Positions 1 through 64,000 of a stretch of DNA of 64,000 bases are shown piece after piece. The stretch is from NCBI GenBank assembly GCA_016783155.1, contig JADHXB010000001.1:1228-65227 (forward strand). The letters are read 5' to 3'. The translations under genes were made by a program, and so were the position numbers. The notes beneath the pieces are model-generated. The model saw only the letters and a list, made by a program, of their open reading frames with translations. It had not been told where the DNA came from and did not search any database. How positions within the stretch are numbered: the first letter of the stretch is position 1; every line of letters starts with the position of its first letter. This stretch comes from Dehalococcoidia bacterium. GTDB lineage: Bacteria > Chloroflexota > Dehalococcoidia > GIF9 > UBA5629.

Positions 1-882
1 AATGATATTGTCCTTTACCAGCCCTATAGGCGTGGCCGGGTCTTCCAGCCAGTATGGCTCGTTGAGGTCGGTGAAGCGCCTCATCCGCCAGCCCCCGACG
101 TCGTCAGTCTTCATGTAATCCATGAATTTCTTGAACCATTCCTTGCCTTTTTCTGATTGCTGGAGTTTGGCGAGGATGGATTGGGGCTTGTTTTTCTTAA
201 AGACGTCTTCCAGGTTCATTTCGATGGCTAGCTGTCCAAATTCCCACATCTTCTTGTCCATCTGATAGACCTTATTGTTGAAGCCTCGCATCATATCTTG
301 GAACTCAGGGTCCTGATCACTTATGCCGAAGCGCTCCTTAGTCATTGTCTCGAGCAATAGCCAGGTGTTAAATGAGGAATACATCGCCATAAAGTGGATT
401 TCCCACATTCTCATGTAGGCGCGCATCAAATCGTAGTTGTGATAGTACAGCTGGAGATTGGTGGCATTGTCAACATCAAGCTCAAGTAGCTTGATGTAAA
501 TGCTCAGGAGTTCTTGCTTGTAACCAGCCCACAGGCTGTCGAAGTCCTCAATCCAGGGGCGTAGCGCCTGGCGGAATTTGACTTCGCGTTCGGCAATTTC
601 CTTCTGGTCTCTCACTACGTGGAGGGCACAATAGATACCACTGTTCAAAATACGGATCTCCCAACCTTTGCAGGTGGGGATGCTCAACTCGGTACAAGCG
701 AACTTCAGTCCGTGGCTGCAGAATCTTGCCCACTGGTATCCGAACATGGTTGTCACTGGCGGTATGCTGTGCGTTCCGTCATGGAACCAGGAAGGCATCT
801 CGGCAAGGTCAATCTCTTTGATGAAGTCGTATCCGGGTGTTCCATCCCAGATTTTAACCTTTTGCTGCTTTTTCTCCGACAC
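1..882 (-). CDS. PpsA-like protein, N-terminal/central domain (paralog of 5116-6831 product); C-terminus truncated by window edge
   Basis: Minus-strand reading frame runs off the left edge with no stop, so it is absent from the ORF track. Its translation (..GKEWFKKFMDYMKTDDVGGWRMRRFTDLNEPYWLEDPATP..) aligns with residues of the 571-aa protein (..GKEWVEKDLNDFLLVKGCGWRSPRMMEFIIPSWWEDPTP..). Likely GTG start at 882 preceded by GGAGAAAAA; the alternative TTG at 933 would overlap the upstream gene. Confidence 0.55.
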   Translation of the reverse strand, partial: MSEKKQQKVKIWDGTPGYDFIKEIDLAEMPSWFHDGTHSIPPVTTMFGYQWARFCSHGLKFACTELSIPTCKGWEIRILNSGIYCALHVVRDQKEIAEREVKFRQALRPWIEDFDSLWAGYKQELLSIYIKLLELDVDNATNLQLYYHNYDLMRAYMRMWEIHFMAMYSSFNTWLLLETMTKERFGISDQDPEFQDMMRGFNNKVYQMDKKMWEFGQLAIEMNLEDVFKKNKPQSILAKLQQSEKGKEWFKKFMDYMKTDDVGGWRMRRFTDLNEPYWLEDPATPIGLVKDNII

Positions 883-929
883 TTTTTCTCCTACGACTAG
901 TTCGAGACTAGGCAGAATGGTATTTTTCG

Positions 930-1970
930 TCAAGGACTATAGAATCTTTTAGCAATCAGGTCAATCATACGGTCGGTGACCGATTCTGGTTTCTTGGCTG
1001 CCACCTTTGCTGGGCGGGTCTGTAGAACAAATACGTTATTGGGTGGGGTGGATTCAGGGTCAATAGCCCATTCTATGTCCTGCGGCTCACCCAGGCGCTC
1101 CTCGAGTAACATGGCCAGTTTAGCTACTGCTACTATCTCATCATTGCTCATGCACGGTATTGATTGCTTCTCCAGAGGCACGTCGTCCCAGTAGGCCCCT
1201 CTTTTCCTGGTTATTACCTGCTTTGCTTTTTTGCCAACATAGGTGTCTAATATAGCGAAGGCCTCTTTGTCCACTACGAACCTGTCCACATTCTCCGCCC
1301 CGCTGACCACTCCTTCTCCCAGGCCCCAGTTGGCATCAATTATTATCTTGGAGGTGTCACCGGTAACCGGGTTCACGGTGAAGGCGATGCCGGCTGAACG
1401 GGCATTTACCATCTTGGAGACAGCAACACCGAGTTCGTCTCCTACGATGGGGATATCTTTATTGACTCGGAAGGCAATAGCCCGGCTAGTATATGCACTT
1501 CCCCATACCTTCCTTATTTTGTCCACCACATCTTCGATGCCGATAACGTTCAGGTAGGTTTCAAACATGCCGGGTCGGCTTTCCGTCCCCGATGACCGCA
1601 CCGAGACGGCGACATTGGGGATTACCACCTTGTTGCACAGCTCTTCGTAGTATGAACCAACCATTCTCTTTATGTCTTCCGGTACCTCTTTGTCTTCAAT
1701 CGTGCTTTGGATATTCTGGCTCAATTCGTCAAAGATGGCAACGTTCTGACCTTTAAGCTCGCCAAGGCTGCTCACGTAGTGGGAAGTTTCCTCAGCCCAC
1801 CCGGTTTCCGCAGCAAATTTCCTGTACACTGCAATGGAAATGGCGAAGCCCGGCGGGACAGGTAAGCCCATTCGAACCATTTCTCCCAGGTTAGCGCATT
1901 TCTTGCCTACCAGGTTGTTATGCTCCTGCCCTAGTTCTTCGAACCGAAATATTAATTTGCCAGAGCTCAT
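930..1970 (-). CDS. PEP synthase/pyruvate phosphate dikinase N-terminal ATP-binding domain protein (phenylphosphate synthase PpsB-like, stand-alone)
   Basis: 346 aa; contains FEELGQEHNNLVGKKCANLGEM...GLPVPPGF, the hallmark of the PPDK_N/ATP-grasp nucleotide-binding domain. It has no phosphohistidine or PEP/pyruvate domains, so it is a split dikinase component. Sits directly upstream of the PpsA-like gene at 1-882. Confidence 0.85.
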   Translation of the reverse strand: MSSGKLIFRFEELGQEHNNLVGKKCANLGEMVRMGLPVPPGFAISIAVYRKFAAETGWAEETSHYVSSLGELKGQNVAIFDELSQNIQSTIEDKEVPEDIKRMVGSYYEELCNKVVIPNVAVSVRSSGTESRPGMFETYLNVIGIEDVVDKIRKVWGSAYTSRAIAFRVNKDIPIVGDELGVAVSKMVNARSAGIAFTVNPVTGDTSKIIIDANWGLGEGVVSGAENVDRFVVDKEAFAILDTYVGKKAKQVITRKRGAYWDDVPLEKQSIPCMSNDEIVAVAKLAMLLEERLGEPQDIEWAIDPESTPPNNVFVLQTRPAKVAAKKPESVTDRMIDLIAKRFYSP

Positions 1971-2560
1971 TTTTCCTCTGTCTCGACAATATTTGGCGCA
2001 AAGAGTTCAACTATGTTTTAGTAACTATAGTGGACGTTATTCACCTTTAATGTGCTGTCTATCCTCTATCAACACGGCGGAAACCTGGCAGGTGATGTAA
2101 GAGGAATCGCCCGAGGCCAAGTATAACAGCAAACTGTTTAGTTCGTCCATATCCCCCTTACTTTTTTAAGAAATTACACAAAACATGTTTTGGTTTCCCA
2201 GCCTACACGATGGTTGACAAATTTGCTAGACATGTGAAATAATACCCGTCGCGCATATCCACTTTTGGTTGGATACTGATTATAGCGTATAAACTACAAG
2301 AAATGAAATAGGCTCTTCTGTTATACACAGATGGCAGGGAACAGCTTGTAAAACGAGAGCAAGGCTACATTGAGGAATTAACCCGGTAGTCTTGGAATCC
2401 CCAACAAGTCAGGCAGAATTCTTAACTTAAATTGTGTATGATGCTTGGGGGAATTCAAGCGCAGTAAGGTCCTTAAGAGAGCATACTTGGGTGATAGGTC
2501 CTGCCAAAGATGAAAGCTCTCAATAACCTAAAGTGCAGCGGGAAGGGATAACAGACAAAG

Positions 2561-3337
2561 TTGTTGCTCCAAGGAAAGGTTGCGGTCATTACAGGCTCAA
2601 CGTCAGGTATTGGCAAGGCTGGTGCCATTGTATTTGCTCAAGAAGGCGCAAAAAGCGTCGTTAGTGGTAGAAATCGCCAACGAGGGGAGGAGGTTGTGAG
2701 CATAATAAGGGAACAAGGCAATGAGGCAAGCTTCATTCCGGCTGATATGCTCGTAGTGGCTGATATTGAGCGGCTCGTTAAAATAACTGTTGATACTTAT
2801 GGTCGGCTGGATATCTTTTGGCATAATGCCGGCATAGTCGAGCCAGACTATATCGAAAATATCACAGAAGAAATATATGATAATATGATGGCAGCACACT
2901 TGAAAGCAGGTGTCTTCGGTGCAAAATTTGCCGTTCCTGAAATGCGTAAAGCCGGGGGAGGGTCCATTCTATTCACTAGTTCGGTTGCCGGGCTGAAGCA
3001 ATCCGGCTATTCATTGACCTATTCGCTGGCAAAGACTGGGCTTGTAATGCTAACCAAGAAACTCGCGGTAGATTTGGCTAAAGATAACATCCGAGTCAAT
3101 TCTATCTGTCCGGGTAGGGTTGAAACATCTATGAGATTATCTATTGCCGAGCAAAGAGGGCGAGCGATGGGCATTGACCAGGAGGAATGGGTGAGGAGAG
3201 ACAAGAAGCGTATACCTATGGGCAGGTACATCACCGAAAAGGAAGTAGTTGATGGGGCATTATTCCTTGTCTCAGATAGAGCCTCCTCAATTACGGGCGT
3301 TGCCCTCCCCATTGACGGTGGCTTCTTGGCGGTATAA
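2561..3337 (+). CDS. short-chain dehydrogenase/reductase (SDR)
   Basis: GKVAVITGSTSGIGKA Rossmann motif. Start is a TTG in the ORF track, so the true start is uncertain. Confidence 0.8.
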   Translation: MLLQGKVAVITGSTSGIGKAGAIVFAQEGAKSVVSGRNRQRGEEVVSIIREQGNEASFIPADMLVVADIERLVKITVDTYGRLDIFWHNAGIVEPDYIENITEEIYDNMMAAHLKAGVFGAKFAVPEMRKAGGGSILFTSSVAGLKQSGYSLTYSLAKTGLVMLTKKLAVDLAKDNIRVNSICPGRVETSMRLSIAEQRGRAMGIDQEEWVRRDKKRIPMGRYITEKEVVDGALFLVSDRASSITGVALPIDGGFLAV

Positions 3338-3452
3338 TATTTCGTCTGGAAATATTGGGTCAGCTTTACTGCTCCCTCTGGAACGAAGGTTTCCAGAGAG
3401 GTCGGTTAGCTGATTGGTGACATCGAATAAATAATATAGAAAGGAGATTTCA

Positions 3453-4202
3453 ATGGGAAGATTAGATGGGAAAGTGGCCATAGTGACCGGTGGGGGCAAG
3501 GGCTTGGGTAGGGCTTTTTGCTTTGGCCTTGCCAAAGAGGGGGCTAAGGTGGTGATGGCAGTACACCGCCTTGATGAAGAGGCAACGAAAGCAGCCAAGG
3601 AAATAGAGACTAAAGGCGGTTACGCTCTGGAAGTTGACGTTACTAAAGAAGAAGATACCCAGCGCATGGCTGAGGAGACAGTTAAGAAATTTGGGCGAAT
3701 CGATATTCTGGTTAACAATGCTGCCTACTACTATGGGGTGGGTAGGAAGCTGTTTTACGAGGTTTCGTCTGAAGAATGGGACCGGGCGTTGGCGGTGGGT
3801 GCCAAGGGAGCCTGGCTGTGCGCTAAAGCAGTATTCCCTCAGATGAAGAAACAGGGGAAGGGTAAAATTATTAACCTATCTTCCGAGACAGTATTTTCAC
3901 CTACCAAGGGTATGATTCACTACGTTACTTCCAAGGCTGCGGTTATCGGTATCACCCGGGTTCTTGCCGGAGAACTGGGGCAATATGGCATCTGTGTTAA
4001 TGCCGTAGCTCCTGGTTTTACTGATACTGCGGCAAGCCGAACTATAGGCAGTATCGAGAAGTTCGACGTAAGCTCTATCCCTCTGGGGCGTGTCGGAGTA
4101 CCCGAGGATGTAATTGGTAGCGTCATCTTCTTTGCCAGCGATGATAGCGACTTCGTTAGCGGACAAACATTACTGGTCGATGGTGCAAGGCGGGTGCACT
4201 AG
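3453..4202 (+). CDS. short-chain dehydrogenase/reductase (SDR), tandem paralog A
   Basis: GKVAIVTGGGKGLGRA glycine-rich NAD(P)-binding motif and a Tyr/Lys active-site region (HYVTSKAAV). GGAGA RBS before the ATG. Confidence 0.85.
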   Translation: MGRLDGKVAIVTGGGKGLGRAFCFGLAKEGAKVVMAVHRLDEEATKAAKEIETKGGYALEVDVTKEEDTQRMAEETVKKFGRIDILVNNAAYYYGVGRKLFYEVSSEEWDRALAVGAKGAWLCAKAVFPQMKKQGKGKIINLSSETVFSPTKGMIHYVTSKAAVIGITRVLAGELGQYGICVNAVAPGFTDTAASRTIGSIEKFDVSSIPLGRVGVPEDVIGSVIFFASDDSDFVSGQTLLVDGARRVH

Positions 4203-4267
4203 AGGGCGCTGGCATTCAATTGATGTGGTTTTCTAGCTGAATAACATTTTGTTACGAGGAGCCTTAA

Positions 4268-5020
4268 ATGGGAAGATTAAAAAATAAGGTAGCCATAGTG
4301 ACTGGTGGTGGCAGGGGGTTGGGTAAAACCTATTGCCTGAGAATGGCTGAGGAAGAAGCCAAAATAGTTGTGGCAGATATCCTTGACCGAGAGGCAGAGG
4401 AAACAGTCAGTGAAATCAAGGCAAAGGGTGGCAACGCCATTGCAATAAAAGCTGATGTGACCTCCGAAGCTGATACCCAGCGCATGGCTGAGGAAACAGT
4501 TAAGAAGTTTGGTCGAATCGATATCCTGGTTAACAGCGCTGGCTATTACTATGGGATGGTGAGGAAGCCATTTAATGAGGTCTCGTCAGAAGAGTGGGAC
4601 AAGGCGATGCTGGTGAATGCCAAGGGAACATGGCTTTGCTGCAAAGCAGTATTTCCCCAGATGAAAAAACAGGGGAAAGGTAAAATTATCAATGTATCCT
4701 CCGAGGCAGTTTTTGCCCCGACTAAGGGTTTTATTCACTACACTGCTTCCAAGGCTGCGGTTATCGGTATCACCCGGGTTCTTGCCGGAGAGCTGGGGCA
4801 ATATGGCATCTGTGTTAATGTGATAGTCCCTGGTGTCGTCGATACTGCGGCGACCAGAACCTACATCAATATCGAGAAGTTCGATATAGGTTCTGTCCCT
4901 CTGGGGCGTGTTGAACTGCCGGAGGATGTGGTTGGTAGCGTCGTCTTCTTTGCCAGCGATGATAGCGACTTTGTTAGCGGTCAGTCACTGCTAATCGATG
5001 GCGCGAGGCGGGTGCACTAG
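4268..5020 (+). CDS. short-chain dehydrogenase/reductase (SDR), tandem paralog B
   Basis: 250 aa, about 75% identical to the 3453-4202 product. Several nucleotide tracts are near-identical over more than 70 nt. Same SDR motifs. Confidence 0.85.
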   Translation: MGRLKNKVAIVTGGGRGLGKTYCLRMAEEEAKIVVADILDREAEETVSEIKAKGGNAIAIKADVTSEADTQRMAEETVKKFGRIDILVNSAGYYYGMVRKPFNEVSSEEWDKAMLVNAKGTWLCCKAVFPQMKKQGKGKIINVSSEAVFAPTKGFIHYTASKAAVIGITRVLAGELGQYGICVNVIVPGVVDTAATRTYINIEKFDIGSVPLGRVELPEDVVGSVVFFASDDSDFVSGQSLLIDGARRVH

Positions 5021-5115
5021 AGGGAATGAGTGGATGTGATAGAGAATAATGAAGTATTTGACTATCAAACAGACTTACGGTATTGTATTAAGTAAAAATT
5101 AAGGAGGGAAAAAAG

Positions 5116-6831
5116 ATGTCCTGGACGTGGAACTTGTATGTCAGAGAATTTATGCCTCAAAGAGACCTGAAGAAATACCCGATGTGGTTCATGAACTTTG
5201 GCCATAGCTACCCGGCGTGGACGCCCCTATTTGGCTGGCACTGGAATTATGCCTTAGCTCACGGTCTCACATACGGCGTTAATGAGACATGGATACCTAC
5301 CATCAGGGGGAGTGAGGTTCGAAATATAGAAGGGTGTGCCCTAGCTGCCGCTTCCAGGATTAGTGATGAGGCTGAGATTGCGGAAAGAGAAAAGAAATTC
5401 AAAAAGTACATACTTGAAGAGTACGCTCCCAATTGGGACAAGCTTTATAAAGGTATGGAAGACGAAATAAATGGACTTTCTAAAAAGTTCAGGACTTATG
5501 ATTACGAAAAGGCAACACAGTACGAGTTGTACAAGGTATTCAGGGAGGCGGTACAGTATCTCTACCGTTCTTGGGAAGGTCACTTCTATATGATGTTTCC
5601 CATGTATACCGCCTACTGGTATTGTGACGAGATTGCTGCGGAATACGGCGGTGTACAGGAGTTTTCTCCCACATGGCATAAAATAATACGAGGCTATGAC
5701 AATGACCTTTTTGCGCAGGACAAAGCGCTATGGGGACTCCGTACCCGTGTCTTGGAGCTTAAGATTGAGGATATCTTCACTGAGAATGCTGCCTCCGAGG
5801 TAATCCCGGCTCTAAAAAAGACTGCGGCTGGTAAGGAATGGGTGGAGAAGGATCTAAACGATTTTTTGCTGGTAAAGGGCTGCGGTTGGCGCTCGCCGCG
5901 GATGATGGAGTTTATCATTCCTTCATGGTGGGAAGACCCAACGCCAGCCATAAATCACATTCAGCAATACCTCTCGCTGTCAAAGGACGTTAAAGCTCCA
6001 TTCCTACTTGATACCATAAGACCCCGCTTGGTCAAGGAGCGGGAAGAATTAACCCGTGACTTAATCGACAAAGTGAAGGCCGCCGGCTATCCCGACATGG
6101 ACTGGTTTCTGGCGCTCCTTAACGTGAGTCAGAGGACAAGCTCTTACAGCGAAAGTCATGATGTGGCATGGGAACAGGGGTGCTTGACCACCTTCCGCTA
6201 CTGTGTGAGGAAGATTGGAGAGAGGCTGGTAAAGTTTGGCACTATTGGAACTCCTGATGACATGTTCTTTTTCATTCCTGATGAACTGGAGTTATTTATT
6301 GCTTATCCCGACGCATACGATGTCAAAGACCTTGCTGAGGAACGCAAGAAAACCTGGACGGCACAGAAGGAATATAGCTCACGGCCGCCTATTTTTACCA
6401 GTGGACCATTAACACCGGAGGATATAAATAAGCATCAGGTTAGTGTTCACGATGCCATAGTTTCCAAGGTTGTTGCTGGTGTGGAAGCTGCCCGCAGGCC
6501 TGAAACCGGCGCCATCTGCTTTGGTAATTGCGGTAGTCCTGCTGGCACTGTCGAAGGCAGAGCACATCTGGTACTAGCAAATGAAGATGTATTTGCAGTG
6601 CAACCAGGCGATATTCTGATTTGTCCCTCTATGTCTTCGGGGTGGACTCCGGTGCTACCGCTGGCTAAAGCAATAGTCACTAATGGTGGCGGTTCTCTCA
6701 GCCATGCTTGCATTCACGGCAGAGAATATGATATTCCAGTAGTATCAAACACGCGTGATGCCACGATGGTTATCAAAGAAGGCGAAAAAATCCGGGTTGA
6801 TGCTACTGAGGGACTTGTCTTCCGAGTATAA
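5116..6831 (+). CDS. PEP-utilizing-enzyme mobile (phosphohistidine) domain protein, phenylphosphate synthase PpsA-like
   Basis: 571 aa. C-terminus TNGGGSLSHACIHGREYDIPVVS...IRVDATEGLVF matches the PEP-utilizers swivel domain with the phospho-His region. About 440 aa of N-terminal domain is unassigned. Strong RBS AAGGAGGG. Confidence 0.8.
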   Translation: MSWTWNLYVREFMPQRDLKKYPMWFMNFGHSYPAWTPLFGWHWNYALAHGLTYGVNETWIPTIRGSEVRNIEGCALAAASRISDEAEIAEREKKFKKYILEEYAPNWDKLYKGMEDEINGLSKKFRTYDYEKATQYELYKVFREAVQYLYRSWEGHFYMMFPMYTAYWYCDEIAAEYGGVQEFSPTWHKIIRGYDNDLFAQDKALWGLRTRVLELKIEDIFTENAASEVIPALKKTAAGKEWVEKDLNDFLLVKGCGWRSPRMMEFIIPSWWEDPTPAINHIQQYLSLSKDVKAPFLLDTIRPRLVKEREELTRDLIDKVKAAGYPDMDWFLALLNVSQRTSSYSESHDVAWEQGCLTTFRYCVRKIGERLVKFGTIGTPDDMFFFIPDELELFIAYPDAYDVKDLAEERKKTWTAQKEYSSRPPIFTSGPLTPEDINKHQVSVHDAIVSKVVAGVEAARRPETGAICFGNCGSPAGTVEGRAHLVLANEDVFAVQPGDILICPSMSSGWTPVLPLAKAIVTNGGGSLSHACIHGREYDIPVVSNTRDATMVIKEGEKIRVDATEGLVFRV

Positions 6832-6967
6832 TAAACTAAAGTAGTACCAGAGCTTGGGAAGCAAGGGTCTAGTCTTGTTATCGGAGACTAAGGCGATTGT
6901 TGTCTCAGCTAAGTATTCGACTTATTGACTAAGCGCTTTTACTGGTAAGAGAGCATTTACAGGTGAA

Positions 6968-7240
6968 ATGAGTGTCAGGGTCAAGTTGCCATCTGTCCTG
7001 CAAGAGTTTAGCTGTGGCGCTGAGACATGTGAGGTAACCGGCAAAACGGTTGGTGAATGCATTAAGAGCCTTGAGATGCGATTTCCCGATATCAAAAACC
7101 ACCTGTTCGATAGGCAGGGGAAGCTACTTCGAATATTTGGCATTTATTTAAAGTCCGATGGTATTTATCCTGTGGACATAGATACTCCTGTGCAGGACAA
7201 CGACGAGCTTATCATCTTAAACTTCATTATGGGTGGCTAG
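6968..7240 (+). CDS. MoaD/ThiS-like ubiquitin-fold protein with C-terminal GlyGly
   Basis: 90 aa ending ..NFIMGG. Beta-grasp-like pattern. Lies immediately upstream of the AOR gene, as with the AorD/AorE-type partners of bacterial AOR operons. Confidence 0.6.
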   Translation: MSVRVKLPSVLQEFSCGAETCEVTGKTVGECIKSLEMRFPDIKNHLFDRQGKLLRIFGIYLKSDGIYPVDIDTPVQDNDELIILNFIMGG

Positions 7241-7276
7241 TACTCACCCGGCTAATATTAACTTTGGAGGTGAAAA

Positions 7277-9118
7277 ATGCGTGGTTATACTGGCAAGCTT
7301 TTGCGTATTAATCTAAGTAACCGTAGGAGCCAAGTCGAGGATATACCTGAGCAATTGATGAAGGATTTCCTTGGGGGGCGAGGTCTTGCTGTTAAGTATC
7401 TTTACAGCGAGCTTAAGCCTGGGGTAGACGCATTAGGGCCGGACAACAAATTGTTGTTCATGATGGGGCCCCTTGGTGCTACTACCGCCATGTCTGTTTC
7501 CAGAATAGCTGTAGTAACCAAGAGCCCTATCACTGGATGTATAGCTAAATCTATCGCAGGTGGCAACTTCGGTGCCTTCCTTAAGTTCGCTGGTTTCGAC
7601 GGGGTAATATTAGAAGGTAAGGCTGAGAAGCCAACTTATATCCATATTGATGGCGATGGGGTTCATATGCTGGATGCGGATGAAATTTGGGGGCTGGATA
7701 CTGAAGAAACTCAAATGAAACTGCGGCAGATGCATGGCAACTCAACGAAGACTATTTGTATCGGGCCAGCTGGGGAGAAGCTGGTTCGCTATGCCATAGT
7801 TATTAGCGAGCTCCGCTGTGGTGGGCGTACTGGCGTGGGTACCGTGATGGGAGCCAAAAACTTAAAGGCTATAGCTGTCAACTCATCCGGACCACTCGGT
7901 GTATATGACTCGCAGCAATTCAAAAGTTTAGCCAGGGAGCAGATCGAAGGCTTAAGGACAAGTCCCCGGCGGATTCAGATGACCGATTTTGGAACATCAT
8001 ACCTGACCTTAGGCTTTGAGAAGATGGGTATATTCCCGGTGAAGAACTTTCAGGAGGGACATCTTGAAGGTGTCGAGAAGATAAGCGATGAAGCATTCGC
8101 TAAGATAAAGGTCGGGAACAATGGTTGCTATGGCTGTATGACAAAGTGCGGTCAAGAACGCAGGGTAACTGAAGGCCCCTATGCCGGCGCCTTTAGCGAA
8201 GGACCTGATTATGAGTCCATCTGGTCTTTGGGTGGCAATTGGGCCAATACTAATTTGGGTTCTATAATAGCGGCAGACTCCCTCTGTGACAAGCTCGGCA
8301 TGGATACTATCAGCGCGGGTAGCGCTGTTGGCTTCGCCTGCGAGCTATTTGAAAGAGGGATAATTACCAAGAAAGATACCGATGGACTTGACCTTACCTG
8401 GGGTAACCATGGCGATATGCTAAAGCTAGTGGAGAAGATTGGCAGACGGGAAGGGTTTGGAGAGTTGCTTGGTGAAGGTACCAAACGAGCCGCCGAACAT
8501 ATTGGCAAGGGTGCTGAAGCCTATGCTATGCATGTCAAGGGCCTTGAGATTCCAGCCTATGAACCGCGCGCTGTTAAGGGCTATGGACTAATGTTTGCTA
8601 CTTCAAACATAGGTGCCAACCATATGTATGGTCGACCTAGGGAAGAACTAGCTGGCAAGGTGGATAGATTTGCTGATGAAGGCAAGGGCAAAGACATTGC
8701 CCGCAACCAAATAGCACAGGCAGTGGAAGACTCGGTTGTTCAGTGCAGCTTTACGCCTGCTACCGGGCTTACTCCCGAGTCACGTGCGAAGCTCCTTGTG
8801 GCAGCTACTGGGTTCAACGAGTTTAGTGACCCGGCCTATTTGGACCTGATAGGGGAAAGAATTCTTTGCCTTGAGCGTTCGTTTAATGTGCGTGATGGGT
8901 TCAGTCGCAAGGATGACACCCTCCCTGCCAGGATGCTAACCGAGCCCTTAAAGAATGCTGGCCCAGCTACGGGACAGGTAGTACGGAAGCTGGATACGCT
9001 TCTGGATGAGTATTATGATGCCCTTGGCTATTCTCCTCAAGGCATACCTACAACGGAGAAGCTGGGGCAAATAGGCTTAGACTGGGTGATAGAGGATATC
9101 AAGGGATTTGTTAAGTGA
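7277..9118 (+). CDS. aor: tungsten/molybdenum aldehyde:ferredoxin oxidoreductase (AOR family) #1
   Basis: 613 aa. N-terminus MRGYTGKLLRINLS typical of AOR_N; Cys-containing cluster region NNGCYGCMTKCG; C-terminal AOR catalytic domains. GGAGGTG RBS. Confidence 0.92.
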   Translation: MRGYTGKLLRINLSNRRSQVEDIPEQLMKDFLGGRGLAVKYLYSELKPGVDALGPDNKLLFMMGPLGATTAMSVSRIAVVTKSPITGCIAKSIAGGNFGAFLKFAGFDGVILEGKAEKPTYIHIDGDGVHMLDADEIWGLDTEETQMKLRQMHGNSTKTICIGPAGEKLVRYAIVISELRCGGRTGVGTVMGAKNLKAIAVNSSGPLGVYDSQQFKSLAREQIEGLRTSPRRIQMTDFGTSYLTLGFEKMGIFPVKNFQEGHLEGVEKISDEAFAKIKVGNNGCYGCMTKCGQERRVTEGPYAGAFSEGPDYESIWSLGGNWANTNLGSIIAADSLCDKLGMDTISAGSAVGFACELFERGIITKKDTDGLDLTWGNHGDMLKLVEKIGRREGFGELLGEGTKRAAEHIGKGAEAYAMHVKGLEIPAYEPRAVKGYGLMFATSNIGANHMYGRPREELAGKVDRFADEGKGKDIARNQIAQAVEDSVVQCSFTPATGLTPESRAKLLVAATGFNEFSDPAYLDLIGERILCLERSFNVRDGFSRKDDTLPARMLTEPLKNAGPATGQVVRKLDTLLDEYYDALGYSPQGIPTTEKLGQIGLDWVIEDIKGFVK

Positions 9119-9155
9119 ACCGCTTGCTCCTTAAAGCTCTTTTTTCTGCCCAGCT

Positions 9156-10001
9156 CTACTGCTTCTGGCGTTGCCGGTAAGCTTCAATGTAACGTCTGGC
9201 ATGTCTATCGCGACCCAGGATGAGGTCAGTGGCCACAATGGCTGGTCGCACCTTGGCTGCATCTGTGATGAGGCAGGTGATACCTGCGGCAACAGCCATA
9301 GCTACGAAGGCATTATTGAGCAAGCCGCGGTCAGGCAAGCCAAAAGAGATATTGCTGGCTCCCAGTGTCATGTTCACTCCCAATTCAGCCTTAATCCTCC
9401 GAATGGCTTCTATGACTTCCGGTCCAGAGCTGGTATCGGCTCCTACGGCGAAAGCCAGGCAATCAATGACAATGTTCTCTCGGGCGATACCAGCTGCCTC
9501 AGCACGCTCCACTATCTTATGGGCAATGCTTACCCTACGTCCTGCATCCTTTGGTATACCATCATCGTCTTGTACCAAACCAACGACTGCTGCTCCATAT
9601 TCTTTCACCATAGGTAGAACCCTGGTTAAGGAGTGTTCTTCACCGCTAACAGAGTTGATGAGCGGTTTGCCCTTGTAGATTTTGAGAGCTGCTTCCAAAG
9701 CCGCCGGATTATTACTGTCAAGGCATAGAGGTATATCTACGGTGTCCATCACTGCCTGCACTGCCTGGGGGAGCAGTGTTACCTCGTTCACGCCGAATGT
9801 GCCTACGTTAACATCAAGAATGTCAGCCCCGGCTTGTACTTGAGCCAGGGCTTCACTGCGTACAATATCCAAGTTGCCCGCCTTCAGAGCCTCTTGAAGT
9901 TTTGTTTTCCCGGCAGGATTGATACGCTCGCCGATAAGCACTGTGGGTTGGGCATCACCGATTATTACTTCTTTTGTGGGGCTTGACACTATCGTTTCCA
10001 T
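9156..10001 (-). CDS. pterin-binding methyltransferase (MtrH/AcsE-like; methyl-corrinoid:tetrahydrofolate methyltransferase, MT-II)
   Basis: 281 aa with a pterin-binding TIM-barrel pattern (..VLIGERINPAGK..DILDVNVG..PLCLDSNN..). Last gene of the corrinoid operon; start overlaps the RACo stop. Confidence 0.8.
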   Translation of the reverse strand: METIVSSPTKEVIIGDAQPTVLIGERINPAGKTKLQEALKAGNLDIVRSEALAQVQAGADILDVNVGTFGVNEVTLLPQAVQAVMDTVDIPLCLDSNNPAALEAALKIYKGKPLINSVSGEEHSLTRVLPMVKEYGAAVVGLVQDDDGIPKDAGRRVSIAHKIVERAEAAGIARENIVIDCLAFAVGADTSSGPEVIEAIRRIKAELGVNMTLGASNISFGLPDRGLLNNAFVAMAVAAGITCLITDAAKVRPAIVATDLILGRDRHARRYIEAYRQRQKQ

Positions 10002-11887
10002 CAGTCGATTTCCTCCCTTTTACCGTCTATAATCCTGTATTGTCCCAGGTAACTCGCCTGGATGAAGGTCTGATCAAAGCCAGGAGCACCGGCTAATTCA
10101 ATGTACTTGACTCGGGAGGCAACAACCTGCGCCTCAGCTCGCTTGGTAAGGGAAATCAGTGCCAGTTTGGCTCCCATGCCGGCAGCGTTTCCTGCCTGTT
10201 GGAAACGGTTTAGAGGCAGTGATGGCAACATGCCAATTGTTACCGCACTGGCCACATCGATGTAGGTGCCAAAGGCTCCGGCGATAATCACCTGCTTAAT
10301 TTTGTCTTCAGGGCAGCCGCTCGCTTCTAAAAGTGTCTGGATACCGCTGCGGATGGCAGCCTTGGCCAGTTGCAGTTCTCTGATATCGTGCTGAGTGATA
10401 GTGATGGCTGGCTTCCCTCCTCGTTCTTCTTTACCAACCAATACAAACTCGCGTTGCCCTTTGTAGGTACGAACACGAGGGTGGTTGTCCGTTATTCTGC
10501 CGCCTTCATCGATGACTTTAGTCAGATAAAGCTGGGATAGGGCATCTAGTATACCAGACCCGCAAATGCCGATTGGTGGTGCTCCGTCAATCGTCTGGTA
10601 CTGTATGATATCATCTACAATTCGTAGGCGTTCGATAGCGCCAGTGGCAGCCCGCATACCATACTTGATATGACCGCCTTCGAATGCTGGACCCGAGGCA
10701 CAGGAGGTGGAAGTAATCTTCCCATCATGTATCAGAGAAACCTCGGTATTAGTCCCGATGTCCAGAGCCACTACTGGTATTTTGGCTGGCAGTACTTCAG
10801 TTGCCAGCAACATGGCTACATGGTCGGCACCAACGAAACCGGCGATGTTGGGCAGCAAGTGAACATATGCCCCGGGAGAAATATGCAAGCCCAGGTCGCC
10901 AGCCTTAACGTCCACAGCCCTGCTAACCGCAGGGACAAAGGGAGACAGAGCCAGTTGTTTTACTGGCAAACCGAGGAAAAGGTGGTGCATGGCGGTATTG
11001 CCGACTACTACTGCCTCGACAATCTCCTCTATGCCGGCGTTAGCTTCGGCACACAGGTCAGCGCAAAGTCCGTTGATTGCCTCGACAGCCAGCTTTTGTA
11101 ACAGCATGCCATCATCCGGCGAGTGTACGACACCAGTAATACGGCTGATGATGTCCTCTCCGTGGCTGATTTGGGGGTTCATGACCCCTTTGGCTGCTAA
11201 AGTCAGGCCATCGCTCAGATTAATCAGATAGCCGGCAATCTTGGTTGTGCCCAGGTCTATGGCTAACCCCAGTTGGTGGCTTGACTGGGGAAGAAGAGCT
11301 ATTACTTCGTCATTGCGGACTACAGCCTGGAACTCCCAGTTCCAAGAACGTATTTGTGTGGAAAGGACACGCAGGACATTAATGTCAATTTTGCCGCAGT
11401 TTAATTGGTGTTGCTGGTTTAGCACCTGGAGCAAACGGTCGGCATCAGCGTCTGGTGCCGACAACGATGGAGCTTCCATCTGAATGCGGTAGGCTCGAAC
11501 AGGCGGCTCCGGATGAACTTTTACCTCTAATCCCTCTACCTGGATTCGCTGGGTGGTGGTCATCGACTCGGGTGGCACAGTCAATTTGCAGTCACTAAGA
11601 GGATAAGTCTGACAGGCTAGACGCCAGCCCTCCTTCAGTTCTTGGGATGTAAATGCCTCCCGCTCGTTAGGCGTTGGTTTTGAGACAGTGCCACTTAGAA
11701 CTTGAACCTTGCATGAGTGGCATGTTCCCTTGCCTCCGCATACGCTACTGATACCCACGCCGAGCCGGCGAGCACAAGCCAGAAGGGACTCGTTGTTTTG
11801 ACATTCCCCTCTTCGACCTACCGGCTCAAAATCAATTGTACAAGCGGTCATTCTCTTTCTGCCTTGGCTTTTATCTTGTTGCTCCAC
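10001..11887 (-). CDS. reductive activator of corrinoid proteins (RACo; [2Fe-2S] ferredoxin + ASKHA ATPase)
   Basis: 628 aa. N-terminal plant-type ferredoxin Cys cluster (CGGKGTCHSCKV), then a long ATPase domain typical of corrinoid activation proteins. Translationally coupled to its neighbours. Confidence 0.85.
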   Translation of the reverse strand: MEQQDKSQGRKRMTACTIDFEPVGRRGECQNNESLLACARRLGVGISSVCGGKGTCHSCKVQVLSGTVSKPTPNEREAFTSQELKEGWRLACQTYPLSDCKLTVPPESMTTTQRIQVEGLEVKVHPEPPVRAYRIQMEAPSLSAPDADADRLLQVLNQQHQLNCGKIDINVLRVLSTQIRSWNWEFQAVVRNDEVIALLPQSSHQLGLAIDLGTTKIAGYLINLSDGLTLAAKGVMNPQISHGEDIISRITGVVHSPDDGMLLQKLAVEAINGLCADLCAEANAGIEEIVEAVVVGNTAMHHLFLGLPVKQLALSPFVPAVSRAVDVKAGDLGLHISPGAYVHLLPNIAGFVGADHVAMLLATEVLPAKIPVVALDIGTNTEVSLIHDGKITSTSCASGPAFEGGHIKYGMRAATGAIERLRIVDDIIQYQTIDGAPPIGICGSGILDALSQLYLTKVIDEGGRITDNHPRVRTYKGQREFVLVGKEERGGKPAITITQHDIRELQLAKAAIRSGIQTLLEASGCPEDKIKQVIIAGAFGTYIDVASAVTIGMLPSLPLNRFQQAGNAAGMGAKLALISLTKRAEAQVVASRVKYIELAGAPGFDQTFIQASYLGQYRIIDGKREEID

Positions 11888-12577
11888 TTATGCCTGGATT
11901 CTATAAGGACAGGTTTTCCTGAGACTGCAGCGGGTACAGACTTCAGCTCGTGTCCACGTTGCCATTTGTGGTCCTATGCCGATGACCATGGAAACTGATT
12001 TGCGGGGAACCATTATTCCTGAGGCGGTCAGGCTCACGCCGATTTCTTGTGTGTTGACCAGTTCAAATAAATTCCACTGCTCGGTAAGGGGCAAGCCAGG
12101 CCAACCCGGGCTAACAGGACTGCTTGTTTGATGCCCGTGCGATGTGGCCCGGCTGGCGATGAGTCTGCAGGCTTCTGGAGCCAGCATGTCCACGGCGGCG
12201 CTCCCGATGCCGTCCAGAATCATCCCGCGCAGAGTCTCGCCGCTTTTGCTGTAGTCTGTTACCTGTTTTTCCAGCTTGGGGCCGATGGTGCAAACGAGTG
12301 CGGCAAGCTCTTTTGCCTCCGGGAAGATTGTGGGTAGTAATGAGCCGTGTATCGCTTTGTCACCCTCCAGCGATACTTGGCCGGAGCTCATCCCGGTTAC
12401 CTGATAGTATTCATAGGCCACCGCTGGCTCCAGGAGATGAGTGTTCTCCACAGTGGCTAGTAGTTCAAGAATTAGATTTTTTATCTCAGGCCTGATTTTA
12501 GAATGTCCCCTGAATCCCTGCCGTCGCAGCACTTCCCCGGTCTTCAAGCTCAGGGGGATATCACGAATTGCAGGCAT
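11888..12577 (-). CDS. methionine synthase (MetH) activation-domain-like protein
   Basis: 229 aa. The segment SPGWPGLPLTEQWNLFELVNTQEIGVSLTASGIMVPRKSVSMVIGIG parallels the MetH reactivation-domain core (..[43 protein letters not shown]..). C-terminal CTRCSLRKTCPY Cys motif. Confidence 0.6.
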   Translation of the reverse strand: MPAIRDIPLSLKTGEVLRRQGFRGHSKIRPEIKNLILELLATVENTHLLEPAVAYEYYQVTGMSSGQVSLEGDKAIHGSLLPTIFPEAKELAALVCTIGPKLEKQVTDYSKSGETLRGMILDGIGSAAVDMLAPEACRLIASRATSHGHQTSSPVSPGWPGLPLTEQWNLFELVNTQEIGVSLTASGIMVPRKSVSMVIGIGPQMATWTRAEVCTRCSLRKTCPYRIQA

Positions 12578-12679
12578 GTATTTCTCTTTCGGGGCCTTGC
12601 CAGTGGCGATAGCATGCCATCAGCATGGCCCCGATACACAGCCTCTCCTCCACCATTATAACCTCAGCCCGTCGAGTAT

Positions 12680-14017
12680 CTATTTGTATACGCCGTATTC
12701 CTTGACGGTGTCAACTATCACCTTGAGATTCTCAAACTTGACCTCATCGAAGAACGCACCATTGGCCATGATATAACCGCCGCCTTTGCCGCAAGTATCG
12801 ATGAGTTTCTTGGCGTAAGCTTTCGAGTCCTCGGGTGTGCCTACGGTCAACAAATCCATGGGCATGTTGCCGCCGACGCAGGCAATGCCATCCAGTGCTT
12901 TCTTGGCTTTAGCCATATCTGTCTGGTCGAACAACCATGCAGTCTTACCTTTAGGTAAGTCCCGGATAACCTCCAGGCGCGAGTTATAGCCTCCCTCAGC
13001 CCAAATAAATGGTACCACTCCCTCATCAACTAAGCCCATGATGACCTTTCTAAGGGTAGGCCAGTAGAATTTCTTGAACTGCTCATCGGAGAGGAAACCA
13101 TCAGCGCCCTTGTGCAGGGGCATGAAAATCAGGGGGCATCCGTTCTGTTTTGCTGCGCCTACTCCCAGCTGAATAAACATTGGCGTTAGTGCTTCCATGG
13201 CCTGGATGAGCTTATCCGGCTGCCGGTACATATCCAGCATTATACCTCTAGTTCCCCTGAGGGTATCGCCAATCACGTCAAAAGGAGCTTTGGTAGCGCC
13301 AGCCTGGTAGGCGGGAAATCCTAATGCGGGCATCTCGTGGAGGAAAGCACCGACAGCCCCTATCCATTTCAGGGCTTCATCGCCGGCTTCAAGAAGAGCC
13401 TTATAGGCGGCTTTAACGGGAGGTAGACCATAGGGAATAAAAGGAAGGCTAACTCCATACATTTCGGTTAGTCCGGCGAGAGGAGGCAGTGTCTGGAGGG
13501 GCTCCAGCGCTCCGAATACGCGCGACGGCCAGATGTAGTATAAGAAGTACAACGCGTTATGAATCAAGATATCATATTCATCCGCCTTCATGTATTCGCC
13601 TTCAATACACTGGTAAGTGGTTTCAGGCGGAACCCCATGGCCGGGCCACTGGTATAATTTGAAGTCAAGAATCTCAACGAATTTCCCCGGGCTAGGCACA
13701 AAGGGGCCACCGTGCGCATCCGGCTGAAAGTCCGTGTAGAATTTTTTCCATGCCGGTGCGATTTTGTCATAGTTATACATGACATCGTGAGGGGTTAATC
13801 CGGAATAATAAGCGGGGGCAAAGCTAGGAATTAGAAAGACCGGCACCCTGTCAGGCAATTTCTTCAGTTGAATAGCATCTTTTATCCTGGTTGCTCTCTC
13901 CTTGTATAACTTCTCGGCTTCGGGGCTGGCAAACTCTACGCCCTGTGGTGAAAGCCACCCTTGAAACAGGGCTTCCTGCTTTTCATCTGATGTCATATCT
14001 TCCCATTTCTTTTCCAT
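12680..14017 (-). CDS. uroporphyrinogen-decarboxylase-family corrinoid methyltransferase (MT-I, substrate:corrinoid methyltransferase)
   Basis: 445 aa with a URO-D/MtaA-like TIM-barrel pattern (PDRVPVF..., PFDVIGD, IWAEGG). Sits between the corrinoid protein and activation genes. Confidence 0.7.
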   Translation of the reverse strand: MEKKWEDMTSDEKQEALFQGWLSPQGVEFASPEAEKLYKERATRIKDAIQLKKLPDRVPVFLIPSFAPAYYSGLTPHDVMYNYDKIAPAWKKFYTDFQPDAHGGPFVPSPGKFVEILDFKLYQWPGHGVPPETTYQCIEGEYMKADEYDILIHNALYFLYYIWPSRVFGALEPLQTLPPLAGLTEMYGVSLPFIPYGLPPVKAAYKALLEAGDEALKWIGAVGAFLHEMPALGFPAYQAGATKAPFDVIGDTLRGTRGIMLDMYRQPDKLIQAMEALTPMFIQLGVGAAKQNGCPLIFMPLHKGADGFLSDEQFKKFYWPTLRKVIMGLVDEGVVPFIWAEGGYNSRLEVIRDLPKGKTAWLFDQTDMAKAKKALDGIACVGGNMPMDLLTVGTPEDSKAYAKKLIDTCGKGGGYIMANGAFFDEVKFENLKVIVDTVKEYGVYK

Positions 14018-14053
14018 ATTTTATTTCCTCCTGTATATCTTTGCTAAGGATTC

Positions 14054-14686
14054 TTATCCAGCGCCGGCCCATTTCTTGGCCAGGGATACCCCTGCCATAG
14101 CATCCAGGCCGTAAGCATCAGCGCCGGTATATTTCCTTATCTCCTCGCTGATTTGGCCACCGCCAATCATGACCTTCACATTGTCTCTCAAGCCGGCAGC
14201 TTGTATGGCCTCTATAGTCTGTTTCATTGAATCGAAAGCCAACGCCAAAAAGCCGCTTAAGCCAACAATAGGGGCACCGCTCTCTTTTATCTTTTCCACG
14301 AACTTCTGCGCCGGGACATCCACGCCCAGGTCGTATACCTCGAAACCGTTAACATCGAGCATAAAGACGACGATATCCTTGCCGATATCATGTATATCCC
14401 CGGCAACAGTGCCAAAAACAACCTTGCCCACACGCTTAATCTCCGCTTCCTTGCTCATCCTCGGCTTAACCATGTCGGTTACTGCTTTCAGTATCTCACC
14501 GGAGTATACCAGGTCGGGCATGAAATACTCGCTGCTGGCAAAGCGCTTGCCCACGAGTTCCATAGCTTTCCTGGCATCTTCCAGAATTTTGAGTGGCTCT
14601 TCACCAGCACTCAGCCTGCCTTCAACGATCTTAAGAGCTTCTTGTTCCTTCAAATCAGCTAATGTGCTAACTAGGTCTTTAGCCAT
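14054..14686 (-). CDS. cobalamin-binding corrinoid protein (B12-binding_2 cap + Rossmann B12 domain)
   Basis: 210 aa. DxHxxG motif present (GDIHDIGKDIV) and GGG...cobalamin-binding region. First gene of the operon, with an AT-rich promoter region upstream (14687-15036). Confidence 0.9.
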   Translation of the reverse strand: MAKDLVSTLADLKEQEALKIVEGRLSAGEEPLKILEDARKAMELVGKRFASSEYFMPDLVYSGEILKAVTDMVKPRMSKEAEIKRVGKVVFGTVAGDIHDIGKDIVVFMLDVNGFEVYDLGVDVPAQKFVEKIKESGAPIVGLSGFLALAFDSMKQTIEAIQAAGLRDNVKVMIGGGQISEEIRKYTGADAYGLDAMAGVSLAKKWAGAG

Positions 14687-15036
14687 GTTTCTTTAACCTC
14701 CTTAATCTATATTGGGCTCTTTAGTCTGCTAGCGTTATTATATTGAACTTATTCGGCACCTCCCTTGTTATCTTTCTTAATCTTCTCGACCTAAAATAAT
14801 AAAGAACTCAAGATATGCCATATTCTATACCGTATTATTTAGGTCTTATTTTCCGTAACCTTCGCATCCCTGGCATATCTAGGTGCTACACATTTTGTAA
14901 CATTTGGTGATGATTGTCAATACCTTTTCTCGGTGCCCGTAATGCAGGAAGCCGGTATCCCTGGACCAAGTAGAAAATCCCATACCTTTTGAATAGGTGC
15001 CTTCACACTAAACTTACCTTCGATTAGCATTCTGAA

Positions 15037-15297
15037 TCAGGTCTTCTTTTGACGACTTTCGGGGTCAATGGCAAACGGGTCTATGGCACTAGCTGGGATT
15101 TTTAACGGTATTTCAAATTTCTGATTTGCTCTTGCTCCGGGGGTGAACGGAAAATCTGCCTTGGTGCCCGTTCCCGGTTTACTAAGATGTCCACGGTATT
15201 TTTCGCAGAAACACAAAAAGTAATGCCTGCCCCTGTAGAGGGCGCATTCCTCACACACCTTATTCGAAAATGGGCACATCATCTCTGTCTTGGCCAC
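15037..15297 (-). CDS. small Cys-rich hypothetical protein
   Basis: 86 aa. CPFSNKVCEECALYRGRHYFLCFCEKYRGH may bind metal. GTG start with GAGGAG SD 7 nt upstream. No family recognised. Confidence 0.35.
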   Translation of the reverse strand: MAKTEMMCPFSNKVCEECALYRGRHYFLCFCEKYRGHLSKPGTGTKADFPFTPGARANQKFEIPLKIPASAIDPFAIDPESRQKKT

Positions 15298-15409
15298 TGG
15301 CTATCTCCTCGGTTTCGATAAGACGTAACGATAAAAGAAGACAAGTGTCCTGCTGCCGCTGGTAATTATTCAAGCCTTCTGATAGTTATACCTCTGCATA
15401 CCAGCAGGA

Positions 15410-17014
15410 TTACGACAGCTTAGGTAATTCTGGGCTTTCCCAATCCTTTTGCGGATGCAACCACTTGGCCCGCTCTACAAATACGTCATGGTTTAGAGGC
15501 ACAGGTGGGTGGCAGATAAACTGCGGGTCAAACTCGTCCTTTATTTTCAAGAGCCATTTATGATAGTTTGGTCCGTATGCAGGCCCTGTCAAGTAGAGGG
15601 GCTGGTGCGAACCCAGGAGCGAGGTATAGAAGCGCTTTCTTATGTTTTCCTTAGATGTTTCCAGATAGAACTGGTCAACGCCGTCGGTATTTTCGTCTGG
15701 GTCCCAGTAGACAAGAAACTCAGAGTAGCCCTGATGGCCTAGCTCAAAGCTTTGGAACCAGCCCGGGTCCCCATAATCAGGCATCAGCGGCGGCGTAAAA
15801 TTCCTCTTCAGTTTGGCGTAGTTCTCGCCATGGGGTATCGAGTGCTCAAGCGTTTCTATGACATAATCCACGGAAACATACCCACCACACATAAGCCACA
15901 TACCAGCCGAGTCTGCATTCTTGAACCAGGATTCGTCCGTCGGACGGGTTCGCCGTGCTTCACCTCCGAGTGGAGTTATTATATCCATCAATACTCGCTC
16001 TTCGTATTCAAGCTGCTCCTCCGAAGTAAATCCTATGAGCAATACGCGAAGAACATGGAAGTTTTTGATTGTTTCTTCAGTCTCCTTTGACCACAGCTCC
16101 CAGAACTCCTCCTTAGACTTCGCACGGGCAATCACGCGCCAGAATATTGGTACCTTAGTGACTCCGGCTCCTATCTCTGCTTTTGCCATCTCAACCATGG
16201 TTTGTCTCATGGCATCTTTGCTGGGCATAGTAAAATTGATCCACCTTACTCTATTGACGGGAAGCTGCAGGCTGGTATGTGGTGAGATGCCACTTGGCAC
16301 AAGCCTTTCCGGTTGGAATGGCAGCAGCTTTATAGCCATTTTAGTTACAATTCCAAGGAATCCTCTATGCCCGGTGAAACCTCGCAGCAAGCCCCTGAGG
16401 TCTGGCCCTGGCCCCTCACTCCAGAAAGAGTCATCCTGGAAAGCTAACGAACCTAGCCTGACCAGTTCGCCATCAGGCAAGATGAGCTCAGTTCCCAGTA
16501 TCCGTCGATGAGGTAGACCAACGCGGTAGCTGAGTGGTGACCATCCATCACCTATCATATTGGCAATAGCGGACACTTGCGAGCCGCCCCCACCAATAAC
16601 AATATATAGTCCTCTTTTCATTGCCTCTTCTTGGAGTTGCGAGTAGATAACCCCAGAGCCGACAACGGCGTAGAGATGCTTATCATCAATCTCGAAATCG
16701 TCCATTCTCTTTAGGTCTATAAGCAAGGCATCAGAGACATGTGGATGAGAGCGGGGGCCATAGAATCCGGTGCTATATGGCACATACGGAATTTTATAGC
16801 GGTTGCAAGCCTTTACTATTTTCTGAACCTCCTCTGTGGTTCGTGGCATGGCAACACAGCCCGGGACCCTGGTCATCACCCTCTCATATCCCAAGCCACA
16901 CTCATATCCTCCCGGTCCAGCCCGATAACCCTCACAAATTGCCGGGTCAGCCGAAATATATTCAGCACCGACGATAGATTCCAGTACTTTATATGCTTCT
17001 TTAGATATAGCCAT
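15410..17014 (-). CDS. FAD-linked oxidase (GlcD/GlcE-like FAD-binding dehydrogenase subunit)
   Basis: 534 aa. N-terminal FAD_binding_4-type pattern (..RVPGCVAMPRTTEEVQKIVKACNRYKIPYVP..GGGG..). Third gene of a GlcD-GlcF-GlcD-like cluster. Confidence 0.75.
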   Translation of the reverse strand: MAISKEAYKVLESIVGAEYISADPAICEGYRAGPGGYECGLGYERVMTRVPGCVAMPRTTEEVQKIVKACNRYKIPYVPYSTGFYGPRSHPHVSDALLIDLKRMDDFEIDDKHLYAVVGSGVIYSQLQEEAMKRGLYIVIGGGGSQVSAIANMIGDGWSPLSYRVGLPHRRILGTELILPDGELVRLGSLAFQDDSFWSEGPGPDLRGLLRGFTGHRGFLGIVTKMAIKLLPFQPERLVPSGISPHTSLQLPVNRVRWINFTMPSKDAMRQTMVEMAKAEIGAGVTKVPIFWRVIARAKSKEEFWELWSKETEETIKNFHVLRVLLIGFTSEEQLEYEERVLMDIITPLGGEARRTRPTDESWFKNADSAGMWLMCGGYVSVDYVIETLEHSIPHGENYAKLKRNFTPPLMPDYGDPGWFQSFELGHQGYSEFLVYWDPDENTDGVDQFYLETSKENIRKRFYTSLLGSHQPLYLTGPAYGPNYHKWLLKIKDEFDPQFICHPPVPLNHDVFVERAKWLHPQKDWESPELPKLS

Positions 17015-17017
17015 GAC

Positions 17018-18328
17018 TTACCTCCTTTTACCTGTGCTTCCAATCGATGAGAGTACGAGTTCCGAGAAGTCGAGTACCTTCAAGCTTCCGCCGTTATTGC
17101 TAGCGGCTTTGGCGAAATTGTCCTTGCACCAGGGACAGGCTGAGACGATAGCTTCAGCGCTTACTTCTTTTGCCTCTACTAACCTTTGCTCTGCTGCCCA
17201 TGAAGCAAATTCTGGGAATGCCTCTTTAGTTCCACGGCCGGCTCCACAACAAAAAGCATTCTCTCTCATACGGGGCATTTCCACCAGCTCTACTCCAGGG
17301 ATAGAATTCAGAGTATCCCTCGGCGGCTGATAAATCCCGTTAGTACCTCGTCTACGCTCTAGAGGAGGATTCACCACTCCCCATAATCCGCGTTCTCCTT
17401 TCCACGGTACCCACGGTTCACTAAGCCGGCTCAAGCTACACGGGTCGTGGTATGTAAGTCGCAAATTAATCTTATTAGCAAGTTTTAGAGCGCCTTTTTT
17501 GATTAATTCGTCTACATACTCTGTAAGATGTACCACCTTGAAACCAAGGTCGGCAGTTGACATATTTAGTATCTTGGGGTAATCAACCTTCCACATTCGG
17601 TAGCCCTCAGCGCAACTGGTCAGAAGTGTTTTGGCGCCGGTTTTCCTAACAGCGTCAATATTACGCTTAGCCAACTTCCGTGCTTCATCAATCATCCCCA
17701 CGGAATAGAGCATATTGCCGCAACACCACTCGTCAGGTAGCAGCATAAATGGAGTCCCGGAAGCATCTAGTATCTTCGCCGTTGCCTGGGCTATCTCGGG
17801 ATGGATATAAGAAGCAGAGCAGCCAACGAAGTAGAGCACATCGGCTTTCGGAGAAGGCTTGATTTCTTTGGGGAGCCACTTTCTTCGATTCTCGTGAGGA
17901 GAGCCGAAGAAGTTATGTTGCTTCATTATTTTCTGGGCAATCTTTTTGTGTTCAGGCATAGGGCCTTTGCCATCTTTTACTGCCTTTATTCTGAGCGCCT
18001 CGAGGGTAAGCTCTATTTCCAGGTCAAGGTTCCGCTTGCAGCCCACATCGCAAGCGCCGCAGAGGGTGCAGGCATAAAGTATCTTTAAGAGTTCATCCGA
18101 GTAGTCTAGCCTGCCTTCGACCAATGCCAGCCCGATTCTCATTTTCCCATACGCGCCATAGGAATCAAACAAATACTTTGTGGCGCTGGGGCATCTTGTG
18201 CTGTACTTCACACCTGGCATGTATATGTGGTCCACCCAGGTACATCCTTTACATTTGATGCACCTACTCATATCAAAGATAAAGTTCTCTACTTGCGTTA
18301 CATCAAGGCTCACTTTCGATTTAGGCAT
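17018..18328 (-). CDS. Fe-S oxidoreductase with two CCG domains (GlcF / heterodisulfide-reductase-D-like)
   Basis: 436 aa. Two ferredoxin-type Cys clusters (CIKCKGC...CP, CTLCGACDVGC). CCG-domain signatures (FVGCSAS..WCCG, HDPCSL..AFCCGAG). Confidence 0.8.
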   Translation of the reverse strand: MPKSKVSLDVTQVENFIFDMSRCIKCKGCTWVDHIYMPGVKYSTRCPSATKYLFDSYGAYGKMRIGLALVEGRLDYSDELLKILYACTLCGACDVGCKRNLDLEIELTLEALRIKAVKDGKGPMPEHKKIAQKIMKQHNFFGSPHENRRKWLPKEIKPSPKADVLYFVGCSASYIHPEIAQATAKILDASGTPFMLLPDEWCCGNMLYSVGMIDEARKLAKRNIDAVRKTGAKTLLTSCAEGYRMWKVDYPKILNMSTADLGFKVVHLTEYVDELIKKGALKLANKINLRLTYHDPCSLSRLSEPWVPWKGERGLWGVVNPPLERRRGTNGIYQPPRDTLNSIPGVELVEMPRMRENAFCCGAGRGTKEAFPEFASWAAEQRLVEAKEVSAEAIVSACPWCKDNFAKAASNNGGSLKVLDFSELVLSSIGSTGKRR

Positions 18329-18338
18329 TTTATCCTCC

Positions 18339-19799
18339 TTAGAAGCACAGATTTCCGGGGTTCATAATATTGTTGGGGTCGAATATCTTCTTCACCCTTC
18401 TTAACGTCATGGTATAATCGGCTGCTCTCTCGTATACGAGCTTGGTCAATTCCTCCCCATAAGGCCTGGTGAAAAGAGCTCCTTCGCTCAGCAAAATCTT
18501 GGCAGCTTCATCGTATAAGCTTCGAACTCTTTCTGCCTCCGAGTGGCTGGCCGGATCATAGAAGAAGTTGAATTCCAAATGGCAAGCTCGGTTATGCTCT
18601 ATGGGCTGTAGATAGCCTCCGATATCGCTTATCGGGTAACCGTGTTTAGCAGCTATTTCCTCAATCTTAGTGATGAATTTTGAAGCTGAGGTAGGCTTGG
18701 TGATGAAGAAAAGGCTCTGGCATCCACCCTTATACCGTTTCTTCCAGTAGGTAACTTTTTTGGGCCACGGTTTGCGAAGCATTGGTAGTAGTTTCTTGCC
18801 CAGGCTGGGGAATCCGGGGAGATTGTTGGCAAGGTGAATTTCCGGAAATTCATTTCTTAGAATCTTGTCTAGTGCTTGCTCCTCATATTGTATTTTCCCC
18901 TCTGGGTCTCTCTGCATTCCACTTATTACTAAAATCAGGGTCCAGGGTGGTAAGGAGGCACGCAGCTTTTCGAAATCAGTAGACCAATCGTCTGCGATTA
19001 CGGTAGCCAAGTTGGTGTTGTTTAAGAGAAGGCACTCTTGACCTATTCTAATTCTCAGAACTCTATACAGAAACTCGATAGCGTAGTCGAGTTCACGAAC
19101 AGGAGCGAAAAGAATCTTGTCTATCTTAGGCAGGCATTCAATCTTCAAGTTTGCCCAGGTTACTACCCCCATTGTGCCTTGAGCGCCCTGGAGTAAGCGG
19201 TAAAAGTCCAAACCTGGTCCAGACGGCATGCCACCCTTTGACGGCGAATCAGGGTAGCCGGTTACACTGGCAGAACCAGTCCTGAAGATTTCTCCGGTGG
19301 GCCAAACCACCTCCATGCCTTGGAGGGGTTCACCGTAATCATACACCGTATTGGTAGGCATTTCTCTTTCCAGATAGTCGGTAACCACAGAACGCAAGGG
19401 GTGAGGTAATAGCGGCATTATCATTCTGAAGCCCTTTTTCCCTAGTTCGCTTGTGAGTTGCTCCCAGGTTACCCCGGCTTCTATCCTAACCCTTCTGTTA
19501 AGCTCATCGATTTCGAATATCTTGTTCATTCCGGTTAGGTCCAGGACGATGCCACCTTGTTTTGGAATAGTAGTGCCATAAAAATGTGCGCTGGAGCTTA
19601 CAGGAATTACAGGTATTGAATGCTCATTTGCGAATTTGATGACCCTTTGAACATCTTCAGTCTTTTTGGGTTTTACAACATAGTTCGGCACTCCCGATGG
19701 TGCAAGGCTGAAGTCCGTAGAATATTCCTTTAGAACCTTGGGGTCATCGGTGAACTTCTCTGACCCTACCAGTTTCAGGAGTCCTTCTCTTATACTCAT
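18339..19799 (-). CDS. FAD-linked oxidase (GlcD-like) with C-terminal FAD-oxidase_C domain
   Basis: 486 aa. FAD-binding PCMH-type N-terminal pattern (..VVKPKKTEDVQRVIKFANEHSIPVIPVSS..). Confidence 0.8.
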   Translation of the reverse strand: MSIREGLLKLVGSEKFTDDPKVLKEYSTDFSLAPSGVPNYVVKPKKTEDVQRVIKFANEHSIPVIPVSSSAHFYGTTIPKQGGIVLDLTGMNKIFEIDELNRRVRIEAGVTWEQLTSELGKKGFRMIMPLLPHPLRSVVTDYLEREMPTNTVYDYGEPLQGMEVVWPTGEIFRTGSASVTGYPDSPSKGGMPSGPGLDFYRLLQGAQGTMGVVTWANLKIECLPKIDKILFAPVRELDYAIEFLYRVLRIRIGQECLLLNNTNLATVIADDWSTDFEKLRASLPPWTLILVISGMQRDPEGKIQYEEQALDKILRNEFPEIHLANNLPGFPSLGKKLLPMLRKPWPKKVTYWKKRYKGGCQSLFFITKPTSASKFITKIEEIAAKHGYPISDIGGYLQPIEHNRACHLEFNFFYDPASHSEAERVRSLYDEAAKILLSEGALFTRPYGEELTKLVYERAADYTMTLRRVKKIFDPNNIMNPGNLCF

Positions 19800-20094
19800 A
19801 GTTTAACCTCCTCCTTTTAAATGACTAACTTAAAAGCTGCGCAATAGGGCAGGACGCCTGGTTTATTGCCTTTGATGAAGTCTGCTCTACTAGACTAAAA
19901 AGCAAGCGATCAAAAATAGGTAACTTATCAAAGAGCTGACATTTATCCGGGATTTCTCCAGATAACTCCCCGGGCTGCCTAATAATATATCTACCTTTTC
20001 AAACCCTGTCAAGTTTCCTGCCCTTAGAATTCAAGCCTGGTTCCACTAGCTCATGCACCTCAGAAATCAGCTCCTGACTCTCGAATATTGGTAA

Positions 20095-21660
20095 CTAATC
20101 CCTTAACTTGTGGCGCATTATCTTGCCGGTGCTGGTCTTGGGAAGGTCTTTAGCGAACTCTATCCACCTGGGATACTTATAAGGCGCTATGTTTTTCTTT
20201 ACAAATGCTTGAATATCCTTGGACAGATCCTCGGATGGCTGGTGACCTTTTTTCAGCACTATGTATGCCTTGGGCTTGATTAGATTATGCTCGTCCTTCT
20301 TAGCAACTACGGCGGCTTCGAGCACTGCGGGGTGGGAAATCAAGGCATCTTCGACCTCGATAGGGGAGACCCAAATGCCACCCACCTTGAGCATGTCATC
20401 GCCTCTGCCGCAGTAATAGTAGTAACCTTCGGCGTCCCTATAATACTTATCTCCAGTATCAAACCACTCTCCCAGCATGGAGGTTTTCCACTTATCGTGC
20501 TGGCGATAGTAATAGGCTGCGGTTGATTCTCCCTTTACCTGGAGCGTACCGATTTGACCGCCAGGCACTTCTTCACCATTATCATCGACAATCCTGGCGT
20601 GATATCCCGGTACTATTTTGCCCGAGCTTCCCGGCTTGACGTCACCCGGACGATTTGAAATAAAAATGTGTAACAGCTCAGTGGAGCCTATGCCATCCAG
20701 GATTTCTATACCAAACCGTCTTTTCCATTCATGGAAAATTTCCTGTGGCAGAGCCTCACCCGCTGAGGTACAAATGCGCAGGGAGGAGAGGTCGTATTTT
20801 TTCTCGGCGTCTTCTATTCTCAGCATATTGGAGTACAGCGTTGGCACGCCGAAAAATGCTGTGGGATGATAATGATTGATGGTGGCGAATATGGCTTCTG
20901 GCCGGGGCCGGTCAGGGAGCAGAACTACCGATCCTCCGATGCCGAGGGGATAAAAGAAGCTGTTACCCAATCCGTAGGCAAAAAAGAATTTTGATGCCGA
21001 GAAGAGTATGTCGTCTTGGGTAAGCCCCAGTATCCCCTTGGCGTAGCTGTCAATGCAAGTGAAGACATCATGTTGAAGGTGAACAGCGGCTTTAGGAACG
21101 CCGGTGCTGCCGGAGGTGTAACCCCAGAAAGCGGTATCCTCGAAGGTGGTATAAGCCACATCAAGTTTATCGGAACAGCGGTTAACGATGTCGTAGAATG
21201 AGATATGATAAGCCCTTGCTTTCTTGCCTACGATGATAGTGTTTTCCAGATATAGAAACCTGTCCTTGAAGCCTTCAATCTCCTCAATAAAATCCTCATC
21301 GGCTATAAGAGTTCGTGCCCGGCTATTGTTCAGCAGATAGCGATAGTCGTGCATGGTGTACATGTAGTTAACCGGTACAGGAATAGCTCCGATTTTTATG
21401 GCGCCATAAAAGCTGGCCATAGCTTCAGGGCAATCGTACATGACCAGCATTACACGCTCTTCCATATGCACGCCGAGAATCTTCAGCGCGTTTCCTACCT
21501 TATTTATCAGGCTTTGCATTTCACTGAAGGTATAGGTCTTATCCTGGTAGTATACAGCCACTTTATCACCCAACCCCTTTTCTACCATTTCATCTATCAG
21601 TTTCGTAGTTACATTATAATATTGGGGAATAAAACTCTGGTATTTGTAGTGACTTTCCAT
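20095..21660 (-). CDS. aromatic acid-CoA ligase (benzoate/4-hydroxybenzoate-CoA ligase family, AMP-forming)
   Basis: AMP-binding motifs TSGSTGVPK and GEALPQEIFHEWKRRFGIEILDGIGSTE resemble benzoate-CoA ligases. ORF track starts at 21699, but the ATG at 21660 (MESHYK) has a perfect AAGGAGG RBS, so the start is placed there. Confidence 0.85.
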   Translation of the reverse strand: MESHYKYQSFIPQYYNVTTKLIDEMVEKGLGDKVAVYYQDKTYTFSEMQSLINKVGNALKILGVHMEERVMLVMYDCPEAMASFYGAIKIGAIPVPVNYMYTMHDYRYLLNNSRARTLIADEDFIEEIEGFKDRFLYLENTIIVGKKARAYHISFYDIVNRCSDKLDVAYTTFEDTAFWGYTSGSTGVPKAAVHLQHDVFTCIDSYAKGILGLTQDDILFSASKFFFAYGLGNSFFYPLGIGGSVVLLPDRPRPEAIFATINHYHPTAFFGVPTLYSNMLRIEDAEKKYDLSSLRICTSAGEALPQEIFHEWKRRFGIEILDGIGSTELLHIFISNRPGDVKPGSSGKIVPGYHARIVDDNGEEVPGGQIGTLQVKGESTAAYYYRQHDKWKTSMLGEWFDTGDKYYRDAEGYYYYCGRGDDMLKVGGIWVSPIEVEDALISHPAVLEAAVVAKKDEHNLIKPKAYIVLKKGHQPSEDLSKDIQAFVKKNIAPYKYPRWIEFAKDLPKTSTGKIMRHKLRD

Positions 21661-22039
21661 ATTGCCTCCTTTAGGTGGGGTACGGAAATATGATAGCAAA
21701 ATGGGATGAATTTAGCACTAAAGGGAATAAGAGGACAACCATATTTGGCTATGCTCGGGTGTAGCTTAATTTATTCATAATAAACATCTCACTGAGGAAG
21801 TCTCTTGATTATTTATCGACCACGTTCTTTTCTCCAGCCCCGGGGATATAATGTGCTACTGGCATTGCACCTTCGGCAATAATCACGGCATCTGGCTTTC
21901 GCAACAGCTTTGGCGTATACTTTGTTTAAAGTCTGCTGTTCAAGCTCAATTTGTTCGTGGTTGACATAATATATGCTGCTATAGGAGATAATAGTTGGTT
22001 TCAAAGAAGAGAAATACTTTTGAATGGGGGCGATTAAAG

Positions 22040-22408
22040 ATGGCAGGAATAAAGATAAAACAGGGAGAGGAACTCAATGGTCTGGGTGAGATGCTCAAGG
22101 AGATAATAGACGGGAATCTAAAAGACCCCAAAAAGTATAGAAGCGTTGAGAGGTTGAAGGCCAGTGTAGTTATAAGGGAGGCTACCAGTGGTGTGGCTAT
22201 TACGCTTCATTTCAAGCAGGGCGAGGTAGAGATACAGAATGATGCCGTTGATGAGCCAACAGCATGCATGGAAGCTGGATTTGAAAACCTGGCTTACATT
22301 AGCTCGGGGCAACTTAGTCCGATAAAAGCTATACTTACCGGGAAACTCAAGGCCAGTGGTAATCTATTAACATTGCTGAAGATTTCGAGCATAACGGTGC
22401 TGAAGTAG
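22040..22408 (+). CDS. SCP2 (sterol-carrier-protein-2-like) domain protein
   Basis: C-terminus AILTGKLKASGNLLTLLKI matches the SCP2 signature. Start uncertain between 21995 and 22040. Confidence 0.6.
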   Translation: MAGIKIKQGEELNGLGEMLKEIIDGNLKDPKKYRSVERLKASVVIREATSGVAITLHFKQGEVEIQNDAVDEPTACMEAGFENLAYISSGQLSPIKAILTGKLKASGNLLTLLKISSITVLK

Positions 22409-22572
22409 GGCAGTTTACTCCTTCTCGAGATGGGCTTTGAAACCTGGAATCTTTGCTTTTTAAAAAGTCAGTGCTGAGATGCAGAAGGGGGGTGGGAGTG
22501 GCTATTTAATAACTCTAGATTGACTCAGAAGAATGCTATAATTTGGAGTGAAGTTCTTTAGGAGGTTTGAAA

Positions 22573-22983
22573 ATGGCTATTTTGTTCGGATCACAGGAAT
22601 GGGCAGATAAGGTATGCGAAGAACTCAACAGCAGCCAGATTTACAAGGAGGCAGCCAAGAATTGGGAAGGAGATATGTACATCATCGTTGAGCCGGACGC
22701 AACTTTTAAGCAAAGAATCATTGTCTACTTCGACCTTTGGCATGGTGACTGCCGTTCCGCTTGTATAGTCAAAGATGAAAATGAGAAGTCACCGAAATAT
22801 CGAATCTGTGGCCCCTTCGCCATAATGAAGCAGATATTGGACAAAAAAGTAGACTCTGTCCAGGCGATGATGACGGGTAGGCTGAAAGTCAAGGGGGACA
22901 TGGCGCAAATCATGAGGATGCCCAGAGCCGCCGTAGAGTTTGTGAACGGTATGACCACGTTCGAAACCGTTTTCCCTGATTAA
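22573..22983 (+). CDS. SCP2 domain protein
   Basis: AMMTGRLKVKGDMAQIMRM SCP2 signature. AGGAGG RBS before the ATG at 22573; the ORF track starts two codons earlier at a TTG. Confidence 0.7.
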   Translation: MAILFGSQEWADKVCEELNSSQIYKEAAKNWEGDMYIIVEPDATFKQRIIVYFDLWHGDCRSACIVKDENEKSPKYRICGPFAIMKQILDKKVDSVQAMMTGRLKVKGDMAQIMRMPRAAVEFVNGMTTFETVFPD

Positions 22984-23050
22984 CTAGAATCGAACTTTGA
23001 ACTGAATTTAGGTGACTTCAGGCCTTTGAACTTTTGTAGAGGAGATAGCT

Positions 23051-24217
23051 ATGTGGTACTTTGTTGTTCCTGAGGTGGTTTTTGGGCAAGATGCGCTAAC
23101 TCGTTTGGCTGAGTTGCAGGGAAAGTCAGCTTTCATAGTCACTGATAAAAATATAGTAAGTTTGGGCTTCGTTGACAAGGTAAAGGAGCAGCTTTCTCAG
23201 GCGGGAATCAAAAGTAACGTTTTTGACGAGGTTGAGCCCGACCCATCGCTCCAGACGGTAAAGAAAGGCGTGGCCTTAATGAACCAGTACGGGCCGGACT
23301 TGGTGGTGGCGGTGGGTGGGGGCTCAGTTATGGATGCAGCTAAGGCAATGCGGGTAGAATACGAAAGGCCAGACTTGAAGGCAGAAGAGATAAACCCGTT
23401 CATTTCAGATTTGGGGCTAGGTGCAAAGTGCAAACTTGTTTGTATACCCACAACTTCAGGAACAGGTGCCGAAGCAACCTTTGCCATAGTGCTTACCGAC
23501 ACAGATGACCAGAGGAAGCTAAGCCTTATCAACCGCGAGATTGCCACTGATATAGCCATTGTGGATCCTGCCCTTGCTGCAGCAATGCCTGCGGGGCTTA
23601 CTTCGAGTACAGGCATGGATGTCCTGACCCATGCTGTGGAGGCATTTAGCTGTACCTGGAAGAACGATTTTACTGATGGCCTTTGTATCAGGGCTATTCA
23701 GCTTGTTTTTGAATACCTTCCCAGAGCCGTAAAAGATGGGCAGGACATGGAAGCCAGAGAGAAGATGCATAATGCTGCCACTATTGCCGGTATCGGCTTT
23801 ACCAATTCGCTCACGGCAATGGCACATGCTACTGGCCATTCTCTGGGGGCTGTATTCCACGTGCCACATGGTAGGGCTGTGGGGTTGCTATTGCCCTATA
23901 CTATTGAGTTCGTTGGAGACATTCGTGAAGATATCTGGGCGGAGATAAGTTATGCCCTTAAGCTTAATATACCAAAGGGGGAAAAAGCAGGACTGGTTCT
24001 AGCCCGGGCGATACGAGGACTGGCTAACAGTATTAAGGAGCCGTTGAGCCTCAAAGAGTTGGGTATACCAGTTGATAAGCTTGATAGTTCTATGGATAAA
24101 CTAATAGACAATGCTATGGCGGATGGTTCATTGATTGTTAGTGCCAGAGTGCCTAGTGTTGCAGAAACTGAAAAGTTCCTCCGCTATGCGTACGAGGGAA
24201 AATCCATAGATTTTTAA
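23051..24217 (+). CDS. iron-containing (group III) alcohol dehydrogenase
   Basis: 388 aa. GGGSVMDAAKA NAD-binding motif and His-rich metal site (HAxxH...HG) typical of Fe-ADH. GAGGAG RBS. Confidence 0.85.
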   Translation: MWYFVVPEVVFGQDALTRLAELQGKSAFIVTDKNIVSLGFVDKVKEQLSQAGIKSNVFDEVEPDPSLQTVKKGVALMNQYGPDLVVAVGGGSVMDAAKAMRVEYERPDLKAEEINPFISDLGLGAKCKLVCIPTTSGTGAEATFAIVLTDTDDQRKLSLINREIATDIAIVDPALAAAMPAGLTSSTGMDVLTHAVEAFSCTWKNDFTDGLCIRAIQLVFEYLPRAVKDGQDMEAREKMHNAATIAGIGFTNSLTAMAHATGHSLGAVFHVPHGRAVGLLLPYTIEFVGDIREDIWAEISYALKLNIPKGEKAGLVLARAIRGLANSIKEPLSLKELGIPVDKLDSSMDKLIDNAMADGSLIVSARVPSVAETEKFLRYAYEGKSIDF

Positions 24218-24282
24218 CCTACATAGTTCGGCTATGTTAACTAAAAGAAATTCCGGGAGGGAACCATAAGGAGGTAAGGGCA

Positions 24283-24546
24283 ATGCCACGCTTTCTAGTT
24301 GTTCACACAGCACCGTTTACTGCAGAGGAGTTGATTGCACGTGCCAAGGCCGCACCCAGTTACATGCCAAAAGACGTCACTTGGAGGTGTAGCTACTGTG
24401 CCTTCAAAGACAACAAGCACTTCTGTGAGTGGGAGGCACCTGATGAGAAGATACTCAGACGAGTCCTTGACCTAACGAAAACGCCGTTTGAGGCAATTTA
24501 TCCTGTGCGGCGACTTGATATTGCCAAAGCAGAATTTGAGACGTGA
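24283..24546 (+). CDS. small DUF4242-like (SCO4226-type) protein
   Basis: 87 aa. MPRFLVVHT...TAEEL...YC...APDE pattern reminiscent of the DUF4242 nickel-binding-like family. AAGGAGG RBS. Assigned from memory only. Confidence 0.4.
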   Translation: MPRFLVVHTAPFTAEELIARAKAAPSYMPKDVTWRCSYCAFKDNKHFCEWEAPDEKILRRVLDLTKTPFEAIYPVRRLDIAKAEFET

Positions 24547-24593
24547 TAAAGCTCATTTTCAGGGTACATGCGAGTGAATAAAAGGGGGCAACT

Positions 24594-26450
24594 ATGTTTG
24601 GCTACATGGGAAAAATCTTGAGAGTTGATTTGTCGGAGTCGAAAATATCGGAGGAGGCTCTTTCGGAGGATGCGTGCAAGATGTTTCTGGGTGGGAGCGG
24701 GCTGGCAACCAAGTACCTCTTTGATGAAGTGCCAAAAGGTGCTGACCCATTAGGCCCGGACAATGAGCTGATCTTTATGACCGGACCTTTAACCGGGACG
24801 GAATCACCGAGTGCTGGAAGATATTCTGTCGTTGCCAAGTCTCCTCTTACCGGCTTTTGGGGCGAGGCAAATTCAGGCGGAAATTGGGGAGTTTATCTTA
24901 AAATTTCAGGCTTTGATGGGATTATCTTCAAGGGTATTTCACCGAAGCCGGTCTATCTGGTGATCGATGATGGAAAAGCTGAGCTTAGAGATGCCAAGGA
25001 TATCTGGGGCAAAAGTGTTTCAGAAACGACAAGAATGCTACAAGAGGAGCTGGGTGAGGACTGCAATGTTGCCTGCATTGGGATTGCCGGTGAGAATCTA
25101 GTTAGATATGCCGGTATTATTAACGATGTTCACCGTGCTGCGGGGAGGTGTGGTCTGGGTACTGTTATGGGCTCAAAACGCCTGAAAGCTATTGCTGCCA
25201 GAGGGACACAGGAGATCAAGGTGGCAAATAAGGACGTCTTCAGTAAAATCTCAAAGACAAATTATGACTTGGTTAATGAGAGTATGTTGAAGATTACACT
25301 TGAAACGTATGGAACCTCTATGACCACTGATTTGATTAATGTTAGAGGTGGATTTCCTACCAGGAACTGGCAAACTGGGGTTTTTCCTGACATAGAAAAA
25401 ATAAGTGGAATTACGCTGGAAAGCACACTCCTGGTGGACAGGAAGCATTGTTACGCCTGCCCAATTAGCTGTGGAAGGGTAAGCGTAGTTAAAAGCGGCC
25501 CCTATGCCTGCAAGGGTGAAGGGCCGGAATTTGAGACCATCGGCGCGTTCGGTGCCATGTGCGCAGTCGAGAGTCTGGAGGCTATAACGCTGGCACATAA
25601 CTTGTGTGACGAGTATGGGCTGGATGTGATCTCTACGGGGAGTACAATAGCCTTTGCCATGGAGTGCTACGAAAGGGGAATGCTGACCAAGACTGATACC
25701 GGTGGGCTTGAATTGAGATTTGGAGACGCCGATGTTGTCATTCAGCTTATACATATGATAGCCAAGAGAGAAGGCATCGGAGATTTACTAGCTGAAGGAA
25801 CAAAGAGGATGGCGGAAAAGGTTGACAAGGGCTCGGAGAGATTTGCCATGCATGTTAAGGGCCTGGAGTTGCCGGCCTATGACCCCAGGGCGGCTAAGAT
25901 ATGCGGTCTGGCATTTGCTACGGCAAATCGTGGTGGCGACCACATCACAGCTTATATCGAAGGCCCAGCCTTTATCGATATTCCTTTCCTCATCGTTGAA
26001 GACAGCAGAATCGAGGACCCGATTGTGGAAAATCCTGCCGAGGCTAAAGTCGTTAAAGACTTAGAGGATGCCCTGACAGTTTTTGACTCGGTGGGGACAT
26101 GTAAATTCATGGGTATGGCCCTGGCTACGGATGATTGGGTTGATATGATAGCTAATTGCGTCGGCTGGGAGTTTAATGTCAGTGATTTCAGGAAAGCTGG
26201 AGAGAGGGTCTATAACCTGGCAAGAGCTTTCAGTGTAAGAGAAGGATTGACCAGGGCTGATGATACGCTGCCCAAGCGGTTGTTGGAAGAGCCATTGCCT
26301 GAAGGTGCTGCCGAAGGACATAGAGTGGAGAAGTTGGACCAGTCGCTGGATGCCTATTATGAATTTCGCGGCTGGGATAAAAAGACCGGCAAGCCGACTC
26401 CGGAGAAACTTAAGGAATTGGGTCTGGGTGACATAATAGATAAAATGTAA
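24594..26450 (+). CDS. aor: aldehyde:ferredoxin oxidoreductase (AOR family) #2
   Basis: 618 aa. N-terminus MFGYMGKILRVDLSE and full-length similarity to the other AOR paralogs. Confidence 0.92.
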   Translation: MFGYMGKILRVDLSESKISEEALSEDACKMFLGGSGLATKYLFDEVPKGADPLGPDNELIFMTGPLTGTESPSAGRYSVVAKSPLTGFWGEANSGGNWGVYLKISGFDGIIFKGISPKPVYLVIDDGKAELRDAKDIWGKSVSETTRMLQEELGEDCNVACIGIAGENLVRYAGIINDVHRAAGRCGLGTVMGSKRLKAIAARGTQEIKVANKDVFSKISKTNYDLVNESMLKITLETYGTSMTTDLINVRGGFPTRNWQTGVFPDIEKISGITLESTLLVDRKHCYACPISCGRVSVVKSGPYACKGEGPEFETIGAFGAMCAVESLEAITLAHNLCDEYGLDVISTGSTIAFAMECYERGMLTKTDTGGLELRFGDADVVIQLIHMIAKREGIGDLLAEGTKRMAEKVDKGSERFAMHVKGLELPAYDPRAAKICGLAFATANRGGDHITAYIEGPAFIDIPFLIVEDSRIEDPIVENPAEAKVVKDLEDALTVFDSVGTCKFMGMALATDDWVDMIANCVGWEFNVSDFRKAGERVYNLARAFSVREGLTRADDTLPKRLLEEPLPEGAAEGHRVEKLDQSLDAYYEFRGWDKKTGKPTPEKLKELGLGDIIDKM

Positions 26451-26460
26451 GGAATATGAA

Positions 26461-28149
26461 ATGATGGTTTCTGTGGCTGATAAACCATGGTTCAAAAGTT
26501 ACAAGCTAGGACCATATAAACTCCCTCAGACAAAACAACCTTATCCTGTGGCAACTATTCATAGCCTTCTGGACGCTGCAGCGGCTGAGTATCCTGATAA
26601 CCCTGTGTGTTTCTATCTGGGAAACGAAATTAGCTATAAAGACTTGAAGCTGGAGGCAGATAGGTTTGCCGCTGCACTTGCTGATTTGGGCATAAGAAAG
26701 GGCGATAAAGTAGCCACTATCTTGCCCAACTGCCCGCAGTACCTAATCAGCGATTTTGGGATATTGAAAGCTGGAGCGGTGCATGTTCCGTGCAGCATTT
26801 TGCACAAAGCCGCTGATTTGATATACGAGATCGGCGACTCAGGAGCTGAGACGGTAATCTGCTCTGAAATGTCTATCGAACTGGTCAATTCAATAAAAGA
26901 CAAGACCAAAATCGAGAGGATAATCCTTACCTCTCTCATGGATTATTCGCTGGAGAAGCCAGAGTTGAAGCAGGTGCCGGGCGCATATCAGTTTCGCGAT
27001 TTGATAGCCAGCCATGAGCCCAACCTGCCGGATGTTGAAATCGACCCGATGGCAGATTTAGCCGTCCTGGTATTCACCGGTGGAGCTACCGGGCTGCCCA
27101 AGGGGGTAATGTTAACTCACTACAACCGACTGGCAGCTATAACCCATGTCGTGTGGTACATGGAACCCCTGAAGGTAGGAGTTAAAGGGAAAACCTCTAT
27201 GATGTTGCCGATTCCGCTGTTCCATCAGTATGGCCACATGATGATGCATTTTGCTGTTTACTGGGGGCTCAAGATGTATCTGCTGCCTGACCCAAGAGAT
27301 ATAGATACACTTTTCCAGCTGTTGACAAAATATCGGCCTTTCCTATGTGCCTGTGTGCCCACTCAATACTCGATACTGGTTTCGAAAGGGCTGGGAAGGA
27401 TAAACACTATGTTCATGTCCGGTGCCGCTGCCCTGGCTCCAGAAATTGCCCAGAAGTTCAAGCAGCAAACCGGCATGCCGATAACGGAGGCTTATGGTCT
27501 GACGGAGACGGCGGGTGGAGGCACCCATATTAACCTATCTTCCTTCTCAAAAATCACTGGTTTTGTGTCTGCCGAAAACCTTGGTTCCATAGGCATACCA
27601 GTGCCGGATACAGAAGTCAAAATAATAGACCTGGAGACAAACGAGGAGGCATCTCCCGGAAAAGAGGGAGAGCTGTGGGTTCGTGGCCCACAGGTTATGA
27701 AAGGTTACTGGCCTGAACTGGGCAAAGGGTTGGTTGATGGCTGGCTGGCCACCGGTGATGTGATGAGGATGGATGATGCCGGCTATTTCTATATCACAGA
27801 CCGTATCAAAGATATGGCAAATGTTTCCGGATTTAAAGTCTACACAAGGCTGGTGGACGATGTGCTTTATGAACATCCCGCGGTTGCTGATGGGGTGGCA
27901 ATCGGAATTCCAGACCCGGAGCGCCCGGGCAGCGATAGGATAAAGGCTTTCATAAGATTGAAACCGGAGTATGAAGGCAAGGTGACTGCTGAAGATATAA
28001 TCGGCCATTGCCGTGAGAAGCTGCCGCCTTATGCTGTGCCGAGGTTTGTTGACTTCAGGAAAGACTTGCCTCTGACTGTTACGGAGAAGATCTTCAAGAG
28101 GCAACTAAGGGAGGAGGAGATAGCTAAGATGAAAGCTAAAACCGAATAG
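26461..28149 (+). CDS. AMP-dependent acyl-CoA synthetase (FadD-like)
   Basis: 562 aa. AMP-binding motifs FTGGATGLPKGV and YGLTETAGGG, plus a C-terminal PKT...GKI-type region. Lies 10 nt after the AOR#2 stop. Confidence 0.85.
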   Translation: MMVSVADKPWFKSYKLGPYKLPQTKQPYPVATIHSLLDAAAAEYPDNPVCFYLGNEISYKDLKLEADRFAAALADLGIRKGDKVATILPNCPQYLISDFGILKAGAVHVPCSILHKAADLIYEIGDSGAETVICSEMSIELVNSIKDKTKIERIILTSLMDYSLEKPELKQVPGAYQFRDLIASHEPNLPDVEIDPMADLAVLVFTGGATGLPKGVMLTHYNRLAAITHVVWYMEPLKVGVKGKTSMMLPIPLFHQYGHMMMHFAVYWGLKMYLLPDPRDIDTLFQLLTKYRPFLCACVPTQYSILVSKGLGRINTMFMSGAAALAPEIAQKFKQQTGMPITEAYGLTETAGGGTHINLSSFSKITGFVSAENLGSIGIPVPDTEVKIIDLETNEEASPGKEGELWVRGPQVMKGYWPELGKGLVDGWLATGDVMRMDDAGYFYITDRIKDMANVSGFKVYTRLVDDVLYEHPAVADGVAIGIPDPERPGSDRIKAFIRLKPEYEGKVTAEDIIGHCREKLPPYAVPRFVDFRKDLPLTVTEKIFKRQLREEEIAKMKAKTE

Positions 28150-28173
28150 CGGCTTTCGGGATATTTCACATTT

Positions 28174-29286
28174 ATGGCGAGTTACGAAGACTTAGAAGCC
28201 AAAGTAATAAATACCGGTATATGTACAGTTTGTGGGGCATGCATTTTAGCGTGCCCCACCTCACATGTTAAGTTTATAGAAGGTAAGCCGACGAGGTCCA
28301 AGAGGGCAATGGACTGTGTCGGCTGCAGTACTTGCTACGAAGCTTGTTATATGCTCAGGCATGATTTGATAAGGAACATAGAGGGGAATATTCTGGGTTG
28401 GGGCAAGAAGGACAGCGTTGGGATATACAAGCGTATCGTGGTGGCAAGGACAAGAGAGCAAGACATAAAGAAAGCTTGCCAGGACGGTGGAATCGTAACT
28501 GCGTTGTTAATTTATGCGTTAGGTAAGTCCATTATAGATGGGGCTTTGGCGGTCGGCAGTGATTCCTGGATGCCGGTAGCCAGTATCGCCAAAACCAGAG
28601 ATGATGTTATATTAGCCGCCGGCACCAAATACGGTGTAGTACCGGTGTTGAAGGAGCTGAGGTCTGCTGTTATCGACCATGGTCTCAGCAAAATCTGCGT
28701 CGTAGGCTCGCCCTGCCATATTCAGTCTGTAAGATATCTCAAGCACAAAGGCTTGCCATTAGCCTCGTCGGTTAAACTCACCGTGAGCTTGTTCTGCCGC
28801 GAGAATTATGACTACCAGTGCATGATGGAAAAAGCCAACGAGAAAGGGCTAAATGTTGATCAGATAGACAAGCTCAATGTTGCGGAGGAGTTTAGTGTAT
28901 ATGCTGGCGGGAAGAGATTATCCTTTCCTATAACTGAGGTTAAGAGCTGTGTCCCTAAGCACTGCCTGGTTTGCGAAGATTTCGCCGGCGAACTGGCTGA
29001 TGTCTCCATCGGTAGTGATGGCTCACCCGAAGGATGGTCGACGGTTATCATCAGAACTGAGGAGGGGGAGGCTGTTTTTTCGGGTCTTGAAACAGAAGGT
29101 CTTGTAGAGACAAAGGTGGGGGGTGACCTGGTTTACATAAAGGAAATAGCCCAGAGGAAAAAGGAGAAAGGGAAGCAGACGAAGGACATCTTCAAACTGA
29201 AAGAAGGAGGGTTAGGTGGGAAGGAGATTGCGGCCAAACTCGGGATAACGGAGGATAGGGTATCCTACAGGCTGGAGGGGTTATAG
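28174..29286 (+). CDS. FrhB/FdhB-family flavo-iron-sulfur protein (N-terminal 2x[4Fe-4S] ferredoxin + F420-hydrogenase-beta-like domain) with C-terminal HTH-like tail
   Basis: 370 aa. Two CxxCxxCxxxCP motifs. QDGGIVTALL matches the FrhB_N signature. The last ~30 aa (GGKEIAAKLGITEDRVSYRLEGL) resemble a LuxR/sigma-70-region-4 helix-turn-helix. Confidence 0.65.
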   Translation: MASYEDLEAKVINTGICTVCGACILACPTSHVKFIEGKPTRSKRAMDCVGCSTCYEACYMLRHDLIRNIEGNILGWGKKDSVGIYKRIVVARTREQDIKKACQDGGIVTALLIYALGKSIIDGALAVGSDSWMPVASIAKTRDDVILAAGTKYGVVPVLKELRSAVIDHGLSKICVVGSPCHIQSVRYLKHKGLPLASSVKLTVSLFCRENYDYQCMMEKANEKGLNVDQIDKLNVAEEFSVYAGGKRLSFPITEVKSCVPKHCLVCEDFAGELADVSIGSDGSPEGWSTVIIRTEEGEAVFSGLETEGLVETKVGGDLVYIKEIAQRKKEKGKQTKDIFKLKEGGLGGKEIAAKLGITEDRVSYRLEGL

Positions 29287-29559
29287 TGATAAATACCAGG
29301 TTCCCAAAATACCAACATTCGAATTTAGTAGCCCGTGCAGGAATCGGGCCCGCAACACCGTGATTAAAAGGAAGAGGCTGGCTCTTAATACTTAAAATCA
29401 CGTATGATATAATCCATCTGCGGGAAGTGCTCCAGGAATCAGAAGAATGCTGAATTGGCGTGAATTTGAAGCTTGTAACAGAGCTTTTCAAAATTAAGTG
29501 ACCTTAGGGTTTGTAATTTCAGAGGCTTCATAGCTTAAGCGAAAAAAGGAGATATTTAG

Positions 29560-30753
29560 ATGACAAAGAGGACGAATGCCGTAATAGTTGGTGGGGGAGT
29601 GAGTAAATTTGGCGTAAGAGAAGCACATATACTTGATCTCTTCCAAGAGGCAGCCAAGGCCTGCTCTGATGATATCTCGACACTGAAGCCCACAGATATC
29701 GATGGGCTCATCGTTTGTTCTACAATGGCGGGAAGACATTCCTCAGCCCTAAACACAGCCCCTCTTGTGGCTCATAGGCTAGGATTGAAACCGACATCAA
29801 TTTGCATCCGGATTGATACTCTTTGTGCTGGCTCCAATTCTGGAATTATTGTGGCTAAGGGAATGATAGAAAGCGGCATTGCCGAGGTAATTCTGGTGAC
29901 AGGCGCCGAGAAGGTTTATATGCCACAGAGATGGGAAACAAACTACACACAATTAATGGTCAATGACCACGACTGGGACTCCGCCATGGGGTTAGGAGTA
30001 CCCCCACCGTTTTTTGCCATGATTGCCAAAATGCATATGAAACGTTATGGGACAACCAAGGAACAAATGGCGCATGTCGCCGTAGCCAATTACAATTATG
30101 GCGCTACCAATCCGAAAGGGCACTTTTACCCAAGGACTCTTACCATGGATGAGGCGCTTAGTGCCAGACTAATTGCTGACCCCTTCGGTCTTTTTGACTG
30201 CTGCCCTCTGTCCGATGGCGCTTCCGCCGTGATAATTGCCTCTGAGCAGAGAGCCAAAGGCCTGTCTGACAGGCCGCTGGTCTATATTCGTGGCACCGGA
30301 CAGCATGCCACACATAGCATGTCGGCAGGTTGGCCAGGCGAAACCCTGGCCGAGTGGCCTCATCTGAAGAAAGCAGCTGAAGTGGCTTATAAAAATGCTC
30401 AGGTCAGCGCTAAAGATATAGATGTGGCCCAGGTCCACGATTGCTTTACCATCTCTGAGATTATAGAAGTTGAAGAGCTTGGTTTCTGCAAGAAAGGGGA
30501 AGGCGGCGATTATATAGCCTCAGGTGCCGTTAATATTGACGGCGAACGTCCTATAAATACTGACGGCGGACTGCTTAGTCATGGGCATCCCTTTGGTGCC
30601 TCCGGAGCCCGCCAGTCTCTCGAGCTGTGCAAGCAGCTTCAAGGGAGGGCTACGAATCAAGTTAAAGATCCCAAGATTGCTCTGGCGCATAATCTAAGCG
30701 GCACCTGTGCCCAGCATACGGTGGTAATATACGGGACGGAGCCGGTTGAGTAA
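29560..30753 (+). CDS. SCP-x-type thiolase (thiolase-like, non-condensing)
   Basis: 397 aa. Thiolase fold pattern with active-site Cys region (TLCAGSNSG) and C-terminal GHPFGASGAR motif. Paired with a DUF35 gene downstream. Confidence 0.8.
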   Translation: MTKRTNAVIVGGGVSKFGVREAHILDLFQEAAKACSDDISTLKPTDIDGLIVCSTMAGRHSSALNTAPLVAHRLGLKPTSICIRIDTLCAGSNSGIIVAKGMIESGIAEVILVTGAEKVYMPQRWETNYTQLMVNDHDWDSAMGLGVPPPFFAMIAKMHMKRYGTTKEQMAHVAVANYNYGATNPKGHFYPRTLTMDEALSARLIADPFGLFDCCPLSDGASAVIIASEQRAKGLSDRPLVYIRGTGQHATHSMSAGWPGETLAEWPHLKKAAEVAYKNAQVSAKDIDVAQVHDCFTISEIIEVEELGFCKKGEGGDYIASGAVNIDGERPINTDGGLLSHGHPFGASGARQSLELCKQLQGRATNQVKDPKIALAHNLSGTCAQHTVVIYGTEPVE

Positions 30754-30784
30754 GCCATATAAGGTTTAGATAAGGAGAATAGAG

Positions 30785-31297
30785 ATGGCAGACATACAAA
30801 CAGCAAGAATAGTAGGGACTCCAGCTCTGGAGGGCACCTATATCTCTGAAATGGATATGTGGCCATTGGAATGCCGGGAATTTAACCGGAACTACCAGTT
30901 TTATGATAATCTCAGGGAAGGAAGGTTTACAACGACCAAGTGCCAAAAGTGCGGGCATATTGCCTTCCCACCGGGTGTTATATGCCCCAAGTGCTGGTCT
31001 GAAGAACTGGAATGGGTGGACCTGCCGCAGAGAGCCACGGTGGTTGCCGTTACCGAAACGCAAGCCGGGGCCCCACTTGGCTTTCCTTTGCCGCTAATCA
31101 TTGCCTGGCTTAATTTTGGCAAGGACAGTCCGATAAAGCACCTGCTGGGTCGCGTCATAAATTGTGCCGAGGGCGAGCTTAAAGATGGCGATGAAGTTAA
31201 GTTTGTGGTATTCGATGTTCCAGCGCATCCGATAGATGTCAAGAAAGAAACCAAGGTATGCGATAGGGTGTATTATGCTTTCGAGCGTGTGAAATAA
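30785..31297 (+). CDS. DUF35 OB-fold / rubredoxin-like zinc-ribbon protein (thiolase partner, BbsA-like)
   Basis: 170 aa. CQKCGHIAFPPGVICPKCWS zinc ribbon followed by an OB-fold region. Canonical partner of SCP-x thiolases. Confidence 0.75.
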   Translation: MADIQTARIVGTPALEGTYISEMDMWPLECREFNRNYQFYDNLREGRFTTTKCQKCGHIAFPPGVICPKCWSEELEWVDLPQRATVVAVTETQAGAPLGFPLPLIIAWLNFGKDSPIKHLLGRVINCAEGELKDGDEVKFVVFDVPAHPIDVKKETKVCDRVYYAFERVK

Positions 31298-31353
31298 ACG
31301 ACTTGAAAACAATGTTAAACTGCCAGCAACTTTATTGAAGGAGGAAAAGACAC

Positions 31354-32109
31354 ATGCCATTGGAAGGAAAAGTTGCATTCGTCAGCGGGGCATCGAGACC
31401 CAAAGGAATCGGGCGAGCTATTGCTCTTACCTTAGCTAATCTGGGAGCCGATGTTGCCGTTAGCGGTAAGTCGCACTTTGAAGGGGCAATATCCGTAGCC
31501 GAGGAAATAAAACAGATAGGCAGAAACTCCGTAGCTATCAAGATGGATGCCACTGATTATGAGGATGTGAAAAAGGGGTTCGCCGAGGTTAAGCAGAAAC
31601 TAGGAGCCGTCACTATCTTAATAAACAACGCTGCCCAAATGGGCCGTTTCGTACCCATCCATAAGATTATTATTGAGGATTGGGACGATGAGGTTAAGAC
31701 TTGTCTTAACTCTGCTTTCTATTGTATTAAAGAGTCCTGGGCGGATATGTGTGCCAATAAATGGGGTCGCATTGTTAACATTACGTCGGTGGCTGGGGTT
31801 ATGGGAGGATATGGGCAGACTAGTTACGGCGCAGCCAAGGCGGGTCTAATCTCCCTAGCCAAATCGGTTGCCCTGGAGGGAGCCAGGTTTAATATAACCA
31901 GTAATGCCGTGCTGGTGGGGGTAGCCAATACAGGTGCCCCACTTGCTGATGAGGTGCGCCAGAAGCTTGAAAGCAGGATACTCACGCGTCGCCTGGCTGA
32001 GCCGCAGGAGATTGCCAATGCTGTCGCCTATCTAGTGTCAGATGAGGCAGAGTATATGACTGGTGCTGTAATGAACATGATGGGTGGTCTCGACCTGTTT
32101 GTGTTTTAA
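31354..32109 (+). CDS. short-chain dehydrogenase/reductase (FabG-like)
   Basis: 251 aa. GKVAFVSGASRPKGIGRA NAD(P) motif and YGAAKAG catalytic motif. Confidence 0.85.
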   Translation: MPLEGKVAFVSGASRPKGIGRAIALTLANLGADVAVSGKSHFEGAISVAEEIKQIGRNSVAIKMDATDYEDVKKGFAEVKQKLGAVTILINNAAQMGRFVPIHKIIIEDWDDEVKTCLNSAFYCIKESWADMCANKWGRIVNITSVAGVMGGYGQTSYGAAKAGLISLAKSVALEGARFNITSNAVLVGVANTGAPLADEVRQKLESRILTRRLAEPQEIANAVAYLVSDEAEYMTGAVMNMMGGLDLFVF

Positions 32110-32207
32110 ATGGTCAAGCTTACCACAAGATAACGACTGACCCTGTCGATGGAATAGAAGTCTGCTCTACTAACCACAGGCAACCTGGGTGAATGTAGGA
32201 GACATTA

Positions 32208-33542
32208 ATGAAAACAGCGGAGCAATACTGGAATCCAATTCTAGAAACATTGCCTCGTGAACAACTTCAAAAGTTGCAACTCAGAAAATTTCAGAACGTA
32301 CTCAAATGGGCATACGAGAACTCTAAATTTTATCACAAGCTATACAGTGATGCAGGTATAGAGCCTGGCGACATCAGAACATTTGATGATATAAGAAAGG
32401 TGCCCAAGGTAGAGAAATCCATGTTGAGGGGTATTCAAGGTAGAGAGCCGTACCCTTATGGCGATATTTTGTGTGTACCTCTGGAGCAGGTCACTGAATA
32501 TCACCAGACCAGCGGCACGACTGGGCAGCCAGTATTTCAGGCTGATACCTGGCAGGATTGGGAGTGGTGTGCTGAAAGTTGGGCTTATATATTATATGCC
32601 CAAGGCTACCGGAATCATGACCGGGTTTTTTTACCCTTTGGTTATCATACCGCAATTGCCTTTTGGCAGGCTCACTATGCCTCGGAAAAAATAGGTTGCG
32701 AGGTAATCTCCGGCGGCGTATTAAATACCGAGGCACGGATACTTAAGATGCAGGAACTCAGAGCTACTGCCATGATGGCGACTCCAACCTATGTGCTGGG
32801 CATGGCTGACGTTGCCAAAAGGAAGCTTGGTATAGATCCGGCTAAGGATTTACAGATAAAGAAAATAACCGTTGCCGGTGAACCTGGAGGTAGCATTCCA
32901 GCAACTAAGAAAAGAATGGAGGAGGCTTGGGGAGCCAAAGTCTATGACCATATAGGTGCTACTGAGATAGGTGCCTGGAGTTTTGAGTGTACCTACCAGT
33001 CTGGTCTACATGTTAATGACGCTTTGTTCATAGTTGAGATAGAGGACCCCGATACTGGTGAACTTATTACTGAGCCTGGCAGGAAAGGTAAGATGGTCAT
33101 CACTGCCTTCGACCGCATAGCTCAACCATGCATCAGGTTTGATTCTAAGGATATTATCGGATGGAGTCCTGATGAATGTGAGTGTGGGCGCACCTTCAGG
33201 CTGATTAAGGGGGGAGTTCTCGGCAGGGCTGATGATATTACTAAGGTAAAGGGGGTATTGCTGGCTCCAACTTCCATAGAGGAAGTGGTCAGAAGTATCC
33301 CAGAACTCGGCGATGAATATGAAGTGCTAGTAACCAAGAAAGGTGATATAGATAATATCACGCTAAAAGTGGAGCTGATACCAGGGCAAGAGAGTAATAT
33401 TGATTTAGTTAAGACTAAACTGGTCGACCAGCTTAGTCTAAAGACGAATTTAGGGTATAACATAGAATTTCATAAGTATAATACCTTACCTAGATATGAT
33501 GTTAAGAGCAAGAGGTTCAAGGACCTGCGACACAAGGAGTAA
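32208..33542 (+). CDS. phenylacetate-CoA ligase family (PaaK / coenzyme F390 synthetase-like)
   Basis: 444 aa. TSGTTGQP P-loop-like AMP motif; size and pattern of the PaaK family (..ATPTYVLG.., ..GEPG..). Confidence 0.85.
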   Translation: MKTAEQYWNPILETLPREQLQKLQLRKFQNVLKWAYENSKFYHKLYSDAGIEPGDIRTFDDIRKVPKVEKSMLRGIQGREPYPYGDILCVPLEQVTEYHQTSGTTGQPVFQADTWQDWEWCAESWAYILYAQGYRNHDRVFLPFGYHTAIAFWQAHYASEKIGCEVISGGVLNTEARILKMQELRATAMMATPTYVLGMADVAKRKLGIDPAKDLQIKKITVAGEPGGSIPATKKRMEEAWGAKVYDHIGATEIGAWSFECTYQSGLHVNDALFIVEIEDPDTGELITEPGRKGKMVITAFDRIAQPCIRFDSKDIIGWSPDECECGRTFRLIKGGVLGRADDITKVKGVLLAPTSIEEVVRSIPELGDEYEVLVTKKGDIDNITLKVELIPGQESNIDLVKTKLVDQLSLKTNLGYNIEFHKYNTLPRYDVKSKRFKDLRHKE

Positions 33543-33546
33543 TAGG

Positions 33547-33726
33547 ATGGGGCAAGAATACAACATAAAAGGAATGACCGAAAAGATTCAAGCCATTAAA
33601 GAAGCGGCAACCGAACTAAAGCACATCTCGGGTGGCATTCAAGCCGTAGACAGGAATGTTGACCGTATTCTGGCAAGTGTTAAGATGCTGGAAATAAATA
33701 TCAGCGACATAGCAAACATCATTTGA
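33547..33726 (+). CDS. small hypothetical protein
   Basis: 59 aa from an ATG with AAGGAG SD. Predicted helical; no family recognised. The ORF track's longer form (33496) overlaps the paaK 3' end. Confidence 0.3.
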   Translation: MGQEYNIKGMTEKIQAIKEAATELKHISGGIQAVDRNVDRILASVKMLEINISDIANII

Positions 33727-33787
33727 AGAACAGCCGAAATTCTTGATACTATCATATAAATTTTCTGCTAGATTGGAGGAATAAACA

Positions 33788-35626
33788 ATGGCAGGTTATC
33801 AGAATCGCATTCTTCGAGTTGACCTGACGGAGCGTACGTTCTCTGAGGAATCACTGAGTAAGGATCTCACCCATGACTTTATTGGTGGACGTGGCTTTGG
33901 TGTCAAACTCCTGTATGATGAGCTAAAACCTGGTGTTGACCCTCTGGGCGAAGAGAGCGAGTTGATATTCGTTTCCGGGCCTCTCGCGGGGACAAATGCC
34001 CAGTCCTTCGGTCGCTATAAGGTCTTCTTTAAGTCACCTCTTACAGGCAGTTATTTTAAGTCCAGCAGCGGTGGGTATCTGGCATCGGAAATGAAGTTTG
34101 CTGGACTTGATGTCATCATCGTCAAGGGAATCGCTGACAAACCTGTCTTTCTCTGGGTTCATGATGGACAATATGAGCTTCGGGATGCTACATATCTGTG
34201 GGGGCTTGATTGCGATGACACTCATACCTTGATCCGCGAGGAACTGAGCGACCCGCATATTCGGGTCGCTTGCATTGGTCCGGCTGGCGAGCGGGGAGTG
34301 AAATATGCCGGTATATTCAGTGACCGACGTGCCTGTGGTCGGGGTGGTGGTGGCACCGTTATGGGCAGTAAAAACCTCAAGGCTATTGCCATCCGGGGTA
34401 ACCAACGGATTGAGCTAGCTGACCGAGAGGCCTTTGCCGCCGCGGTAAAAGAGCAAATAAAGGAGTGTCAGAATAGTCCCGAGTTCGCAAACTTTTCCAA
34501 ATCGGGGACACAGATGGGGGAGTTTACCAATATCCTGGGCATGTTTCCTACCAAGAACTTCCAAGAGGGCGTCTTACCAAACTGGGAGCAGATAGAGCGC
34601 ACCGAATACGATAAGTTGCGCGTGCGCAAGACAAGGTGTTACAGCTGCATGCTTCATTGTGGGAGCATCACCAAGATGGGGATAGGAAATTATGCCGGAG
34701 CATGGTCTGAAGGGCCGGAGTACGAGACTATCTGGGCATTTACAGGGCCTGTGGCGCTGGCCGATATCGGCTTGACCATTGCTGCCGATAAGCTGTGCGA
34801 CGACCTGGGACTGGATACCATCTCTACCGGCAATACCATCGGCTTTGCCTATGAACTGTATGAGCGAGGCCTCATTACCAAGAAGGACACCGGCGGTCTG
34901 GAGCTTACTTACGGTAATAATAAGCCGGTTATGCAGCTAATCAGACAGATTGCCTATCGGCAAGGCCTGGGCGACATACTGGCTGAGGGTACCCGCGAGG
35001 CAGCCCGCCGCATCGGCCATGGTGCCGAGCAATATGCGATACAAGTAAAAGGGCTGGAAATGCCTGCCTACGACCCACGTGGTGCCAAGTCCCACGGCCT
35101 CAACTTGATGACATCGAACATCGGGGCGGATCACAATACCGGTTATGCCCCTCAAGAAATATTCGGTGCCCCCGTACCCAGGGAGGTCGACCGTTTTGCC
35201 GTCGAGGGGAAGGGTGAATTGACCAAGTGGAATCAGGACTTAACTGCACTCTTCGAAACAGGCATTCTATGCAGCTTCGTGCCATCAATGGGCATGCTTA
35301 GTGAGGAGGTGTACGGCAGGCTACTCTCGGCAGCGACCGGAGTTGCCGATTTCTCAGATCCAGCCTATCTGTGGCAAGTAGGGGAGAGGATATTCAACTT
35401 GGAACGGATGTTTAATGTGCGAGAGGGGTTTGGTATTAAAGACGATGTTTTTCCCAAGCGGCTTACCGGGGAACCAATGCCTGCCGGACCATCAGCAGGC
35501 CAGGTCTTTGAAGCTGAGCCTATGCTGATAGACTATTATCAGGTACGTGGATGGGATGTCAAGACCGGTATTCCCACCAAAGCCAAGCTAGATGAGCTGG
35601 GACTTGGCTTTACCATAGGTAAATAG
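33788..35626 (+). CDS. aor: aldehyde:ferredoxin oxidoreductase (AOR family) #3
   Basis: 612 aa. MAGYQNRILRVDLTERTF N-terminus. Paralog of AOR #1/#2. Confidence 0.92.
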   Translation: MAGYQNRILRVDLTERTFSEESLSKDLTHDFIGGRGFGVKLLYDELKPGVDPLGEESELIFVSGPLAGTNAQSFGRYKVFFKSPLTGSYFKSSSGGYLASEMKFAGLDVIIVKGIADKPVFLWVHDGQYELRDATYLWGLDCDDTHTLIREELSDPHIRVACIGPAGERGVKYAGIFSDRRACGRGGGGTVMGSKNLKAIAIRGNQRIELADREAFAAAVKEQIKECQNSPEFANFSKSGTQMGEFTNILGMFPTKNFQEGVLPNWEQIERTEYDKLRVRKTRCYSCMLHCGSITKMGIGNYAGAWSEGPEYETIWAFTGPVALADIGLTIAADKLCDDLGLDTISTGNTIGFAYELYERGLITKKDTGGLELTYGNNKPVMQLIRQIAYRQGLGDILAEGTREAARRIGHGAEQYAIQVKGLEMPAYDPRGAKSHGLNLMTSNIGADHNTGYAPQEIFGAPVPREVDRFAVEGKGELTKWNQDLTALFETGILCSFVPSMGMLSEEVYGRLLSAATGVADFSDPAYLWQVGERIFNLERMFNVREGFGIKDDVFPKRLTGEPMPAGPSAGQVFEAEPMLIDYYQVRGWDVKTGIPTKAKLDELGLGFTIGK

Positions 35627-35631
35627 AAACA

Positions 35632-35901
35632 GTGAATGTTGAAGTACTCTTTTTCGGTCAGCTTAGGGAGCTAACTGCCGTTCGCCAAACGACTGTTGGC
35701 ATGAACGATGGTACCAGGCTCGTTGATTTGATCGAACATTTGGGTGAGGAATATGGCGATGCCTTTCGTCATGAGGTAAACACTATCCGGCGTTTGCAAA
35801 TCTTGATAAACGGTCAACAACACACTTTTTTAGGTGGCATTGAGGCATCCCTAAAGGATGGGGACACGGTGGTTTTTCTACCACCTATTTTCGGCGGTTG
35901 A
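35632..35901 (+). CDS. MoaD-like sulfur-carrier/ubiquitin-fold protein (GlyGly C-terminus)
   Basis: 89 aa. VEVLFFGQLRE...INGQ...LKDGDTVVFLPPIFGG is the classic MoaD pattern. GTG start 6 nt after the AOR#3 stop. Confidence 0.7.
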   Translation: MNVEVLFFGQLRELTAVRQTTVGMNDGTRLVDLIEHLGEEYGDAFRHEVNTIRRLQILINGQQHTFLGGIEASLKDGDTVVFLPPIFGG

Positions 35902-36068
35902 TGGTGACAGCCGGGAGGAAGACAAATCATCCAGCAGGTTCAACTTGTCTGGCGCGTGATTGCACTTTTGGAAGTTTTGGTAGCTTGTTGATTTCTCACT
36001 GGCGCTGATTGTTAAGAGCCTACAGGCCTTTCGTTTTCAATCATCCCCAATGAACTTGAGACAATGAT

Positions 36069-37031
36069 TCACTTGATCTTCAGGAGTTTTTTTGCATTTC
36101 CCCCAAGTATTTTCTCCATATCTTGAGGTGGTATATCCATAGCCTTAACACCGGCCAGATTGTCTCTAATATAAGCCTCGCCTGTCTCAGCACCAAATGG
36201 ATAGTCTGAGCCGTACATCAAACGGTCAGGTCCAAAAAAAGCATAACCACAGGGGTAGGCGGTAACTGTTCCGTCTATGGCTGTATCGCCATAAATATTG
36301 TTCCAGTACTGAGAAATGTGCCGTGGTAGCTTATCCCTCAAATGTAGATTAAAGGTTGATTCGATTCTCCGAACGAAATAAGGAAGCATGGCTCCCATAT
36401 GATGGGTAACGACCTTCAAAGAAGGATAACGGTCAATCACACCACCAAAAATAAGTCTCCATACAGCCTGAGTGGTATCAAAAGGCCATCCAAACACATG
36501 CATCATTCGCCACGCTTTATCCATATCGACCAGCGGATAAGACTCCCAGTGAGTGGGGTGGATAAGAAGGGGCAAGTCATGCTCTACCAATTTCTCATAA
36601 AACTGAAAATACTCAGGAGAGTCGAGCCCTTTGCCATTCTGGTTTGATGAAACGGTGACTCCGCGACAGTCGAGCTCATTTATCGAACGGTCGAGCTCTT
36701 TCATGGCGCTGCCCATATCGAGAAGAGAAATGATGCAGATGTTTACAAATCTGTCAGGGTATGCCTTGCAAAGGGCATAATTGTCGTCATTTGAAAGTCT
36801 GCATATCTCAGTTGCATCCTCGGGACCAAATCCCATCAGGACTGGCGTTGTTTGGCTGAGAGCTTGTACATCAATCCCGTACCTTTCCATCAGGTTCAGG
36901 CGAACTTCGGGGTCCGCGTTTTGGATAGGGTGGTAATATTGCCTACCTTCACCAAAATATTTACCTTTTTCTATCAGTTTTCCGACTGATGCCGAAATGT
37001 GATGAGAGAATATATCGATGATCATTTTCAT
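36069..37031 (-). CDS. amidohydrolase-2 (ACMSD-family) metal-dependent hydrolase/decarboxylase
   Basis: 320 aa. MKMIIDIFSHH N-terminus (metal His pair), LLIHPTHW and YGSDYPF motifs typical of the ACMSD / hydroxybenzoate non-oxidative decarboxylase family. Confidence 0.8.
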   Translation of the reverse strand: MKMIIDIFSHHISASVGKLIEKGKYFGEGRQYYHPIQNADPEVRLNLMERYGIDVQALSQTTPVLMGFGPEDATEICRLSNDDNYALCKAYPDRFVNICIISLLDMGSAMKELDRSINELDCRGVTVSSNQNGKGLDSPEYFQFYEKLVEHDLPLLIHPTHWESYPLVDMDKAWRMMHVFGWPFDTTQAVWRLIFGGVIDRYPSLKVVTHHMGAMLPYFVRRIESTFNLHLRDKLPRHISQYWNNIYGDTAIDGTVTAYPCGYAFFGPDRLMYGSDYPFGAETGEAYIRDNLAGVKAMDIPPQDMEKILGGNAKKLLKIK

Positions 37032-37192
37032 CCCTTTCTCTTTATGTTTCTCGGCTTTTCACACAATGCGTCTGCATCGAACTGTCCTCGTTTTCTTAGG
37101 GAGAATAAGATATCCGTGCTCGAATGTCAATATCTTGACTCATATTGCACTTTTTGAGAAAAGTGTTGGAGCAAGGTAATGACATTGCCTTC

Positions 37193-37267
37193 TGGTAGGC
37201 CGTACAGGATTCGAACCTGTGACACCCTGATTAAAAGTCAGTGCGTCTCCTGGTCCATCCCGGGCCT
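37193..37267 (-). tRNA. tRNA-Lys(UUU)-like sequence, probably a degenerate/partial tRNA (3' ~50 nt intact, 5' half non-canonical)
   Basis: Minus-strand sequence ...ACTGACTTTTAATCAGGGTGTCACAGGTTCGAATCCTGTACGGCCTACCA has a perfect T-arm (GGTTCGAATCC), an anticodon loop CUUUUAA and an encoded CCA. The 5' 25 nt cannot form a D-arm, and the acceptor stem has two mismatches. Confidence 0.4.
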
Positions 37268-37457
37268 ATAATTCGTAGCTAAATCCGACAAAACCACCCT
37301 GAATTTTTCACCGAATCAGGGTATCACCTTCACTACCTCCACAGGACTTTTTACTTGTCTGGATTATACCATACTTGCCTCGAAGGCAAGTAAGAAAAAG
37401 AGCAAAAAGGCCGCGGTAGGGACATCGAATTTGATTATGGTTAATTACGGGGTTATA

Positions 37458-37886
37458 TTAACGTTTAAGACCAATAGAACGCCCCACGGAATTGAATAGT
37501 TTTTCGATATCGGTGGCGGTGATGTTTTTGTTAAAATGGGCTAAAGCTAGGCCGATTCTCATAACGATTTCGGCGCTGGGATTATTGCGACCGCCGTTTC
37601 TGAGACGACTGATATACGCCTGATCCAAATGAGCATACTCGCTGATTTTGTAGCAGGATGCCCCGGTCTTATCTATGAGTTCGGAAAAGACACGAGAGAA
37701 GTCGTTCGAGTAAAGTCCTTCTGCCATCTTATCCAGTCCAAGATCTCTTCGATAGTCATATCTCCGGCTATCTGTTTGATAAACCTGGTAAAGAAAAAGG
37801 CGAGAAGGACTAACCCTCCTCGCCTTTCTGTCTCTGCTCCACGCGAGATCGAGATCATAGCACCAGTTGGTGCTAAGCATATTCAA
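37458..37886 (-). CDS. XRE-family helix-turn-helix transcriptional regulator
   Basis: HTH_3 pattern YKISEYAHLDQAYISRLRNGGRNNPSAEIVMRIGLAL. The true start may be the internal ATG at 37727 (89 aa), which puts the HTH near the N-terminus. No strong SD for either start. Confidence 0.55.
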   Translation of the reverse strand: MNMLSTNWCYDLDLAWSRDRKARRVSPSRLFLYQVYQTDSRRYDYRRDLGLDKMAEGLYSNDFSRVFSELIDKTGASCYKISEYAHLDQAYISRLRNGGRNNPSAEIVMRIGLALAHFNKNITATDIEKLFNSVGRSIGLKR

Positions 37887-38114
37887 TTAGTTTTAATGGT
37901 AGCACATTGAAAATGTATTTTCAAGTTTTCGGTTTCATAGTTGCTTTATTATGCTGCAAGGCACAAAACGATGAACTGTGTCATAGAAGGTTCTCTATAA
38001 TGAACCGAGAGTAGAATCTAATAAAGTCCCTTGATTCTCAGGCTAGGAATTTATTTAGCCTGTGTAGTTCTTTATAATATATGGTAATGATTCGAAAGAT
38101 AAGGAGGTAGGATA

Positions 38115-39500
38115 ATGGACAATCCCAGTTACAAGATTGCTAGAACGTTGCGCTGCAAAAACGCTAACATCCCTGGCACCTTAGGCAAGTTGGCTAAAAC
38201 GATTGGTAGAGTCGGGGGGGATATTGGGAATATAACAACAGTGCATTTGGGACACCATTACACGGTCAGGGACATCGAGGTGCTCTTGGATAACAAAAGG
38301 CATCTCGAACACTTAATAGATGAAGTGTCGAAAATTAAAGAGGTCATCGTTCTCGAAGCCAGAGATGAGGTGCTTGACCTCCACAAAGGCGGAAAGATTA
38401 AGATGGTCAGCACTATTCCTATCACATCGGAAGATGTTCTCAGAAGGGTGTATACTCCGGGAGTGGCTGAGGTATGTAATTTAATCACGGATCGGCCAAG
38501 TAATAGGGATACTTACACTAGCATCGCCTATTCTGTGGCTGTCGTTACTGATGGAACAGCTATTCTTGGATTGGGAAACATTGGCCCTGTGGCAGGAATG
38601 CCGGTTATGGAAGGAAAGGCTGCACTACTCCAGCAATTGGTCGGAATCAGTGGGATACCTATCTTGCTAGACACTACTGACCCTGATGAGATTGTGGAGA
38701 CGGTGAAACACATTGCTCCGACATTTGGTGGCATTCATCTGGAAGATATAGCATCGCCAAGATGCTTCCTTATTCAGGACAGGCTAGAGAACGAACTCAA
38801 TATTCCTGTTATGCACGATGACCAACAGGGAACTGCCGTGGTAGTACTAGCAGCTTTAATCAATGCCTGTAAGCTTACTAAACTCACACTAGAAGAGGCA
38901 AAAATCGGGCTTATTGGTCTGGGTGCTGCTGGTCTCGCTATTGGGAAATTTCTGTTGCGGTACACAGGTAATCCTACGTTAGGGGTAGCAAAGACCGAGG
39001 CCAGTGTGAGACGGCATGCCGAGCAGCAAGGAGGCATTCCATCCAGCTTTGATGAGATTATGAAAACAGCTGATATTGTCATTGCTACGAGTGGGGTAAA
39101 AGGGCTCATCCAACCAAGAATGGTGAGAAGAGGGCAGATTATCTTTGCCTTATCGAATCCATATCCAGAAATAGACCCAGAGCTTGCCAGAGCATCAGGT
39201 GCTACACTGGCTGTCGACGGCAGAGCAGTTAACAACTTGCTCGGCTATCCTGGAATTTGGCGTGGCACATTAGATGCATTGGCTAACAAGATCACCTATG
39301 AGATGTACAGGGCTGCTGCCTTAGCCATTGTCTGTGCTACCTCTGAGGGAGAACTTGTACCAAACCCCCTTGACCCTAAAGCACACTTGGCGGTGACTCA
39401 TGGAGTGGCGAAGGCCGCTATAGAGTCAGGCGTTGCCCAGCGGCCTCTAGACGATGACTATTTTGAAAATACAAATATTAAAGAGCCTCCTTGCGTATGA
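38115..39500 (+). CDS. NAD(P)-dependent malic enzyme with N-terminal ACT domain
   Basis: 461 aa. VYTPGVAEV malic-enzyme signature. Rossmann GLGAAG. N-terminal ~75 aa form an ACT-like regulatory domain. AAGGAGG RBS. Confidence 0.85.
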   Translation: MDNPSYKIARTLRCKNANIPGTLGKLAKTIGRVGGDIGNITTVHLGHHYTVRDIEVLLDNKRHLEHLIDEVSKIKEVIVLEARDEVLDLHKGGKIKMVSTIPITSEDVLRRVYTPGVAEVCNLITDRPSNRDTYTSIAYSVAVVTDGTAILGLGNIGPVAGMPVMEGKAALLQQLVGISGIPILLDTTDPDEIVETVKHIAPTFGGIHLEDIASPRCFLIQDRLENELNIPVMHDDQQGTAVVVLAALINACKLTKLTLEEAKIGLIGLGAAGLAIGKFLLRYTGNPTLGVAKTEASVRRHAEQQGGIPSSFDEIMKTADIVIATSGVKGLIQPRMVRRGQIIFALSNPYPEIDPELARASGATLAVDGRAVNNLLGYPGIWRGTLDALANKITYEMYRAAALAIVCATSEGELVPNPLDPKAHLAVTHGVAKAAIESGVAQRPLDDDYFENTNIKEPPCV

Positions 39501-39883
39501 AGTCCGCTACACAAACTGACAATATACATGGTCTTCTGTTCAGGGGGAGCTGAGAATCAACGGCTTGAAGAGCGTGGCAAGTATCCCTATCCAAAAGACG
39601 AGGGAAGGCCGGTTGTAAGTGGCAACAAAGGTTGCCACGAGTGCCATGCCGGTGCCATCGGTAATTGCCCCTCTTTATATAGGGGGAAGTGGACGAAGTA
39701 GAGAAAGCTACCCAGCGTGACCTCGACCAGTCCCCAGATAGAGCCGAAGACCACCACCGCGATTACGGCCCCTAAAAGGCTTTCTGATGCTGAGTCCTTT
39801 ATTTTGTTGGCGAGTTGCACTTTTCCACTCCTTTTAATATAAGCTTCGGTTATCACCCGCCGAATTATGTGAGTGATTACCTT

Positions 39884-40714
39884 TCAGCGAGACAAGAATA
39901 TGGCTCCTAGGTAGTTGTCTGTCTTCAGTTGAACGTCAATCGTTTTTGCCACGTATCCGGCGCACTTAAGCTGCACTACGTACTTGCCGGCATCAAGGCC
40001 ATCAAATTCGAACTCTCCGTACTTATTGGTCGTTGTGTTCATAGCCTTGCCGCTGGCCCGCTCGGTCAGCGTTACCGTTATCCCCTCCGCACATTCATCC
40101 ATATCCCCATATACCACGCTGCCAGCAATAAAGTGCTTCGGTATGCCTATGTAGTACACTCTCGGCTTGGTCTTAAGTTCGGGATTGAGAACCTCGGTCT
40201 TCCCGGAAGTTAAGATTCTGTAGACTTCGCTTTTGGGGTCATCGAGGTCGCCGAAAATCAAGGCTCCGCTCGGACATACCTGCACGCACCTGGGGGTCTT
40301 ACCCTGCTCAAGCCGGTGGACGCAGAAAGTACACTTTTGTGGAAGCTTCTTTTCTTCATTCCAGAAGATAACGTGATAGGGGCAGGCATCCACTATTTTC
40401 TTTTGAGTAACCGCCTTCTGCGGGTCGATGATCACGATTCCGTCTGGTCGTTTGTAAAGGGCGCCATCACTAGCAGCCTTAATGCAGGGAGCATTGTCAC
40501 AGTGGACGCAAAGAACCGGCATGTGAGCGACTTTTATGAAGGGATGTGAACCTCGTTCTTTGGTATCGATGTTTATCCAGAATTGTCCATGCTTCGGCTG
40601 GGCTGCGGAGTAGGGAGGATAATCATTATCCCAGTGCTCGTCTTTGCAGGCGGTAAAACAGTTATAGCAGCCGGTGCATTTTGGTATATCGATGATCATA
40701 CCCCACTTAGGCAT
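39884..40714 (-). CDS. molybdoenzyme Fe-S beta subunit, pyrogallol-hydroxytransferase small-subunit (BthL)-like
   Basis: 276 aa. Three to four Cys clusters (CTGCYNC, CVHCDNAPC, CPYHV, CTFCVHRL..CVQVCPSGA). The C-terminal ~90 aa form a beta-rich (transthyretin/carboxypeptidase-regulatory-like) domain, as in transhydroxylase beta. Starts 3 nt after the alpha gene. Confidence 0.85.
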   Translation of the reverse strand: MPKWGMIIDIPKCTGCYNCFTACKDEHWDNDYPPYSAAQPKHGQFWINIDTKERGSHPFIKVAHMPVLCVHCDNAPCIKAASDGALYKRPDGIVIIDPQKAVTQKKIVDACPYHVIFWNEEKKLPQKCTFCVHRLEQGKTPRCVQVCPSGALIFGDLDDPKSEVYRILTSGKTEVLNPELKTKPRVYYIGIPKHFIAGSVVYGDMDECAEGITVTLTERASGKAMNTTTNKYGEFEFDGLDAGKYVVQLKCAGYVAKTIDVQLKTDNYLGAIFLSR

Positions 40715-40717
40715 CTT

Positions 40718-43312
40718 TTAAGCTCCTTCCTTCACTATTTCAACCAGGCATGAATTTGGTGCCATACCACAGGCATTCTTAGACATGAAGCGGTGATTGG
40801 TCAGGAGATTAATGCAGCCGCCTTTGTCTGGAGATTCACCCGGTTCGCCAATTGGTTGGTACTCAGCAGAGGATTCATATGAGTGTACCACTCCGGGTGG
40901 GACACGCCCGGTAACCTGAGCAGCACATAATACGGCACCCCGTTCGTTAAAGACCTTTACTATATCTCGGTTCTTGATGCCCCTCTTTTTGGCATCCTCT
41001 TTGTTGATTCGAATCACCCAGTAGTAATGACCATCTTTTGCCTTGATCCGGTGTTCTGGTATCTCGTTCATCCAGCTTTCTTTCCCATCATACATCGTAT
41101 GGAAGCTAAACCGTGGATGTGGTGAGATCAGCTGCAGCGGATATTTTTCATAAAGTTCCTTGGTGTGATGACCTTCCCACGAAGGGATGTACTTGGGAAC
41201 AAGTGGTCTCTCCGGGTCATCAGGATCAAAGCGCTTGAGGCTCTCAGATTCAAACTCGATTTTGCCGGTCTGGGTAGTCAGGTTCCCTTCCCGGTCGGGC
41301 AGGCCTTCTACAGCTCCACCAACAGGCCCCCAGTCCGGTGTATCCCTGTGCCTGTTCTCGGCAAACCATCTGAGTGCCGGCGTTGGTTTATAATCGTCAG
41401 GCAGGGGAACCACATAGTAGCCCTTCTTCTCGAAATCTTCCCAGGAGATGTGTTTCGGTAGATCGGTTACCTCGTACATCCTCTTGACCCGGTCCAATTC
41501 AGTCATGCCTCCCTCGGTGAACTTGTCATAGAAGCCAAGCCGGTCAGCAATCATGGCAAATATATCATAGTCTGACTTTGACTCTCCGAGAGGTTCAATA
41601 CACTTCTTCTCAAAGATGATAATACGGTGGTTTGTCTGATACGAGTTATGAGGTATGTAGCCCGAGCAGTGAGCCCACTCACCAATATCCCACCGTTCAA
41701 AGTTGGTACAGGCGGGAAGTATCAGGTCAGCAAATTGTGCTTCGCCCTCCATCCAGATAGACTGGTTAACCACAAATTCCAGGTTGGGGCTCTGGTACAT
41801 CTTGACCCAACGGTTGGTGTTGTTCATGGTGCCGATATAGGCACCACCATACCGCCAGAACATCTTGCACTCGGAAAATCCATCTTCAGGGTACTTGTAC
41901 TTCTTGAACTGGAATTCAGTAGAGGCACCACAGAACCCCTTGCCTCGCCATTCTTGAGGTGGTTCGCTAATGCACTCGGGAACTAGAATCCGCGGCATAT
42001 GCTGCCCGCCAGGATTGTTAATTGCCGAAGTCACCGGAGCCATAGTCACTCCCCTCTGAATCATCTGGAATCCAGCGGCGCTGTTTAGCGCGTCACCGGA
42101 TATCCCGCCTTCAGCATATCCTGGAAAGAGAAAATTGGCATTAAAGGGAGCACCGCCAGTGGTTGACCAGATATTAATGCCTGGTTTGCCCAGACCCTGC
42201 ATGGCCTGAAGCAGTACCATCATTCTGGCCCATTCGGTTCCGTAGGCGGTTCGGCAGGCTCCTCCCCAGCCACCAAGCCCTCCGGCAGCCAGCATGGTCT
42301 TCTTCTTCGCCCATTCTCTGGCCAGGGCTTTAATCTCCCGAGCTGGTATCCCGGTCTCCTTCTCCGCCCATTCGGGTGTCTTGGGAAAACCACCGTCATC
42401 GCCGAGAATGTAGTCACGCCATTTTTCAAAGCCGTGGGTCCGATTGGCAATGTATTCCTTATCATACAGGTTCTCAGTCATCCATACATAGGCGATAGCT
42501 GCAGCTAAAGCCGTATCGGTACCTGGTCGGGGCGCAAACCATTTATCGCAGAAATTAGTCGCCGTGAAATTATAGTATGGGTCAATAAAGACCATTTTTA
42601 CGCCCAGGTCTTTCAGCCAGAAGCGTCTTGGGGTTGACTCCTGCCCGGAATATATTCCGCTGGTGGATTCGGGGTCACTGGACCAGAACACAATCATTTC
42701 CGTGTTCTTTAAGGCATCTTCCAAAAGGTCATATTGTTCTGGAACCCCCAACCTCCAGGCAAAACCCCAAGTGTGCATAGCACCCCAGTGCCAGCCTTCC
42801 CAGCTGTCCGGGTTGTGGTCACAATAGGTATAGCCGAGGATGCCCATAAATCTGAAATAGGTGCTGTGTCGATAACCTATATTGCCCCAGGTATGGTGTG
42901 AGGAAGCCGTGCTGGCGATAACCCCCGGTCCGTATTTTGTGTGGATACGCTGTATTTCCGAACAAAGAATGTCCAGGGTTTCCTTCCAGCTGATTCGCTC
43001 ATAGCGCGATTTGCCTCTATTCTGCGGATTCCTGTTTCCCTTGGGGTCAAAGTCCACTCTCTTCAGGGGATAGAGGAGCCGGTTAGGTGCATATATTTTT
43101 GCCCTCTCAGTCAATGTATATGGTGAAAGCAACGCTTTTCTGGGAGGAGAGAACTTCTTTCCTCGTGCCTCGATCACCCATGATTTGGCATCATCATCAT
43201 CGAGTTCCAGAGGTTCTATTCGGGTTATTCTGCCATCCTTCACGTAAACATAAACGGGGCCGCCGACAGTACAGTTAGTAAAAACTTGTTCACCATTTGT
43301 CGAATAAGCCAT
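40718..43312 (-). CDS. molybdopterin (DMSO-reductase-family) catalytic alpha subunit, pyrogallol-phloroglucinol transhydroxylase (AthL)-like
   Basis: 864 aa. No twin-arginine signal and no N-terminal Cys4 cluster motif, as in cytoplasmic transhydroxylase alpha. Molybdopterin domains I-IV pattern. Paired with the BthL-like beta. Confidence 0.85.
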   Translation of the reverse strand: MAYSTNGEQVFTNCTVGGPVYVYVKDGRITRIEPLELDDDDAKSWVIEARGKKFSPPRKALLSPYTLTERAKIYAPNRLLYPLKRVDFDPKGNRNPQNRGKSRYERISWKETLDILCSEIQRIHTKYGPGVIASTASSHHTWGNIGYRHSTYFRFMGILGYTYCDHNPDSWEGWHWGAMHTWGFAWRLGVPEQYDLLEDALKNTEMIVFWSSDPESTSGIYSGQESTPRRFWLKDLGVKMVFIDPYYNFTATNFCDKWFAPRPGTDTALAAAIAYVWMTENLYDKEYIANRTHGFEKWRDYILGDDGGFPKTPEWAEKETGIPAREIKALAREWAKKKTMLAAGGLGGWGGACRTAYGTEWARMMVLLQAMQGLGKPGINIWSTTGGAPFNANFLFPGYAEGGISGDALNSAAGFQMIQRGVTMAPVTSAINNPGGQHMPRILVPECISEPPQEWRGKGFCGASTEFQFKKYKYPEDGFSECKMFWRYGGAYIGTMNNTNRWVKMYQSPNLEFVVNQSIWMEGEAQFADLILPACTNFERWDIGEWAHCSGYIPHNSYQTNHRIIIFEKKCIEPLGESKSDYDIFAMIADRLGFYDKFTEGGMTELDRVKRMYEVTDLPKHISWEDFEKKGYYVVPLPDDYKPTPALRWFAENRHRDTPDWGPVGGAVEGLPDREGNLTTQTGKIEFESESLKRFDPDDPERPLVPKYIPSWEGHHTKELYEKYPLQLISPHPRFSFHTMYDGKESWMNEIPEHRIKAKDGHYYWVIRINKEDAKKRGIKNRDIVKVFNERGAVLCAAQVTGRVPPGVVHSYESSAEYQPIGEPGESPDKGGCINLLTNHRFMSKNACGMAPNSCLVEIVKEGA

Positions 43313-43502
43313 ATGCCACCTCCTAATCTTTTTGTTGTCTTAATTACTACGTCCCGTGTTGGATAAGCCAATCTGGTGCTCTGTTTGACAGGTACCTCGC
43401 ACCCCCTCGCATTAGAGTGTAGACTACCGCTTACAATTGGCCACTAGGCGGTGATTCAAGCATTATTGGTATAGCTCCAGCTATAGCTAATGCCAGTCCT
43501 GG

Positions 43503-43733
43503 TTATCTGGTAGGTTGACTTGCTTTCTGGCTGTTTCCTTTCTGAGTTTTCCCGAAAGCTTCCTTCTCAGGTACACCTAGGTAAAAGCCTGATTTTGAGG
43601 CGAACGCTGAGATCAACTTTTCACCCTGAGTTCCACATGGGGGACAAAAAGCTGGCTTGTCAGCTTGGCTCATTAGGCGCATTAAATCGAACTCCCTTCC
43701 GCACTTGGGGCAGAAGAATTCATATATAGGCAT
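43503..43733 (-). CDS. FmdB-family zinc-ribbon protein
   Basis: 76 aa. MPIYEFFCPKCGREFD...CPPCG, the canonical FmdB CxxC...CxxC ribbon. Directly upstream of the alpha gene. Confidence 0.75.
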   Translation of the reverse strand: MPIYEFFCPKCGREFDLMRLMSQADKPAFCPPCGTQGEKLISAFASKSGFYLGVPEKEAFGKTQKGNSQKASQPTR

Positions 43734-44017
43734 TGGGCTTTCTCACATGCGTACGACTATAGTTGCTTCGGTATCAGAAAGCTGTTGACCTCGGAGAGGT
43801 GTTCCGGGCATAATTAGGAAATATCGCTGGGCGCCGTCTCTGCCAGAGACACTAACACCATATTCATCGGTAACGGTCAACGCTCTCGCCCCGCTATCTG
43901 TCCACTCCCCTACCAATCGGTTAGGCACAGCTATGCTGATCCCATGCGTTCCATCCCGTATAGTCGCTACTCTAACCGTTATGCTAGCTTCACGCCCTTG
44001 TTAACAGCAGTGTGTTA

Positions 44018-44374
44018 CTATTGCCGCGGAGGTGCCATCCACACGACGAACCTGAGAGTTTCTGTTCCTATTGGCTTAATGCCGTGTTTGGCTCCTGGGG
44101 GAATATAAAGGCAATCACCAGGCTCTACCTTAATTTCCTCACCCTCAACCTTGGCCAGTCCTCTTCCAGAGAGAATGAAATAGGCATGCTCAGAAATTGG
44201 GTGGACATCCTCTTCGGCTTCCCCACCTGGGCGAATTTCGGTGAGGAAGAACTCGATGCTCTTGCACCCAACCGTAGCTTTATTCGCCAAAACAAAGGCA
44301 TCCGTGTTAGTGTGTTTTGGTGGACAAACTGACTGGACATCCCTCATCCGCCTTAAAATTGCTTTGTCTGCCAT
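44018..44374 (-). CDS. cupin-domain protein
   Basis: 118 aa. HxH...E...H-type cupin_2 pattern (HPISEHAYFILSGRG...PPGAKHG). Confidence 0.7.
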   Translation of the reverse strand: MADKAILRRMRDVQSVCPPKHTNTDAFVLANKATVGCKSIEFFLTEIRPGGEAEEDVHPISEHAYFILSGRGLAKVEGEEIKVEPGDCLYIPPGAKHGIKPIGTETLRFVVWMAPPRQ

Positions 44375-44424
44375 ATCAGTAATCTCCTCCTTTTTTATTT
44401 AGAATCTTATTTAACTGCAAATTT

Positions 44425-45309
44425 CTAATGCTTTATGCCTGCAACTTCCTCCATTAGCATAACTAAGGCTGAAAAATCCAAATCGCCTTTACCTGTTGCC
44501 TGAAGCATGCCGAGAAATTGACGTACTAGGGCAATGGTAGGCATAGGTGCTCCTAGTTTTTGCCCGGCGGCAAGAGCCAGGTCAAAGTCCTTTGCCATCA
44601 TGGACACAGTAAACGCTGGGGCAAAACTTCGCTTAGCCAGTGGTCCAACCTTGTAGCCAACAAGTGGTGAGGCTACAACGCTGTTTGCGATAATGTCTAA
44701 CAACTGCTCCCACTGCAGGCCTGCTTTTTCGCCAAAAGTTACTGCTTCAGCCAGCATCTGTAAGGTTGTCCCTACCATCATATTCAGGACAAGCTTGAGA
44801 TAACGTGCCTCATCTCCAGTTCCCACGTGGAACATTTTTTGCCCCATGGCACCAAAGATATCCTGACAATTATCATATGCCTGTTTATCTCCTGAAACAA
44901 AGATAGTCAACTTGCCGCCTGCTGCCAGTACAGTGCTCCCGGATACTGGTGCTCGGAGCATTTTCACTCCTTTCGCCTCTGCTGCTTTGGCTACCTCGGC
45001 AGAACTCTCGGGGTCAACAGTGCTCATGTCAACCAAGATACTTCCTGATTTGGCGCCAGCAAGAGCTCCATTAGCGCCCAGAGTCATCTCTTTCAGGACA
45101 GGGCCATCTGAAATCATAGTGATGGTCACGTCTGATTGGTCAGCTACTTCTTTGGGAGAACCAGCAACCTTGGCACCCTTTTTGGCTAGCTCCTCTGTCT
45201 TGGCTTTTGTCCGGTTCCACACCGTAAGGGAAAAGCCGGACTCCAGCAGTCTCCCCGCCATGGGTTGCCCCATAGTTCCCAAACCAATAAACCCTACTTT
45301 CTTGCTCAT
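44425..45309 (-). CDS. NAD(P)-dependent beta-hydroxyacid dehydrogenase (3-hydroxyisobutyrate/2-hydroxy-3-oxopropionate reductase family)
   Basis: 294 aa. N-terminal GFIGLGTMGQPMAGRL Rossmann motif and 6PGDH-like C-terminal domain. Confidence 0.85.
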   Translation of the reverse strand: MSKKVGFIGLGTMGQPMAGRLLESGFSLTVWNRTKAKTEELAKKGAKVAGSPKEVADQSDVTITMISDGPVLKEMTLGANGALAGAKSGSILVDMSTVDPESSAEVAKAAEAKGVKMLRAPVSGSTVLAAGGKLTIFVSGDKQAYDNCQDIFGAMGQKMFHVGTGDEARYLKLVLNMMVGTTLQMLAEAVTFGEKAGLQWEQLLDIIANSVVASPLVGYKVGPLAKRSFAPAFTVSMMAKDFDLALAAGQKLGAPMPTIALVRQFLGMLQATGKGDLDFSALVMLMEEVAGIKH

Positions 45310-45522
45310 ATTCCCTCCTGTGTTACATATTGGCTACTTCTTTCTTCAAATACCAATTTCGGCTTTAGAATGACCCTATCTTAGAATTTCATCCCCCCTT
45401 TCTTTATATTCATTAGATGATTTCTGGAATTCGCTCACACCATTGTACTTTATCGAAGCATATTCCCCCAAAGAAATATACATCTTTTGGGTATTAATCA
45501 GGCTGGGTTTGGAATCTCTACT

Positions 45523-46752
45523 TCAATAAGCCATGGATCCAGGAAGCCCGCAAGAGATCAGTTCGTCACAAGGGAACTTAAACAGTCTTTCGCATCCGTC
45601 TTTGGTGACCATAACCTCCTCTTCAATTCTGGCTGCTCCATTTCCATCCGCGGATTGGCAATAAGTTTCGAGAGCGAATGTCATTCCTTCTTTAATAGGA
45701 AACGGTTTATCTAACGAAAAGAGCCTGGATATAACTGGTTTCTCCCAAATGCTCATTCCAACACCATGGCCAAATTGAAGCAAAAATGCCTCGCGTTCAT
45801 CTTTAAATCCGAATTCTTCCGCTTTGGGCCAGCATTTTGCTACGTCCGCCGTGGTTGCTCCGGGCTTGACTGCGTCCATAGATTTTTTCAACCATGTCCA
45901 GGCTTTTTCATAAGCCTCAAGTTGTGCTTTGGAGGGCTTGCCACAGATGAAGGTGCGATAATAACACGTTCGATAGCCATTAAAAGAGTGCATAATATCC
46001 AGGAAAACCATGTCTCCCGGCCGGATAATCCTATCGCCAAAAGTGTGGGGGTGAGGTTGAGCTCGAGGTCCAGAAACACTGTTCACACACTCTACCAGAT
46101 CAGACCCGAGGGTGAACAGCAAATGGTTGGCGATTGCAACCAGGTCATTTTCCCGTATCCCTGGTCTAATATTCTTAACAATTTCTGCGTAGGCTGCGTC
46201 CACCATGGCGCAGGCAAGCTTTAAGAGCTCAATTTCGTCTTTGGTCTTGATGATCCTGGCATCCAACATTGCCTGCTGGCCATCTACTACCTTTACATTC
46301 TCTTTTTCCAGCGACCTGAGAAACGGAACATCTACAATGTCAACACCCAGCGGGTCGTTGGCTACTCCGTAATCTGAAAGGACTTTTTTTACTGACTTAG
46401 CTAAGGCTTCGACATTTCCCACCTCAGGTGGTATGGCACCTCTCATCGACCCAACCGCAGGGAAAACCCGGTCAGCTATCCATGGTGCGCTCTTTCGCTT
46501 TGCCGGGGCAGCCGGGTCATAGAGAAGAGGGTCTGAATCCTTGGGGAGAATCACGTATCGCTGCATTTTATTCCTGGCCCATTCTCCCACATGGGTTCCA
46601 GTAATATAGCGGATATTGTCAAAATCGTAGCATAGGATGGCTCCTAGGCCGTGTGCCTTAAGCTGCTCTTTCGCTTTTGCCAAACGTTCCCGGCGCAACC
46701 TGTCATAGTTAATTCTCTCTTCAAAGTCAACCGCCATAGTGCCAACGGTCAT
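45523..46752 (-). CDS. M24-family metallohydrolase (creatinase/Xaa-Pro aminopeptidase-like; creatinase_N + pita-bread fold)
   Basis: 409 aa. Creatinase-N-like first ~150 aa, then M24 metal-ligand pattern (D..D..H..E..E contexts: FLDIMHSFNGY, FGHGVGMSIWE, ALETY). Confidence 0.75.
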   Translation of the reverse strand: MTVGTMAVDFEERINYDRLRRERLAKAKEQLKAHGLGAILCYDFDNIRYITGTHVGEWARNKMQRYVILPKDSDPLLYDPAAPAKRKSAPWIADRVFPAVGSMRGAIPPEVGNVEALAKSVKKVLSDYGVANDPLGVDIVDVPFLRSLEKENVKVVDGQQAMLDARIIKTKDEIELLKLACAMVDAAYAEIVKNIRPGIRENDLVAIANHLLFTLGSDLVECVNSVSGPRAQPHPHTFGDRIIRPGDMVFLDIMHSFNGYRTCYYRTFICGKPSKAQLEAYEKAWTWLKKSMDAVKPGATTADVAKCWPKAEEFGFKDEREAFLLQFGHGVGMSIWEKPVISRLFSLDKPFPIKEGMTFALETYCQSADGNGAARIEEEVMVTKDGCERLFKFPCDELISCGLPGSMAY

Positions 46753-46938
46753 TTTAATCCCTCCTCAATAAGATTATTATTATGATATCACTTCATTTCT
46801 AATTAACCAAATAACTAGTTAGCACCTCAAGCTCGTAGCGTATTGAGTATTATCGAACAAAGGCAACATAAGAATTTGGGCTTCAATAATTTTGGTGCTT
46901 GTGCCTTGGTTGTTTTAGAAAACTGGCTCACGCCGCCG

Positions 46939-46951
46939 CCCCCCCCCGGGG
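46939..46951. repeat. homopolymeric C9G4 tract in divergent intergenic region
   Basis: Sequence ccccccccc gggg lies between the M24 gene (ends 46752, minus) and the E1-alpha gene (starts 47128, plus). Confidence 0.6.
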
Positions 46952-47127
46952 ATTTTTGGACTATACTCGTATTATAGAAATATGTGTTGGCTGTGTCAAA
47001 GTCTACTAAACTCTGCTCAAATTGACCCACTACCCAAAATTGACAAGGCGGCACTAATCTGACACAATTTTATTCGACTACGACTTTCTATGCCCACTGT
47101 GCTAACCTTCAGAAGAAAGTTGAAGGA

Positions 47128-48108
47128 ATGAATATGCAGAAAATAGGTAGTGAAAAGCTTAAGGAAATTTTTATCAAAATGTTAAGGATCCGTGCCTTTG
47201 AAGAAAGGGCAATTGCGGAATATCGCAAAGGCATCTTACCTGGCTTTATACATTCTTCAATTGGACAAGAGGCAATCCCGTCTTCTGTCTGCGCATTCCT
47301 GAGGGATGATGACTACATCTTGACTACGCATAGAGGCCACGGCGATATCATCGCTAAGGGAGCCAAATTCGATAAGATGATGGCAGAGCTTTATGCCAAG
47401 GAGACAGGGTATAACAAAGGTAGAGGAGGCTCTATGCATATCGTGGCAGCAGACCTCAACATGCTTGGAGCCACCGCAATTGTTGGTGCCGGTGTTCCTA
47501 TAGCCAGCGGCGTTGCACTGGGTTGCAAGATGCAAAACCTCGATAGAGTAACTGTATGCTTCACGGGCGATGCTGCAACTTGTACCGGTGCCTTCCACGA
47601 GGGCGTTGGTCTGGCAGCAATATGGAACCTGCCAGTAATCTTTGTCGTCGAGAACAACCAGTACGGAATGAGCACTCCGGTAAAATATTATTGTAAGCTT
47701 GAGCAACTGTCTGATAGAGCCAAAGCCTACGGGATTCCCGGGGTAACTGTTGACGGAAATGATGCTGAGGCTATTGCCAATGTTGCCAGTGAGGCAATAG
47801 ATAGAGCCAGAAAAGACGGAGGCCCTACCCTTATTGATGCTATCACTTATAGATATTATGGACACCATATGGGCGACCCCGGTACTAGCTATAGGACTAA
47901 AGAGGAAATTGAGGAGTGGAAACGACACGATCCTATCGAAAGATTTCAAGGTCGCCTTTTAAAGGCAAAGGTAATCACTAAATCGGAAATTCAGGAGATC
48001 CAGGCTAGCATAAATAGAGAGCTTGATGAGGCAGTCAAGTTCGCCATGGAGAGCCCGGAACCTAGGATAGAAGATGCCCTTAATAACATCTACTGTCCAT
48101 CAGCATAA
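47128..48108 (+). CDS. 2-oxoacid dehydrogenase E1 alpha subunit (TPP-dependent; pyruvate/acetoin/branched-chain type)
   Basis: 326 aa. TPP-binding GDG...N motif region (GDAATCTGAFHEG...NNQYGMS). Confidence 0.88.
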   Translation: MNMQKIGSEKLKEIFIKMLRIRAFEERAIAEYRKGILPGFIHSSIGQEAIPSSVCAFLRDDDYILTTHRGHGDIIAKGAKFDKMMAELYAKETGYNKGRGGSMHIVAADLNMLGATAIVGAGVPIASGVALGCKMQNLDRVTVCFTGDAATCTGAFHEGVGLAAIWNLPVIFVVENNQYGMSTPVKYYCKLEQLSDRAKAYGIPGVTVDGNDAEAIANVASEAIDRARKDGGPTLIDAITYRYYGHHMGDPGTSYRTKEEIEEWKRHDPIERFQGRLLKAKVITKSEIQEIQASINRELDEAVKFAMESPEPRIEDALNNIYCPSA

Positions 48109-48128
48109 AAGTCAAGGGGGGGGTATAG

Positions 48129-49133
48129 ATGCGAGATTTAACCTACAGAGAAGCAGTACGTGAAGCTCTTGGGGAGGAACTGAGACGCGACAAGTCAGTT
48201 TTCCTTTTGGGTGAAGATATTGCGGAATATAGTGGGGCATACAAGGTAACCCAGGGGCTACTAGAGGAATTCGGTCGAGAGAGGATAAGGAACACAAACT
48301 TAGCTGAATCGGCGATAGCGGGTGCTGCACTGGGAGCCGCCCTGGTAGGCACACGACCAGTGGCTGAAATAATGTACATTGACTTCTCTCTCCTCGCCCT
48401 GGACCAAATCTTCAACCAGATAGCCAAGTTCCGCTACATGACCGGTGGTATGGTAAAGGTACCACTGGTGATTCGGACTCAGGGTGGTGGGGGTAAAGCT
48501 GCAGGACTTCACCATTCCCAATCCCTAGAAGCACTCTATACACATATTCCAGGACTTATAGTGGTTATGCCATCCACTCCTTATGATGCTAAAGGACTGC
48601 TGAAATCAAGCATAAGAGACGATAATCCAGTTATATTTATTGAACACAAGGGGCTTTATAATGAATCAGGTCCGGTTCCTGAGGAAGAGTACATGATACC
48701 ATTGGGGAAAGCAGAAGTTAAACGCCAGGGTAAAGATATCACCGCTGTCGCCTATTCCAAAAGCCTTCTTCTAACCTTGAAAGCTGCCGAAACCCTAGAA
48801 AAATATGGCATTTCTTTGGAGGTAATCGACCCACGGACTCTGAAACCATTAGACCAGGACACTATACTGAATTCAGTAGAGAAGACAAGCAGATTAATGA
48901 TAGTTCACGAAGCTTGTAAAACGGGAGGATTTGGTGCAGAAATAGCCGCTATCGTTGCTGAAAAGGGTATTGACTATTTGGATGCACCGATCAAACGAGT
49001 GGCAGCCTTAGACTCACCTATCCCCTTCAATCCTAGGTTGGAAGATTATGTCCTGCCCAACGAGAATGACATCATCAAGGGAGCATTTGAATTGACGGGT
49101 AAAGAAATACCAGCCGAGCTAAAACTTGGCTAA
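48129..49133 (+). CDS. 2-oxoacid dehydrogenase E1 beta subunit (transketolase-like)
   Basis: 334 aa. Transketolase pyrimidine-binding and C-terminal domains. Sits between E1 alpha and E2. Confidence 0.9.
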   Translation: MRDLTYREAVREALGEELRRDKSVFLLGEDIAEYSGAYKVTQGLLEEFGRERIRNTNLAESAIAGAALGAALVGTRPVAEIMYIDFSLLALDQIFNQIAKFRYMTGGMVKVPLVIRTQGGGGKAAGLHHSQSLEALYTHIPGLIVVMPSTPYDAKGLLKSSIRDDNPVIFIEHKGLYNESGPVPEEEYMIPLGKAEVKRQGKDITAVAYSKSLLLTLKAAETLEKYGISLEVIDPRTLKPLDQDTILNSVEKTSRLMIVHEACKTGGFGAEIAAIVAEKGIDYLDAPIKRVAALDSPIPFNPRLEDYVLPNENDIIKGAFELTGKEIPAELKLG

Positions 49134-49189
49134 ACTAATGCATTAATCTCAAAGGCAAGAACTGATAGAAAACTAGTGGAGATGGAGAG

Positions 49190-50434
49190 ATGGCTACTGC
49201 AATAATACTACCAAAACTCGATGAGGCAATGCGCACGGGGAAAATCGTGAAGTGGCTGAAAAAGGAGGGGGATCTGGTCAAAAAGGGTGAGGGTGTTGTC
49301 CAAATAGAAACTGAGAAGGTAACTTTCGAGATTGAAGCAGAGGGATCAGGCATCTTAGGCAAGATAATGGCCAAAGAGGGAGAAGAGCTGCCTGTAGGAA
49401 CAATCATCGCCTATATTATTCAGCCAGGAGAAAAAGTGCCTGAGGCGCCGGTGTTGGTAGCCACAGCTAGGGAAGCAGCAAGAACTCAAAAGCCTGTAAC
49501 TGTGCCAAAGGAAGAAGCGCGAGCTAAAGTGTTTGAGGCACCGACAGAAGGCCGAGCCATAAAGGCTTCTCCACTGGCAAAGAGAATAGCCAGGGAACAT
49601 AACATCGATATAACCTCTATCAGAGGAACAGGTCCAAGTGGTAGAATAGTCAGGGAAGATGTCCTGCGGGTTATGGAGGAAAGCAAGATAGCAGTGGCTC
49701 GACCTACCCGGGAAGAGGTGGAATTGGCTGATGAGCAAGTTGCATCGCTGTCATCCATGCGCAAGGTTATCGCCAGGCGTATGACGGAGAGCTTCCAATC
49801 ACCGCATTTCTATCTCACGGTAGAAGTTGAAACCCAGGAATTGATGAAGACCAATAAACAGTTGGTGCCGCTTATAGAGAACAAAATCGGAATACGTTCG
49901 ACCATCACTGATTTGCTTATTAAGATGGTAGCGAAAGCATTGGAGGATAACCCCTCCATGAATTGTGCCTACTTTGATGGGTCTGTCAAGTTCTTCAGAC
50001 GAATAGATATAGGATTGGTTACCTCTGTTGAAGGAGGGCTTGTTGTCCCTGTTATTCGCCAGGCTAATAGGAAATCATTAACCGAGATTGCCCGAGCCAG
50101 GGCTGAGCTAGTTCAGAAAGCCAGAGAAGGCAAACTCAGCATGGCAGAAATGAAGGGCAGTACTTTCACTCTTTCCAATCTGGGGATGTATGGGATAGAC
50201 CAGTTCAGTGCTATCCTCCAACCCCCCGAGGCAGCCATTTTGGCTGTTGGTCGCATTGCGGACAAGGCAGTGGTAAGAGAGGGGCAAATAGTAATCCGAC
50301 CCATGATGACAATGACCTTGTCTATTGACCACCGTGTTCTGGATGGCACTATCGGAGCACAATTTCTAAAGAGCCTGAAAGATTACATCGAAAACCCTGC
50401 ACTTATGTTTTATAGCGTCTTAGTTAGTCCCTAA
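49190..50434 (+). CDS. dihydrolipoamide acyltransferase E2 (lipoyl domain + E3-binding + catalytic domain)
   Basis: 414 aa. N-terminal lipoyl-lysine context (VQIETEKVTFEIEA) and C-terminal DHRxxDG catalytic motif (SIDHRVLDG). Confidence 0.88.
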   Translation: MATAIILPKLDEAMRTGKIVKWLKKEGDLVKKGEGVVQIETEKVTFEIEAEGSGILGKIMAKEGEELPVGTIIAYIIQPGEKVPEAPVLVATAREAARTQKPVTVPKEEARAKVFEAPTEGRAIKASPLAKRIAREHNIDITSIRGTGPSGRIVREDVLRVMEESKIAVARPTREEVELADEQVASLSSMRKVIARRMTESFQSPHFYLTVEVETQELMKTNKQLVPLIENKIGIRSTITDLLIKMVAKALEDNPSMNCAYFDGSVKFFRRIDIGLVTSVEGGLVVPVIRQANRKSLTEIARARAELVQKAREGKLSMAEMKGSTFTLSNLGMYGIDQFSAILQPPEAAILAVGRIADKAVVREGQIVIRPMMTMTLSIDHRVLDGTIGAQFLKSLKDYIENPALMFYSVLVSP

Positions 50435-50452
50435 ACTTAAGAGGTAAAAATA

Positions 50453-51832
50453 ATGGCCAATAGCATCACAATAGTTGGTGGTGGACCCGGTGGCTATGTA
50501 GCCGCCATCAGAGCAGCCCAACTGGGCACACAAGTTACCTTAATTGAGAAGGACGCTCTCGGGGGAACTTGTCTCAACCGCGGTTGCATCCCCACCAAAG
50601 CATTACTGCAATCAGCTGACCTTCTCGAGAAAATCAAGCATTCCGAAACCTTTGGTATCTCAGCGGAGAAGATATCTCTGGATTTCTCAGCGGTAATCAA
50701 GCGGAAGGAAGCTGTAGTAAAGCGGTTGGTAGATGGCGTTGCCTATCTGATGAGAAAGAACAAGATTAAGGTCATTAAAGGCACCGGTGCTCTGATTGAT
50801 TCCAAGACAGTGGGAATTTTAGGAGGAAACGATAGAATAAGTTCTGACAGCATCATTATTGCCACGGGCTCGAAGCCCTCTACAGTTCCCATTAAGGGCA
50901 TCGATGAGCCCGGTGTCATAAGCAGTGATGAAGCTTTGGCCATGGGCCAGCTTCCCAAAAGCATGGCCATCATCGGTGGAGGGGTGATTGGGTTGGAATT
51001 CGCCCAGATCATACACAAGATGGGAGGCAAGGTAACTATTATAGAGATGATGCCTCAAATACTGCCCGCCGAGGATGCAGAAATTGCCCGCATGCTCGAG
51101 GATATATTGAAGAAAGAAGGTATTGAAGTCTTCACTGATGCCATGGTCACCAACATCGGGAGCGACAAACAAGGTAAGAAAGTTTCTTTCACCACCAAAG
51201 ATGGTAGTAAACAAGAAATAGCAACAGATAAGGTACTGATCGCTGTAGGAAGACAACCCTGTACCGATGACCTTGGAGTAAATAAACTGGGTCTTGCCAT
51301 GGATAAAAGTAGGCTAGTTGTCAATGAATACCTGAGGACTAATGTTCCGAATGTCTATGCCATCGGTGACGTAACAGGAGGGCTCATGCTGGCTCATAAG
51401 GCCATGGAAGAGGGTAAATGTGCAGTGGAGAATGCACTAGGTGCTGAGAGCAAGATGGATTATCGCACTGTCCCCCGGTGTGTTTATACTTCCCCTGAAG
51501 TAGCAGGGGTTGGGCTAACTGAAACTTTAGCCAGAGAGGAGTATGGGAATATTAAGGTCGGGCGATTCCCCTTTACCGCTAGCGGTAGGGCAGTAATACA
51601 AAATGAGACAGCGGGTATAGTGAAAATTATTGCCGATGCCAAATATGGGGAAATTCTGGGCATACACATAATCGGCCCTCAAGCCACTGAGTTAATCGCT
51701 GAGGCTGTTCTCGGAATGAAATTGGAAGCCACTTTTGAAGACATTGCCTCTACCATTCATGCGCACCCCACCCTATCGGAAGCAGTGATGGAAGCTGCTC
51801 TAAATGTTGAAGGAAAAACCATCCATTCCTAA
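50453..51832 (+). CDS. lpdA: dihydrolipoamide dehydrogenase E3
   Basis: 459 aa. GGGPGGY FAD motif, redox-active disulfide GGTCLNRGCIPTK, and C-terminal HAHPTLSE interface motif. Confidence 0.9.
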   Translation: MANSITIVGGGPGGYVAAIRAAQLGTQVTLIEKDALGGTCLNRGCIPTKALLQSADLLEKIKHSETFGISAEKISLDFSAVIKRKEAVVKRLVDGVAYLMRKNKIKVIKGTGALIDSKTVGILGGNDRISSDSIIIATGSKPSTVPIKGIDEPGVISSDEALAMGQLPKSMAIIGGGVIGLEFAQIIHKMGGKVTIIEMMPQILPAEDAEIARMLEDILKKEGIEVFTDAMVTNIGSDKQGKKVSFTTKDGSKQEIATDKVLIAVGRQPCTDDLGVNKLGLAMDKSRLVVNEYLRTNVPNVYAIGDVTGGLMLAHKAMEEGKCAVENALGAESKMDYRTVPRCVYTSPEVAGVGLTETLAREEYGNIKVGRFPFTASGRAVIQNETAGIVKIIADAKYGEILGIHIIGPQATELIAEAVLGMKLEATFEDIASTIHAHPTLSEAVMEAALNVEGKTIHS

Positions 51833-52538
51833 TCCACAGAGAGGATTCACCTCTAAGACAAGCCTGTGTCAGGTATATGATCTCGGCACAGTTGATTATG
51901 AGAAAGCCCTGCAACTGCAAAATAAGCTGGTGTCAGCCCGCATTGCCGCTGAAATTCCAGATACAATCCTGTTTCTTCAGCACCCTTCAGTACTGACGAT
52001 TGGAGTGTCTGGAAATGAGGAAGGCGTCATTGCCTCGAGAGATCTGCTGGCTCAAGAAAGAATAGCTATCTTCCATATCGACCGCGGAGGAGGCATTACC
52101 TACCATGGCCCAGGGCAGTTAGTAGGATATCCGATTATCGATCTCAGGACAAAAGGAATAGGGCCAACGCAATATGTGCGTCACCTGGAGGAGGTAATCA
52201 TACGAGCCTTGGCTACCTTCTCTATTACTGCCAATCGCGACCCTGAATATCCTGGTGTCTGGGTAGGACAGGACGAGATTTGCGCCCTGGGAATTCGGGT
52301 GATTCACTGGGTCACCATGCACGGATTCGCTCTGAATGTGAACACCGACCTGAAGTACTTCACCTACATTACTCCTTGCGGTATTACCGATAGGCAGGCA
52401 ACCTCGATGTCGCGGTTGCTGGCACACGACATTGCTTTAGAGAATGTAGTTCCGTGTATAATTGAGCAGTGGGCACAGGTTTTTAATATGAAGATTAGGC
52501 AAGAATCTGCCGAGGAGCTATTACGCTATGTCCAGTAA
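51804..52538 (+). CDS. lipB: lipoyl(octanoyl) transferase
   Basis: 244 aa. HIDRGGGITYHGPGQLVGYPI matches the LipB active-site region. Overlaps the E3 3' end, so the true start may be later. Confidence 0.8.
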   Translation: MLKEKPSIPNPQRGFTSKTSLCQVYDLGTVDYEKALQLQNKLVSARIAAEIPDTILFLQHPSVLTIGVSGNEEGVIASRDLLAQERIAIFHIDRGGGITYHGPGQLVGYPIIDLRTKGIGPTQYVRHLEEVIIRALATFSITANRDPEYPGVWVGQDEICALGIRVIHWVTMHGFALNVNTDLKYFTYITPCGITDRQATSMSRLLAHDIALENVVPCIIEQWAQVFNMKIRQESAEELLRYVQ

Positions 52539-53388
52539 ACATCCAGGGTGGATGATAAAGAAGACTCCATCCACATCCATCATTGCTGAGATGAGCGTGC
52601 TAATCGATGGGCTATCGCTTCATACCGTCTGTCAGAGTGCTCTATGCCCCAACCTGGGGGAGTGTTTTTCGCATCAAACTGCTACCTTCCTGATCATGGG
52701 AAATATTTGCACTCGTAATTGCAGTTTTTGTGCTATCAACAAAGGAAAAGGTTTTGCCCTTGATCCAGATGAGCCCTGGAACGTCGCCCGGGCCGTCAGT
52801 AAACTGAAGTTGCACCATGTCGTCGTTACTTCAGTAACCAGGGACGACCTTCCCGATGGAGGAGCCACACACTTCACCAGAACGATAAACGCCATCAGGC
52901 AAACCAGTCCCCAGGCTACCATCGAGGTTCTCATTCCTGATTTTAAGGGCTCCCTCGAGGCGCTCAAAACTGTTGTGGATAGCTCCCCAGAAGTTGTCAA
53001 TCATAATGTGGAAACTGTGCCACGCCTATACTCCGAGGTACGCCCCAAAGCTGATTACCATCGCTCCTTGAATCTATTACGGACAGTGAAATCCCTGAAC
53101 AGAAACATATTAACCAAATCTGGGCTGATGGTGGGGTTGGGAGAGGAACATGACGAGATAGTAAATGTAATGGAAGAGCTCCGCACAGTACAGTGTGATT
53201 TCCTGACTATCGGACAATACCTGGCACCATCACCGAAGCACTACCCAGTGGCAAGGTATGTTACTCCCCAGGAGTTCGAAGAGTATAAGAGCTTAGGGGA
53301 GAGGATGGGCTTTAGCTATGTAGCGTCAGGCCCCTTCGTGCGTAGTTCTTTCAGGGCAGCGGAAATGGTGGCATCTAAGCCGCATTAA
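52528..53388 (+). CDS. lipA: lipoyl synthase (radical SAM)
   Basis: 286 aa. CPNLGEC auxiliary cluster motif and CTRNCSFCA radical-SAM CxxxCxxC motif. Confidence 0.9.
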   Translation: MSSKHPGWMIKKTPSTSIIAEMSVLIDGLSLHTVCQSALCPNLGECFSHQTATFLIMGNICTRNCSFCAINKGKGFALDPDEPWNVARAVSKLKLHHVVVTSVTRDDLPDGGATHFTRTINAIRQTSPQATIEVLIPDFKGSLEALKTVVDSSPEVVNHNVETVPRLYSEVRPKADYHRSLNLLRTVKSLNRNILTKSGLMVGLGEEHDEIVNVMEELRTVQCDFLTIGQYLAPSPKHYPVARYVTPQEFEEYKSLGERMGFSYVASGPFVRSSFRAAEMVASKPH

Positions 53389-53510
53389 GGCACACAAGAT
53401 GGATTGCGGATAAGCAAGTAACCTTTATGCAATTTAACTAAATCTACGAATCGAGATATTCGAAGTAGTGAACTCTGCAGCCAGCTAGGTATATAAGAGA
53501 AGGGAAAAAG

Positions 53511-55274
53511 ATGAAAGGGTTTTTTAATAAAGTACTACATGTGGATTTAACTGGTCGAACCTACTGGGTGGAAGAGCTAAAAGACGAGGCATTATCTTCC
53601 TGGCTAGGAGGGCGAGGGTTGGGCTGCTATCTTCTCTGGAAGACCCTGAAAACGGGCATCGATCCCCTATCTCCCGAGAATTCACTCATTTTTGCCACAG
53701 GTCCAGCTGCAGCAACAAAAATGCCAGGATCCAGCCGCTACGGCGTCTATAGTAAATCACCCCTGACCAATTTTTTCGCTGATTCCTATGCCGGAGGTCA
53801 TCTCGCTCCGCAGATGAAAAAAACTGGTTACGATGCTATTATCGTTCATGGGGCCTCCTCGTCGCCAGTGTTCCTGGAAATCTCATCCGATGGAGCTAGA
53901 TTTTGGGATGCTTCTGACCTATGGGGAAATAGCACCTACGAGACAGAGGAGCAATGTCTGAGCAAAGTTAACATCCCTGGAGCCCAGGCTTTGGTAATCG
54001 GCCCTGCTGGTGAGAATCTGGTAAGATTTGCTTGTATTGTGAACAATCGCTGGCGTAATGCCGGCCGAACAGGGATGGGAGCAATCATGGGCTCCAAGAA
54101 GCTCAAGGCCATGGTCTTTCACGGAGAAAAGGAATGTGAAATAGCCGATCCAGGATTGCTGGATAGTCTGGTACATGACCTTACAGAGCGAGGAAAAAAC
54201 GACCCTACAGTTCGAAGGTACCGGGAATTGGGGACACCAATGCTGGTGGCAACAACTAATCTGGCTGGCGCTTTTCCTGCTGAGTATTGGTCGAAGGGAA
54301 CACTTCCGGGATGGGAAAAGATTTCTGCAGAAACTATGCAAAGAGATTTCGAGGTAAAAGCAAGGGCTTGTACACGTTGCTTTCTTGCTTGCGGGAAACT
54401 AACCACAGTAACCCAGGGAAGACACAGGGGGCTGACTCTTGAAGGGCCAGAGTACGAGACCATTTATAGTTTCGGAGGCTTATGCAAGATCCTGGATCTG
54501 GCAGAAATCATATACCTGAATGACATCTGTGATAGGCTCGGAATAGATACCATAACTGCCGGTAATATAGTGGCTTTCTGCATGGAGTTATCCAAGAGAG
54601 GAAAACTTTCTGAAAAGGTTGATTATGGTAATCCCGACCATGCTGCGGAGTTGCTACACAAAATTTGCCAGAGGGAAGGATTGGGTGATACGCTGGCAGA
54701 AGGGATAAATAAAGCGAGTCAAGTTCTGGGTGCCGAAGACCTGGCTATCCATGTTAAAGGATTAGAGCCGGCTGGATATGACCCCCGCGTGCTTAAAGGT
54801 ATGGCACTCGGTTATGGTATATCACCACGCGGAGCCTGTCACCTGCCAGCAACATATTATATCTTTGAACTACGCGGGGTAGTAAATCCATCAGAAATAC
54901 AAGGAAAAGCAGAGTCGTACATTGGTTATGAAGACAGGCTTACAATTATGGATACCATGATTCTCTGTCGGTTCTTTAGGGACATGATCGGTTGGCCAGA
55001 GTTAATTAAGCTTATCAAAGCTACGACTGGTTTGGAATTCGATGAGTCAGGGCTAAGAGAGCTAGCTAATAATATAACTACCCTGAGGCATTTAATAAAC
55101 ATCCGGGAAGGATGGAACAAAGAAAATGATATGCTGCCAGCACGCTTATTAGATGAGCCCATCAATGGGCATCGGGTTACCAAAGACGAGCTTAACTACA
55201 TGGTGAATGAATACTATCAACTAAGGGGTTGGGATGAGGATGGTAAACCACTTAAAGAGCTTAGCATTGAGTAA
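53511..55274 (+). CDS. aldehyde:ferredoxin oxidoreductase family protein #4 (shorter, divergent paralog)
   Basis: 587 aa. MKGFFNKVLHVDLTGRTYWVEE N-terminus and AOR-like domain order, but clearly more divergent than AOR #1-3. Confidence 0.82.
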   Translation: MKGFFNKVLHVDLTGRTYWVEELKDEALSSWLGGRGLGCYLLWKTLKTGIDPLSPENSLIFATGPAAATKMPGSSRYGVYSKSPLTNFFADSYAGGHLAPQMKKTGYDAIIVHGASSSPVFLEISSDGARFWDASDLWGNSTYETEEQCLSKVNIPGAQALVIGPAGENLVRFACIVNNRWRNAGRTGMGAIMGSKKLKAMVFHGEKECEIADPGLLDSLVHDLTERGKNDPTVRRYRELGTPMLVATTNLAGAFPAEYWSKGTLPGWEKISAETMQRDFEVKARACTRCFLACGKLTTVTQGRHRGLTLEGPEYETIYSFGGLCKILDLAEIIYLNDICDRLGIDTITAGNIVAFCMELSKRGKLSEKVDYGNPDHAAELLHKICQREGLGDTLAEGINKASQVLGAEDLAIHVKGLEPAGYDPRVLKGMALGYGISPRGACHLPATYYIFELRGVVNPSEIQGKAESYIGYEDRLTIMDTMILCRFFRDMIGWPELIKLIKATTGLEFDESGLRELANNITTLRHLINIREGWNKENDMLPARLLDEPINGHRVTKDELNYMVNEYYQLRGWDEDGKPLKELSIE

Positions 55275-55293
55275 ATAGTAAAAAAAATTCTTT

Positions 55294-55908
55294 TCACTCC
55301 TCGTGTGTAGTTCCGGGATTATGCGGAATTTGAGATACCACGTAAGGGGCTTCGCCCTGGCAGCCAAGGCATATTTCCCCATCAGCAAGCGGATAAGCTT
55401 CTTTACAGCTGGGACAAATGGCAAATCCAGTTCTATGCAGCTTTTTCAGGAAACGGGGTGCAATCTTAACTTGCTGGATACTGCAAATATTTGCTCCGGC
55501 TTCCTTAATCTGTTTCATCAAGAGTTGAGAGTCCTGTTCCTTCTTGGGCTTCAGGTTGAAAAACCAGCTTTTAATCTCGGGCCATGATTCTACCTTAGCC
55601 GAATCCAGAAAAACTCGTATCCCTTTACCATTGTATTTATCGTAAAGAGTCATGGCATAACGGCCCATATTGATGACTCTAAGCCAGCCGTTCCCGACAG
55701 TGCAGGGCGTGAGAAGCTGTATGGCATCTGGTAGACAGTGGGCAGTTTCGCTGATAGCATCAAATAGTCCTTCTTCAGGAAGGTGCTGGTACGCTAGATC
55801 TATCATAAACCCGCCAATGATCACGCCCGGAGCGACAAAGCCATGGAAGCATTGGATCCGCTCAATATATTCTTCAAAGGTATAGGAACAAATATTCATG
55901 GACACCAC
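55294..55908 (-). CDS. FmdE-family protein with C-terminal zinc ribbon
   Basis: 204 aa. FHGFVAPGVIIGG...ETAHCLPDAIQLLTPCTVGNG matches the FmdE core. C-terminal CPSCK...CLGC ribbon. Lies between AOR#4 and the second Mo-enzyme operon. Confidence 0.75.
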   Translation of the reverse strand: MVSMNICSYTFEEYIERIQCFHGFVAPGVIIGGFMIDLAYQHLPEEGLFDAISETAHCLPDAIQLLTPCTVGNGWLRVINMGRYAMTLYDKYNGKGIRVFLDSAKVESWPEIKSWFFNLKPKKEQDSQLLMKQIKEAGANICSIQQVKIAPRFLKKLHRTGFAICPSCKEAYPLADGEICLGCQGEAPYVVSQIPHNPGTTHEE

Positions 55909-55929
55909 TCTGCAAATAGCTGGAAAATG

Positions 55930-56772
55930 TTAGAGGTAGATCGTCCCAGCATAAAGGCTTTTCTTTAGGTTAACCTCGATGGTTTTTGTGTCATAACCCG
56001 CATAAGCTATCTGGAACGTGTATTTGCCGCTATTTTCTTCAAGGTTGTCAAACTTAAAATCGCCGTAGTTATCGGTCACACACTGGCTAACTTTCTTATT
56101 GGCGGCATTGAAAATGGTTACTGTAGCGCCTTCGGCACATTCATCTTTGCCATCTACCCGGACCGCAACGCTGCCACCGATGAAACATCGGGTAAACCGA
56201 TGCAGATTCTTGTAATAGACACGAGGGCTGGTTTTATGTTCCGGCTGATAGACTTCAAGCTTCTCGGCCTTGATGATTTCCTGCATCTCAGCGTCCTCGA
56301 CACAATGAACGCTTAATGCCCCTGTAGGGCAGGACTCTACACAGCGGGTTTTCATCCAGCCGTCATCGAGCAAATGGGCACAAAAAGCGCATTTTTGAGG
56401 TACTCCGAGCTCCTCGTTCCACCAAATAGCACCATAGGGGCATGCATTGATAACGTTTTTCTGCCCCTTTGCCTTGACTGGGTCAATAATAATGATGCCA
56501 TCAGGTCTCTTGTATATTGCTCCATCCTTAGCTGCTTTGATACACGGTGCATTGGCACAGTGCATGCACGGTACAGGCAGGTAAGCGACATCGATGAAAG
56601 GATACTGTCCTCGTTCCTTTCCGTGGATGTTTATCCATTTTTGTCCACGATTGGGCTGTGGTGCTGAATATCCCGGCCAATCATTGTCCACGTGCTCGTC
56701 CTTGCAAGACAAAAAACAGTTATTACAGTTTCCACATTTTTCTATGTCAATGATCAAATACCATTTCTTCAT
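55930..56772 (-). CDS. molybdoenzyme Fe-S beta subunit, BthL-like, paralog 2
   Basis: Same Cys-cluster layout and C-terminal beta-domain as the 39884-40714 product. ORF track starts at 56817, but alignment to paralog 1 and an AGGA SD favour the MKKWYLIIDIEKC start at 56772, just after the alpha stop. Confidence 0.82.
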   Translation of the reverse strand: MKKWYLIIDIEKCGNCNNCFLSCKDEHVDNDWPGYSAPQPNRGQKWINIHGKERGQYPFIDVAYLPVPCMHCANAPCIKAAKDGAIYKRPDGIIIIDPVKAKGQKNVINACPYGAIWWNEELGVPQKCAFCAHLLDDGWMKTRCVESCPTGALSVHCVEDAEMQEIIKAEKLEVYQPEHKTSPRVYYKNLHRFTRCFIGGSVAVRVDGKDECAEGATVTIFNAANKKVSQCVTDNYGDFKFDNLEENSGKYTFQIAYAGYDTKTIEVNLKKSLYAGTIYL

Positions 56773-56783
56773 TATAGATTTTC

Positions 56784-59771
56784 CTACCCCGTCCATTTCT
56801 CGATTTGCACAAGGCAAGAATTTGCGGCAAAGCTATGCGATTTTTTGATCATTGGCCGACTTGGGGTCAATATATTCATACATCCGCCACGATCTGGTGA
56901 AAGCCCTGGCTCACCTATCGGATCATATATTGCCGCGGATTCATATGAGTGAACAGTCCCGGGGGGAACCCTTTCGGTCACCTGGGCCGCACAGATAACG
57001 GCACCCCGGTCATTGAACACCTTGACCAGGGCGCTCTCTTTGATTCCACGCGCCTCAGCATCCTTCGAGTTGATCCGCACAATCCAGTAGTAATAACCAT
57101 CAATCGGTACTCTGTGGTCCTTTATATCGTTGATCCAGCTATCTTTACCATCGCCCATAGTATGAAAGCTGTACCTTGGATGAGGGGTTATCAATTGCAA
57201 CGGGTACTTTTGAAACAGTTCAGTGGTATGATGACCCTCCCAAGAGGGAATGTATTTGGTCATAACCGGTCTCTCCGGGTCGTCAGGATCGAACCGTTTC
57301 AGGCTGGAACATACAAATTCCAGCTTGCCCGATTGTGTCTGAAGCCCTCTAAATACTTGTTCGGTGTAGTCAGCCGGTAATGGTGCTATCTCCGGTGTGT
57401 CTTTTAGTCTGTCCTCCGCAAACCACCTAAAGGAGACAGGATGTCTTAACTCCTCCTTGGGTGCGGGGACGACATAGTAGCCCTTCTTCAGGAACTTCTT
57501 CCACGACATGACCTTTGGAACATCTGTGGCATCAAATAATCGCTTGCACCAGTCAAATTCAGTTACACCCTCGGAAAATATAGCAGCAAATCCCAGCCTC
57601 TTCGCCAGCTCAAGAAAAATCTGGAAGTCTGATTTTGATTCGCCTAAAGGTTCGATGCACTTGTGCTGCATGAGGATAACACGATGGTTGCACTGATTGA
57701 AGCTATGCTGGACATATCCGCCGCAGTTAGCAAATTCGCTGATATCCCATCGCTCAAAGCTAGTGCAAGCAGGTAGTATAATATCGGCAAATTTGGCTTC
57801 ACCTTCAAACCAGATGGACTGGTTGACTACAAACTCCAAATTGTCGGACCGGTATGCCCTCACATAGCGGTTTGTCTCAGGCATGGTGCCGATATGAGAG
57901 CCTCCGTATTTATAGTACATCTTGATTGGCGGATAGCCAGGTGCCGGATAGTCAAACCTAAGGAACTGGCCTTCAATTGTCTTCGAGTCAGTGGGATAGC
58001 CGTAGGTGTGGCCATCCAGGATTGCCTCTGGAATATTCAGCCGAGGCACCCGCTGATACACCGTGTTAACAGTGGGGAGCTGTGGGAACCGCGAGAAAAG
58101 ACTAACGCCAAGCGCAGTAGCAGCTAGGTCTCCTGACATGCCTCCCTCGGCATAACCCGGGAAATAAAAGCTGGTGTCGAGCGGTGTTCCTTGCTGCATA
58201 CCGCCCATGTTTACTCCGGGTTTGCCCAAGCCCTGCATAGCCATAAGGCAGACCATAGAACGAGCCCATTCATTACCAGTGGCACAGCGGCAGGCGCTGC
58301 CGAAACCGGTTATTCCTCCTGCTGCCAGGTAAGTCCTTTTGGTTCCCCATTCTCTAGCCAGAGCCCTGACATCTTTGGCCGGAATTCCAGCCTCATTTTC
58401 TTGCCATTCAGGAGTCTTGGGGGTTCCGTCTTCTTTGCCCAATATATAGTCTTTCCATTCGTCAAACCCAATCGTATGCCTGGCAACATACTCTTTGTCG
58501 TAAAGACCCTCGGTAATCCAGACATAGGCAATTGCCAAGGCTAGAGAATTACCTGTTGCCGGCCTGGGAGCAAACCACTTGCCGCCGAATAGAGCTGCTG
58601 TATGGTTATAGAATGGATCTATATGTACCATCTTGATACCCAGTTCTTTCAACCATTGACGGCGGACGGTGCCTTCAAAGGCACCGTAGACACCGCTGGT
58701 AGCTTCCGGATCGCTCGACCAGAATACCACCATTTCACATTCTTTAAGGCAATCTTCAACCGTGCCATAGCTCTCTGGGGCACCAAGCCGCATACTGTGC
58801 CCCCAGTGATGCATGGCTCCCCAGTACCATCCCTCCCAGCTGTCCGGATTATGGACGACAGGGGTCCAGCCAACGTTATTAAAAAATCTCAGTCTGATGC
58901 CTAGCCAGTAGCCCAAGTTTCCCCACAAGTGGTGAGACCCACTGCCATTCAGAATTGCCCCTGGGCCATAATTCCTTTTCACACGCTTTATCTCATTAGC
59001 GACAACATCGAGCGCCTCTTGCCAACTGATGCGCTTGTAACCTGAGATTCCCCGGTTCTGGCAATTTCTTTCACCATTCGGGTCAAAATCGACTCGTTTC
59101 ATAGGGTATAAAATTCTGTCCGGTGAATAGATCATAGATTTAAATACCAAGGTATGAGGCGAGATGGTTGTTTTGCGTGGAGGAGTAAAAGCCCTGCCTC
59201 TTGCTTTAATGGTCCAGGGTTTAGCATCACTGTTGTCAAACTCAATGGGTGTGATCCGTATAATCCTACCATCTTTCACATAGACAAAGACCGGACCGCC
59301 ATTGGTATTGCTGGTATATCTGATGACATCTTTACCAACCTTCGTTCCATATTTGGTGCCAGCGTTCAGCATTAGACTCAGTGTCTCCATCCACCAGTAA
59401 CTTAACTCATCGGTACCGTCCAACCATAATTGAAAGCTTTTCATAGCATTAACCATGGCCAGCTGGTCGCGGGGCGGCACAAGGATATCAAGAGCTATTC
59501 GGGCGCTTCCGAAAATCATGGTAACATCAGGGCTGGCATAAATACCGCTCTTGGAAATAACCTTACCATCACGGATAGCAAAATACCTGCCACGTGAATT
59601 GTCCTTGAGCTTTATTTGCACAGTCAGATTTTTCTCCTTAAGCCGACTCTTGAAGAACGGAAACCTCATTGCCGTCAGCCCAAACAGCATCCTCACGCCA
59701 AGAAGTACTATTGAAAAGAGCAGGTTTGCCAGTGGCAATGATTTTGATAATGTATTCACTATTGATTTCAT
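56784..59771 (-). CDS. molybdopterin catalytic alpha subunit, transhydroxylase (AthL)-like paralog 2, with ~130-aa N-terminal extension
   Basis: 995 aa. Residues ~135-995 align with the 864-aa paralog (..[23 protein letters not shown]..). ATG at 59771 has an AGAGGG SD. The extension carries a hydrophobic helix and an SCP2-like stretch. No RR Tat motif. Confidence 0.85.
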
Positions 59772-59946
59772 GATTTGCCCTCTGTAGATTGTTTTGGAGA
59801 CTGCTAGTTCGTGCTTCGGTTACATTTTGCCCACAGGTAAGGCCTTTGTCAAGAAAGGTCTGGGGCTGAGCAAGGCTGTTTACATGCCAAGATTCGCTTG
59901 CTCCACATGTTGCGTCAAATAGAGTGTTGTCGAATAGGCAATTCTT

Positions 59947-60390
59947 CTATCTCTTAAGCACGGCGATTACATCCATTTCAACCAAGAATTCCGGCCTTGC
60001 CAGAGCAGCGGGCTGCATGAAGGTGCTGGCTGGTGGCTGTTCTACCAACAACGGGGCGTGCTTTTGATAATATTCCAATTCCGTCTTCCGCATAACCTTA
60101 TAGTCCTTCACATCTTTAAGGAGCATTAAGGTCTTGATAATATTATTCATAGTACTGCCTACTTCTTCCAGGGTAACTCTGACTTTGTCAAGAACTACTT
60201 TCATCTGCCCCTCCATGTCATTCACCAATGTCTTGCTAGTCTCTATATCCTGAGCAGTCATACCAGAAACAAAGACGAGATTACCGACCACCACAGCTTT
60301 AGCATATATAGGCGATCCAGGCGGCACGTTGGGATAAACCTGTTTCACTCCAGCATAGTGCATAGGATAATGTTTCACTTCCCAATCCAT
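59947..60390 (-). CDS. RidA/YjgF-family (reactive intermediate deaminase-like) protein
   Basis: 147 aa. YjgF/chorismate-mutase-like fold pattern (..AKAVVVGNLVFVSGM.....EMDVIAVL). Confidence 0.7.
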   Translation of the reverse strand: MDWEVKHYPMHYAGVKQVYPNVPPGSPIYAKAVVVGNLVFVSGMTAQDIETSKTLVNDMEGQMKVVLDKVRVTLEEVGSTMNNIIKTLMLLKDVKDYKVMRKTELEYYQKHAPLLVEQPPASTFMQPAALARPEFLVEMDVIAVLKR

Positions 60391-60553
60391 TCTTATAACC
60401 TCCTAGATTTACTTACTATTGGGGCTACTAGGCAAAACACTAGGCTCAAAACAATCAGTGCTACGAAATCTAATGCTCTTTAACAAGAGACTGACATGGC
60501 GACTTCGCTCGCCATGTCAGTCTCCTTCAGCTTCTCTAACGCCAGTAGTTGTT

Positions 60554-61867
60554 TTATGGCAGAGGGAATATTGGCGTATCTTGCGCTGGTAGGAAATCAT
60601 GCTTGGACAGGGTTATCCTCAACTCCCACTTTTCTGGCATGTCCACCTTGAACCACTGGCCGTAGAGGAGCGGTATACGGTTGAAGTGGTCCTTATTGAA
60701 TTTGACTCGATGATTTATTGAAGGCATATCGAGTGTTGGTATAGCCGCATTAATCTTAGTTGTATCAAGAGACCCAGCCTGTTTTATCGCCTCAAGCCCA
60801 ATTTGGACGCATACATAACCATGCCCGATACCTGGGTTCAGTGGTTGCTTTTTCTCCTTAGCCCATCTCTCAGCCAGCGACTTTGGAGTAGTATCCCCGA
60901 TACCCGGACAATTCGTGAATTCAGGGCTCCACCATACTTCTGTACCCACACCCCATGGCAGATCACCACCCCAAGCAGCTACATCTACATAGAACAGGGC
61001 TGCTCTTCCGATAGCAACTATCTTTGGTTCAAAGCCCATACCTATAGCCTGTTTCCACATTGCTCCAAAAACGGGACCAGGGCAATTGCCCCAGAGTATT
61101 TCAACGTTGTTGGCTTTCCACTCCGCGATTACTGAGGAAAAGTCAGTGGTTTCCATAGGCACCAAGCCAAGATTCTTTTCCATACCTATGACATTGCAAC
61201 CGTAGTCTTTAAGCAGTCCTGGGAAGAGTCCATACCAGCCTCTTCCATCGGGCTCATCCGTGGCAAAAACACCTGCCACTTTATTGGTCTGACCACCATA
61301 TATGTCAAGAAATTCAAACCAGGTGTCTTTTATGGTATATCCGGGCTTATCTCTGAAATCCCCCGGGTCTGGTGGGGTTGCAATAGCAAAACCGCTCAAC
61401 CAATTATACTCCCATGGAGGTGTGGCCTCCATCCGCATACCAGCCCACGGTTCCATGGGACCACCCCCAATAATACTCGGAACCTTGTACCTTTCACCAA
61501 CAATAGCTGCAGGAGCCCACATAGGTGCTGGACAATCAGGTGCTGCATAGAAAACAATTTTTTCGCGAGCCATTAAGTCTTCTGCAAGTCCGCCGACCTT
61601 CGCTGGGTCACTTTCACTATCAAGCACAATAAGTTTGACTTTCATTTTCTTGCCGCCAACATCAAGCCCACCCTGTGCATTGATATCATCAACCGCTGCC
61701 TGCATACCAAAGCCATTGCCCTCACCAAAGCCAGTAAACATCCCGGTCATCGGTAACACTGTGCCAATCTTGATTTCTTCTGGTGCTGTTGGCGCAGCAC
61801 AAGCACTGGCGCCCAATGTCCCAGCCACCACGACAACCATCGCCAAAACTACTACTAATTTTTTCAC
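60554..61867 (-). CDS. ABC transporter periplasmic substrate-binding protein (Liv/Peripla_BP_6 family) with signal peptide
   Basis: 437 aa. N-terminus MKKLVVVLAMVVVVAGTLGASACAAP is a signal peptide, possibly lipoprotein. Type-I periplasmic binding fold pattern. Confidence 0.85.
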   Translation of the reverse strand: MKKLVVVLAMVVVVAGTLGASACAAPTAPEEIKIGTVLPMTGMFTGFGEGNGFGMQAAVDDINAQGGLDVGGKKMKVKLIVLDSESDPAKVGGLAEDLMAREKIVFYAAPDCPAPMWAPAAIVGERYKVPSIIGGGPMEPWAGMRMEATPPWEYNWLSGFAIATPPDPGDFRDKPGYTIKDTWFEFLDIYGGQTNKVAGVFATDEPDGRGWYGLFPGLLKDYGCNVIGMEKNLGLVPMETTDFSSVIAEWKANNVEILWGNCPGPVFGAMWKQAIGMGFEPKIVAIGRAALFYVDVAAWGGDLPWGVGTEVWWSPEFTNCPGIGDTTPKSLAERWAKEKKQPLNPGIGHGYVCVQIGLEAIKQAGSLDTTKINAAIPTLDMPSINHRVKFNKDHFNRIPLLYGQWFKVDMPEKWELRITLSKHDFLPAQDTPIFPLP

Positions 61868-62133
61868 AGATTCCCTCCTTTACCTTACTCAGTTGTGGTA
61901 CGTCTCACGTGTCTCAACGAATGAATCCCGTTATCACCCCTCCCTTCTACAATCACTAGCTTTTGCTCCGTTACAAACGCACTAACTGAACCCTGCAAAG
62001 TACAACTATGGATTTAGGTTCTACAAAAGCAGATTTAATGTGGTTTCAAGCTTATACCTTTATCCCAATGTTGTCAAGAGGTCGTATAGTGACTATAATA
62101 TGTCGTGCTACGCCTTAGGCAAGATATTAGAAT

Positions 62134-62853
62134 ATGAACGAACCGATTCTCTCAATTGATGGCATAACCAAGCACTTTGGAGGTATCGTTGCCCTTGAAG
62201 ATGTAAGTTTTGATGTGCAGAGGGGTGAAATCGTGGGCCTGATGGGTCCAAATGGCGCTGGCAAAACAACCCTGCTAAATATTATAGCCGGTGAATACCC
62301 CCCGGACTCCGGGAAAATCAAGTTTAAGGGGCGTGATATTACAGGTTACCCCTCGCATAAAACTTGCCATCTCGGAATTGCCAGGACTTACCAAATTCCC
62401 CAACCGTTTGTTACGCTATCGGTGCGAGATAATCTTCTTGTTTCGGCAATATTCGGCAGACAAGTTAGCAAGGCTGCTGCTGAGCTTGAACATGACAGGA
62501 TCTTTGACCTAGCAGATCTTTCAGAAAAGAAAGACACTCTGACTGGAGAGTTAACCTCTTTAGCTCTTAAGAAGCTGGAGCTGGCCAGGGCTTTAGCCCG
62601 TGACCCGGAGCTGCTACTGCTAGACGAGGTAGCCGCTGGCTTGACCGAACCTGAGATGCCAAGGATATTAGCCACTATAAAAGAAATCCGCAATATGGGC
62701 AAATCCGTTGTCTTAGTAGAGCACGTCATGAAAGTAATGGTTAATGCGGTGGATCGGATTGTAGTTATAGATAAAGGAATGAAAATTTGCGAAGGCAAGC
62801 CAGAAGCAGTAATGAATGACTGCAAGGTAATCGAAGCTTACTTCGGCGCGTGA
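62134..62853 (+). CDS. ABC transporter ATP-binding protein (LivG-like)
   Basis: Walker A GPNGAGKTT, ABC signature LS..., Walker B LLLLDE. Confidence 0.88.
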   Translation: MNEPILSIDGITKHFGGIVALEDVSFDVQRGEIVGLMGPNGAGKTTLLNIIAGEYPPDSGKIKFKGRDITGYPSHKTCHLGIARTYQIPQPFVTLSVRDNLLVSAIFGRQVSKAAAELEHDRIFDLADLSEKKDTLTGELTSLALKKLELARALARDPELLLLDEVAAGLTEPEMPRILATIKEIRNMGKSVVLVEHVMKVMVNAVDRIVVIDKGMKICEGKPEAVMNDCKVIEAYFGA

Positions 62854-62913
62854 TAGGGTTGGTTTTCGTAGAAACTGAAAAAAACGGTGTATTGTTAAAT
62901 CTCTCGAGAAGTA

Positions 62914-63645
62914 ATGCTGAAAGTTAGAGATATAGACGTATTCCACGAGACTTTTCAAGCCCTATGGAATGTGTCACTGGACGTCAGAAAGGGCGAAATG
63001 CTGGCCCTTATTGGCGCCAATACATCTGGTAAATCCACCCTGCTGGACACGATATCAGGTTTGCTACACCCCACTAAAGGCAGCATTGAATTTGAAGGCA
63101 AGGACATCACTAAGCTAGATCCCTACCAGATAGTTGAACTTGGTATAACGCAGGTCCCGGAAGGAAGAGGAATCTTTCCTGAAATGACTGCTTTAGATAA
63201 CCTCGTCATAGGTTCCTATAGTCGCCAAGCCAGGGCTAAGAGAGAACAGAATCTCAAAAAGGTCTATGAGCATTTCCCCATATTAGAAGGAAGAAAGAAG
63301 CAAACAGCCAAAACGCTTAGTGGCGGAGAGCAGCAAATGCTGTCAATTGGACGCGGTTTAATGGCAGACCCCAAACTCATGCTTCTTGACGAAATGTCAC
63401 TTGGTTTGGCGCCTATCATAGTTAATGAACTCTTCAAAGCGTTGAGAGAAATCAGAGAAACTGGCATCACTATTCTTTTTGTAGAGCAGAATGTAAGGAG
63501 AAGCATACAGGAAGCTGATAGAGCATACATATTAGAGAACGGTCGCGTCACACTCAGTGGCACTTCAGCTGAGCTTTGCGAAGAGGAACAAGTCAAAAAG
63601 GCCTATTTTGGTATCACTACAGCTGAGATTTGCGAAGAGAAATAA
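62914..63645 (+). CDS. ABC transporter ATP-binding protein (LivF-like)
   Basis: Walker A GANTSGKST, signature LSGGEQQM, Walker B LMLLDE. Confidence 0.88.
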   Translation: MLKVRDIDVFHETFQALWNVSLDVRKGEMLALIGANTSGKSTLLDTISGLLHPTKGSIEFEGKDITKLDPYQIVELGITQVPEGRGIFPEMTALDNLVIGSYSRQARAKREQNLKKVYEHFPILEGRKKQTAKTLSGGEQQMLSIGRGLMADPKLMLLDEMSLGLAPIIVNELFKALREIRETGITILFVEQNVRRSIQEADRAYILENGRVTLSGTSAELCEEEQVKKAYFGITTAEICEEK

Positions 63646-63697
63646 GTCAAAAAGGCCCGCTCTAGCATATAGGATCCAAAATGATGGTTATATGTAG

Positions 63698-64000
63698 ATG
63701 ACAGATGTAGGCACCCTAGTTTCTCCCATAATAATGGGGATACTCTTAGGTGGGCTATATGCACTCATCGCATTAGGCCTTTCTATGGTCTTTGGGGTCA
63801 TGCGGTTAATAAACCTCGCCCATGGAGACCTTGTCATTCTGGGAAGCTACATAGCCTTTGCTTGCATGACCTATCTCGGGATGGACCCGATCCTTAGCCT
63901 TGTTATAGCCATACCTGTGCTTTTTGGAATAGGTTTCTTCATACAACAATTCCTGATGAGCCGTGCTTTTGCGATATCAGCTGAAGCGCCGTTAATAATT
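63698..64000 (+). CDS. ABC transporter permease (LivH-like), N-terminal part; truncated by window edge
   Basis: Open frame from ATG 63698 to the window end. GLYALIALGLSMVFGVMRLINLAHGD is the typical LivH N-terminus. No stop in window, so it is absent from the ORF track. Confidence 0.6.
   Translation, partial: MTDVGTLVSPIIMGILLGGLYALIALGLSMVFGVMRLINLAHGDLVILGSYIAFACMTYLGMDPILSLVIAIPVLFGIGFFIQQFLMSRAFAISAEAPLII

Follow-up and report, generated by a model that had tools for sequence, protein, structure and literature searches.

The closest described counterparts of the locus analysed here are the four-component O-demethylase and methoxydotrophy systems, namely Odm/Vdm of Acetobacterium dehalogenans, MtvABC of Moorella, the Dhaf O-demethylase of Desulfitobacterium hafniense and MtoABCD of Methermicoccus. 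They share with our operon a corrinoid protein (CP) with a DxHxxG motif, an MT-I of the URO-D superfamily, a pterin-binding MT-II and an ATP-dependent activase of the RACo type with a [2Fe-2S] cluster. Our operon differs in a fifth conserved gene, similar to TM0269, which is unreported in these systems and unneeded for their reconstitution; indeed, the characterised O-demethylase and Mto systems run in vitro on four components without such a protein (PMC8630106). It differs also in its host, an uncultured member of the Dehalococcoidia, and in its MT-I, which is distant from every characterised enzyme. The CdmBCA system of A. dehalogenans (9RUI) resembles it in the size of MT-I, in the extensions of the URO-D TIM barrel and in the CP/MT-II/AE logic, whereas the gene context is aromatic-catabolic in our locus, and the portion of the source used here mentions no gene for a MetH-activation-fold protein (ACT) with cdm.

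The fifth protein has its own relatives among reactivation factors. In Escherichia coli MetH, the AdoMet domain (residues 897-1227, PF02965) is a class II SAM methyltransferase in which the RxxxGY motif binds SAM, the Tyr of this motif promotes four-coordinate Co(I) and Asp1093 captures the dissociated His ligand (PMC9508554, PMC13376404, PMC10293825). In Thermotoga maritima, TM0269 (1J6R) is a standalone protein that reactivates the split methionine synthase TM0268; according to the title of the paper describing it, it is encoded downstream of the MetH gene and is required for MetH reactivation. Finally, in the RamA/DUF4445-dependent short or split MetH of Phaeobacter and Desulfovibrio, an activase of the RACo/RamA type serves a B12 module without canonical PF02965, which is reported absent and replaced by RamA (PMC5764234). 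The literature thus sees PF02965 and proteins of the RamA/RACo type as alternatives, in agreement with the sequence-only reading of our locus, in which either one alone was said to be usually regarded as sufficient; in our operon, by contrast, a PF02965-derived protein and RACo stand side by side.

A five-gene corrinoid methyltransferase operon

The window (the whole stretch of DNA that was analysed, 64,000 nt) carries five ORFs at 9156-14686 (Table 1). An ORF check confirmed all of them, and the Pfam and NCBIfam domain calls agree with the five-gene corrinoid methyltransferase operon proposed earlier. Stop/start overlaps had been described as a feature of the operon, which is true of the RACo/MT-II junction (TGATG, 1 nt) and of no other: 36 nt separate CP from MT-I, 102 nt lie between MT-I and the 229-aa gene, and RACo follows the latter after 0 or 36 nt. 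RACo probably starts at the ATG at 11851, which makes it 616 aa long, the length that gene calls of homologues give as well. The promoter-like site in the 350-nt leader of the CP gene agrees with the consensus at 10 of 12 positions and is a pattern match alone; an Rfam search of this leader matched no family.

Table 1. Genes of the operon and the promoter-like site, with positions in the window.
Feature	Position	Strand	Basis
Corrinoid protein (CP), 210 aa, cap and Rossmann B12-binding domain	14686..14054	-	PF02607 + PF02310
MT-I, 445 aa, URO-D superfamily, CdmB/O-demethylase MT-I clade	14017..12680	-	PF01208; CdmB 9RUI match
MetH-activation-fold protein (ACT, TM0269-like), 229 aa	12577..11888	-	PF02965; 1J6R match
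RACo, ATP-dependent reductive activase	11887..10001	-	PF00111, PF17650, PF17651, PF14574
MT-II, 281 aa, MeTr/AcsE-type methyl-Co(III):tetrahydrofolate methyltransferase	10001..9156	-	PF00809, NF005719
Promoter-like site TTGACA-17-CAAAAT, upstream of the CP gene	14892..14920	-	consensus scan

Domains were assigned by Pfam and NCBIfam profile searches. CP contains the B12-binding_2 and B12-binding domains, with its DxHxxG motif in the form DIHDIG (14381-14398); it scores 157 bits against TIGR02370, under the cutoff of this model, and its best solved match is 4JGI, the CP of the D. hafniense O-demethylase (2.5e-49). RACo is composed of a Fer2 ([2Fe-2S] ferredoxin) domain followed by linker, middle and ASKHA domains, and matches 3ZYY at 1.8e-108. 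MT-II combines Pterin_bind with NF005719 (295 bits, cutoff 259), and its best solved match is again a component of the D. hafniense O-demethylase, the MT-II 4O0Q (7.3e-48). This protein had been called MtrH-like; with an MtrH family score of only 17 bits, it is better described as MeTr/AcsE-like.

MT-I has more than 7,900 homologues, and its match to URO-D (67 bits) is confined to the C-terminal half. Its sole sequence match in the PDB is CdmB (9RUI; 3.4e-36), with 28.7% identity over 244 C-terminal aa, and among solved structures no MtaA or UroD chain was matched even at E<=10. Grouping with methanol or methylamine methyltransferases, which would have spoken against an O-demethylase system, was thus not observed, as CdmB belongs to the O-demethylase clade. 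Because CP and MT-II best match Desulfitobacterium components and MT-I matches only CdmB, the operon is, as judged by homology, an O-demethylase-type corrinoid methyl-transfer system.

The 229-aa protein resembles the MetH reactivation domain and lacks its SAM-binding motif

The relationship of the 229-aa protein to MetH activation domains, which had been made to depend on PF02965, was borne out by a match at 29.6 bits (gathering cutoff 25), confined to residues 156-205. More specifically, phmmer aligned residues 1-200 with TM0269 (5.3e-11), a full-length homologue. The AlphaFold (AF2) model (pLDDT 95.5) matched 1J6R in Foldseek with an E-value of 1.8e-12 and a target-normalised TM-score of 0.84, and the top 19 matches were all MetH reactivation domains. 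Sequence and model together suggest that the protein descends from a MetH reactivation domain of the TM0269 type. Like TM0269, it is standalone (about 200-230 aa) and has the activation-domain fold; compared with the AdoMet domain of MetH, it has the same core fold and is about 100 residues shorter and free-standing. Its family comprises about 4,300 clusters, every one of them unnamed.

We scored motif states in 126 diverse representatives and in 120 close relatives of the protein. Asp122 (12212-12214), the equivalent of E. coli Asp1093, which in the reactivation conformation holds the released His759, is retained in 114 of the 126. TM0269 and the 229-aa protein share this Asp as well as the PxK segment and the PG within the motif. 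The RxxxGY motif, in contrast, is present in both E. coli MetH and TM0269 (RISPGY) and is replaced here by PVSPGW (12101-12118), in keeping with a family-wide change to PxxPG(M/W). Among the diverse representatives, the Arg is retained in five, the Tyr in two and both in one; the position of Arg1134 is Pro in 87/126, that of Tyr1139 is mostly Met or Trp, and no close relative has the motif (0/120). Despite this loss, SAM might still bind in another mode. The protein also carries a C-terminal CxxCx5C tail (11909-11938) that is present in 120/126 diverse and 120/120 close members and is missing in TM0269, whose aligned stretch and remaining length are too short to hold it. The operon therefore combines the known four-component logic with a conserved fifth protein that has the shape of a repair domain but no SAM-binding signature.

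The 229-aa-type gene regularly accompanies RACo

The same five-gene order was found in many MAGs of Dehalococcoidia, Desulfobacterota, Actinomycetota and Bathyarchaeia. It is complete in 16 of the 41 related loci having both flanks, with partial versions in nearly all others, and this recurrence argues that the arrangement is not due to chance. RACo lies directly downstream of the 229-aa-type gene in 41/61 loci, and MT-I directly upstream in 43/58. Separate CP-MT-I-ACT and ACT-RACo-MeTr units also exist, the former without adjacent RACo in 9 of the 41 loci. In TM0269 the partner is MetH, whereas the 229-aa family adjoins CP/MT-I and RACo/MeTr, and no match to the MetH homocysteine domain was found in 80 loci. 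The gene is thus regularly paired with RACo, an ATP-dependent activase rather than the flavodoxin or MTRR that serve MetH, which is not the picture of two redundant systems that rarely occur together. As the pairing is tight and frequent, including in the ACT-RACo-MeTr units, it suggests that ACT and RACo are partners rather than alternatives.

Gene content, homologies, fold, motif states and linkage are best explained, with slightly better than an even chance, by an O-demethylase-type five-gene operon with a SAM-independent docking accessory. MT-I would transfer the methyl group from the donor to Co(I) of CP, the MeTr-type MT-II would hand it on to tetrahydrofolate, in the direction that we infer for the flow, and RACo, by means of ATP and its [2Fe-2S] cluster, would return accidentally oxidised Co(II) to Co(I). 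The 229-aa protein would no longer carry out SAM-dependent reductive methylation; it most likely works with RACo as an accessory and not as a redundant MetH-type repair system. It may dock on the B12 domain of CP in its cap-off, His-off state, hold the released His ligand by its Asp1093 equivalent, and aid or protect the cofactor either near the reduction step driven by RACo or during cofactor loading, while its Cys tail may bind a metal or Fe-S centre. Judging from published structures, simultaneous binding of CP by RACo and a MetH-type activation domain is unlikely; as each of them comes to the cofactor from its upper face, their cooperation would have to be sequential. Since four components suffice in vitro, the protein may also be dispensable or do something unrelated.

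An Fe-S cluster on the Cys tail would allow another role, that of an electron-transfer module acting on the His-off cofactor as a SAM-independent and possibly ATP-independent reactivation factor, fed by ferredoxin directly or by relay to or from the [2Fe-2S] cluster of RACo. The corrinoid protein CoFeSP offers an analogy, since electrons reach its corrinoid through a [4Fe-4S] cluster that the protein itself carries, and the conservation of the tail and the CP-MT-I-ACT units without adjacent RACo are consistent with such a role. However, only three Cys are invariant; the candidate fourth ligands, Cys96 (87/126) and Cys137 (67/126), are both missing in 23/126, no Fe-S family was matched in Pfam or NCBIfam, and the motif could just as well bind zinc or have a purely structural function. 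We consider this role unlikely.

The sequence-only reading had proposed two reactivation modules. A protein of the PF02965 fold does stand beside RACo, and its homology to TM0269 together with the loci where ACT could act alone is compatible with a working second module, performing reductive methylation from SAM with electrons of a low-potential donor and giving two redundant routes from Co(II). The self-sufficiency of such a module is what the data do not support: RxxxGY is lost, the scanned ORFs of the window include no flavodoxin gene, and the regular pairing with RACo speaks for partnership. Redundant repair is therefore quite unlikely, and an accessory of RACo is the reading that we retain.

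Gene surroundings and methyl donor

The aromatic-catabolic neighbours noted earlier are indeed present: a benzoate-CoA ligase family protein, a pyrogallol-hydroxytransferase-like molybdoenzyme, three AORs and SDRs, and an AOR gene adjoins the operon in many related loci. Sediment Dehalococcoidia are enriched by lignin (PMC10116835). As the most likely methyl donor we infer an aromatic acid or aldehyde that derives from lignin and bears methoxyl groups.

The same system could serve another donor, such as chloromethane or another halomethane, a methylated thiol or another small methyl compound, in a host class, the Dehalococcoidia, known for its organohalide metabolism. CdmB, the sole characterised relative detected, is a chloromethane (haloalkane-specific) enzyme within the MtvB/OdmB/VdmB/MtoB O-demethylase clade and shares 31% identity with the O-demethylase MtoB (PMC13222342). 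As this clade mixes ether and haloalkane specificities, and as CdmB is only 28.7% identical to our MT-I, the sequence of MT-I does not reveal the substrate, which must be regarded as unproven. The identity to CdmB is nevertheless similar to that between CdmB and MtoB, and the conserved AOR, aromatic acid-CoA ligase and pyrogallol-hydroxytransferase-like neighbourhood points to aromatics, which makes a non-ether donor very unlikely.

Least probable is that the operon represents a "MetH in pieces" with an anabolic role, or another system consuming methyl-tetrahydrofolate. Homocysteine or another thiol would then be methylated, with electrons from RACo, by a MeTr folate module, the cap and B12 domains of CP, an ACT-like activation protein and a methylcobamide:thiol methyltransferase of the URO-D family. 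Three modules mirror MetH domains, the URO-D family includes methylcobamide:CoM methyltransferases, whose MtaA/MtbA models in NCBIfam give weak hits here, and there are split methionine synthases that use RamA-like activases (PMC5764234), but the neighbours of the operon are aromatic-catabolic, MT-I scores only 28-37 bits against the NCBIfam MtaA/CmuA models (cutoffs 235-244) and finds CdmB rather than MtaA among solved structures, methionine genes have no link to the operon within the window, and the two to three tandem MT-I paralogues of some related loci, like the several loci of single MAGs, are typical of substrate-diversified catabolic systems.

Organization and conservation of the five-gene operon

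The five consecutive minus-strand ORFs that the sequence-only reading had described are all present, encoding a corrinoid protein (CP), a methyltransferase of the URO-D superfamily (MT-I), a 229-aa protein resembling the MetH activation domain (ACT-like protein), the activating enzyme RACo and a second methyltransferase (MT-II). According to Pfam, CP (210 aa) carries the PF02607 cap and the PF02310 Rossmann B12-binding domain, and in MT-I (445 aa) the URO-D match is confined to the C-terminal half. The RACo ORF (628 aa) contains all four RACo Pfam domains, including the N-terminal [2Fe-2S] ferredoxin domain with the cysteine motif CGGKGTCHSC...C. MT-II (281 aa) has a PF00809 pterin-binding domain of the MeTr type and scores 295 bits on NF005719 (cutoff 259) against 17 bits on the MtrH family, so it is not specifically MtrH-like; it is predicted to form methyl-tetrahydrofolate.

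Stop/start overlaps had been proposed for the operon. RACo and MT-II do share one base (TGATG), whereas gaps of 36 nt and 102 nt separate CP from MT-I and MT-I from the 229-aa gene. For RACo, translation could start at a GTG abutting the 229-aa gene or at an ATG at position 11851, 36 nt further on. The ATG is more likely, since the resulting 616 aa agrees with the gene calls of homologues and a Shine-Dalgarno sequence of the GAAAGAGAA type, also found at the 229-aa gene, stands in front of it. Upstream of the CP gene, a leader of 350 nt contains a promoter-like site, and Rfam gave no match to a riboswitch or other known RNA in this leader or in the whole window.

An identical 229-aa protein has been recorded from a Dehalococcoidia metagenome-assembled genome (MAG). 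A relative with a ~73% identical version of this protein has all five genes in unchanged order, followed by the same convergent block (AOR, MoaD-like gene, PEP-utilising enzyme and SDRs); its upstream side differs, which places the 5' boundary of the operon at the CP gene. Similar genes are also labelled with distant hosts: two very close MT-I homologues are assigned to Deltaproteobacteria (P0172, 82% identity) and Promethearchaeota (P0223, 69%), and a Bathyarchaeia MAG (locus L032) holds the whole five-gene cluster with an ACT-like protein 66% identical to ours. Either horizontal transfer between lineages of the sediment or faulty binning would account for this likeness.

Positions in the window of the operon and of neighbouring features
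Feature	Position	Strand	Remarks
Split PEP-utilising enzyme, part 1	930-1970	-	346 aa; PPDK_N only
Split PEP-utilising enzyme, part 2	5116-6831	+	571 aa; C-terminal PEP-utilizers mobile domain
AOR paralogues (three)	7277-9118, 24594-26450, 33788-35626	+	aldehyde:ferredoxin oxidoreductase
Five-gene operon	9156-14686	-	CP, MT-I, 229-aa protein, RACo, MT-II
229-aa protein	11888-12577	-	ACT-like protein
MT-I	12680-14017	-	445 aa; URO-D superfamily
DIHDIG (DxHxxG) motif	14381-14398	-	CP residues 97-102
Cys-rich ORF	15037-15297	-	86 aa; between the FAD_binding_4/CCG (HdrD-like) genes and the operon
FAD_binding_4 (GlcD-like) and HdrD-like genes	15410-19799	-	534 aa and 486 aa, flanking a 436-aa Fer4/CCG HdrD-like protein
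Benzoate-CoA ligase family gene	20095-21699		620 bits, above cutoff
Molybdoenzyme and Fe-S partner	39884-43312	-	864 aa, N-terminal domain like the pyrogallol hydroxytransferase large subunit (PF21423); 276 aa, Fer4_11 and CarboxypepD_reg

The 229-aa protein has a predicted MetH-reactivation fold

The assignment of the 229-aa protein to the MetH activation domain stood up to a profile search, in which it scored 29.6 bits on PF02965 (cutoff 25), over residues 156-205 only. This short match understates its kinship to TM0269: by phmmer, residues 1-200 align with 13-205 of PDB 1J6R, the structure of TM0269 (5.3e-11). A precomputed PF02965 match is absent from most close relatives of the 229-aa protein. 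TM0269 is itself a standalone protein and, going by the title of its paper, is reportedly needed for the reactivation of methionine synthase in T. maritima.

An AlphaFold model built from 102 diverse family members reached a pLDDT of 95.5 and a pTM of 0.90 (a model from a shallow alignment, with a pLDDT of 53.9, was discarded). By Foldseek, the model shares the fold typical of the MetH activation domain, a long antiparallel sheet flanked by helices: it compared best with 1J6R (E 1.8e-12, target-normalised TM-score 0.84) and next with the reactivation domains of human, E. coli and Thermus methionine synthase. MetH reactivation domains fill ranks 1-19, and no other match fell below E=0.03. With the phmmer alignment to TM0269, the confident model and the Foldseek ranking all in agreement, we regard the predicted membership in the fold of MetH reactivation domains as secure.

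The family has lost the SAM-binding motif and carries a cysteine tail

We aligned the 229-aa protein with residues 897-1227 of E. coli MetH (MG1655 record) and with TM0269. At the position of the RxxxGY motif, E. coli has RPAPGY (1134-1139) and TM0269 RISPGY, and the 229-aa protein has PVSPGW. RxxxGY is the SAM-binding signature of the MetH-activation methyltransferase class (PMC9508554), and its Tyr favours four-coordinate Co(I) when the enzyme is reactivated (PMC13376404).

The conserved fifth gene defines a large, uncharacterised family. At E<=0.001, a whole-library search returned 4,283 clusters at 50% identity, and almost every full-length member among the 150 clusters listed is a standalone protein of ~225-240 aa; the profile search and a look-up of ten distant cluster representatives gave only "hypothetical protein" or no name for them. 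Two samples were compared, a diverse set of 126 representatives (29-54% identical to the 229-aa protein) and a close set of 120 relatives. Among the diverse representatives, the position of Arg1134 of E. coli is occupied by Pro in 87/126 and by Arg in just 5, that of Tyr1139 by Met in 56 and by Tyr in just 2, and a single one has both Arg and Tyr. RxxxGY is found in none of the 120 close relatives, 119 of which have PxxPG(W/M). The alignments indicate that loss of RxxxGY is a trait of the whole family, not peculiar to the protein of the window.

A C-terminal CxxCx5C motif (residues 214, 217 and 223) is present in 120/126 diverse and 120/120 close members; TM0269 ends before the position where it would fall. 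Further cysteines are partly conserved in the diverse set (Cys96 in 87/126, Cys137 in 67/126, both absent in 23). In the reactivation conformation of MetH, the released His759 is bound by Glu1069 and Asp1093 of the activation domain (PMC10293825). Asp122, which aligns with Asp1093, is kept in 114/126. For Glu1069 the counterpart is ambiguous, as the alignment has gaps around the conserved Glu103.

The ACT-like gene is linked to corrinoid methyltransferase genes

We scanned genomes, one per species, and recovered 80 loci with up to 10 kb of flank per side where the contig allowed, in which the ORFs were searched with the proteins of the window. As the scan used an alignment of closer family members, these loci are biased to relatives with at least ~50% identity. 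Most come from Dehalococcoidia/Dehalococcoidales MAGs, the others from Desulfobacterota ("Deltaproteobacteria"), Actinomycetota, Anaerolineales, Thermodesulfobacteriota and one Bathyarchaeia MAG.

Among the 61 loci whose downstream flank is long enough, RACo lies directly downstream of the ACT-like gene in 41; among the 58 with a sufficient upstream flank, the URO-D MT-I lies directly upstream in 43. Where both flanks were available (41 loci), the full order CP-MT-I-ACT-RACo-MeTr was found in 16. Nine have CP-MT-I-ACT without RACo; the eight of these that were inspected continue with unrelated or convergent genes, which makes the ACT-like gene the last of the operon. Another nine have ACT-RACo, with or without MeTr, with no CP or MT-I detected upstream, where the ORFs scanned are unrelated. 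No match to the homocysteine domain of E. coli MetH was found across the 80 loci, within up to 10 kb on each side. On the basis of this linkage, the ACT-like protein regularly forms part of the gene sets of corrinoid methyltransferases; it goes with CP and MT-I as well as with RACo and MT-II, but not with methionine synthase. A rare chance placement beside RACo was also considered and rejected, as the RACo pairing is the commonest arrangement.

Possible role of the fifth protein

Corrinoid methyltransferases are the route by which anaerobes reach the methyl groups of various compounds, lignin-derived aromatics among them. They are vulnerable to the oxidation of Co(I), for which two repair strategies are known: in one, the MetH activation domain works with SAM and flavodoxin, and in the other, RACo/RamA drives the reduction with ATP. 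Here, many uncultured sediment genomes encode beside RACo a protein derived from the former, its SAM motif lost and a cysteine tail gained. The sequence-only reading had called the co-occurrence of RACo and a MetH-activation-type protein notable, rightly so. In the literature consulted, PF02965 and RamA/RACo-type proteins are regarded as alternative reactivation routes (PMC5764234), and the O-demethylase/Mto systems, of four components, have been reconstituted without any fifth protein (PMC8630106; PMC10989822). Our literature search found no paper on a standalone PF02965-like protein in O-demethylase operons.

On the best reading, the 229-aa protein may be an accessory that works without SAM and retains the docking part of what its ancestor did. 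Its target would be the B12 domain of CP in the cap-off, His-off state, and it would act before or after RACo, or at cofactor loading, a step in which the activation domain of human methionine synthase has been implicated too (PMC13376404); its Cys3 tail could be a metal or Fe-S site. This tail would also suit an Fe-S electron-transfer module, which we consider unlikely. Somewhat less probable still is a true SAM-dependent reactivation module: the fold is that of MetH reactivation domains, but the idea of a second reactivation module in the MetH sense fails, since neither the SAM-binding residues nor those for Tyr-assisted formation of Co(I) remain. That the operon is an anabolic "MetH in pieces" is very improbable, and a TM0269-style partner of a nearby MetH was rejected, with a homocysteine-domain gene in 0/80 neighbourhoods.

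Extending the SAM-independent accessory reading to the whole family, we tentatively propose, as a possibility short of an even chance, a new type of corrinoid-protein maintenance factor: a descendant of the MetH reactivation domain, SAM-independent and with a Cys3-bound metal or Fe-S centre. Such a factor would attach to the His-off cofactor in the corrinoid proteins of methyltransferases, and in vivo both it and RACo would be required to reduce, protect or load that cofactor. If this is true, it would be a fifth, overlooked component of anaerobic methyl transfer in abundant sediment lineages (Dehalococcoidia, Desulfobacterota, Bathyarchaeia and Actinomycetota). Should the protein turn out to be a functional partner, it would revise the four-component picture of O-demethylase-type systems and could aid the in vitro reconstitution and biocatalytic use of O-demethylases.

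System type and substrate of MT-I

The operon belongs to a well-known kind of system, the O-demethylase type, from which the conserved fifth gene sets it apart. The best solved structures for CP and MT-II are the O-demethylase corrinoid protein (4JGI, 2.5e-49) and MT-II (4O0Q, 7.3e-48) of D. hafniense, and that closest to RACo is 3ZYY (1.8e-108). For MT-I the sole solved match is CdmB of Acetobacterium dehalogenans (3.4e-36; 28.7% identity over 244 aligned residues); among solved structures, no chain of MtaA or of uroporphyrinogen decarboxylase matched even at E<=10. On the NCBIfam models of MtaA, CmuA and MtbA, MT-I scores 18-37 bits, far below the cutoffs of 235-600. By these comparisons, MT-I does not appear to group with the methanol or methylamine methyltransferases, a grouping that would have spoken against the O-demethylase assignment. 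Homologue searches returned only unnamed metagenomic relatives.

In a 2026 paper (PMC13222342), CdmB is described as haloalkane-specific, without activity on methoxylated aromatics, and is placed among the O-demethylases MtvB, OdmB, VdmB and MtoB, with 31% identity to MtoB. Because a haloalkane-specific enzyme lies among O-demethylases, the clade does not fix the substrate of MT-I. Gene context favours aryl methyl ethers as the methyl donor, and a non-ether donor, for which CdmB is a precedent, is improbable.

Among the close homologues of MT-I, H102 and H127 occur in 115/116 and H302 and C380 in 116/116; C380 aligns with a Cys in CdmB, H302 with a Trp. The four residues could be a zinc or substrate-activation site, unlike zinc-free CdmB. 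In several of the related loci (L070, L072 and L077, downstream of RACo; L014, L023 and L025), MT-I occurs as two or three paralogues in tandem or is joined by an additional, divergent MT-I, and some MAGs contain two separate loci, e.g., L012 and L014, L031 and L046, or L050 and L051. These paralogues and paired loci suggest that MT-I has diversified by substrate into several sets, each of which comes with an ACT-like gene of its own.

Aromatic-catabolic surroundings of the operon

The aromatic-catabolic neighbours named in the sequence-only reading were recovered, as the window contains a gene of the benzoate-CoA ligase family and pyrogallol-hydroxytransferase-like genes. The latter, the molybdoenzyme and its Fe-S partner, resemble in their predicted domains the two-subunit pyrogallol-phloroglucinol transhydroxylase, and such a pair would fit a route from syringate/gallate through pyrogallol to phloroglucinol after O-demethylation. 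A study that makes no reference to a methyltransferase system (PMC10116835) reported a specific enrichment of sediment Dehalococcoidia upon addition of lignin, and the operon is a concrete candidate mechanism for this stimulation.

One of the three AOR genes is convergent with the operon, its end 37 nt away from the stop codon of MT-II. In many related loci an AOR gene adjoins the operon, and in more than 10 such a gene is found 1.5-4 kb upstream of CP. Several relatives keep the split PEP-utilising pair beside the operon, accompanied by AOR and a MoaD/ThiS-like gene; the two-subunit layout of the pair is, in our view, reminiscent of phenylphosphate synthase. The window also encodes an amidohydrolase_2 protein and several SDRs.

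The FAD_binding_4/HdrD-like genes adjoin the benzoate-CoA ligase family gene and could encode a dehydrogenase module that transfers electrons and acts on an aromatic compound or a hydroxy acid. The Cys-rich ORF of 86 aa had no family match; as its homologues hold the same position in two of the related loci (L006 and L073), it is probably a real small gene of this upstream FAD/CCG cluster.

Follow-up and report, generated by a model that had tools for sequence, protein, structure and literature searches.

The 64,000-nucleotide stretch of Dehalococcoidia bacterium DNA analysed here (contig JADHXB010000001.1; hereafter the window) contains two gene pairs, alpha1/beta1 and alpha2/beta2, each encoding the catalytic and the iron-sulfur subunit of a molybdoenzyme (Table 1). 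All four open reading frames are present on the minus strand where the original prediction had placed them. The start codon of beta1 lies 3 nt past the alpha1 stop and that of beta2 11 nt past the alpha2 stop. For beta2 we used the ATG at 56772, the codon that lines up with Met1 of the small subunit of known structure; the program-called frame continues to a TTG at 56817. Sediment Chloroflexi with two or three operons of this type have been described before (Hug 2013, Wasmund 2016).

Table 1. Genes and other features at and between the two alpha/beta operons, numbered as in the window.
Feature	Position	Strand	Remarks
Amidohydrolase_2 (ACMSD-superfamily) gene	36069..37031	minus	candidate aromatic-acid decarboxylase; PF04909
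ACT-domain malic enzyme	38115..39500	plus	convergent with beta1; relevant only to an oxidative (malate-forming) route
beta1	39884-40714	minus	276 aa, FeS subunit; three cluster motifs, C-terminal beta-sandwich
alpha1	40718-43312	minus	864 aa, short-form AthL-type Mo-bisMGD catalytic subunit
FmdB-family zinc-ribbon gene	43503..43733	minus	5' of alpha1; PF09723; TIGR02605, 58.5 bits (cutoff 31.3)
Cupin	44018-44374	minus	5' of alpha1, same strand
HIBADH/tartronate-semialdehyde-reductase-like dehydrogenase	44425-45309	minus	5' of alpha1
M24 creatinase/prolidase-fold hydrolase	45523-46752	minus	5' of alpha1
Divergent intergenic region	46753..47127		between alpha1-side operon and E1/E2/E3 operon
E1alpha, E1beta, E2, E3 (PDH-like), lipoate ligase, lipoyl-synthase-like radical SAM enzyme, AOR	47128..55274	plus	between the two alpha/beta operons
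FmdE-like gene	55294..55908	minus	directly 3' of beta2; PF02663 and PF23475
beta2	55930-56772	minus	280 aa, FeS subunit; same domains as beta1
alpha2, whole ORF	56784-59771	minus	995 aa
alpha2 catalytic part, residues ~148-995	56784..59330	minus	AthL-type Mo-bisMGD, long clade
alpha2 N-terminal domain, residues 1-~147	59331..59771	minus	predicted SCP2 fold, no Pfam family
RidA-family gene	59947-60390	minus	5' of alpha2, same strand
Peripla_BP_6 solute-binding protein	60554-61867	minus	5' of alpha2, same strand
Two ABC ATPase genes	62134..63645	plus	start of divergent transporter and phloroglucinol-pathway array running beyond the window end

The two alpha subunits can be firmly assigned from their sequences to the pyrogallol-phloroglucinol transhydroxylase (AthL/BthL) family, as originally predicted. 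In a search of PDB sequences, alpha1 (residues 11-861) and alpha2 (residues 148-995) matched the large subunit of pyrogallol hydroxytransferase, 4v4c_A, with 1166 and 1127 bits, respectively. Both are 57-58% identical to Pelobacter acidigallici AthL over its full length (58% for alpha1) and 58% identical to each other, with each at roughly equal distance from the crystallised enzyme. The second-best solved relative of both was DMSO reductase, at ~250 bits versus ~1,150 for AthL, and lower scores were obtained for acetylene hydratase (47-66 bits), NarG (46-75), formate dehydrogenase (72-159) and the NCBIfam EbdA model (43-60). A Nar/Ebd type II or formate dehydrogenase identity, named beforehand as the result that would speak against the prediction, was therefore rejected, since these scores of 43-159 bits compare with 1127-1166 for AthL and a Ser occupies the ligand position. 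Both alphas contain the Pfam domains AhtL-like_1st (PF21423), Molybdopterin (PF00384) and Molydop_binding (PF01568); the Pfam scan gave no match to Molybdop_Fe4S4 (PF04879) in either. RR motifs and CxxCxxxC clusters are missing from both N-termini, in agreement with the prediction, and because both reading frames are already maximal, each starting at the first start codon following a stop, a Tat signal is impossible for either protein. In a neighbour-joining tree alpha1 and alpha2 fell in separate clades, neither inside the subclade holding the Pelobacter protein.

The beta subunits gave a concordant result. The small subunit 4v4c_B was matched by beta1 with 220 bits and by residues 1-263 of beta2 with 266 bits, the alignments extending to residues 254-257 and amounting to 42-46% identity to the Pelobacter protein over the full length. 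Both contain Fer4_11 and a C-terminal CarboxypepD_reg beta-sandwich and keep all 12 ferredoxin Cys of 4v4c_B, which bears out the ferredoxin-type motifs and C-terminal beta-barrel-like domain described earlier. By these motifs each beta would carry three [4Fe-4S] clusters besides the beta-sandwich domain. The window enzymes thus resemble Pelobacter AthL/BthL (PDB 4V4C/4V4D/4V4E) in their two subunits, the three Pfam domains of alpha, the Ser ligand with its neighbouring His, Asp and Tyr, the 12 FeS Cys, the beta-sandwich and the absence of a signal peptide. The next closest solved relatives, the DMSO and TMAO reductases (DorA, TorA) and BisC, are likewise Ser-ligated Mo-bisMGD proteins with no N-terminal FeS cluster, but they differ in being single-subunit or periplasmic and in lacking both a BthL-type partner and the AhtL-like first domain.

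We take the molybdenum ligand in the Messerschmidt 2004 structure to be S175, with D174, H144 and Y404 nearby. Among 240 homologues, S175, H144 and Y404 are invariant and D174 is found in 237; all four are identical in alpha1 and alpha2, so the ligand position, which had been singled out for inspection, is a Ser in both. Y152, W176 and Y560 are likewise (nearly) invariant across the 240 homologues and both window alphas. Each alpha is accordingly predicted from its sequence to hold a S175-ligated Mo-bis(MGD) centre. Four other pocket-region positions separate the two proteins. Alpha1 equals AthL at every pocket position checked (H144, Y152, R153, H154, Y157, D174, S175, W176, W354, Y404 and Y560), whereas alpha2 carries W153, L154, R157 and F354 in place of the R, H, Y and W of Pelobacter; these substitutions are fixed or nearly so in 120 homologues of the long clade, to which alpha2 belongs. 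Positions 153 and 354 are presumably part of the co-substrate site in the 2004 structure, which raises the possibility that alpha2 does not follow the classical co-substrate mechanism.

A second difference, overlooked in the original prediction, which treated alpha2 as an ordinary alpha subunit, lies at its N-terminus. Similarity to the known enzyme begins only at residue ~148, and the first ~147 residues form a separate conserved domain that the 875-residue Pelobacter AthL chain does not have. An alpha/beta SCP2 fold is confidently predicted for residues 1-147. At the sequence level the relationship is remote: Pfam SCP2 (PF02036) gave no match at E<0.01 in alpha2 and, within the domain family, surfaced in just 3 of 23 members, always below threshold (best E 0.05), nothing significant was found in a PDB profile search or with hhalign, and identity to the SCP2 domains of human SCP2/MFE-2, Yarrowia SCP2, the YjcS alkylsulfatase C-terminus and UbiJ is only 10-16%. 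The literature searched contained no description of a molybdoenzyme whose catalytic subunit is fused to an SCP2 domain. Alpha2 has a hydrophobic helix at residues 17-35 (KD 2.11), but the median number of charged residues in this helix among homologues is 4, which makes a true transmembrane segment unlikely. The cytoplasmic location proposed earlier is consistent with the lack of export signals; for alpha2, a purely soluble location is less certain because of the extra domain with its hydrophobic helix.

The long clade, marked by this domain and its own pocket substitutions, is monophyletic and sits on a long stem. Its members come from Chloroflexota, Syntrophorhabdales, one deltaproteobacterial genome and many cultured Alpha-, Beta- and Gammaproteobacteria. 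Hundreds of clusters retain the N-terminal domain, at identities down to ~30-40%, and such conservation argues that its function is under selection. Long-clade homologues in aerobic Proteobacteria occur in other settings, with VOC, FAH and acyl-CoA synthetase genes or with E1-E2-ALDH arrays, so that a role in converting pyrogallol to phloroglucinol is not obvious for these enzymes. The separate clades, the 58% identity and the four fixed pocket substitutions are consistent with the earlier suggestion of two substrate specificities, although specificity itself can so far only be proposed.

The surroundings of alpha2 point to phloroglucinol. A second contig (L007) equals positions 53529-64000 of the window at 100% identity and adds 4987 bp, which encode two ABC permeases, an SDR protein, a Cyclase (PF04199), a cupin and a 3HCDH protein, 6-9 kb upstream of alpha2. 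The SDR, cyclase and 3HCDH genes belong to the same families as the characterised phloroglucinol pathway PGR/DPGC/TfD; no BKACE (TAL) gene was seen in the examined DNA of this genome. Phloroglucinol-pathway genes occur within 10 kb of a long-clade alpha in five of six loci, from Chloroflexi, Syntrophorhabdales, a deltaproteobacterial genome and metagenome contigs. Their presence beside alpha2, just outside the window and thus out of view of the original prediction, is the strongest functional clue. A Peripla_BP_6/ABC transporter also adjoins the long-form pair in L004 and L005. The order alpha-beta-FmdE recurs in L093, with an FmdE 66% identical, but FmdE is absent from L003, L004, L005 and L092 and thus follows beta in only two of six long-clade loci.

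On the alpha1 side, phloroglucinol-pathway genes adjoin alpha1-clade genes in three of five loci, including relatives 90-91% identical to alpha1; in the window itself alpha1 faces the PDH-like operon and is not adjacent to such genes. The scores of the E1/E2/E3 set, which is transcribed away from the alpha1-side operon, are those of an ordinary complex of the PDH type. In the region between them, the minus strand has a perfect TTGACA-17-TATAAT at 46999-46971 and the plus strand a promoter-like 10/12 match at 47040-47068, both consensus matches only. A tie between the E1/E2/E3 operon and the alpha/beta operons is suggested by position and by E1a-E1b-ALDH-E2 arrays that adjoin long-form pairs in Alphaproteobacteria. 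The best-scoring solved relatives of the Amidohydrolase_2 product are the non-oxidative decarboxylases ACMSD and LigW and the gamma-resorcylate and 2,3-DHB decarboxylases, and we infer that this gene may be part of the system. Also encoded in the window are a corrinoid O-demethylase set and four AOR paralogs (genes at 7277, 24594, 33788 and 53511). Profile matches bear out these AOR paralogs and the FmdB-like (43503) and FmdE-like (55294) genes of the original prediction. Its proposal that the two zinc-ribbon genes are dedicated accessories finds little backing in the FmdE distribution above or in that of FmdB, which did not turn up next to an alpha1-type gene in L006, L009, L010, L011 or the P0233 locus.

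Given these observations, we consider it rather likely that the window encodes two cytoplasmic heterodimeric AthL/BthL-family enzymes, probably isoenzymes, that catalyse O2-free hydroxyl transfer between phenolic rings. By analogy with the Pelobacter enzyme, which uses 1,2,3,5-tetrahydroxybenzene, transfer would proceed through a tetrahydroxybenzene co-substrate and convert pyrogallol, and possibly hydroxyhydroquinone, to phloroglucinol. The trihydroxybenzenes may be supplied from methoxylated aromatic acids by the O-demethylase set of this island and the decarboxylase candidate, and phloroglucinol would be reduced and ring-opened by the products of the SDR, cyclase-family and 3-hydroxyacyl dehydrogenase genes. 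A different substrate or co-substrate preference of the two enzymes is probable, because alpha2 has the SCP2-fold domain and an altered pocket and alpha1 keeps the Pelobacter-type pocket.

A different chemistry is suggested by the remaining characterised members of the Ser-ligated RhL/PgtL group, namely resorcinol hydroxylase, RehLS (RhLS), from Aromatoleum anaerobium and 3,5-dihydroxybenzoate hydroxylase, DbhLS, from Thauera aromatica AR-1. We likened them to the window enzymes by description, at the family level only; no hits named RehL or DbhL appeared in the homologue searches. Both are reportedly net oxidative, membrane-associated enzymes of nitrate reducers. One or both window enzymes could, like RehLS, be net oxidising, water-dependent hydroxylases acting on a dihydroxybenzene, with the electrons passing via the beta FeS clusters to an acceptor. 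The alpha1 product would then enter an oxidative E1/E2/E3, AOR and malic enzyme route like that of bqdLMS, and in the long clade the ligand of the SCP2 domain could be a quinone or a hydrophobic substrate. The gene arrangement lends this some weight: in A. anaerobium rehLS is divergent from bqdLMS, a 2-oxoacid-dehydrogenase-like gene set whose ring cleavage is said to yield acetate and malate, and this layout is mirrored by the alpha1-side and E1 operons. The alphaproteobacterial arrays directly adjoin the long-form pairs in several genomes; one such locus (L041) combines M24, alpha/beta, E1a/E1b and E2 as the window does, and the window M24 is ~61% identical to the M24 genes of L041, L044, L068 and L071. 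In addition, the long clade is common among respiring Proteobacteria, and it is not obvious what the FeS clusters would do in a redox-neutral reaction. However, these alphaproteobacterial loci share one pocket signature in every context, so the E1/E2 adjacency may reflect the shared ancestry of related genomes. The 90-91% identical relatives of alpha1 adjoin phloroglucinol genes and not E1/E2, and the PDH-type complex may simply convert pyruvate from malic enzyme. BtdS, the HHQ dehydrogenase subunit of BtdLS, is a DoxX-family membrane protein, and no DoxX-type homologue was found among the ~60 window ORFs scanned against Pfam. On balance we regard a net oxidative hydroxylase as unlikely.

Still less likely, in our judgement, is that the two are redundant pyrogallol transhydroxylase isoenzymes of identical chemistry, gained separately by horizontal transfer, with the SCP2-fold domain serving structure or stability only. 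This would account for the linkage of the same downstream phloroglucinol genes to both clades in other genomes, for the identity of all residues that we take to be catalytic and for the 80-90% identity across phyla within both clades, which suggests mobility; it fits poorly with the four fixed pocket-region differences, the long stem of the long clade and the wide conservation of the N-terminal domain. An identity as S- or N-oxide reductases of the TMAO, DMSO or biotin sulfoxide reductase type, suggested by automatic JGI names of homologues such as 'trimethylamine-N-oxide reductase (cytochrome c)' and by partial scores for the NCBIfam bisC_fam and torA models, is effectively refuted, as those scores (349-364 bits) fall well short of the curated cutoffs, which are 1017 or more, the transhydroxylase structure match is ~4.5 times stronger than that to DMSO/TMAO reductases, and the AhtL-specific first domain and a BthL-type beta partner are present.

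Returning to hydroxyl transfer as the favoured activity, the enzymes would represent an O2-independent molybdenum chemistry that shifts hydroxyls on plant-derived trihydroxybenzenes. Two diverged copies are largely expected in sediment Chloroflexi, and one of them adjoins genes that degrade its likely product, phloroglucinol. The SCP2-bearing long form is one new architectural variant, with an extra lipid-carrier-like domain previously unremarked. We tentatively raise the possibility, short of probable, that the long clade is a functionally distinct class, annotated merely as 'molybdopterin oxidoreductase' or 'TMAO reductase', in which an AthL-type catalytic subunit with its own pocket signature is joined to an SCP2-fold domain holding a hydrophobic or redox-active small molecule. 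The domain might retain the tetrahydroxybenzene co-substrate as a captive cofactor; alternatively, its ligand might be a quinone serving as electron acceptor or the alkyl chain of an alkylated polyphenol. If this were true, long-clade enzymes would work either as self-contained transhydroxylases or as quinone-linked phenol hydroxylases independent of O2, and would constitute a widespread, overlooked route of polyphenol turnover in soils as well as in anoxic sediments.

All four ORFs of the two AthL/BthL-type molybdoenzyme pairs, alpha1/beta1 and alpha2/beta2, are present exactly where the original prediction placed them, and the stop codon of each alpha gene lies close to the start of its beta gene (3 nt for alpha1/beta1, 11 nt for alpha2/beta2). 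Pfam assigned AhtL-like_1st (PF21423), Molybdopterin and Molydop_binding domains to both alpha subunits. Against all PDB chain sequences, both were matched end to end by 4v4c_A, the large subunit of pyrogallol hydroxytransferase (AthL of Pelobacter acidigallici), at 1166 bits for alpha1 and 1127 bits for alpha2; DMSO/TMAO reductases were the next best structures at about 250 bits, and acetylene hydratase and NarG scored below 70 bits. Among NCBIfam models, EbdA gave 43–60 bits and BisC, TorA, and DmsA gave partial scores far under their curated cutoffs. These results bear out the proposed membership in the transhydroxylase family and led us to reject a TMAO/DMSO reductase identity. The "TMAO reductase" labels on many homologues are therefore over-annotations. 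As predicted, twin-arginine motifs and Cys clusters are absent from both alpha N-termini, and the ORFs are already of maximal length. The expected ferredoxin-type motifs and C-terminal beta-barrel of the beta subunits were found as Fer4_11 and a CarboxypepD_reg-type beta-sandwich (Pfam); the small subunit chain 4v4c_B (BthL) was matched by beta1 at 220 bits and by beta2 at 266 bits, with 12/12 of its ferredoxin cysteines kept in both. The FmdB-type zinc ribbon, the FmdE gene and the four AOR genes described earlier are all present. Rfam gave no match to a Moco riboswitch or other RNA anywhere in the window.

Coordinates of the features discussed, in window positions
Feature	Position	Strand	Remarks
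PEP-utilising enzyme gene	930-1970		flanks SDR genes
Three SDR genes	2561-5020		
PEP-utilising enzyme gene	5116-6831		flanks SDR genes
Pterin-binding methyltransferase	9156-10001	minus	
RACo-type corrinoid activase	10001-11887	minus	
Met_synt_B12-like protein	11888-12577	minus	
URO-D-family methyltransferase	12680-14017	minus	
B12-binding corrinoid protein	14054-14686	minus	
Two FAD_binding_4 oxidase-type genes around CCG/Fer4_8 FeS protein	15410-19799	minus	
Stand-alone SCP2 gene	21995-22408	plus	Pfam-positive
Stand-alone SCP2 gene	22567-22983	plus	Pfam-positive
Small ORF	39587-39856	minus	flanks alpha1/beta1; no family match; overlaps NCBI MAG gene (77 aa)
beta1	39884-40714	minus	276 aa ORF
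alpha1	40718-43312	minus	864 aa ORF
Small ORF	43743-43928	minus	flanks alpha1/beta1; no family match on record; coincides with NCBI MAG gene (61 aa)
PDH-type E1alpha/E1beta/E2/E3, own lipoate ligase, lipoyl-synthase-like gene, then AOR	47128-55274	plus	
beta2	55930-56772	minus	280 aa ORF
alpha2	56784-59771	minus	995 aa ORF
Two ABC ATPase genes	62134-63645		further genes follow on the overlapping contig

The two copies are diverged, as had been claimed: the alphas share 58% identity and the betas 55%, and the alphas occupy separate clades of a neighbour-joining tree. With the Pelobacter sequence rebuilt from HMMER alignments, alpha1 and alpha2 are 58% and 57% identical to AthL, and beta1 and beta2 are 42% and 46% identical to BthL. 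In the tree, which covered AthL, both window alphas and homologues of them, the alpha2-type proteins make up a single tight clade with a long stem, and AthL and alpha1 fall in two different subclades of short forms. Because they belong to different clades, alpha1 and alpha2 are old, separately evolving lineages and not a recent duplication. No protein named as RehL or DbhL (the large subunits of Aromatoleum anaerobium resorcinol hydroxylase and Thauera aromatica AR-1 3,5-dihydroxybenzoate hydroxylase) occurred among the alpha homologues found. Alpha1-type proteins of up to 84% identity are encoded in a Bathyarchaeota MAG, and alpha2-type proteins of 78–81% identity in Syntrophorhabdales, Syntrophorhabdaceae, and Deltaproteobacteria MAGs. 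Since such close relatives cross phylum boundaries, the sequences point to horizontal spread of both types.

For each window alpha, 120 homologues were aligned with AthL to compare pocket residues. S175 is reportedly the Mo ligand, with D174, H144, and Y404 as catalytic neighbours (Messerschmidt et al., 2004; AthL numbering). In both homologue sets and both window alphas, there is no or almost no variation at these four positions or at Y152, W176, and Y560. Alpha1 does not differ from AthL at any of the positions checked; the clade of alpha2, alpha2 included, carries four changes from AthL, R153W, H154L, Y157R, and W354F.

The homology of alpha2 to AthL starts only at residue ~148. The leading ~147 residues are kept in every full-length alpha2 relative (all ~995–1000 aa), and their looser conservation, about 50–90% identity compared with about 80% in the catalytic part, is as expected for a real domain. 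Structure modelling predicted an SCP2 fold for this region. In a full-length AlphaFold2 model of alpha2, which was poor overall (pLDDT 50.6, pTM 0.37), the N-terminal domain was the only part predicted with confidence. The domain had no Pfam match, a permissive Pfam scan of 23 domain members gave only sub-threshold matches to PF02036, and a PDB profile search returned only noise. Comparison with the two stand-alone SCP2 proteins of the window by hmmsearch and hhalign was also negative; the genes for these proteins adjoin an Fe-alcohol dehydrogenase, an AOR, CoA ligases, a thiolase, and a ChsH2-like zinc-ribbon/OB protein. Helix 17–35 of alpha2 is long and hydrophobic (KD 2.11). The same helix has a median of four charged residues across homologues, which speaks against a transmembrane anchor; more probably it belongs to the core of the fold or touches the membrane peripherally.

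Searched exhaustively with phmmer against 1.84 billion cluster representatives, the domain retrieved 458 proteins, 162 of them at E<1e-10, and nearly all matches were N-termini of AthL-like proteins or fragments thereof. A genome scan seeded with proteobacterial-type N-terminal domains yielded 312 loci, the best 80 of which were all from Alphaproteobacteria. Full-length long forms, that is, alphas with this domain, are encoded by cultured Burkholderia, Paraburkholderia, Cupriavidus, Ensifer, Rhodoblastus, Bradyrhizobium, Hydrogenophaga, and others. In one protein (P0324) the same SCP2-like domain is joined not to a molybdoenzyme but to a part that, by eye, resembles the HIBADH-type dehydrogenase encoded upstream of alpha1. 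We found no published mention of the domain.

The exact alpha1 and alpha2 proteins are also encoded on contigs of a MAG labelled Chloroflexi. A contig overlapping the right end of the window (L007) is 100% identical to positions 53529–64000 and extends 4,987 bp further. Beyond the ABC ATPase genes it encodes two permeases, an SDR, a cyclase-family protein (PF04199), a cupin, and a 3-hydroxyacyl-CoA-dehydrogenase-family protein. The phloroglucinol pathway of Clostridium scatologenes, experimentally reconstituted and described in 2023, proceeds through PGR, DPGC, and TfD and then TAL, a BKACE-family enzyme; the SDR, cyclase-family, and dehydrogenase genes of L007 belong to the families of PGR, DPGC, and TfD. 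Alpha2/beta2 is physically coupled to uptake and downstream steps. Phloroglucinol-pathway genes stand beside a long-clade alpha in five of six loci, the window's own genome included. The other four are a deltaproteobacterial genome, a Syntrophorhabdales MAG, and two metagenome contigs, and two of these four also have a Peripla_BP_6/ABC transporter. Two of the three SDRs near the left end of the window share about 41% identity with the PGR-like SDR of L007. This SDR trio is flanked by split PEP-utilising enzyme genes, one with a PPDK_N domain and the other with a PEP-utilizers mobile domain, in an arrangement (930–6831) reminiscent of phenylphosphate-synthase-type systems.

Alpha1 is preceded by M24, HIBADH-like, cupin, and zinc-ribbon genes, and this side faces the E1alpha/E1beta/E2/E3, lipoate ligase, lipoyl synthase, and AOR array across a 375-bp divergent region with strong promoter-like matches. 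The PDH-type complex sits in a seemingly strictly anaerobic Chloroflexi genome. On the other flank are a malic enzyme and an ACMSD-type decarboxylase candidate. Assignment of the M24 hydrolase and HIBADH-like dehydrogenase to the DPGC and TfD steps was rejected because DPGC is a cyclase-family and TfD a 3-hydroxyacyl-CoA-dehydrogenase-family enzyme, and because the HIBADH-like protein has no relation to the TfD-like gene of L007. Three of five loci with alpha1-clade genes have phloroglucinol-pathway genes alongside; the linked genes include two that are 90–91% identical to alpha1, and one of the three loci also has a UbiD-type decarboxylase. The L011 locus, with an alpha 91% identical to alpha1, has a NarJ/TorD-type chaperone gene (Nitrate_red_del, 14361–15083) two genes past beta. 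None was seen in the window, which offers a single candidate maturation factor, the FmdE gene that follows beta2.

The analysis establishes family membership, residues, architecture, and linkage, whereas the reaction, the substrates, and the role of the SCP2 domain are inferred. The simplest reading, by analogy with the Pelobacter enzyme and its O2-independent hydroxyl transfer, is that both enzymes would feed trihydroxybenzenes into the phloroglucinol pathway by such a transfer. Unless the additional alpha2 domain alters it, the chemistry would be as expected. Two isoenzymes would fit a need for several sequential transhydroxylations with hydroxyhydroquinone instead of pyrogallol as substrate, as Brune et al. 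reportedly described.

In the main rival reading, one or both enzymes would act as net hydroxylases, like resorcinol hydroxylase. In A. anaerobium, rehLS and bqdLMS are divergent, like the alpha1-side operon and the E1 operon in the window, but the window E1/E2/E3 scores as an ordinary PDH type, and none of the ~60 window ORFs scanned against Pfam was a DoxX-type HHQ dehydrogenase subunit. E1alpha-E1beta-E2 arrays also recur directly beside long-form alpha/beta genes in Alphaproteobacteria MAGs (L041, L047, L052, L053, L055, L064, and L082); in both annotated loci, L041 and L053, an aldehyde dehydrogenase gene separates E1beta from E2. L041 combines M24, alpha/beta, E1a/E1b, and E2 as in the window, plus a LysR regulator and CobW, and its M24 is about 61% identical to that of the window. 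All alphaproteobacterial long forms nevertheless have one pocket signature, whatever their gene context. In L053 (Rhodoplanes), PQQ-biosynthesis-like genes (PqqB-, PqqC-, and PqqE-type Pfam domains) follow beta. The rival also gains from the abundance of the long clade in respiring bacteria. Plasmids of Burkholderia stagnalis (L094) and Ensifer canadensis (L095) encode the SCP2-fused long form and beta among VOC-family, fumarylacetoacetate-hydrolase-family, acyl-CoA synthetase, TetR, and OmpW/outer-membrane-transport genes, which suggests that the long form of cultured aerobic Proteobacteria acts in an aerobic aromatic pathway for hydrophobic substrates. Against net hydroxylation, the nearest alpha1 relatives stand in phloroglucinol contexts.

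Hydroxyl transfer into the phloroglucinol pathway could have a source of substrate nearby. Besides CoA ligases and three more AORs, the left half of the window contains a corrinoid-dependent O-demethylase gene set (9156–14686), which is complete-looking and could supply hydroxylated rings from methoxylated aromatics. At 15410–19799, the two oxidase-type genes and FeS protein form a GlcDEF- or lactate-dehydrogenase-like trio that adjoins an AMP-binding CoA ligase.

Earlier work reported two AthLS operons for the sediment Chloroflexi RBG-2 and RBG-1351 and three copies for DEH-C11 (Hug, 2013; Wasmund, 2016), so an operon pair in such a genome is a known kind of finding. The predicted SCP2-fold fusion, the clade-specific pocket, and the cross-phylum phloroglucinol-pathway linkage of the long clade appear to be previously undescribed. 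O2-independent conversion of plant polyphenols is among the steps that set the fate of tannin- and lignin-derived carbon, preservation or respiration, in anoxic sediments and peat. Here, one island of a sediment Chloroflexi genome gathers much of the route, with O-demethylation, a candidate decarboxylase, and two transhydroxylase-type enzymes, one of which has a transporter and the recently solved phloroglucinol pathway as direct neighbours. The new element is the membership of one of these enzymes in a large cross-phylum clade that has an altered pocket and a predicted, so far unannotated SCP2-fold domain. Should this domain bind a co-substrate, a quinone, or a hydrophobic substrate, the clade would be a new subclass of molybdenum hydroxyl-transfer enzymes, and many "TMAO reductase" annotations in databases would be corrected.

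Follow-up and report, generated by a model that had tools for sequence, protein, structure and literature searches.

The N-terminal extension of the 995-aa molybdenum enzyme alpha subunit encoded in the window (the whole stretch of 64,000 nucleotides from a Dehalococcoidia bacterium that was analyzed here) is very probably a real part of the protein, and its residues 1–137 are predicted with high confidence to form a soluble domain of the SCP2 fold. As judged by sequence comparison, this domain is a hallmark of the RhL-type branch of the AthL/RhL enzymes, which has a remodelled pocket (R153 to W/Y/F), and the AthL-type branch is without it. Models for the domain are lacking in Pfam and NCBIfam, and it is annotated by no domain database.

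Results

Extent of the extension and its start site

The alpha subunit is encoded on the minus strand by the open reading frame 56784–59771. BLASTP comparison with its 864-aa paralog in the window (58% identity) pairs residue 152 with residue 11 of the paralog, so that about 141 N-terminal residues are without a counterpart; the alignment with AthL (PDB 4v4c) opens at residue 148 of the alpha subunit and residue 3 of the chain. The extension therefore comprises about 141–147 aa, slightly more than the ~130 aa which the original prediction had found missing from the paralog. The span given at that time, 59370–59771, corresponds to residues 1–134, and the peptides quoted from it are found in the translation. 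The coordinates of the domain and of the neighboring features are given in Table 1.

It had been proposed to compare the start sites across orthologs, and this comparison revealed a shared first methionine and not an internal one. All 11 intact orthologs (996–1015 aa, from independent Desulfobacterota and Chloroflexota MAGs) align from residue 1 with the same MK.. start, and their starts are preceded by purine-rich Shine–Dalgarno motifs equivalent to the GAGGG of the 995-aa alpha subunit. For the extension we obtained dN/dS values of 0.07–0.18 with seven of the 11 orthologs, dS being saturated in most pairs, and by this sequence measure the extension is under purifying selection; the catalytic part is outpaced by it by a factor of about 2.7 (dN 0.26 for the extension vs 0.10). 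In an exhaustive profile search the extension matched at least 543 cluster representatives at E ≤ 1e-3, 278 of them at E ≤ 1e-10. An Rfam scan of the region 5′ of the gene gave no match.

Table 1. Features of the alpha subunit gene and its surroundings in the window
Feature	Position	Strand	Evidence
N-terminal SCP2-fold domain (predicted), aa 1–137	59361–59771	-	AF2, Foldseek vs PDB, weak sequence matches; translation checked
Helix alpha1 of the SCP2 fold, aa 12–36 (the hydrophobic helix of the original prediction)	59664–59738	-	DSSP, pLDDT 93–95
Beta-sheet core, aa 49–119	59415–59627	-	AF2 secondary structure and conservation
C-terminal helix of the SCP2-fold domain, aa 121–136, near-invariant W126	59364–59411	-	AF2 and conservation
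Linker from SCP2-fold domain to catalytic domain 1, aa 138–147	59331–59360	-	pLDDT drops to 63–83
Catalytic Mo-bisPGD part, RhL-type, aa 148–995 and stop	56784–59330	-	Pfam, AthL alignment, motifs
Beta subunit, 280 aa from ATG	55930–56772	-	Pfam, gene call, translation
FmdE-like protein, treble-clef zinc finger	55294–55899	-	PF02663, PF23475
Shine–Dalgarno-like GAGGG, 7–11 nt 5′ of the ATG at 59771	59778–59782	-	Sequence
Sigma-70-like promoter, TTGACA-17-CAAAAT, ~50 nt 5′ of the start codon	59824–59852	-	Consensus match only
AthL-type paralog, 864 aa, without extension	40718–43312	-	BLASTP, motifs

Predicted fold of the N-terminal domain

The isolated domain was modelled with AF2 from an alignment of 58 diverse homologs (A2), which gave a pLDDT of 91.6 and a pTM of 0.83. 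Only this alignment yielded a usable model, and an earlier run on 14 close homologs (pLDDT 49.7) was set aside. The predicted topology consists of three helices (residues 2–8, 12–36, and 38–44), four strands (49–55, 61–67, 70–75, and 83–87), two helices (90–97 and 103–111), a fifth strand (115–119), and a C-terminal helix (121–136). This is the arrangement of the SCP2 fold, with N-terminal helices on a five-stranded sheet and a closing C-terminal helix. When the PDB was searched with Foldseek, the best 41 matches were all of the SCP2 fold (E down to 2.4e-6, probability 1.00) and included UbiJ-SCP2, the C-terminal domains of alkylsulfatases, and sterol carrier proteins. The model and these matches bear out the suspicion that an SCP2-like fold follows a hydrophobic stretch, and the structure prediction suggested at the time indeed returned a folded domain. 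The hydrophobic stretch, which had been regarded as a separate element, turned out to be helix alpha1 of this same fold in the model.

The fold could not have been established from sequence alone; in a search of the PDB sequences the deeper profile performed worse than the shallow one: SCP2-like 2 from mosquito was matched at an E of 0.025 with the shallow alignment (A1) and of 0.45 with A2, the aligned segment being the beta-sheet core. Searches of Pfam (none at E ≤ 1) and NCBIfam gave no match for the extension of the 995-aa alpha subunit, which does not reach the gathering threshold of PF02036 or PF14864. Two of the 14 close homologs match Pfam SCP2 (PF02036, best E 0.039) and four match Alkyl_sulf_C (PF14864, best E 0.045). 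Invariant or near-invariant in the domain are D57, R62, G69, F87, A109, K111, and G119. The domain is basic, with a median net charge of +7 and a pI of ~10 among 58 members, and that of the 995-aa alpha subunit carries +11.

Two stand-alone SCP2 genes had been reported at 22040–22983 of the window. They are real (21995–22408 and 22567–22983 in the ORF list; PF02036, E ~1e-11) and have the fold class in common with the extension. No kinship in sequence was detected: comparing the extension with the two proteins, BLASTP found no match and hhalign, a weak test with its template of only two sequences, gave a probability of 0.6%.

Helix alpha1

Helix alpha1 is included in the alignment with UbiJ-SCP2 (118 columns for a chain of 121 residues). 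In the 995-aa alpha subunit its Kyte–Doolittle maximum over 19 residues (KD19) is 2.11, and its charge-free run of 16 aa is broken by R27. Across the family the helix has an amphipathic character and many K/R residues, with a mean net charge of +3.7; the medians are 1.25 for KD and 10 residues for the charge-free run, and a KD of 1.6 is reached by 11 of 55 members. A family-conserved stretch of at least 19 uninterrupted hydrophobic residues, as required here of a single-pass anchor, is not present in the helix. We also looked for a twin-arginine motif of the form S/T-R-R-x-F-L-K in residues 1–36 and in the N-termini of the orthologs. It is absent, and with no RR in residues 1–36 the earlier statement that this is not a Tat signal was correct.

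The catalytic part and the two branches of the family

The alpha subunit contains the Pfam domains PF21423 (AhtL-like domain 1, aa 159–213), PF00384 (molybdopterin oxidoreductase), and PF01568 (dinucleotide-binding), and its catalytic part aligns with AthL (4v4c) at 1127 bits (aa 148–995 to 3–869). The beta subunit has a 4Fe-4S ferredoxin-type domain (Fer4_11) and a C-terminal CarboxypepD_reg-like beta-sandwich, and by the Pfam domains and the alignment the pair belongs to the AthL/RhL family of Ser-ligated Mo-bisPGD enzymes in the DMSO reductase superfamily. The residues H144, D174, S175, and Y404 (AthL numbering) are kept in the conserved motifs SHH..., NPDSWEGW, and PGYAEGG; Ser175 is reportedly the Mo ligand of AthL, and roles have also been reported for Asp174, His144, and Tyr404.

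Compared with AthL the pocket is altered (R153 to W and H154 to L), GYRHSTYF being replaced by GYWLGIRL and EGWHWG by EGWYWG, whereas the 864-aa paralog keeps the AthL active-site motif GYRHSTYF/EGWHWG. Over the first ~400 residues (396 RhL residues) the 995-aa alpha subunit is 64.6% identical to RhL versus 59.4% to AthL; for the paralog the values are 63.8% to AthL versus 57.6% to RhL. An aromatic residue in place of R153 (GY[W/Y/F][L/I]S.. type), the motif EGW[Y/F]WG, and the greater similarity to RhL identify the 995-aa alpha subunit as RhL-type, and its GYWLGIRL and EGWYWG motifs together with the N-terminal domain set it apart from the AthL-type transhydroxylases.

We analyzed the co-occurrence of domain and pocket in 121 sequences (119 RhL-like hits and the RhL and AthL references). 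The domain is full in 85 of them and partial in 24, owing to gene calls at an internal methionine. Domain and aromatic pocket motif occur together in 94 of the 119 RhL-like hits, and three clearly AthL-type sequences (R motif and/or M..V.(K/R)LTN..TGGPV start) have no domain. The fusion of such a module to a Mo enzyme, which had appeared unusual, is in fact characteristic of a large RhL-type clade. Our literature search found no paper connecting SCP2 to transhydroxylase or molybdopterin enzymes in this sense.

NAD-dependent dehydrogenases (P0110 and P0124), which have no beta subunit, carry the domain as a fusion too. P0297, considered as a stand-alone domain protein, was rejected as a frameshifted gene. 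The search for homologous proteins returned almost only short fragments and frameshifted pieces, and there were no full-length proteins or alternative architectures among them.

Gene neighborhood and likely substrates

The beta gene is found next to the alpha gene also in the orthologous loci. An FmdE-like gene lies 3′ of the beta gene in the window; five orthologous loci (L003, L005, L007, L014, and L017) have it as well, and it is missing from many others. Peripla_BP_6 ABC transporters recurrently adjoin the alpha–beta genes, and beside the orthologs there are cyclase, BKACE, and SDR genes of the type known from the phloroglucinol pathway (PMC10470551). A gene for a membrane subunit was sought in the alpha–beta operons and none was seen.

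It has been shown that RhL acts on resorcinol (PMC10100899; PMC10084136). Because of this substrate, the transporters and the phloroglucinol-pathway genes, the likely substrates of the alpha–beta enzyme are small polar phenols and not lipids, and the neighboring genes fit poorly with the earlier idea that the extension delivers a hydrophobic substrate. The RhL-type activity is a water-dependent hydroxylation in which resorcinol becomes hydroxyhydroquinone and an external acceptor takes up the electrons; the gene neighborhood suggests a link to the phloroglucinol pathway instead.

Discussion

Possible functions of the domain

SCP2 folds typically bind lipophilic ligands. With polar phenols as likely substrates, a basic domain, an amphipathic hydrophobic N-terminal helix, and no membrane-anchor subunit encoded nearby, we tentatively propose, though the balance tips slightly against it, that through this domain the enzyme is docked to the membrane, or that the domain binds a quinone as acceptor. 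The putative adaptor would be built into the enzyme and hold the cytoplasmic alpha–beta complex at the inner face of the membrane; alternatively, like UbiJ and UbiT, the domain might have an isoprenoid quinone as its ligand. The electrons of the water-dependent hydroxylation could then travel from Mo through the FeS clusters of the beta subunit to the quinone pool. Rather doubtful is the complete version of this proposal, in which a domain that both binds quinone and docks to the membrane would take the place of a NarI/DmsC-type anchor subunit and pass the electrons straight to the quinone pool. It would explain why the domain is present in the oxidative RhL branch and absent from the AthL branch, in which transhydroxylation is reportedly redox-neutral. 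The resorcinol-hydroxylating activity of Azoarcus anaerobius has reportedly been found in the membrane fraction. The oxidative nature of the RhL-type hydroxylation is documented (PMC10084136); one review, however, lists RhL simply as cytoplasmic (PMC10100899). As a structural match UbiJ exceeds the alkylsulfatase domains and classical SCP2 by a small margin only, so that nothing points specifically to quinones. With its phloroglucinol-pathway neighbors the subclade of the window could still be a redox-neutral transhydroxylase which does not need an acceptor. The dehydrogenases P0110 and P0124 carry the domain and need no quinone, and there are basic SCP2 proteins which are not membrane adaptors.

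The main rival, which we consider unlikely, is that the domain is placed over the substrate funnel and passes an aromatic ligand to the Mo site. On this still improbable assumption the ligand could be the phenolic substrate itself, a substituted phenol of greater hydrophobicity, or a reactive co-substrate, for example tetrahydroxybenzene. The C-terminal domains of alkylsulfatases (2yhe, 4axh, and 2cfu) are among the best structural matches, four of the 14 close members weakly match Alkyl_sulf_C, and by analogy the SCP2-like domain of these enzymes helps to form the substrate channel. The domain also accompanies a more hydrophobic and aromatic pocket (R153 to W/Y/F, H154 to L/I), its conserved polar residues D57, R62, and K111, atypical of a lipid tunnel, could bind phenolic hydroxyls, and its occurrence on unrelated dehydrogenases is expected of a generic ligand-presenting module. 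However, resorcinol, on which the sole characterised enzyme of the clade acts, is a small phenol soluble in water (PMC10100899; PMC10084136), the ABC transporters, which depend on substrate-binding proteins, and the phloroglucinol-pathway genes argue for polar substrates, and AthL manages similar phenols and a co-substrate without the domain.

Possibly the domain has no small-molecule ligand at all and serves oligomerisation, the alpha/beta interface, or the docking of a maturation factor, for instance the FmdE-like protein; we give such a structural or assembly role a low probability. The N-terminus of alpha subunits of the DMSO-reductase family generally lies near the beta interface. The FmdE-like gene behind the alpha–beta genes in the window and in the five orthologous loci and the faster evolution of the extension would agree with this role, but FmdE is absent from many loci, the SCP2 fold is characteristically a ligand-binding one, and the NAD-dependent dehydrogenases have the domain without a beta subunit.

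A membrane-anchoring module had been considered in the original prediction. Since helix alpha1 is amphipathic and basic and has short charge-free runs across the family, a transmembrane anchor is unlikely, and that residues 12–36 form a true anchor or signal-anchor which spans the membrane and tethers the enzyme appears very improbable to us. The KD19 of 2.11 and the few close relatives reaching 2.3 could be quoted in its favor; against it stand the interruption by R27 after 16 residues and the low family medians, with only 11 of 55 members at a KD of 1.6. Moreover many members begin just 2–3 residues before the helix, which is predicted to lie inside a compact domain and is paired, in the structural alignments, with the N-terminal helices of soluble SCP2 proteins. 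A Tat motif is absent from the 995-aa alpha subunit, and the Sec route is closed to a folded Mo-bisPGD enzyme.

That the extension is an annotation artefact, with the true start at an internal methionine and 130–145 untranslated upstream codons, is hardly conceivable: 24 of the 121 database gene calls, that of RhL (A0N0U2) among them, do begin at an internal Met or Val inside the domain, but the starts of these shortened calls are scattered, which is what frameshifts and miscalls would give, and the common first methionine with its Shine–Dalgarno motif in two phyla, the low dN/dS, the 543 homologous representatives, and the confidently predicted known fold all speak against it.

Implications

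Enzymes of the AthL/RhL type are routinely annotated as "pyrogallol transhydroxylase" in MAGs from sediment, peat, and aquifers, and anaerobic polyphenol turnover is inferred on this basis. The N-terminal domain together with the pocket motif provides a simple marker by which likely oxidative hydroxylases can be told from true transhydroxylases, and the domain deserves a model in Pfam or InterPro. Truncation at the N-terminus affects many gene calls, probably that of the RhL reference entry as well, which matters for heterologous expression and for phylogenies. If true, coupling to the membrane or to quinone would account for the fate of the electrons released by a cytoplasmic hydroxylase of two subunits, and it would connect a Mo-bisPGD enzyme to the respiratory chain in a novel manner.

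Comparison with known systems

The best structural match of the domain model is UbiJ-SCP2 of Escherichia coli (6h6n/6h6o/6h6p; for 6h6o E 2.4e-6 and a TM-score of 0.64, normalised to the target), at a sequence identity of 14–18%. UbiJ and UbiT are described as SCP2-fold modules that hold a lipophilic isoprenoid-quinone ligand for cytoplasmic enzymes including hydroxylases (PMC9499169). UbiJ is a separate protein of a metabolon, whereas the domain described here is fused to the N-terminus of a Mo enzyme and its binding of quinone is only putative.

Fusion of an SCP2-fold domain to a catalytic domain is also found in the alkylsulfatases SdsA1 (2cfu), Pisa1 (2yhe/4axh), and YjcS (4pdx), which were matched at E values of 5.6e-6 to 5e-5. 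There the SCP2-like domain is C-terminal and belongs to a metallo-beta-lactamase-fold hydrolase of amphiphilic alkyl sulfates; in the 995-aa alpha subunit it is N-terminal and belongs to a Mo-bisPGD enzyme with small polar phenols as likely substrates.

AthL of Pelobacter acidigallici (4v4c) aligns with the catalytic part from end to end and has the same beta-subunit architecture as the enzyme of the window. It has no N-terminal domain, and its counterpart in the window is the 864-aa paralog.

RhL (RehL) of Azoarcus/Aromatoleum anaerobium (A0N0U2) has the pocket type GY[Y/W]LS.. and EGWYWG in common with the 995-aa alpha subunit. Residues 2–36 of the deposited RhL match positions 105–139 of the domain profile (E 4e-11), so that the first ~104 positions are missing and the sequence begins just upstream of the equivalent of the C-terminal helix. 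As relatives with 69–77% identity carry the whole domain, the deposited start is probably miscalled and lies inside the domain. RhL is encoded with btd/bqd genes of the hydroxyhydroquinone pathway (PMC10084136), whereas the subclade of the window has neighbors of the phloroglucinol-pathway type; substrate or product of the two enzymes may therefore differ.

The extension and its operon

The 995-aa alpha subunit contains an AhtL-like first domain (aa 159-213), a molybdopterin oxidoreductase domain (aa 219-725) and a dinucleotide-binding domain (aa 858-986), whereas its first ~150 residues have no Pfam match even at E<=1. Since the alignments to the 864-aa paralog (58% identity, residues 152-992 to 11-861) and to AthL, the structurally solved large subunit of the pyrogallol transhydroxylase of Pelobacter acidigallici (4v4c; 1127 bits, query 148-995 to chain 3-869), begin only after this part, the extension is real and comprises ~141-147 aa. 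The original prediction rightly had it absent from the paralog, to which the BLASTP alignment starts only at residue 152 of the 995-aa protein, but its length of ~130 aa was too short (59370-59771 corresponds to aa 1-134). For the beta subunit the mechanical ORF (55930-56817, -) has a TTG start and a 34-nt overlap with the alpha stop; according to the orthologs and to the gene call in an identical contig, the ATG at 56772 (280 aa) is the more probable start.

Features of the window and of related loci (L numbers) in other genomes
Feature	Position	Strand	Remark
Alpha subunit, 995 aa	56784..59771	-	ORF
Ferredoxin-type beta subunit	55930-56772	-	operon, next after alpha
FmdE-like protein	55294-55899	-	operon, after beta
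GAGGG Shine-Dalgarno motif	7-11 nt 5' of alpha ATG	-	sequence
Sigma-70-like promoter match	~50 nt 5' of alpha start	-	sequence match
PPDK_N protein and PEP-utilizers mobile-domain protein	930-1970 (-), 2561-5020 (+), 5116-6831 (+)		around three tandem SDR genes
Corrinoid methyltransferase set	9156-14686	-	Pterin_bind, RACo reductive activator, Met_synt_B12-like, URO-D-like methyltransferase, B12-binding
Two stand-alone SCP2 genes	21995-22983	+	between AMP-dependent ligase and Fe-alcohol dehydrogenase
Four paralogous aldehyde:ferredoxin oxidoreductases	7277-9118, 24594-26450, 33788-35626, 53511-55274	+	AFOR_N/AFOR_C
2-Oxoacid-dehydrogenase-type E1 alpha, E1 beta, E2, E3, then LipB and LipA	47128-53388	+
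AthL-type alpha-beta pair	39884-46752	-	range includes the three neighbours below; alpha (the 864-aa paralog) at 40718..43312; no extension, canonical pocket motif
Cupin	44018-44374	-	near AthL-type pair
NAD_binding_2 dehydrogenase	44425-45309	-	near AthL-type pair
M24/creatinase-like protein	45523-46752	-	near AthL-type pair
Cyclase/BKACE/cupin/DUF362/3HCDH neighbours	L022 1-4700; L015 5-184, 2197-3105; L016 6-464; L011 2118-3026; L019 2037-2945
Frameshift-split alpha genes	L001 10001-12957; L005 8001-11005; L014 8001-10995; L020 10001-12810; L021 10001-13003; L022 5001-6373		split at differing positions

Translation of the extension

A scan of species-representative genomes gave 17 loci related to the extension-bearing gene, from MAGs of Syntrophobacterales, Syntrophales, Syntrophorhabdales, Dehalococcoidales and "Chloroflexia". 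Eleven of them hold intact ORFs of 996-1015 aa which align to the window protein from residue 1 and share its MK.. start, with purine-rich motifs 5' of it; the start comparison thus speaks for the window Met and not for an internal one. Among the orthologs the extension is 54-77% identical versus 82-87% for the catalytic part (dN 0.26 versus 0.10), and its dN/dS is 0.07-0.18 in those pairs with unsaturated dS. An exhaustive HMMER search with the domain profile over 1.84 billion cluster representatives found 543 matches at E<=1e-3 and 278 at E<=1e-10, and among the matches listed that are long enough to show the downstream part the domain is nearly always followed by an AhtL-like catalytic domain. 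Frameshifts, contig ends or gene calls at an internal Met have shortened many database entries, which is compatible with a long form of the alpha subunit, and an annotation artefact with an untranslated extension is hardly credible.

Frameshift-split alpha genes occur in many long contigs called 'contig_N', perhaps long-read assemblies. These splits look like assembly indel errors and not like biology, and the splits account for the many short database proteins.

Fold of the N-terminal domain

Sequence methods gave mere hints at an SCP2 fold: with a profile of 14 close homologs the top three PDB matches were mosquito SCP2-like 2 (E ~0.025, ~80 residues in register), a few homologs weakly matched Pfam SCP2 or Alkyl_sulf_C, and a deeper profile performed weaker still against the PDB. 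Structure prediction settles the question. The AlphaFold2 model from an alignment of 58 diverse homologs (pLDDT 91.6, pTM 0.83) has predicted helices at residues 2-8, 12-36 and 38-44, strands at 49-55, 61-67, 70-75 and 83-87, helices at 90-97 and 103-111, a strand at 115-119 and a helix at 121-136. With this model the best 41 PDB matches in Foldseek all have the SCP2 fold (E 2.4e-6 to 2.9e-3, probability 1.00 throughout), among them UbiJ-SCP2, alkylsulfatase C-terminal domains, archaeal AF1534 and insect, human, rabbit and yeast SCP2. The extension is predicted to be an SCP2-fold domain, and the resemblance originally judged by eye was correct. The two stand-alone SCP2 genes noted at the same time (PF02036, E ~1e-11) are likewise present; no sequence relationship of their products to the N-terminal domain is detectable.

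The hydrophobic helix had been described as lacking a Tat signal and as preceding the SCP2-like region. It is indeed hydrophobic and the N-termini of the window protein and its orthologs have no twin-arginine motif, but in the model it is no separate element, being helix alpha1 of the same fold (pLDDT 93-95, inside the compact model). The Foldseek alignment to UbiJ covers 118 columns of a 121-residue chain and must include the N-terminal helices, since strands and C-terminal helices would span only ~88 residues. In the window protein the helix reaches a Kyte-Doolittle maximum of 2.11 (19-residue) with a charge-free run of just 16 residues. A value of 1.6 is reached by 11 of 55 family members (median 1.25), the median charge-free run is 10 residues, and the typical family helix is amphipathic with many K/R residues, as in FTATLAGLEVLLRATARRYPAF. 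Because of this composition and the position within a compact fold, a true transmembrane anchor, as had been considered, is very improbable. The domain is markedly basic (family median net charge +7, pI ~10); that of the window protein has +11, and the charge is concentrated on alpha1.

Distribution within the family

AthL and the 864-aa paralog have the pocket segment GYRHSTYF...EGWHWG, versus GY[W/Y/F][L/I]S...EGW[Y/F]WG in the window protein and in every homolog with the extension. Alongside the changed motif H144, D174, S175 and Y404 (AthL numbering) are conserved, residues for which Messerschmidt et al. 2004 reported roles. The second motif type is also carried by RhL of Azoarcus anaerobius (A0N0U2; supplementary file 4 of PMC7327174), the large subunit of a biochemically and genetically defined resorcinol hydroxylase. 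This entry begins MVIGRDELSVWFMQLMN..., and residues 2-36 of it align to positions 105-139 of the domain profile (E 4e-11; cf. window 59364-59460, -). As RhL relatives at 69-77% identity possess the complete domain, the deposited start is probably an internal Met and the reference entry probably lacks its true N-terminus.

Among 121 sequences (119 RhL-like matches and the RhL and AthL references) the domain is complete in 85 and, via short gene calls, partial in 24; none of the three clearly AthL-type sequences has it. With RhL the window protein shares 64.6% identity and with AthL 59.4%; for the 864-aa paralog the values are 57.6% and 63.8%. Judged from sequence, the domain tracks one branch of the family. 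Since an AthL-type pair co-occurs with the extension-bearing gene, the organism has both branches. The same domain also precedes a NAD_binding_2/NAD_binding_11 enzyme of the 3-hydroxyisobutyrate-dehydrogenase type in two proteins found by the exhaustive HMMER search (P0110, 424 aa; P0124, 259 aa) and is therefore a mobile module.

Genomic context

The window forms an island of anaerobic phenolic metabolism and includes phenylphosphate-synthase-like genes, a corrinoid O-demethylase-like set, the four aldehyde:ferredoxin oxidoreductases, CoA ligases, an AthL-type transhydroxylase and the E1/E2/E3 set with LipB and LipA. The PPDK_N and PEP-utilizers genes are arranged in a similar way to PpsB and PpsA of phenylphosphate synthase, and the corrinoid set has the appearance of a system that O-demethylates methoxylated aromatics. 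The E1/E2/E3 set is reminiscent of BqdLMS, the PDH-like enzyme that cleaves hydroxybenzoquinone in the resorcinol pathway of A. anaerobium, but it is just as likely to be an ordinary complex for acetoin or 2-oxoacids. One aldehyde:ferredoxin oxidoreductase gene directly adjoins the FmdE-like gene of the operon.

Peripla_BP_6-type ABC transporter and SDR genes recurrently adjoin the extension-bearing alpha-beta genes, and in several genomes cyclase (PF04199), BKACE, cupin, DUF362 and 3HCDH (3-hydroxyacyl-CoA-dehydrogenase) genes do so. A cyclase/BKACE/cupin/3-hydroxyacyl-CoA-dehydrogenase set degrades phloroglucinol in Clostridium scatologenes (PMC10470551), which suggests that the product of the extension-bearing enzyme feeds such a pathway. 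Near the extension-bearing genes there is no conserved gene for a membrane anchor or a cytochrome b subunit. These neighbourhoods point to small, polar phenolic substrates.

Possible function of the domain

Conserved, basic and amphipathic, the SCP2-fold domain is fused to the catalytic subunit in the RhL-type clade and in a polar-substrate context. SCP2 folds bind lipophilic ligands, and since the likely substrates are not lipophilic the more plausible partner is the membrane or an isoprenoid quinone, to which the domain would serve the alpha-beta enzyme as adaptor. Transhydroxylation of the AthL type is redox-neutral, and the domain is missing from AthL. Hydroxylation of the RhL type is oxidative and depends on an acceptor (PMC10084136). 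Together these points make us favour the adaptor role, if tentatively and at somewhat less than even confidence. Against it stand the occurrence of the same domain on NAD-dependent dehydrogenases and the tie of the window's subclade to the phloroglucinol pathway, through which this subclade could be redox-neutral. The main rival, handling of the substrate or a co-substrate by analogy with the alkylsulfatases, would fit the co-variation of pocket motif and domain and the invariant polar residues D57, R62 and K111 of the extension, but we consider it rather unlikely, and a structural or assembly role a little less likely again.

Pfam and NCBIfam hold no model of the domain, and full-text literature searches turned up no publication that connects SCP2 with transhydroxylases or, in this sense, with molybdopterin enzymes. 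The domain has value as a clade marker within the AthL/RhL family; this use and the combination of an SCP2 fold with a Mo-bisPGD enzyme appear to be undescribed. The kind of fusion is already known, since SCP2 domains fused to enzymes are well known from the alkylsulfatases and from SCPx/MFE-2.
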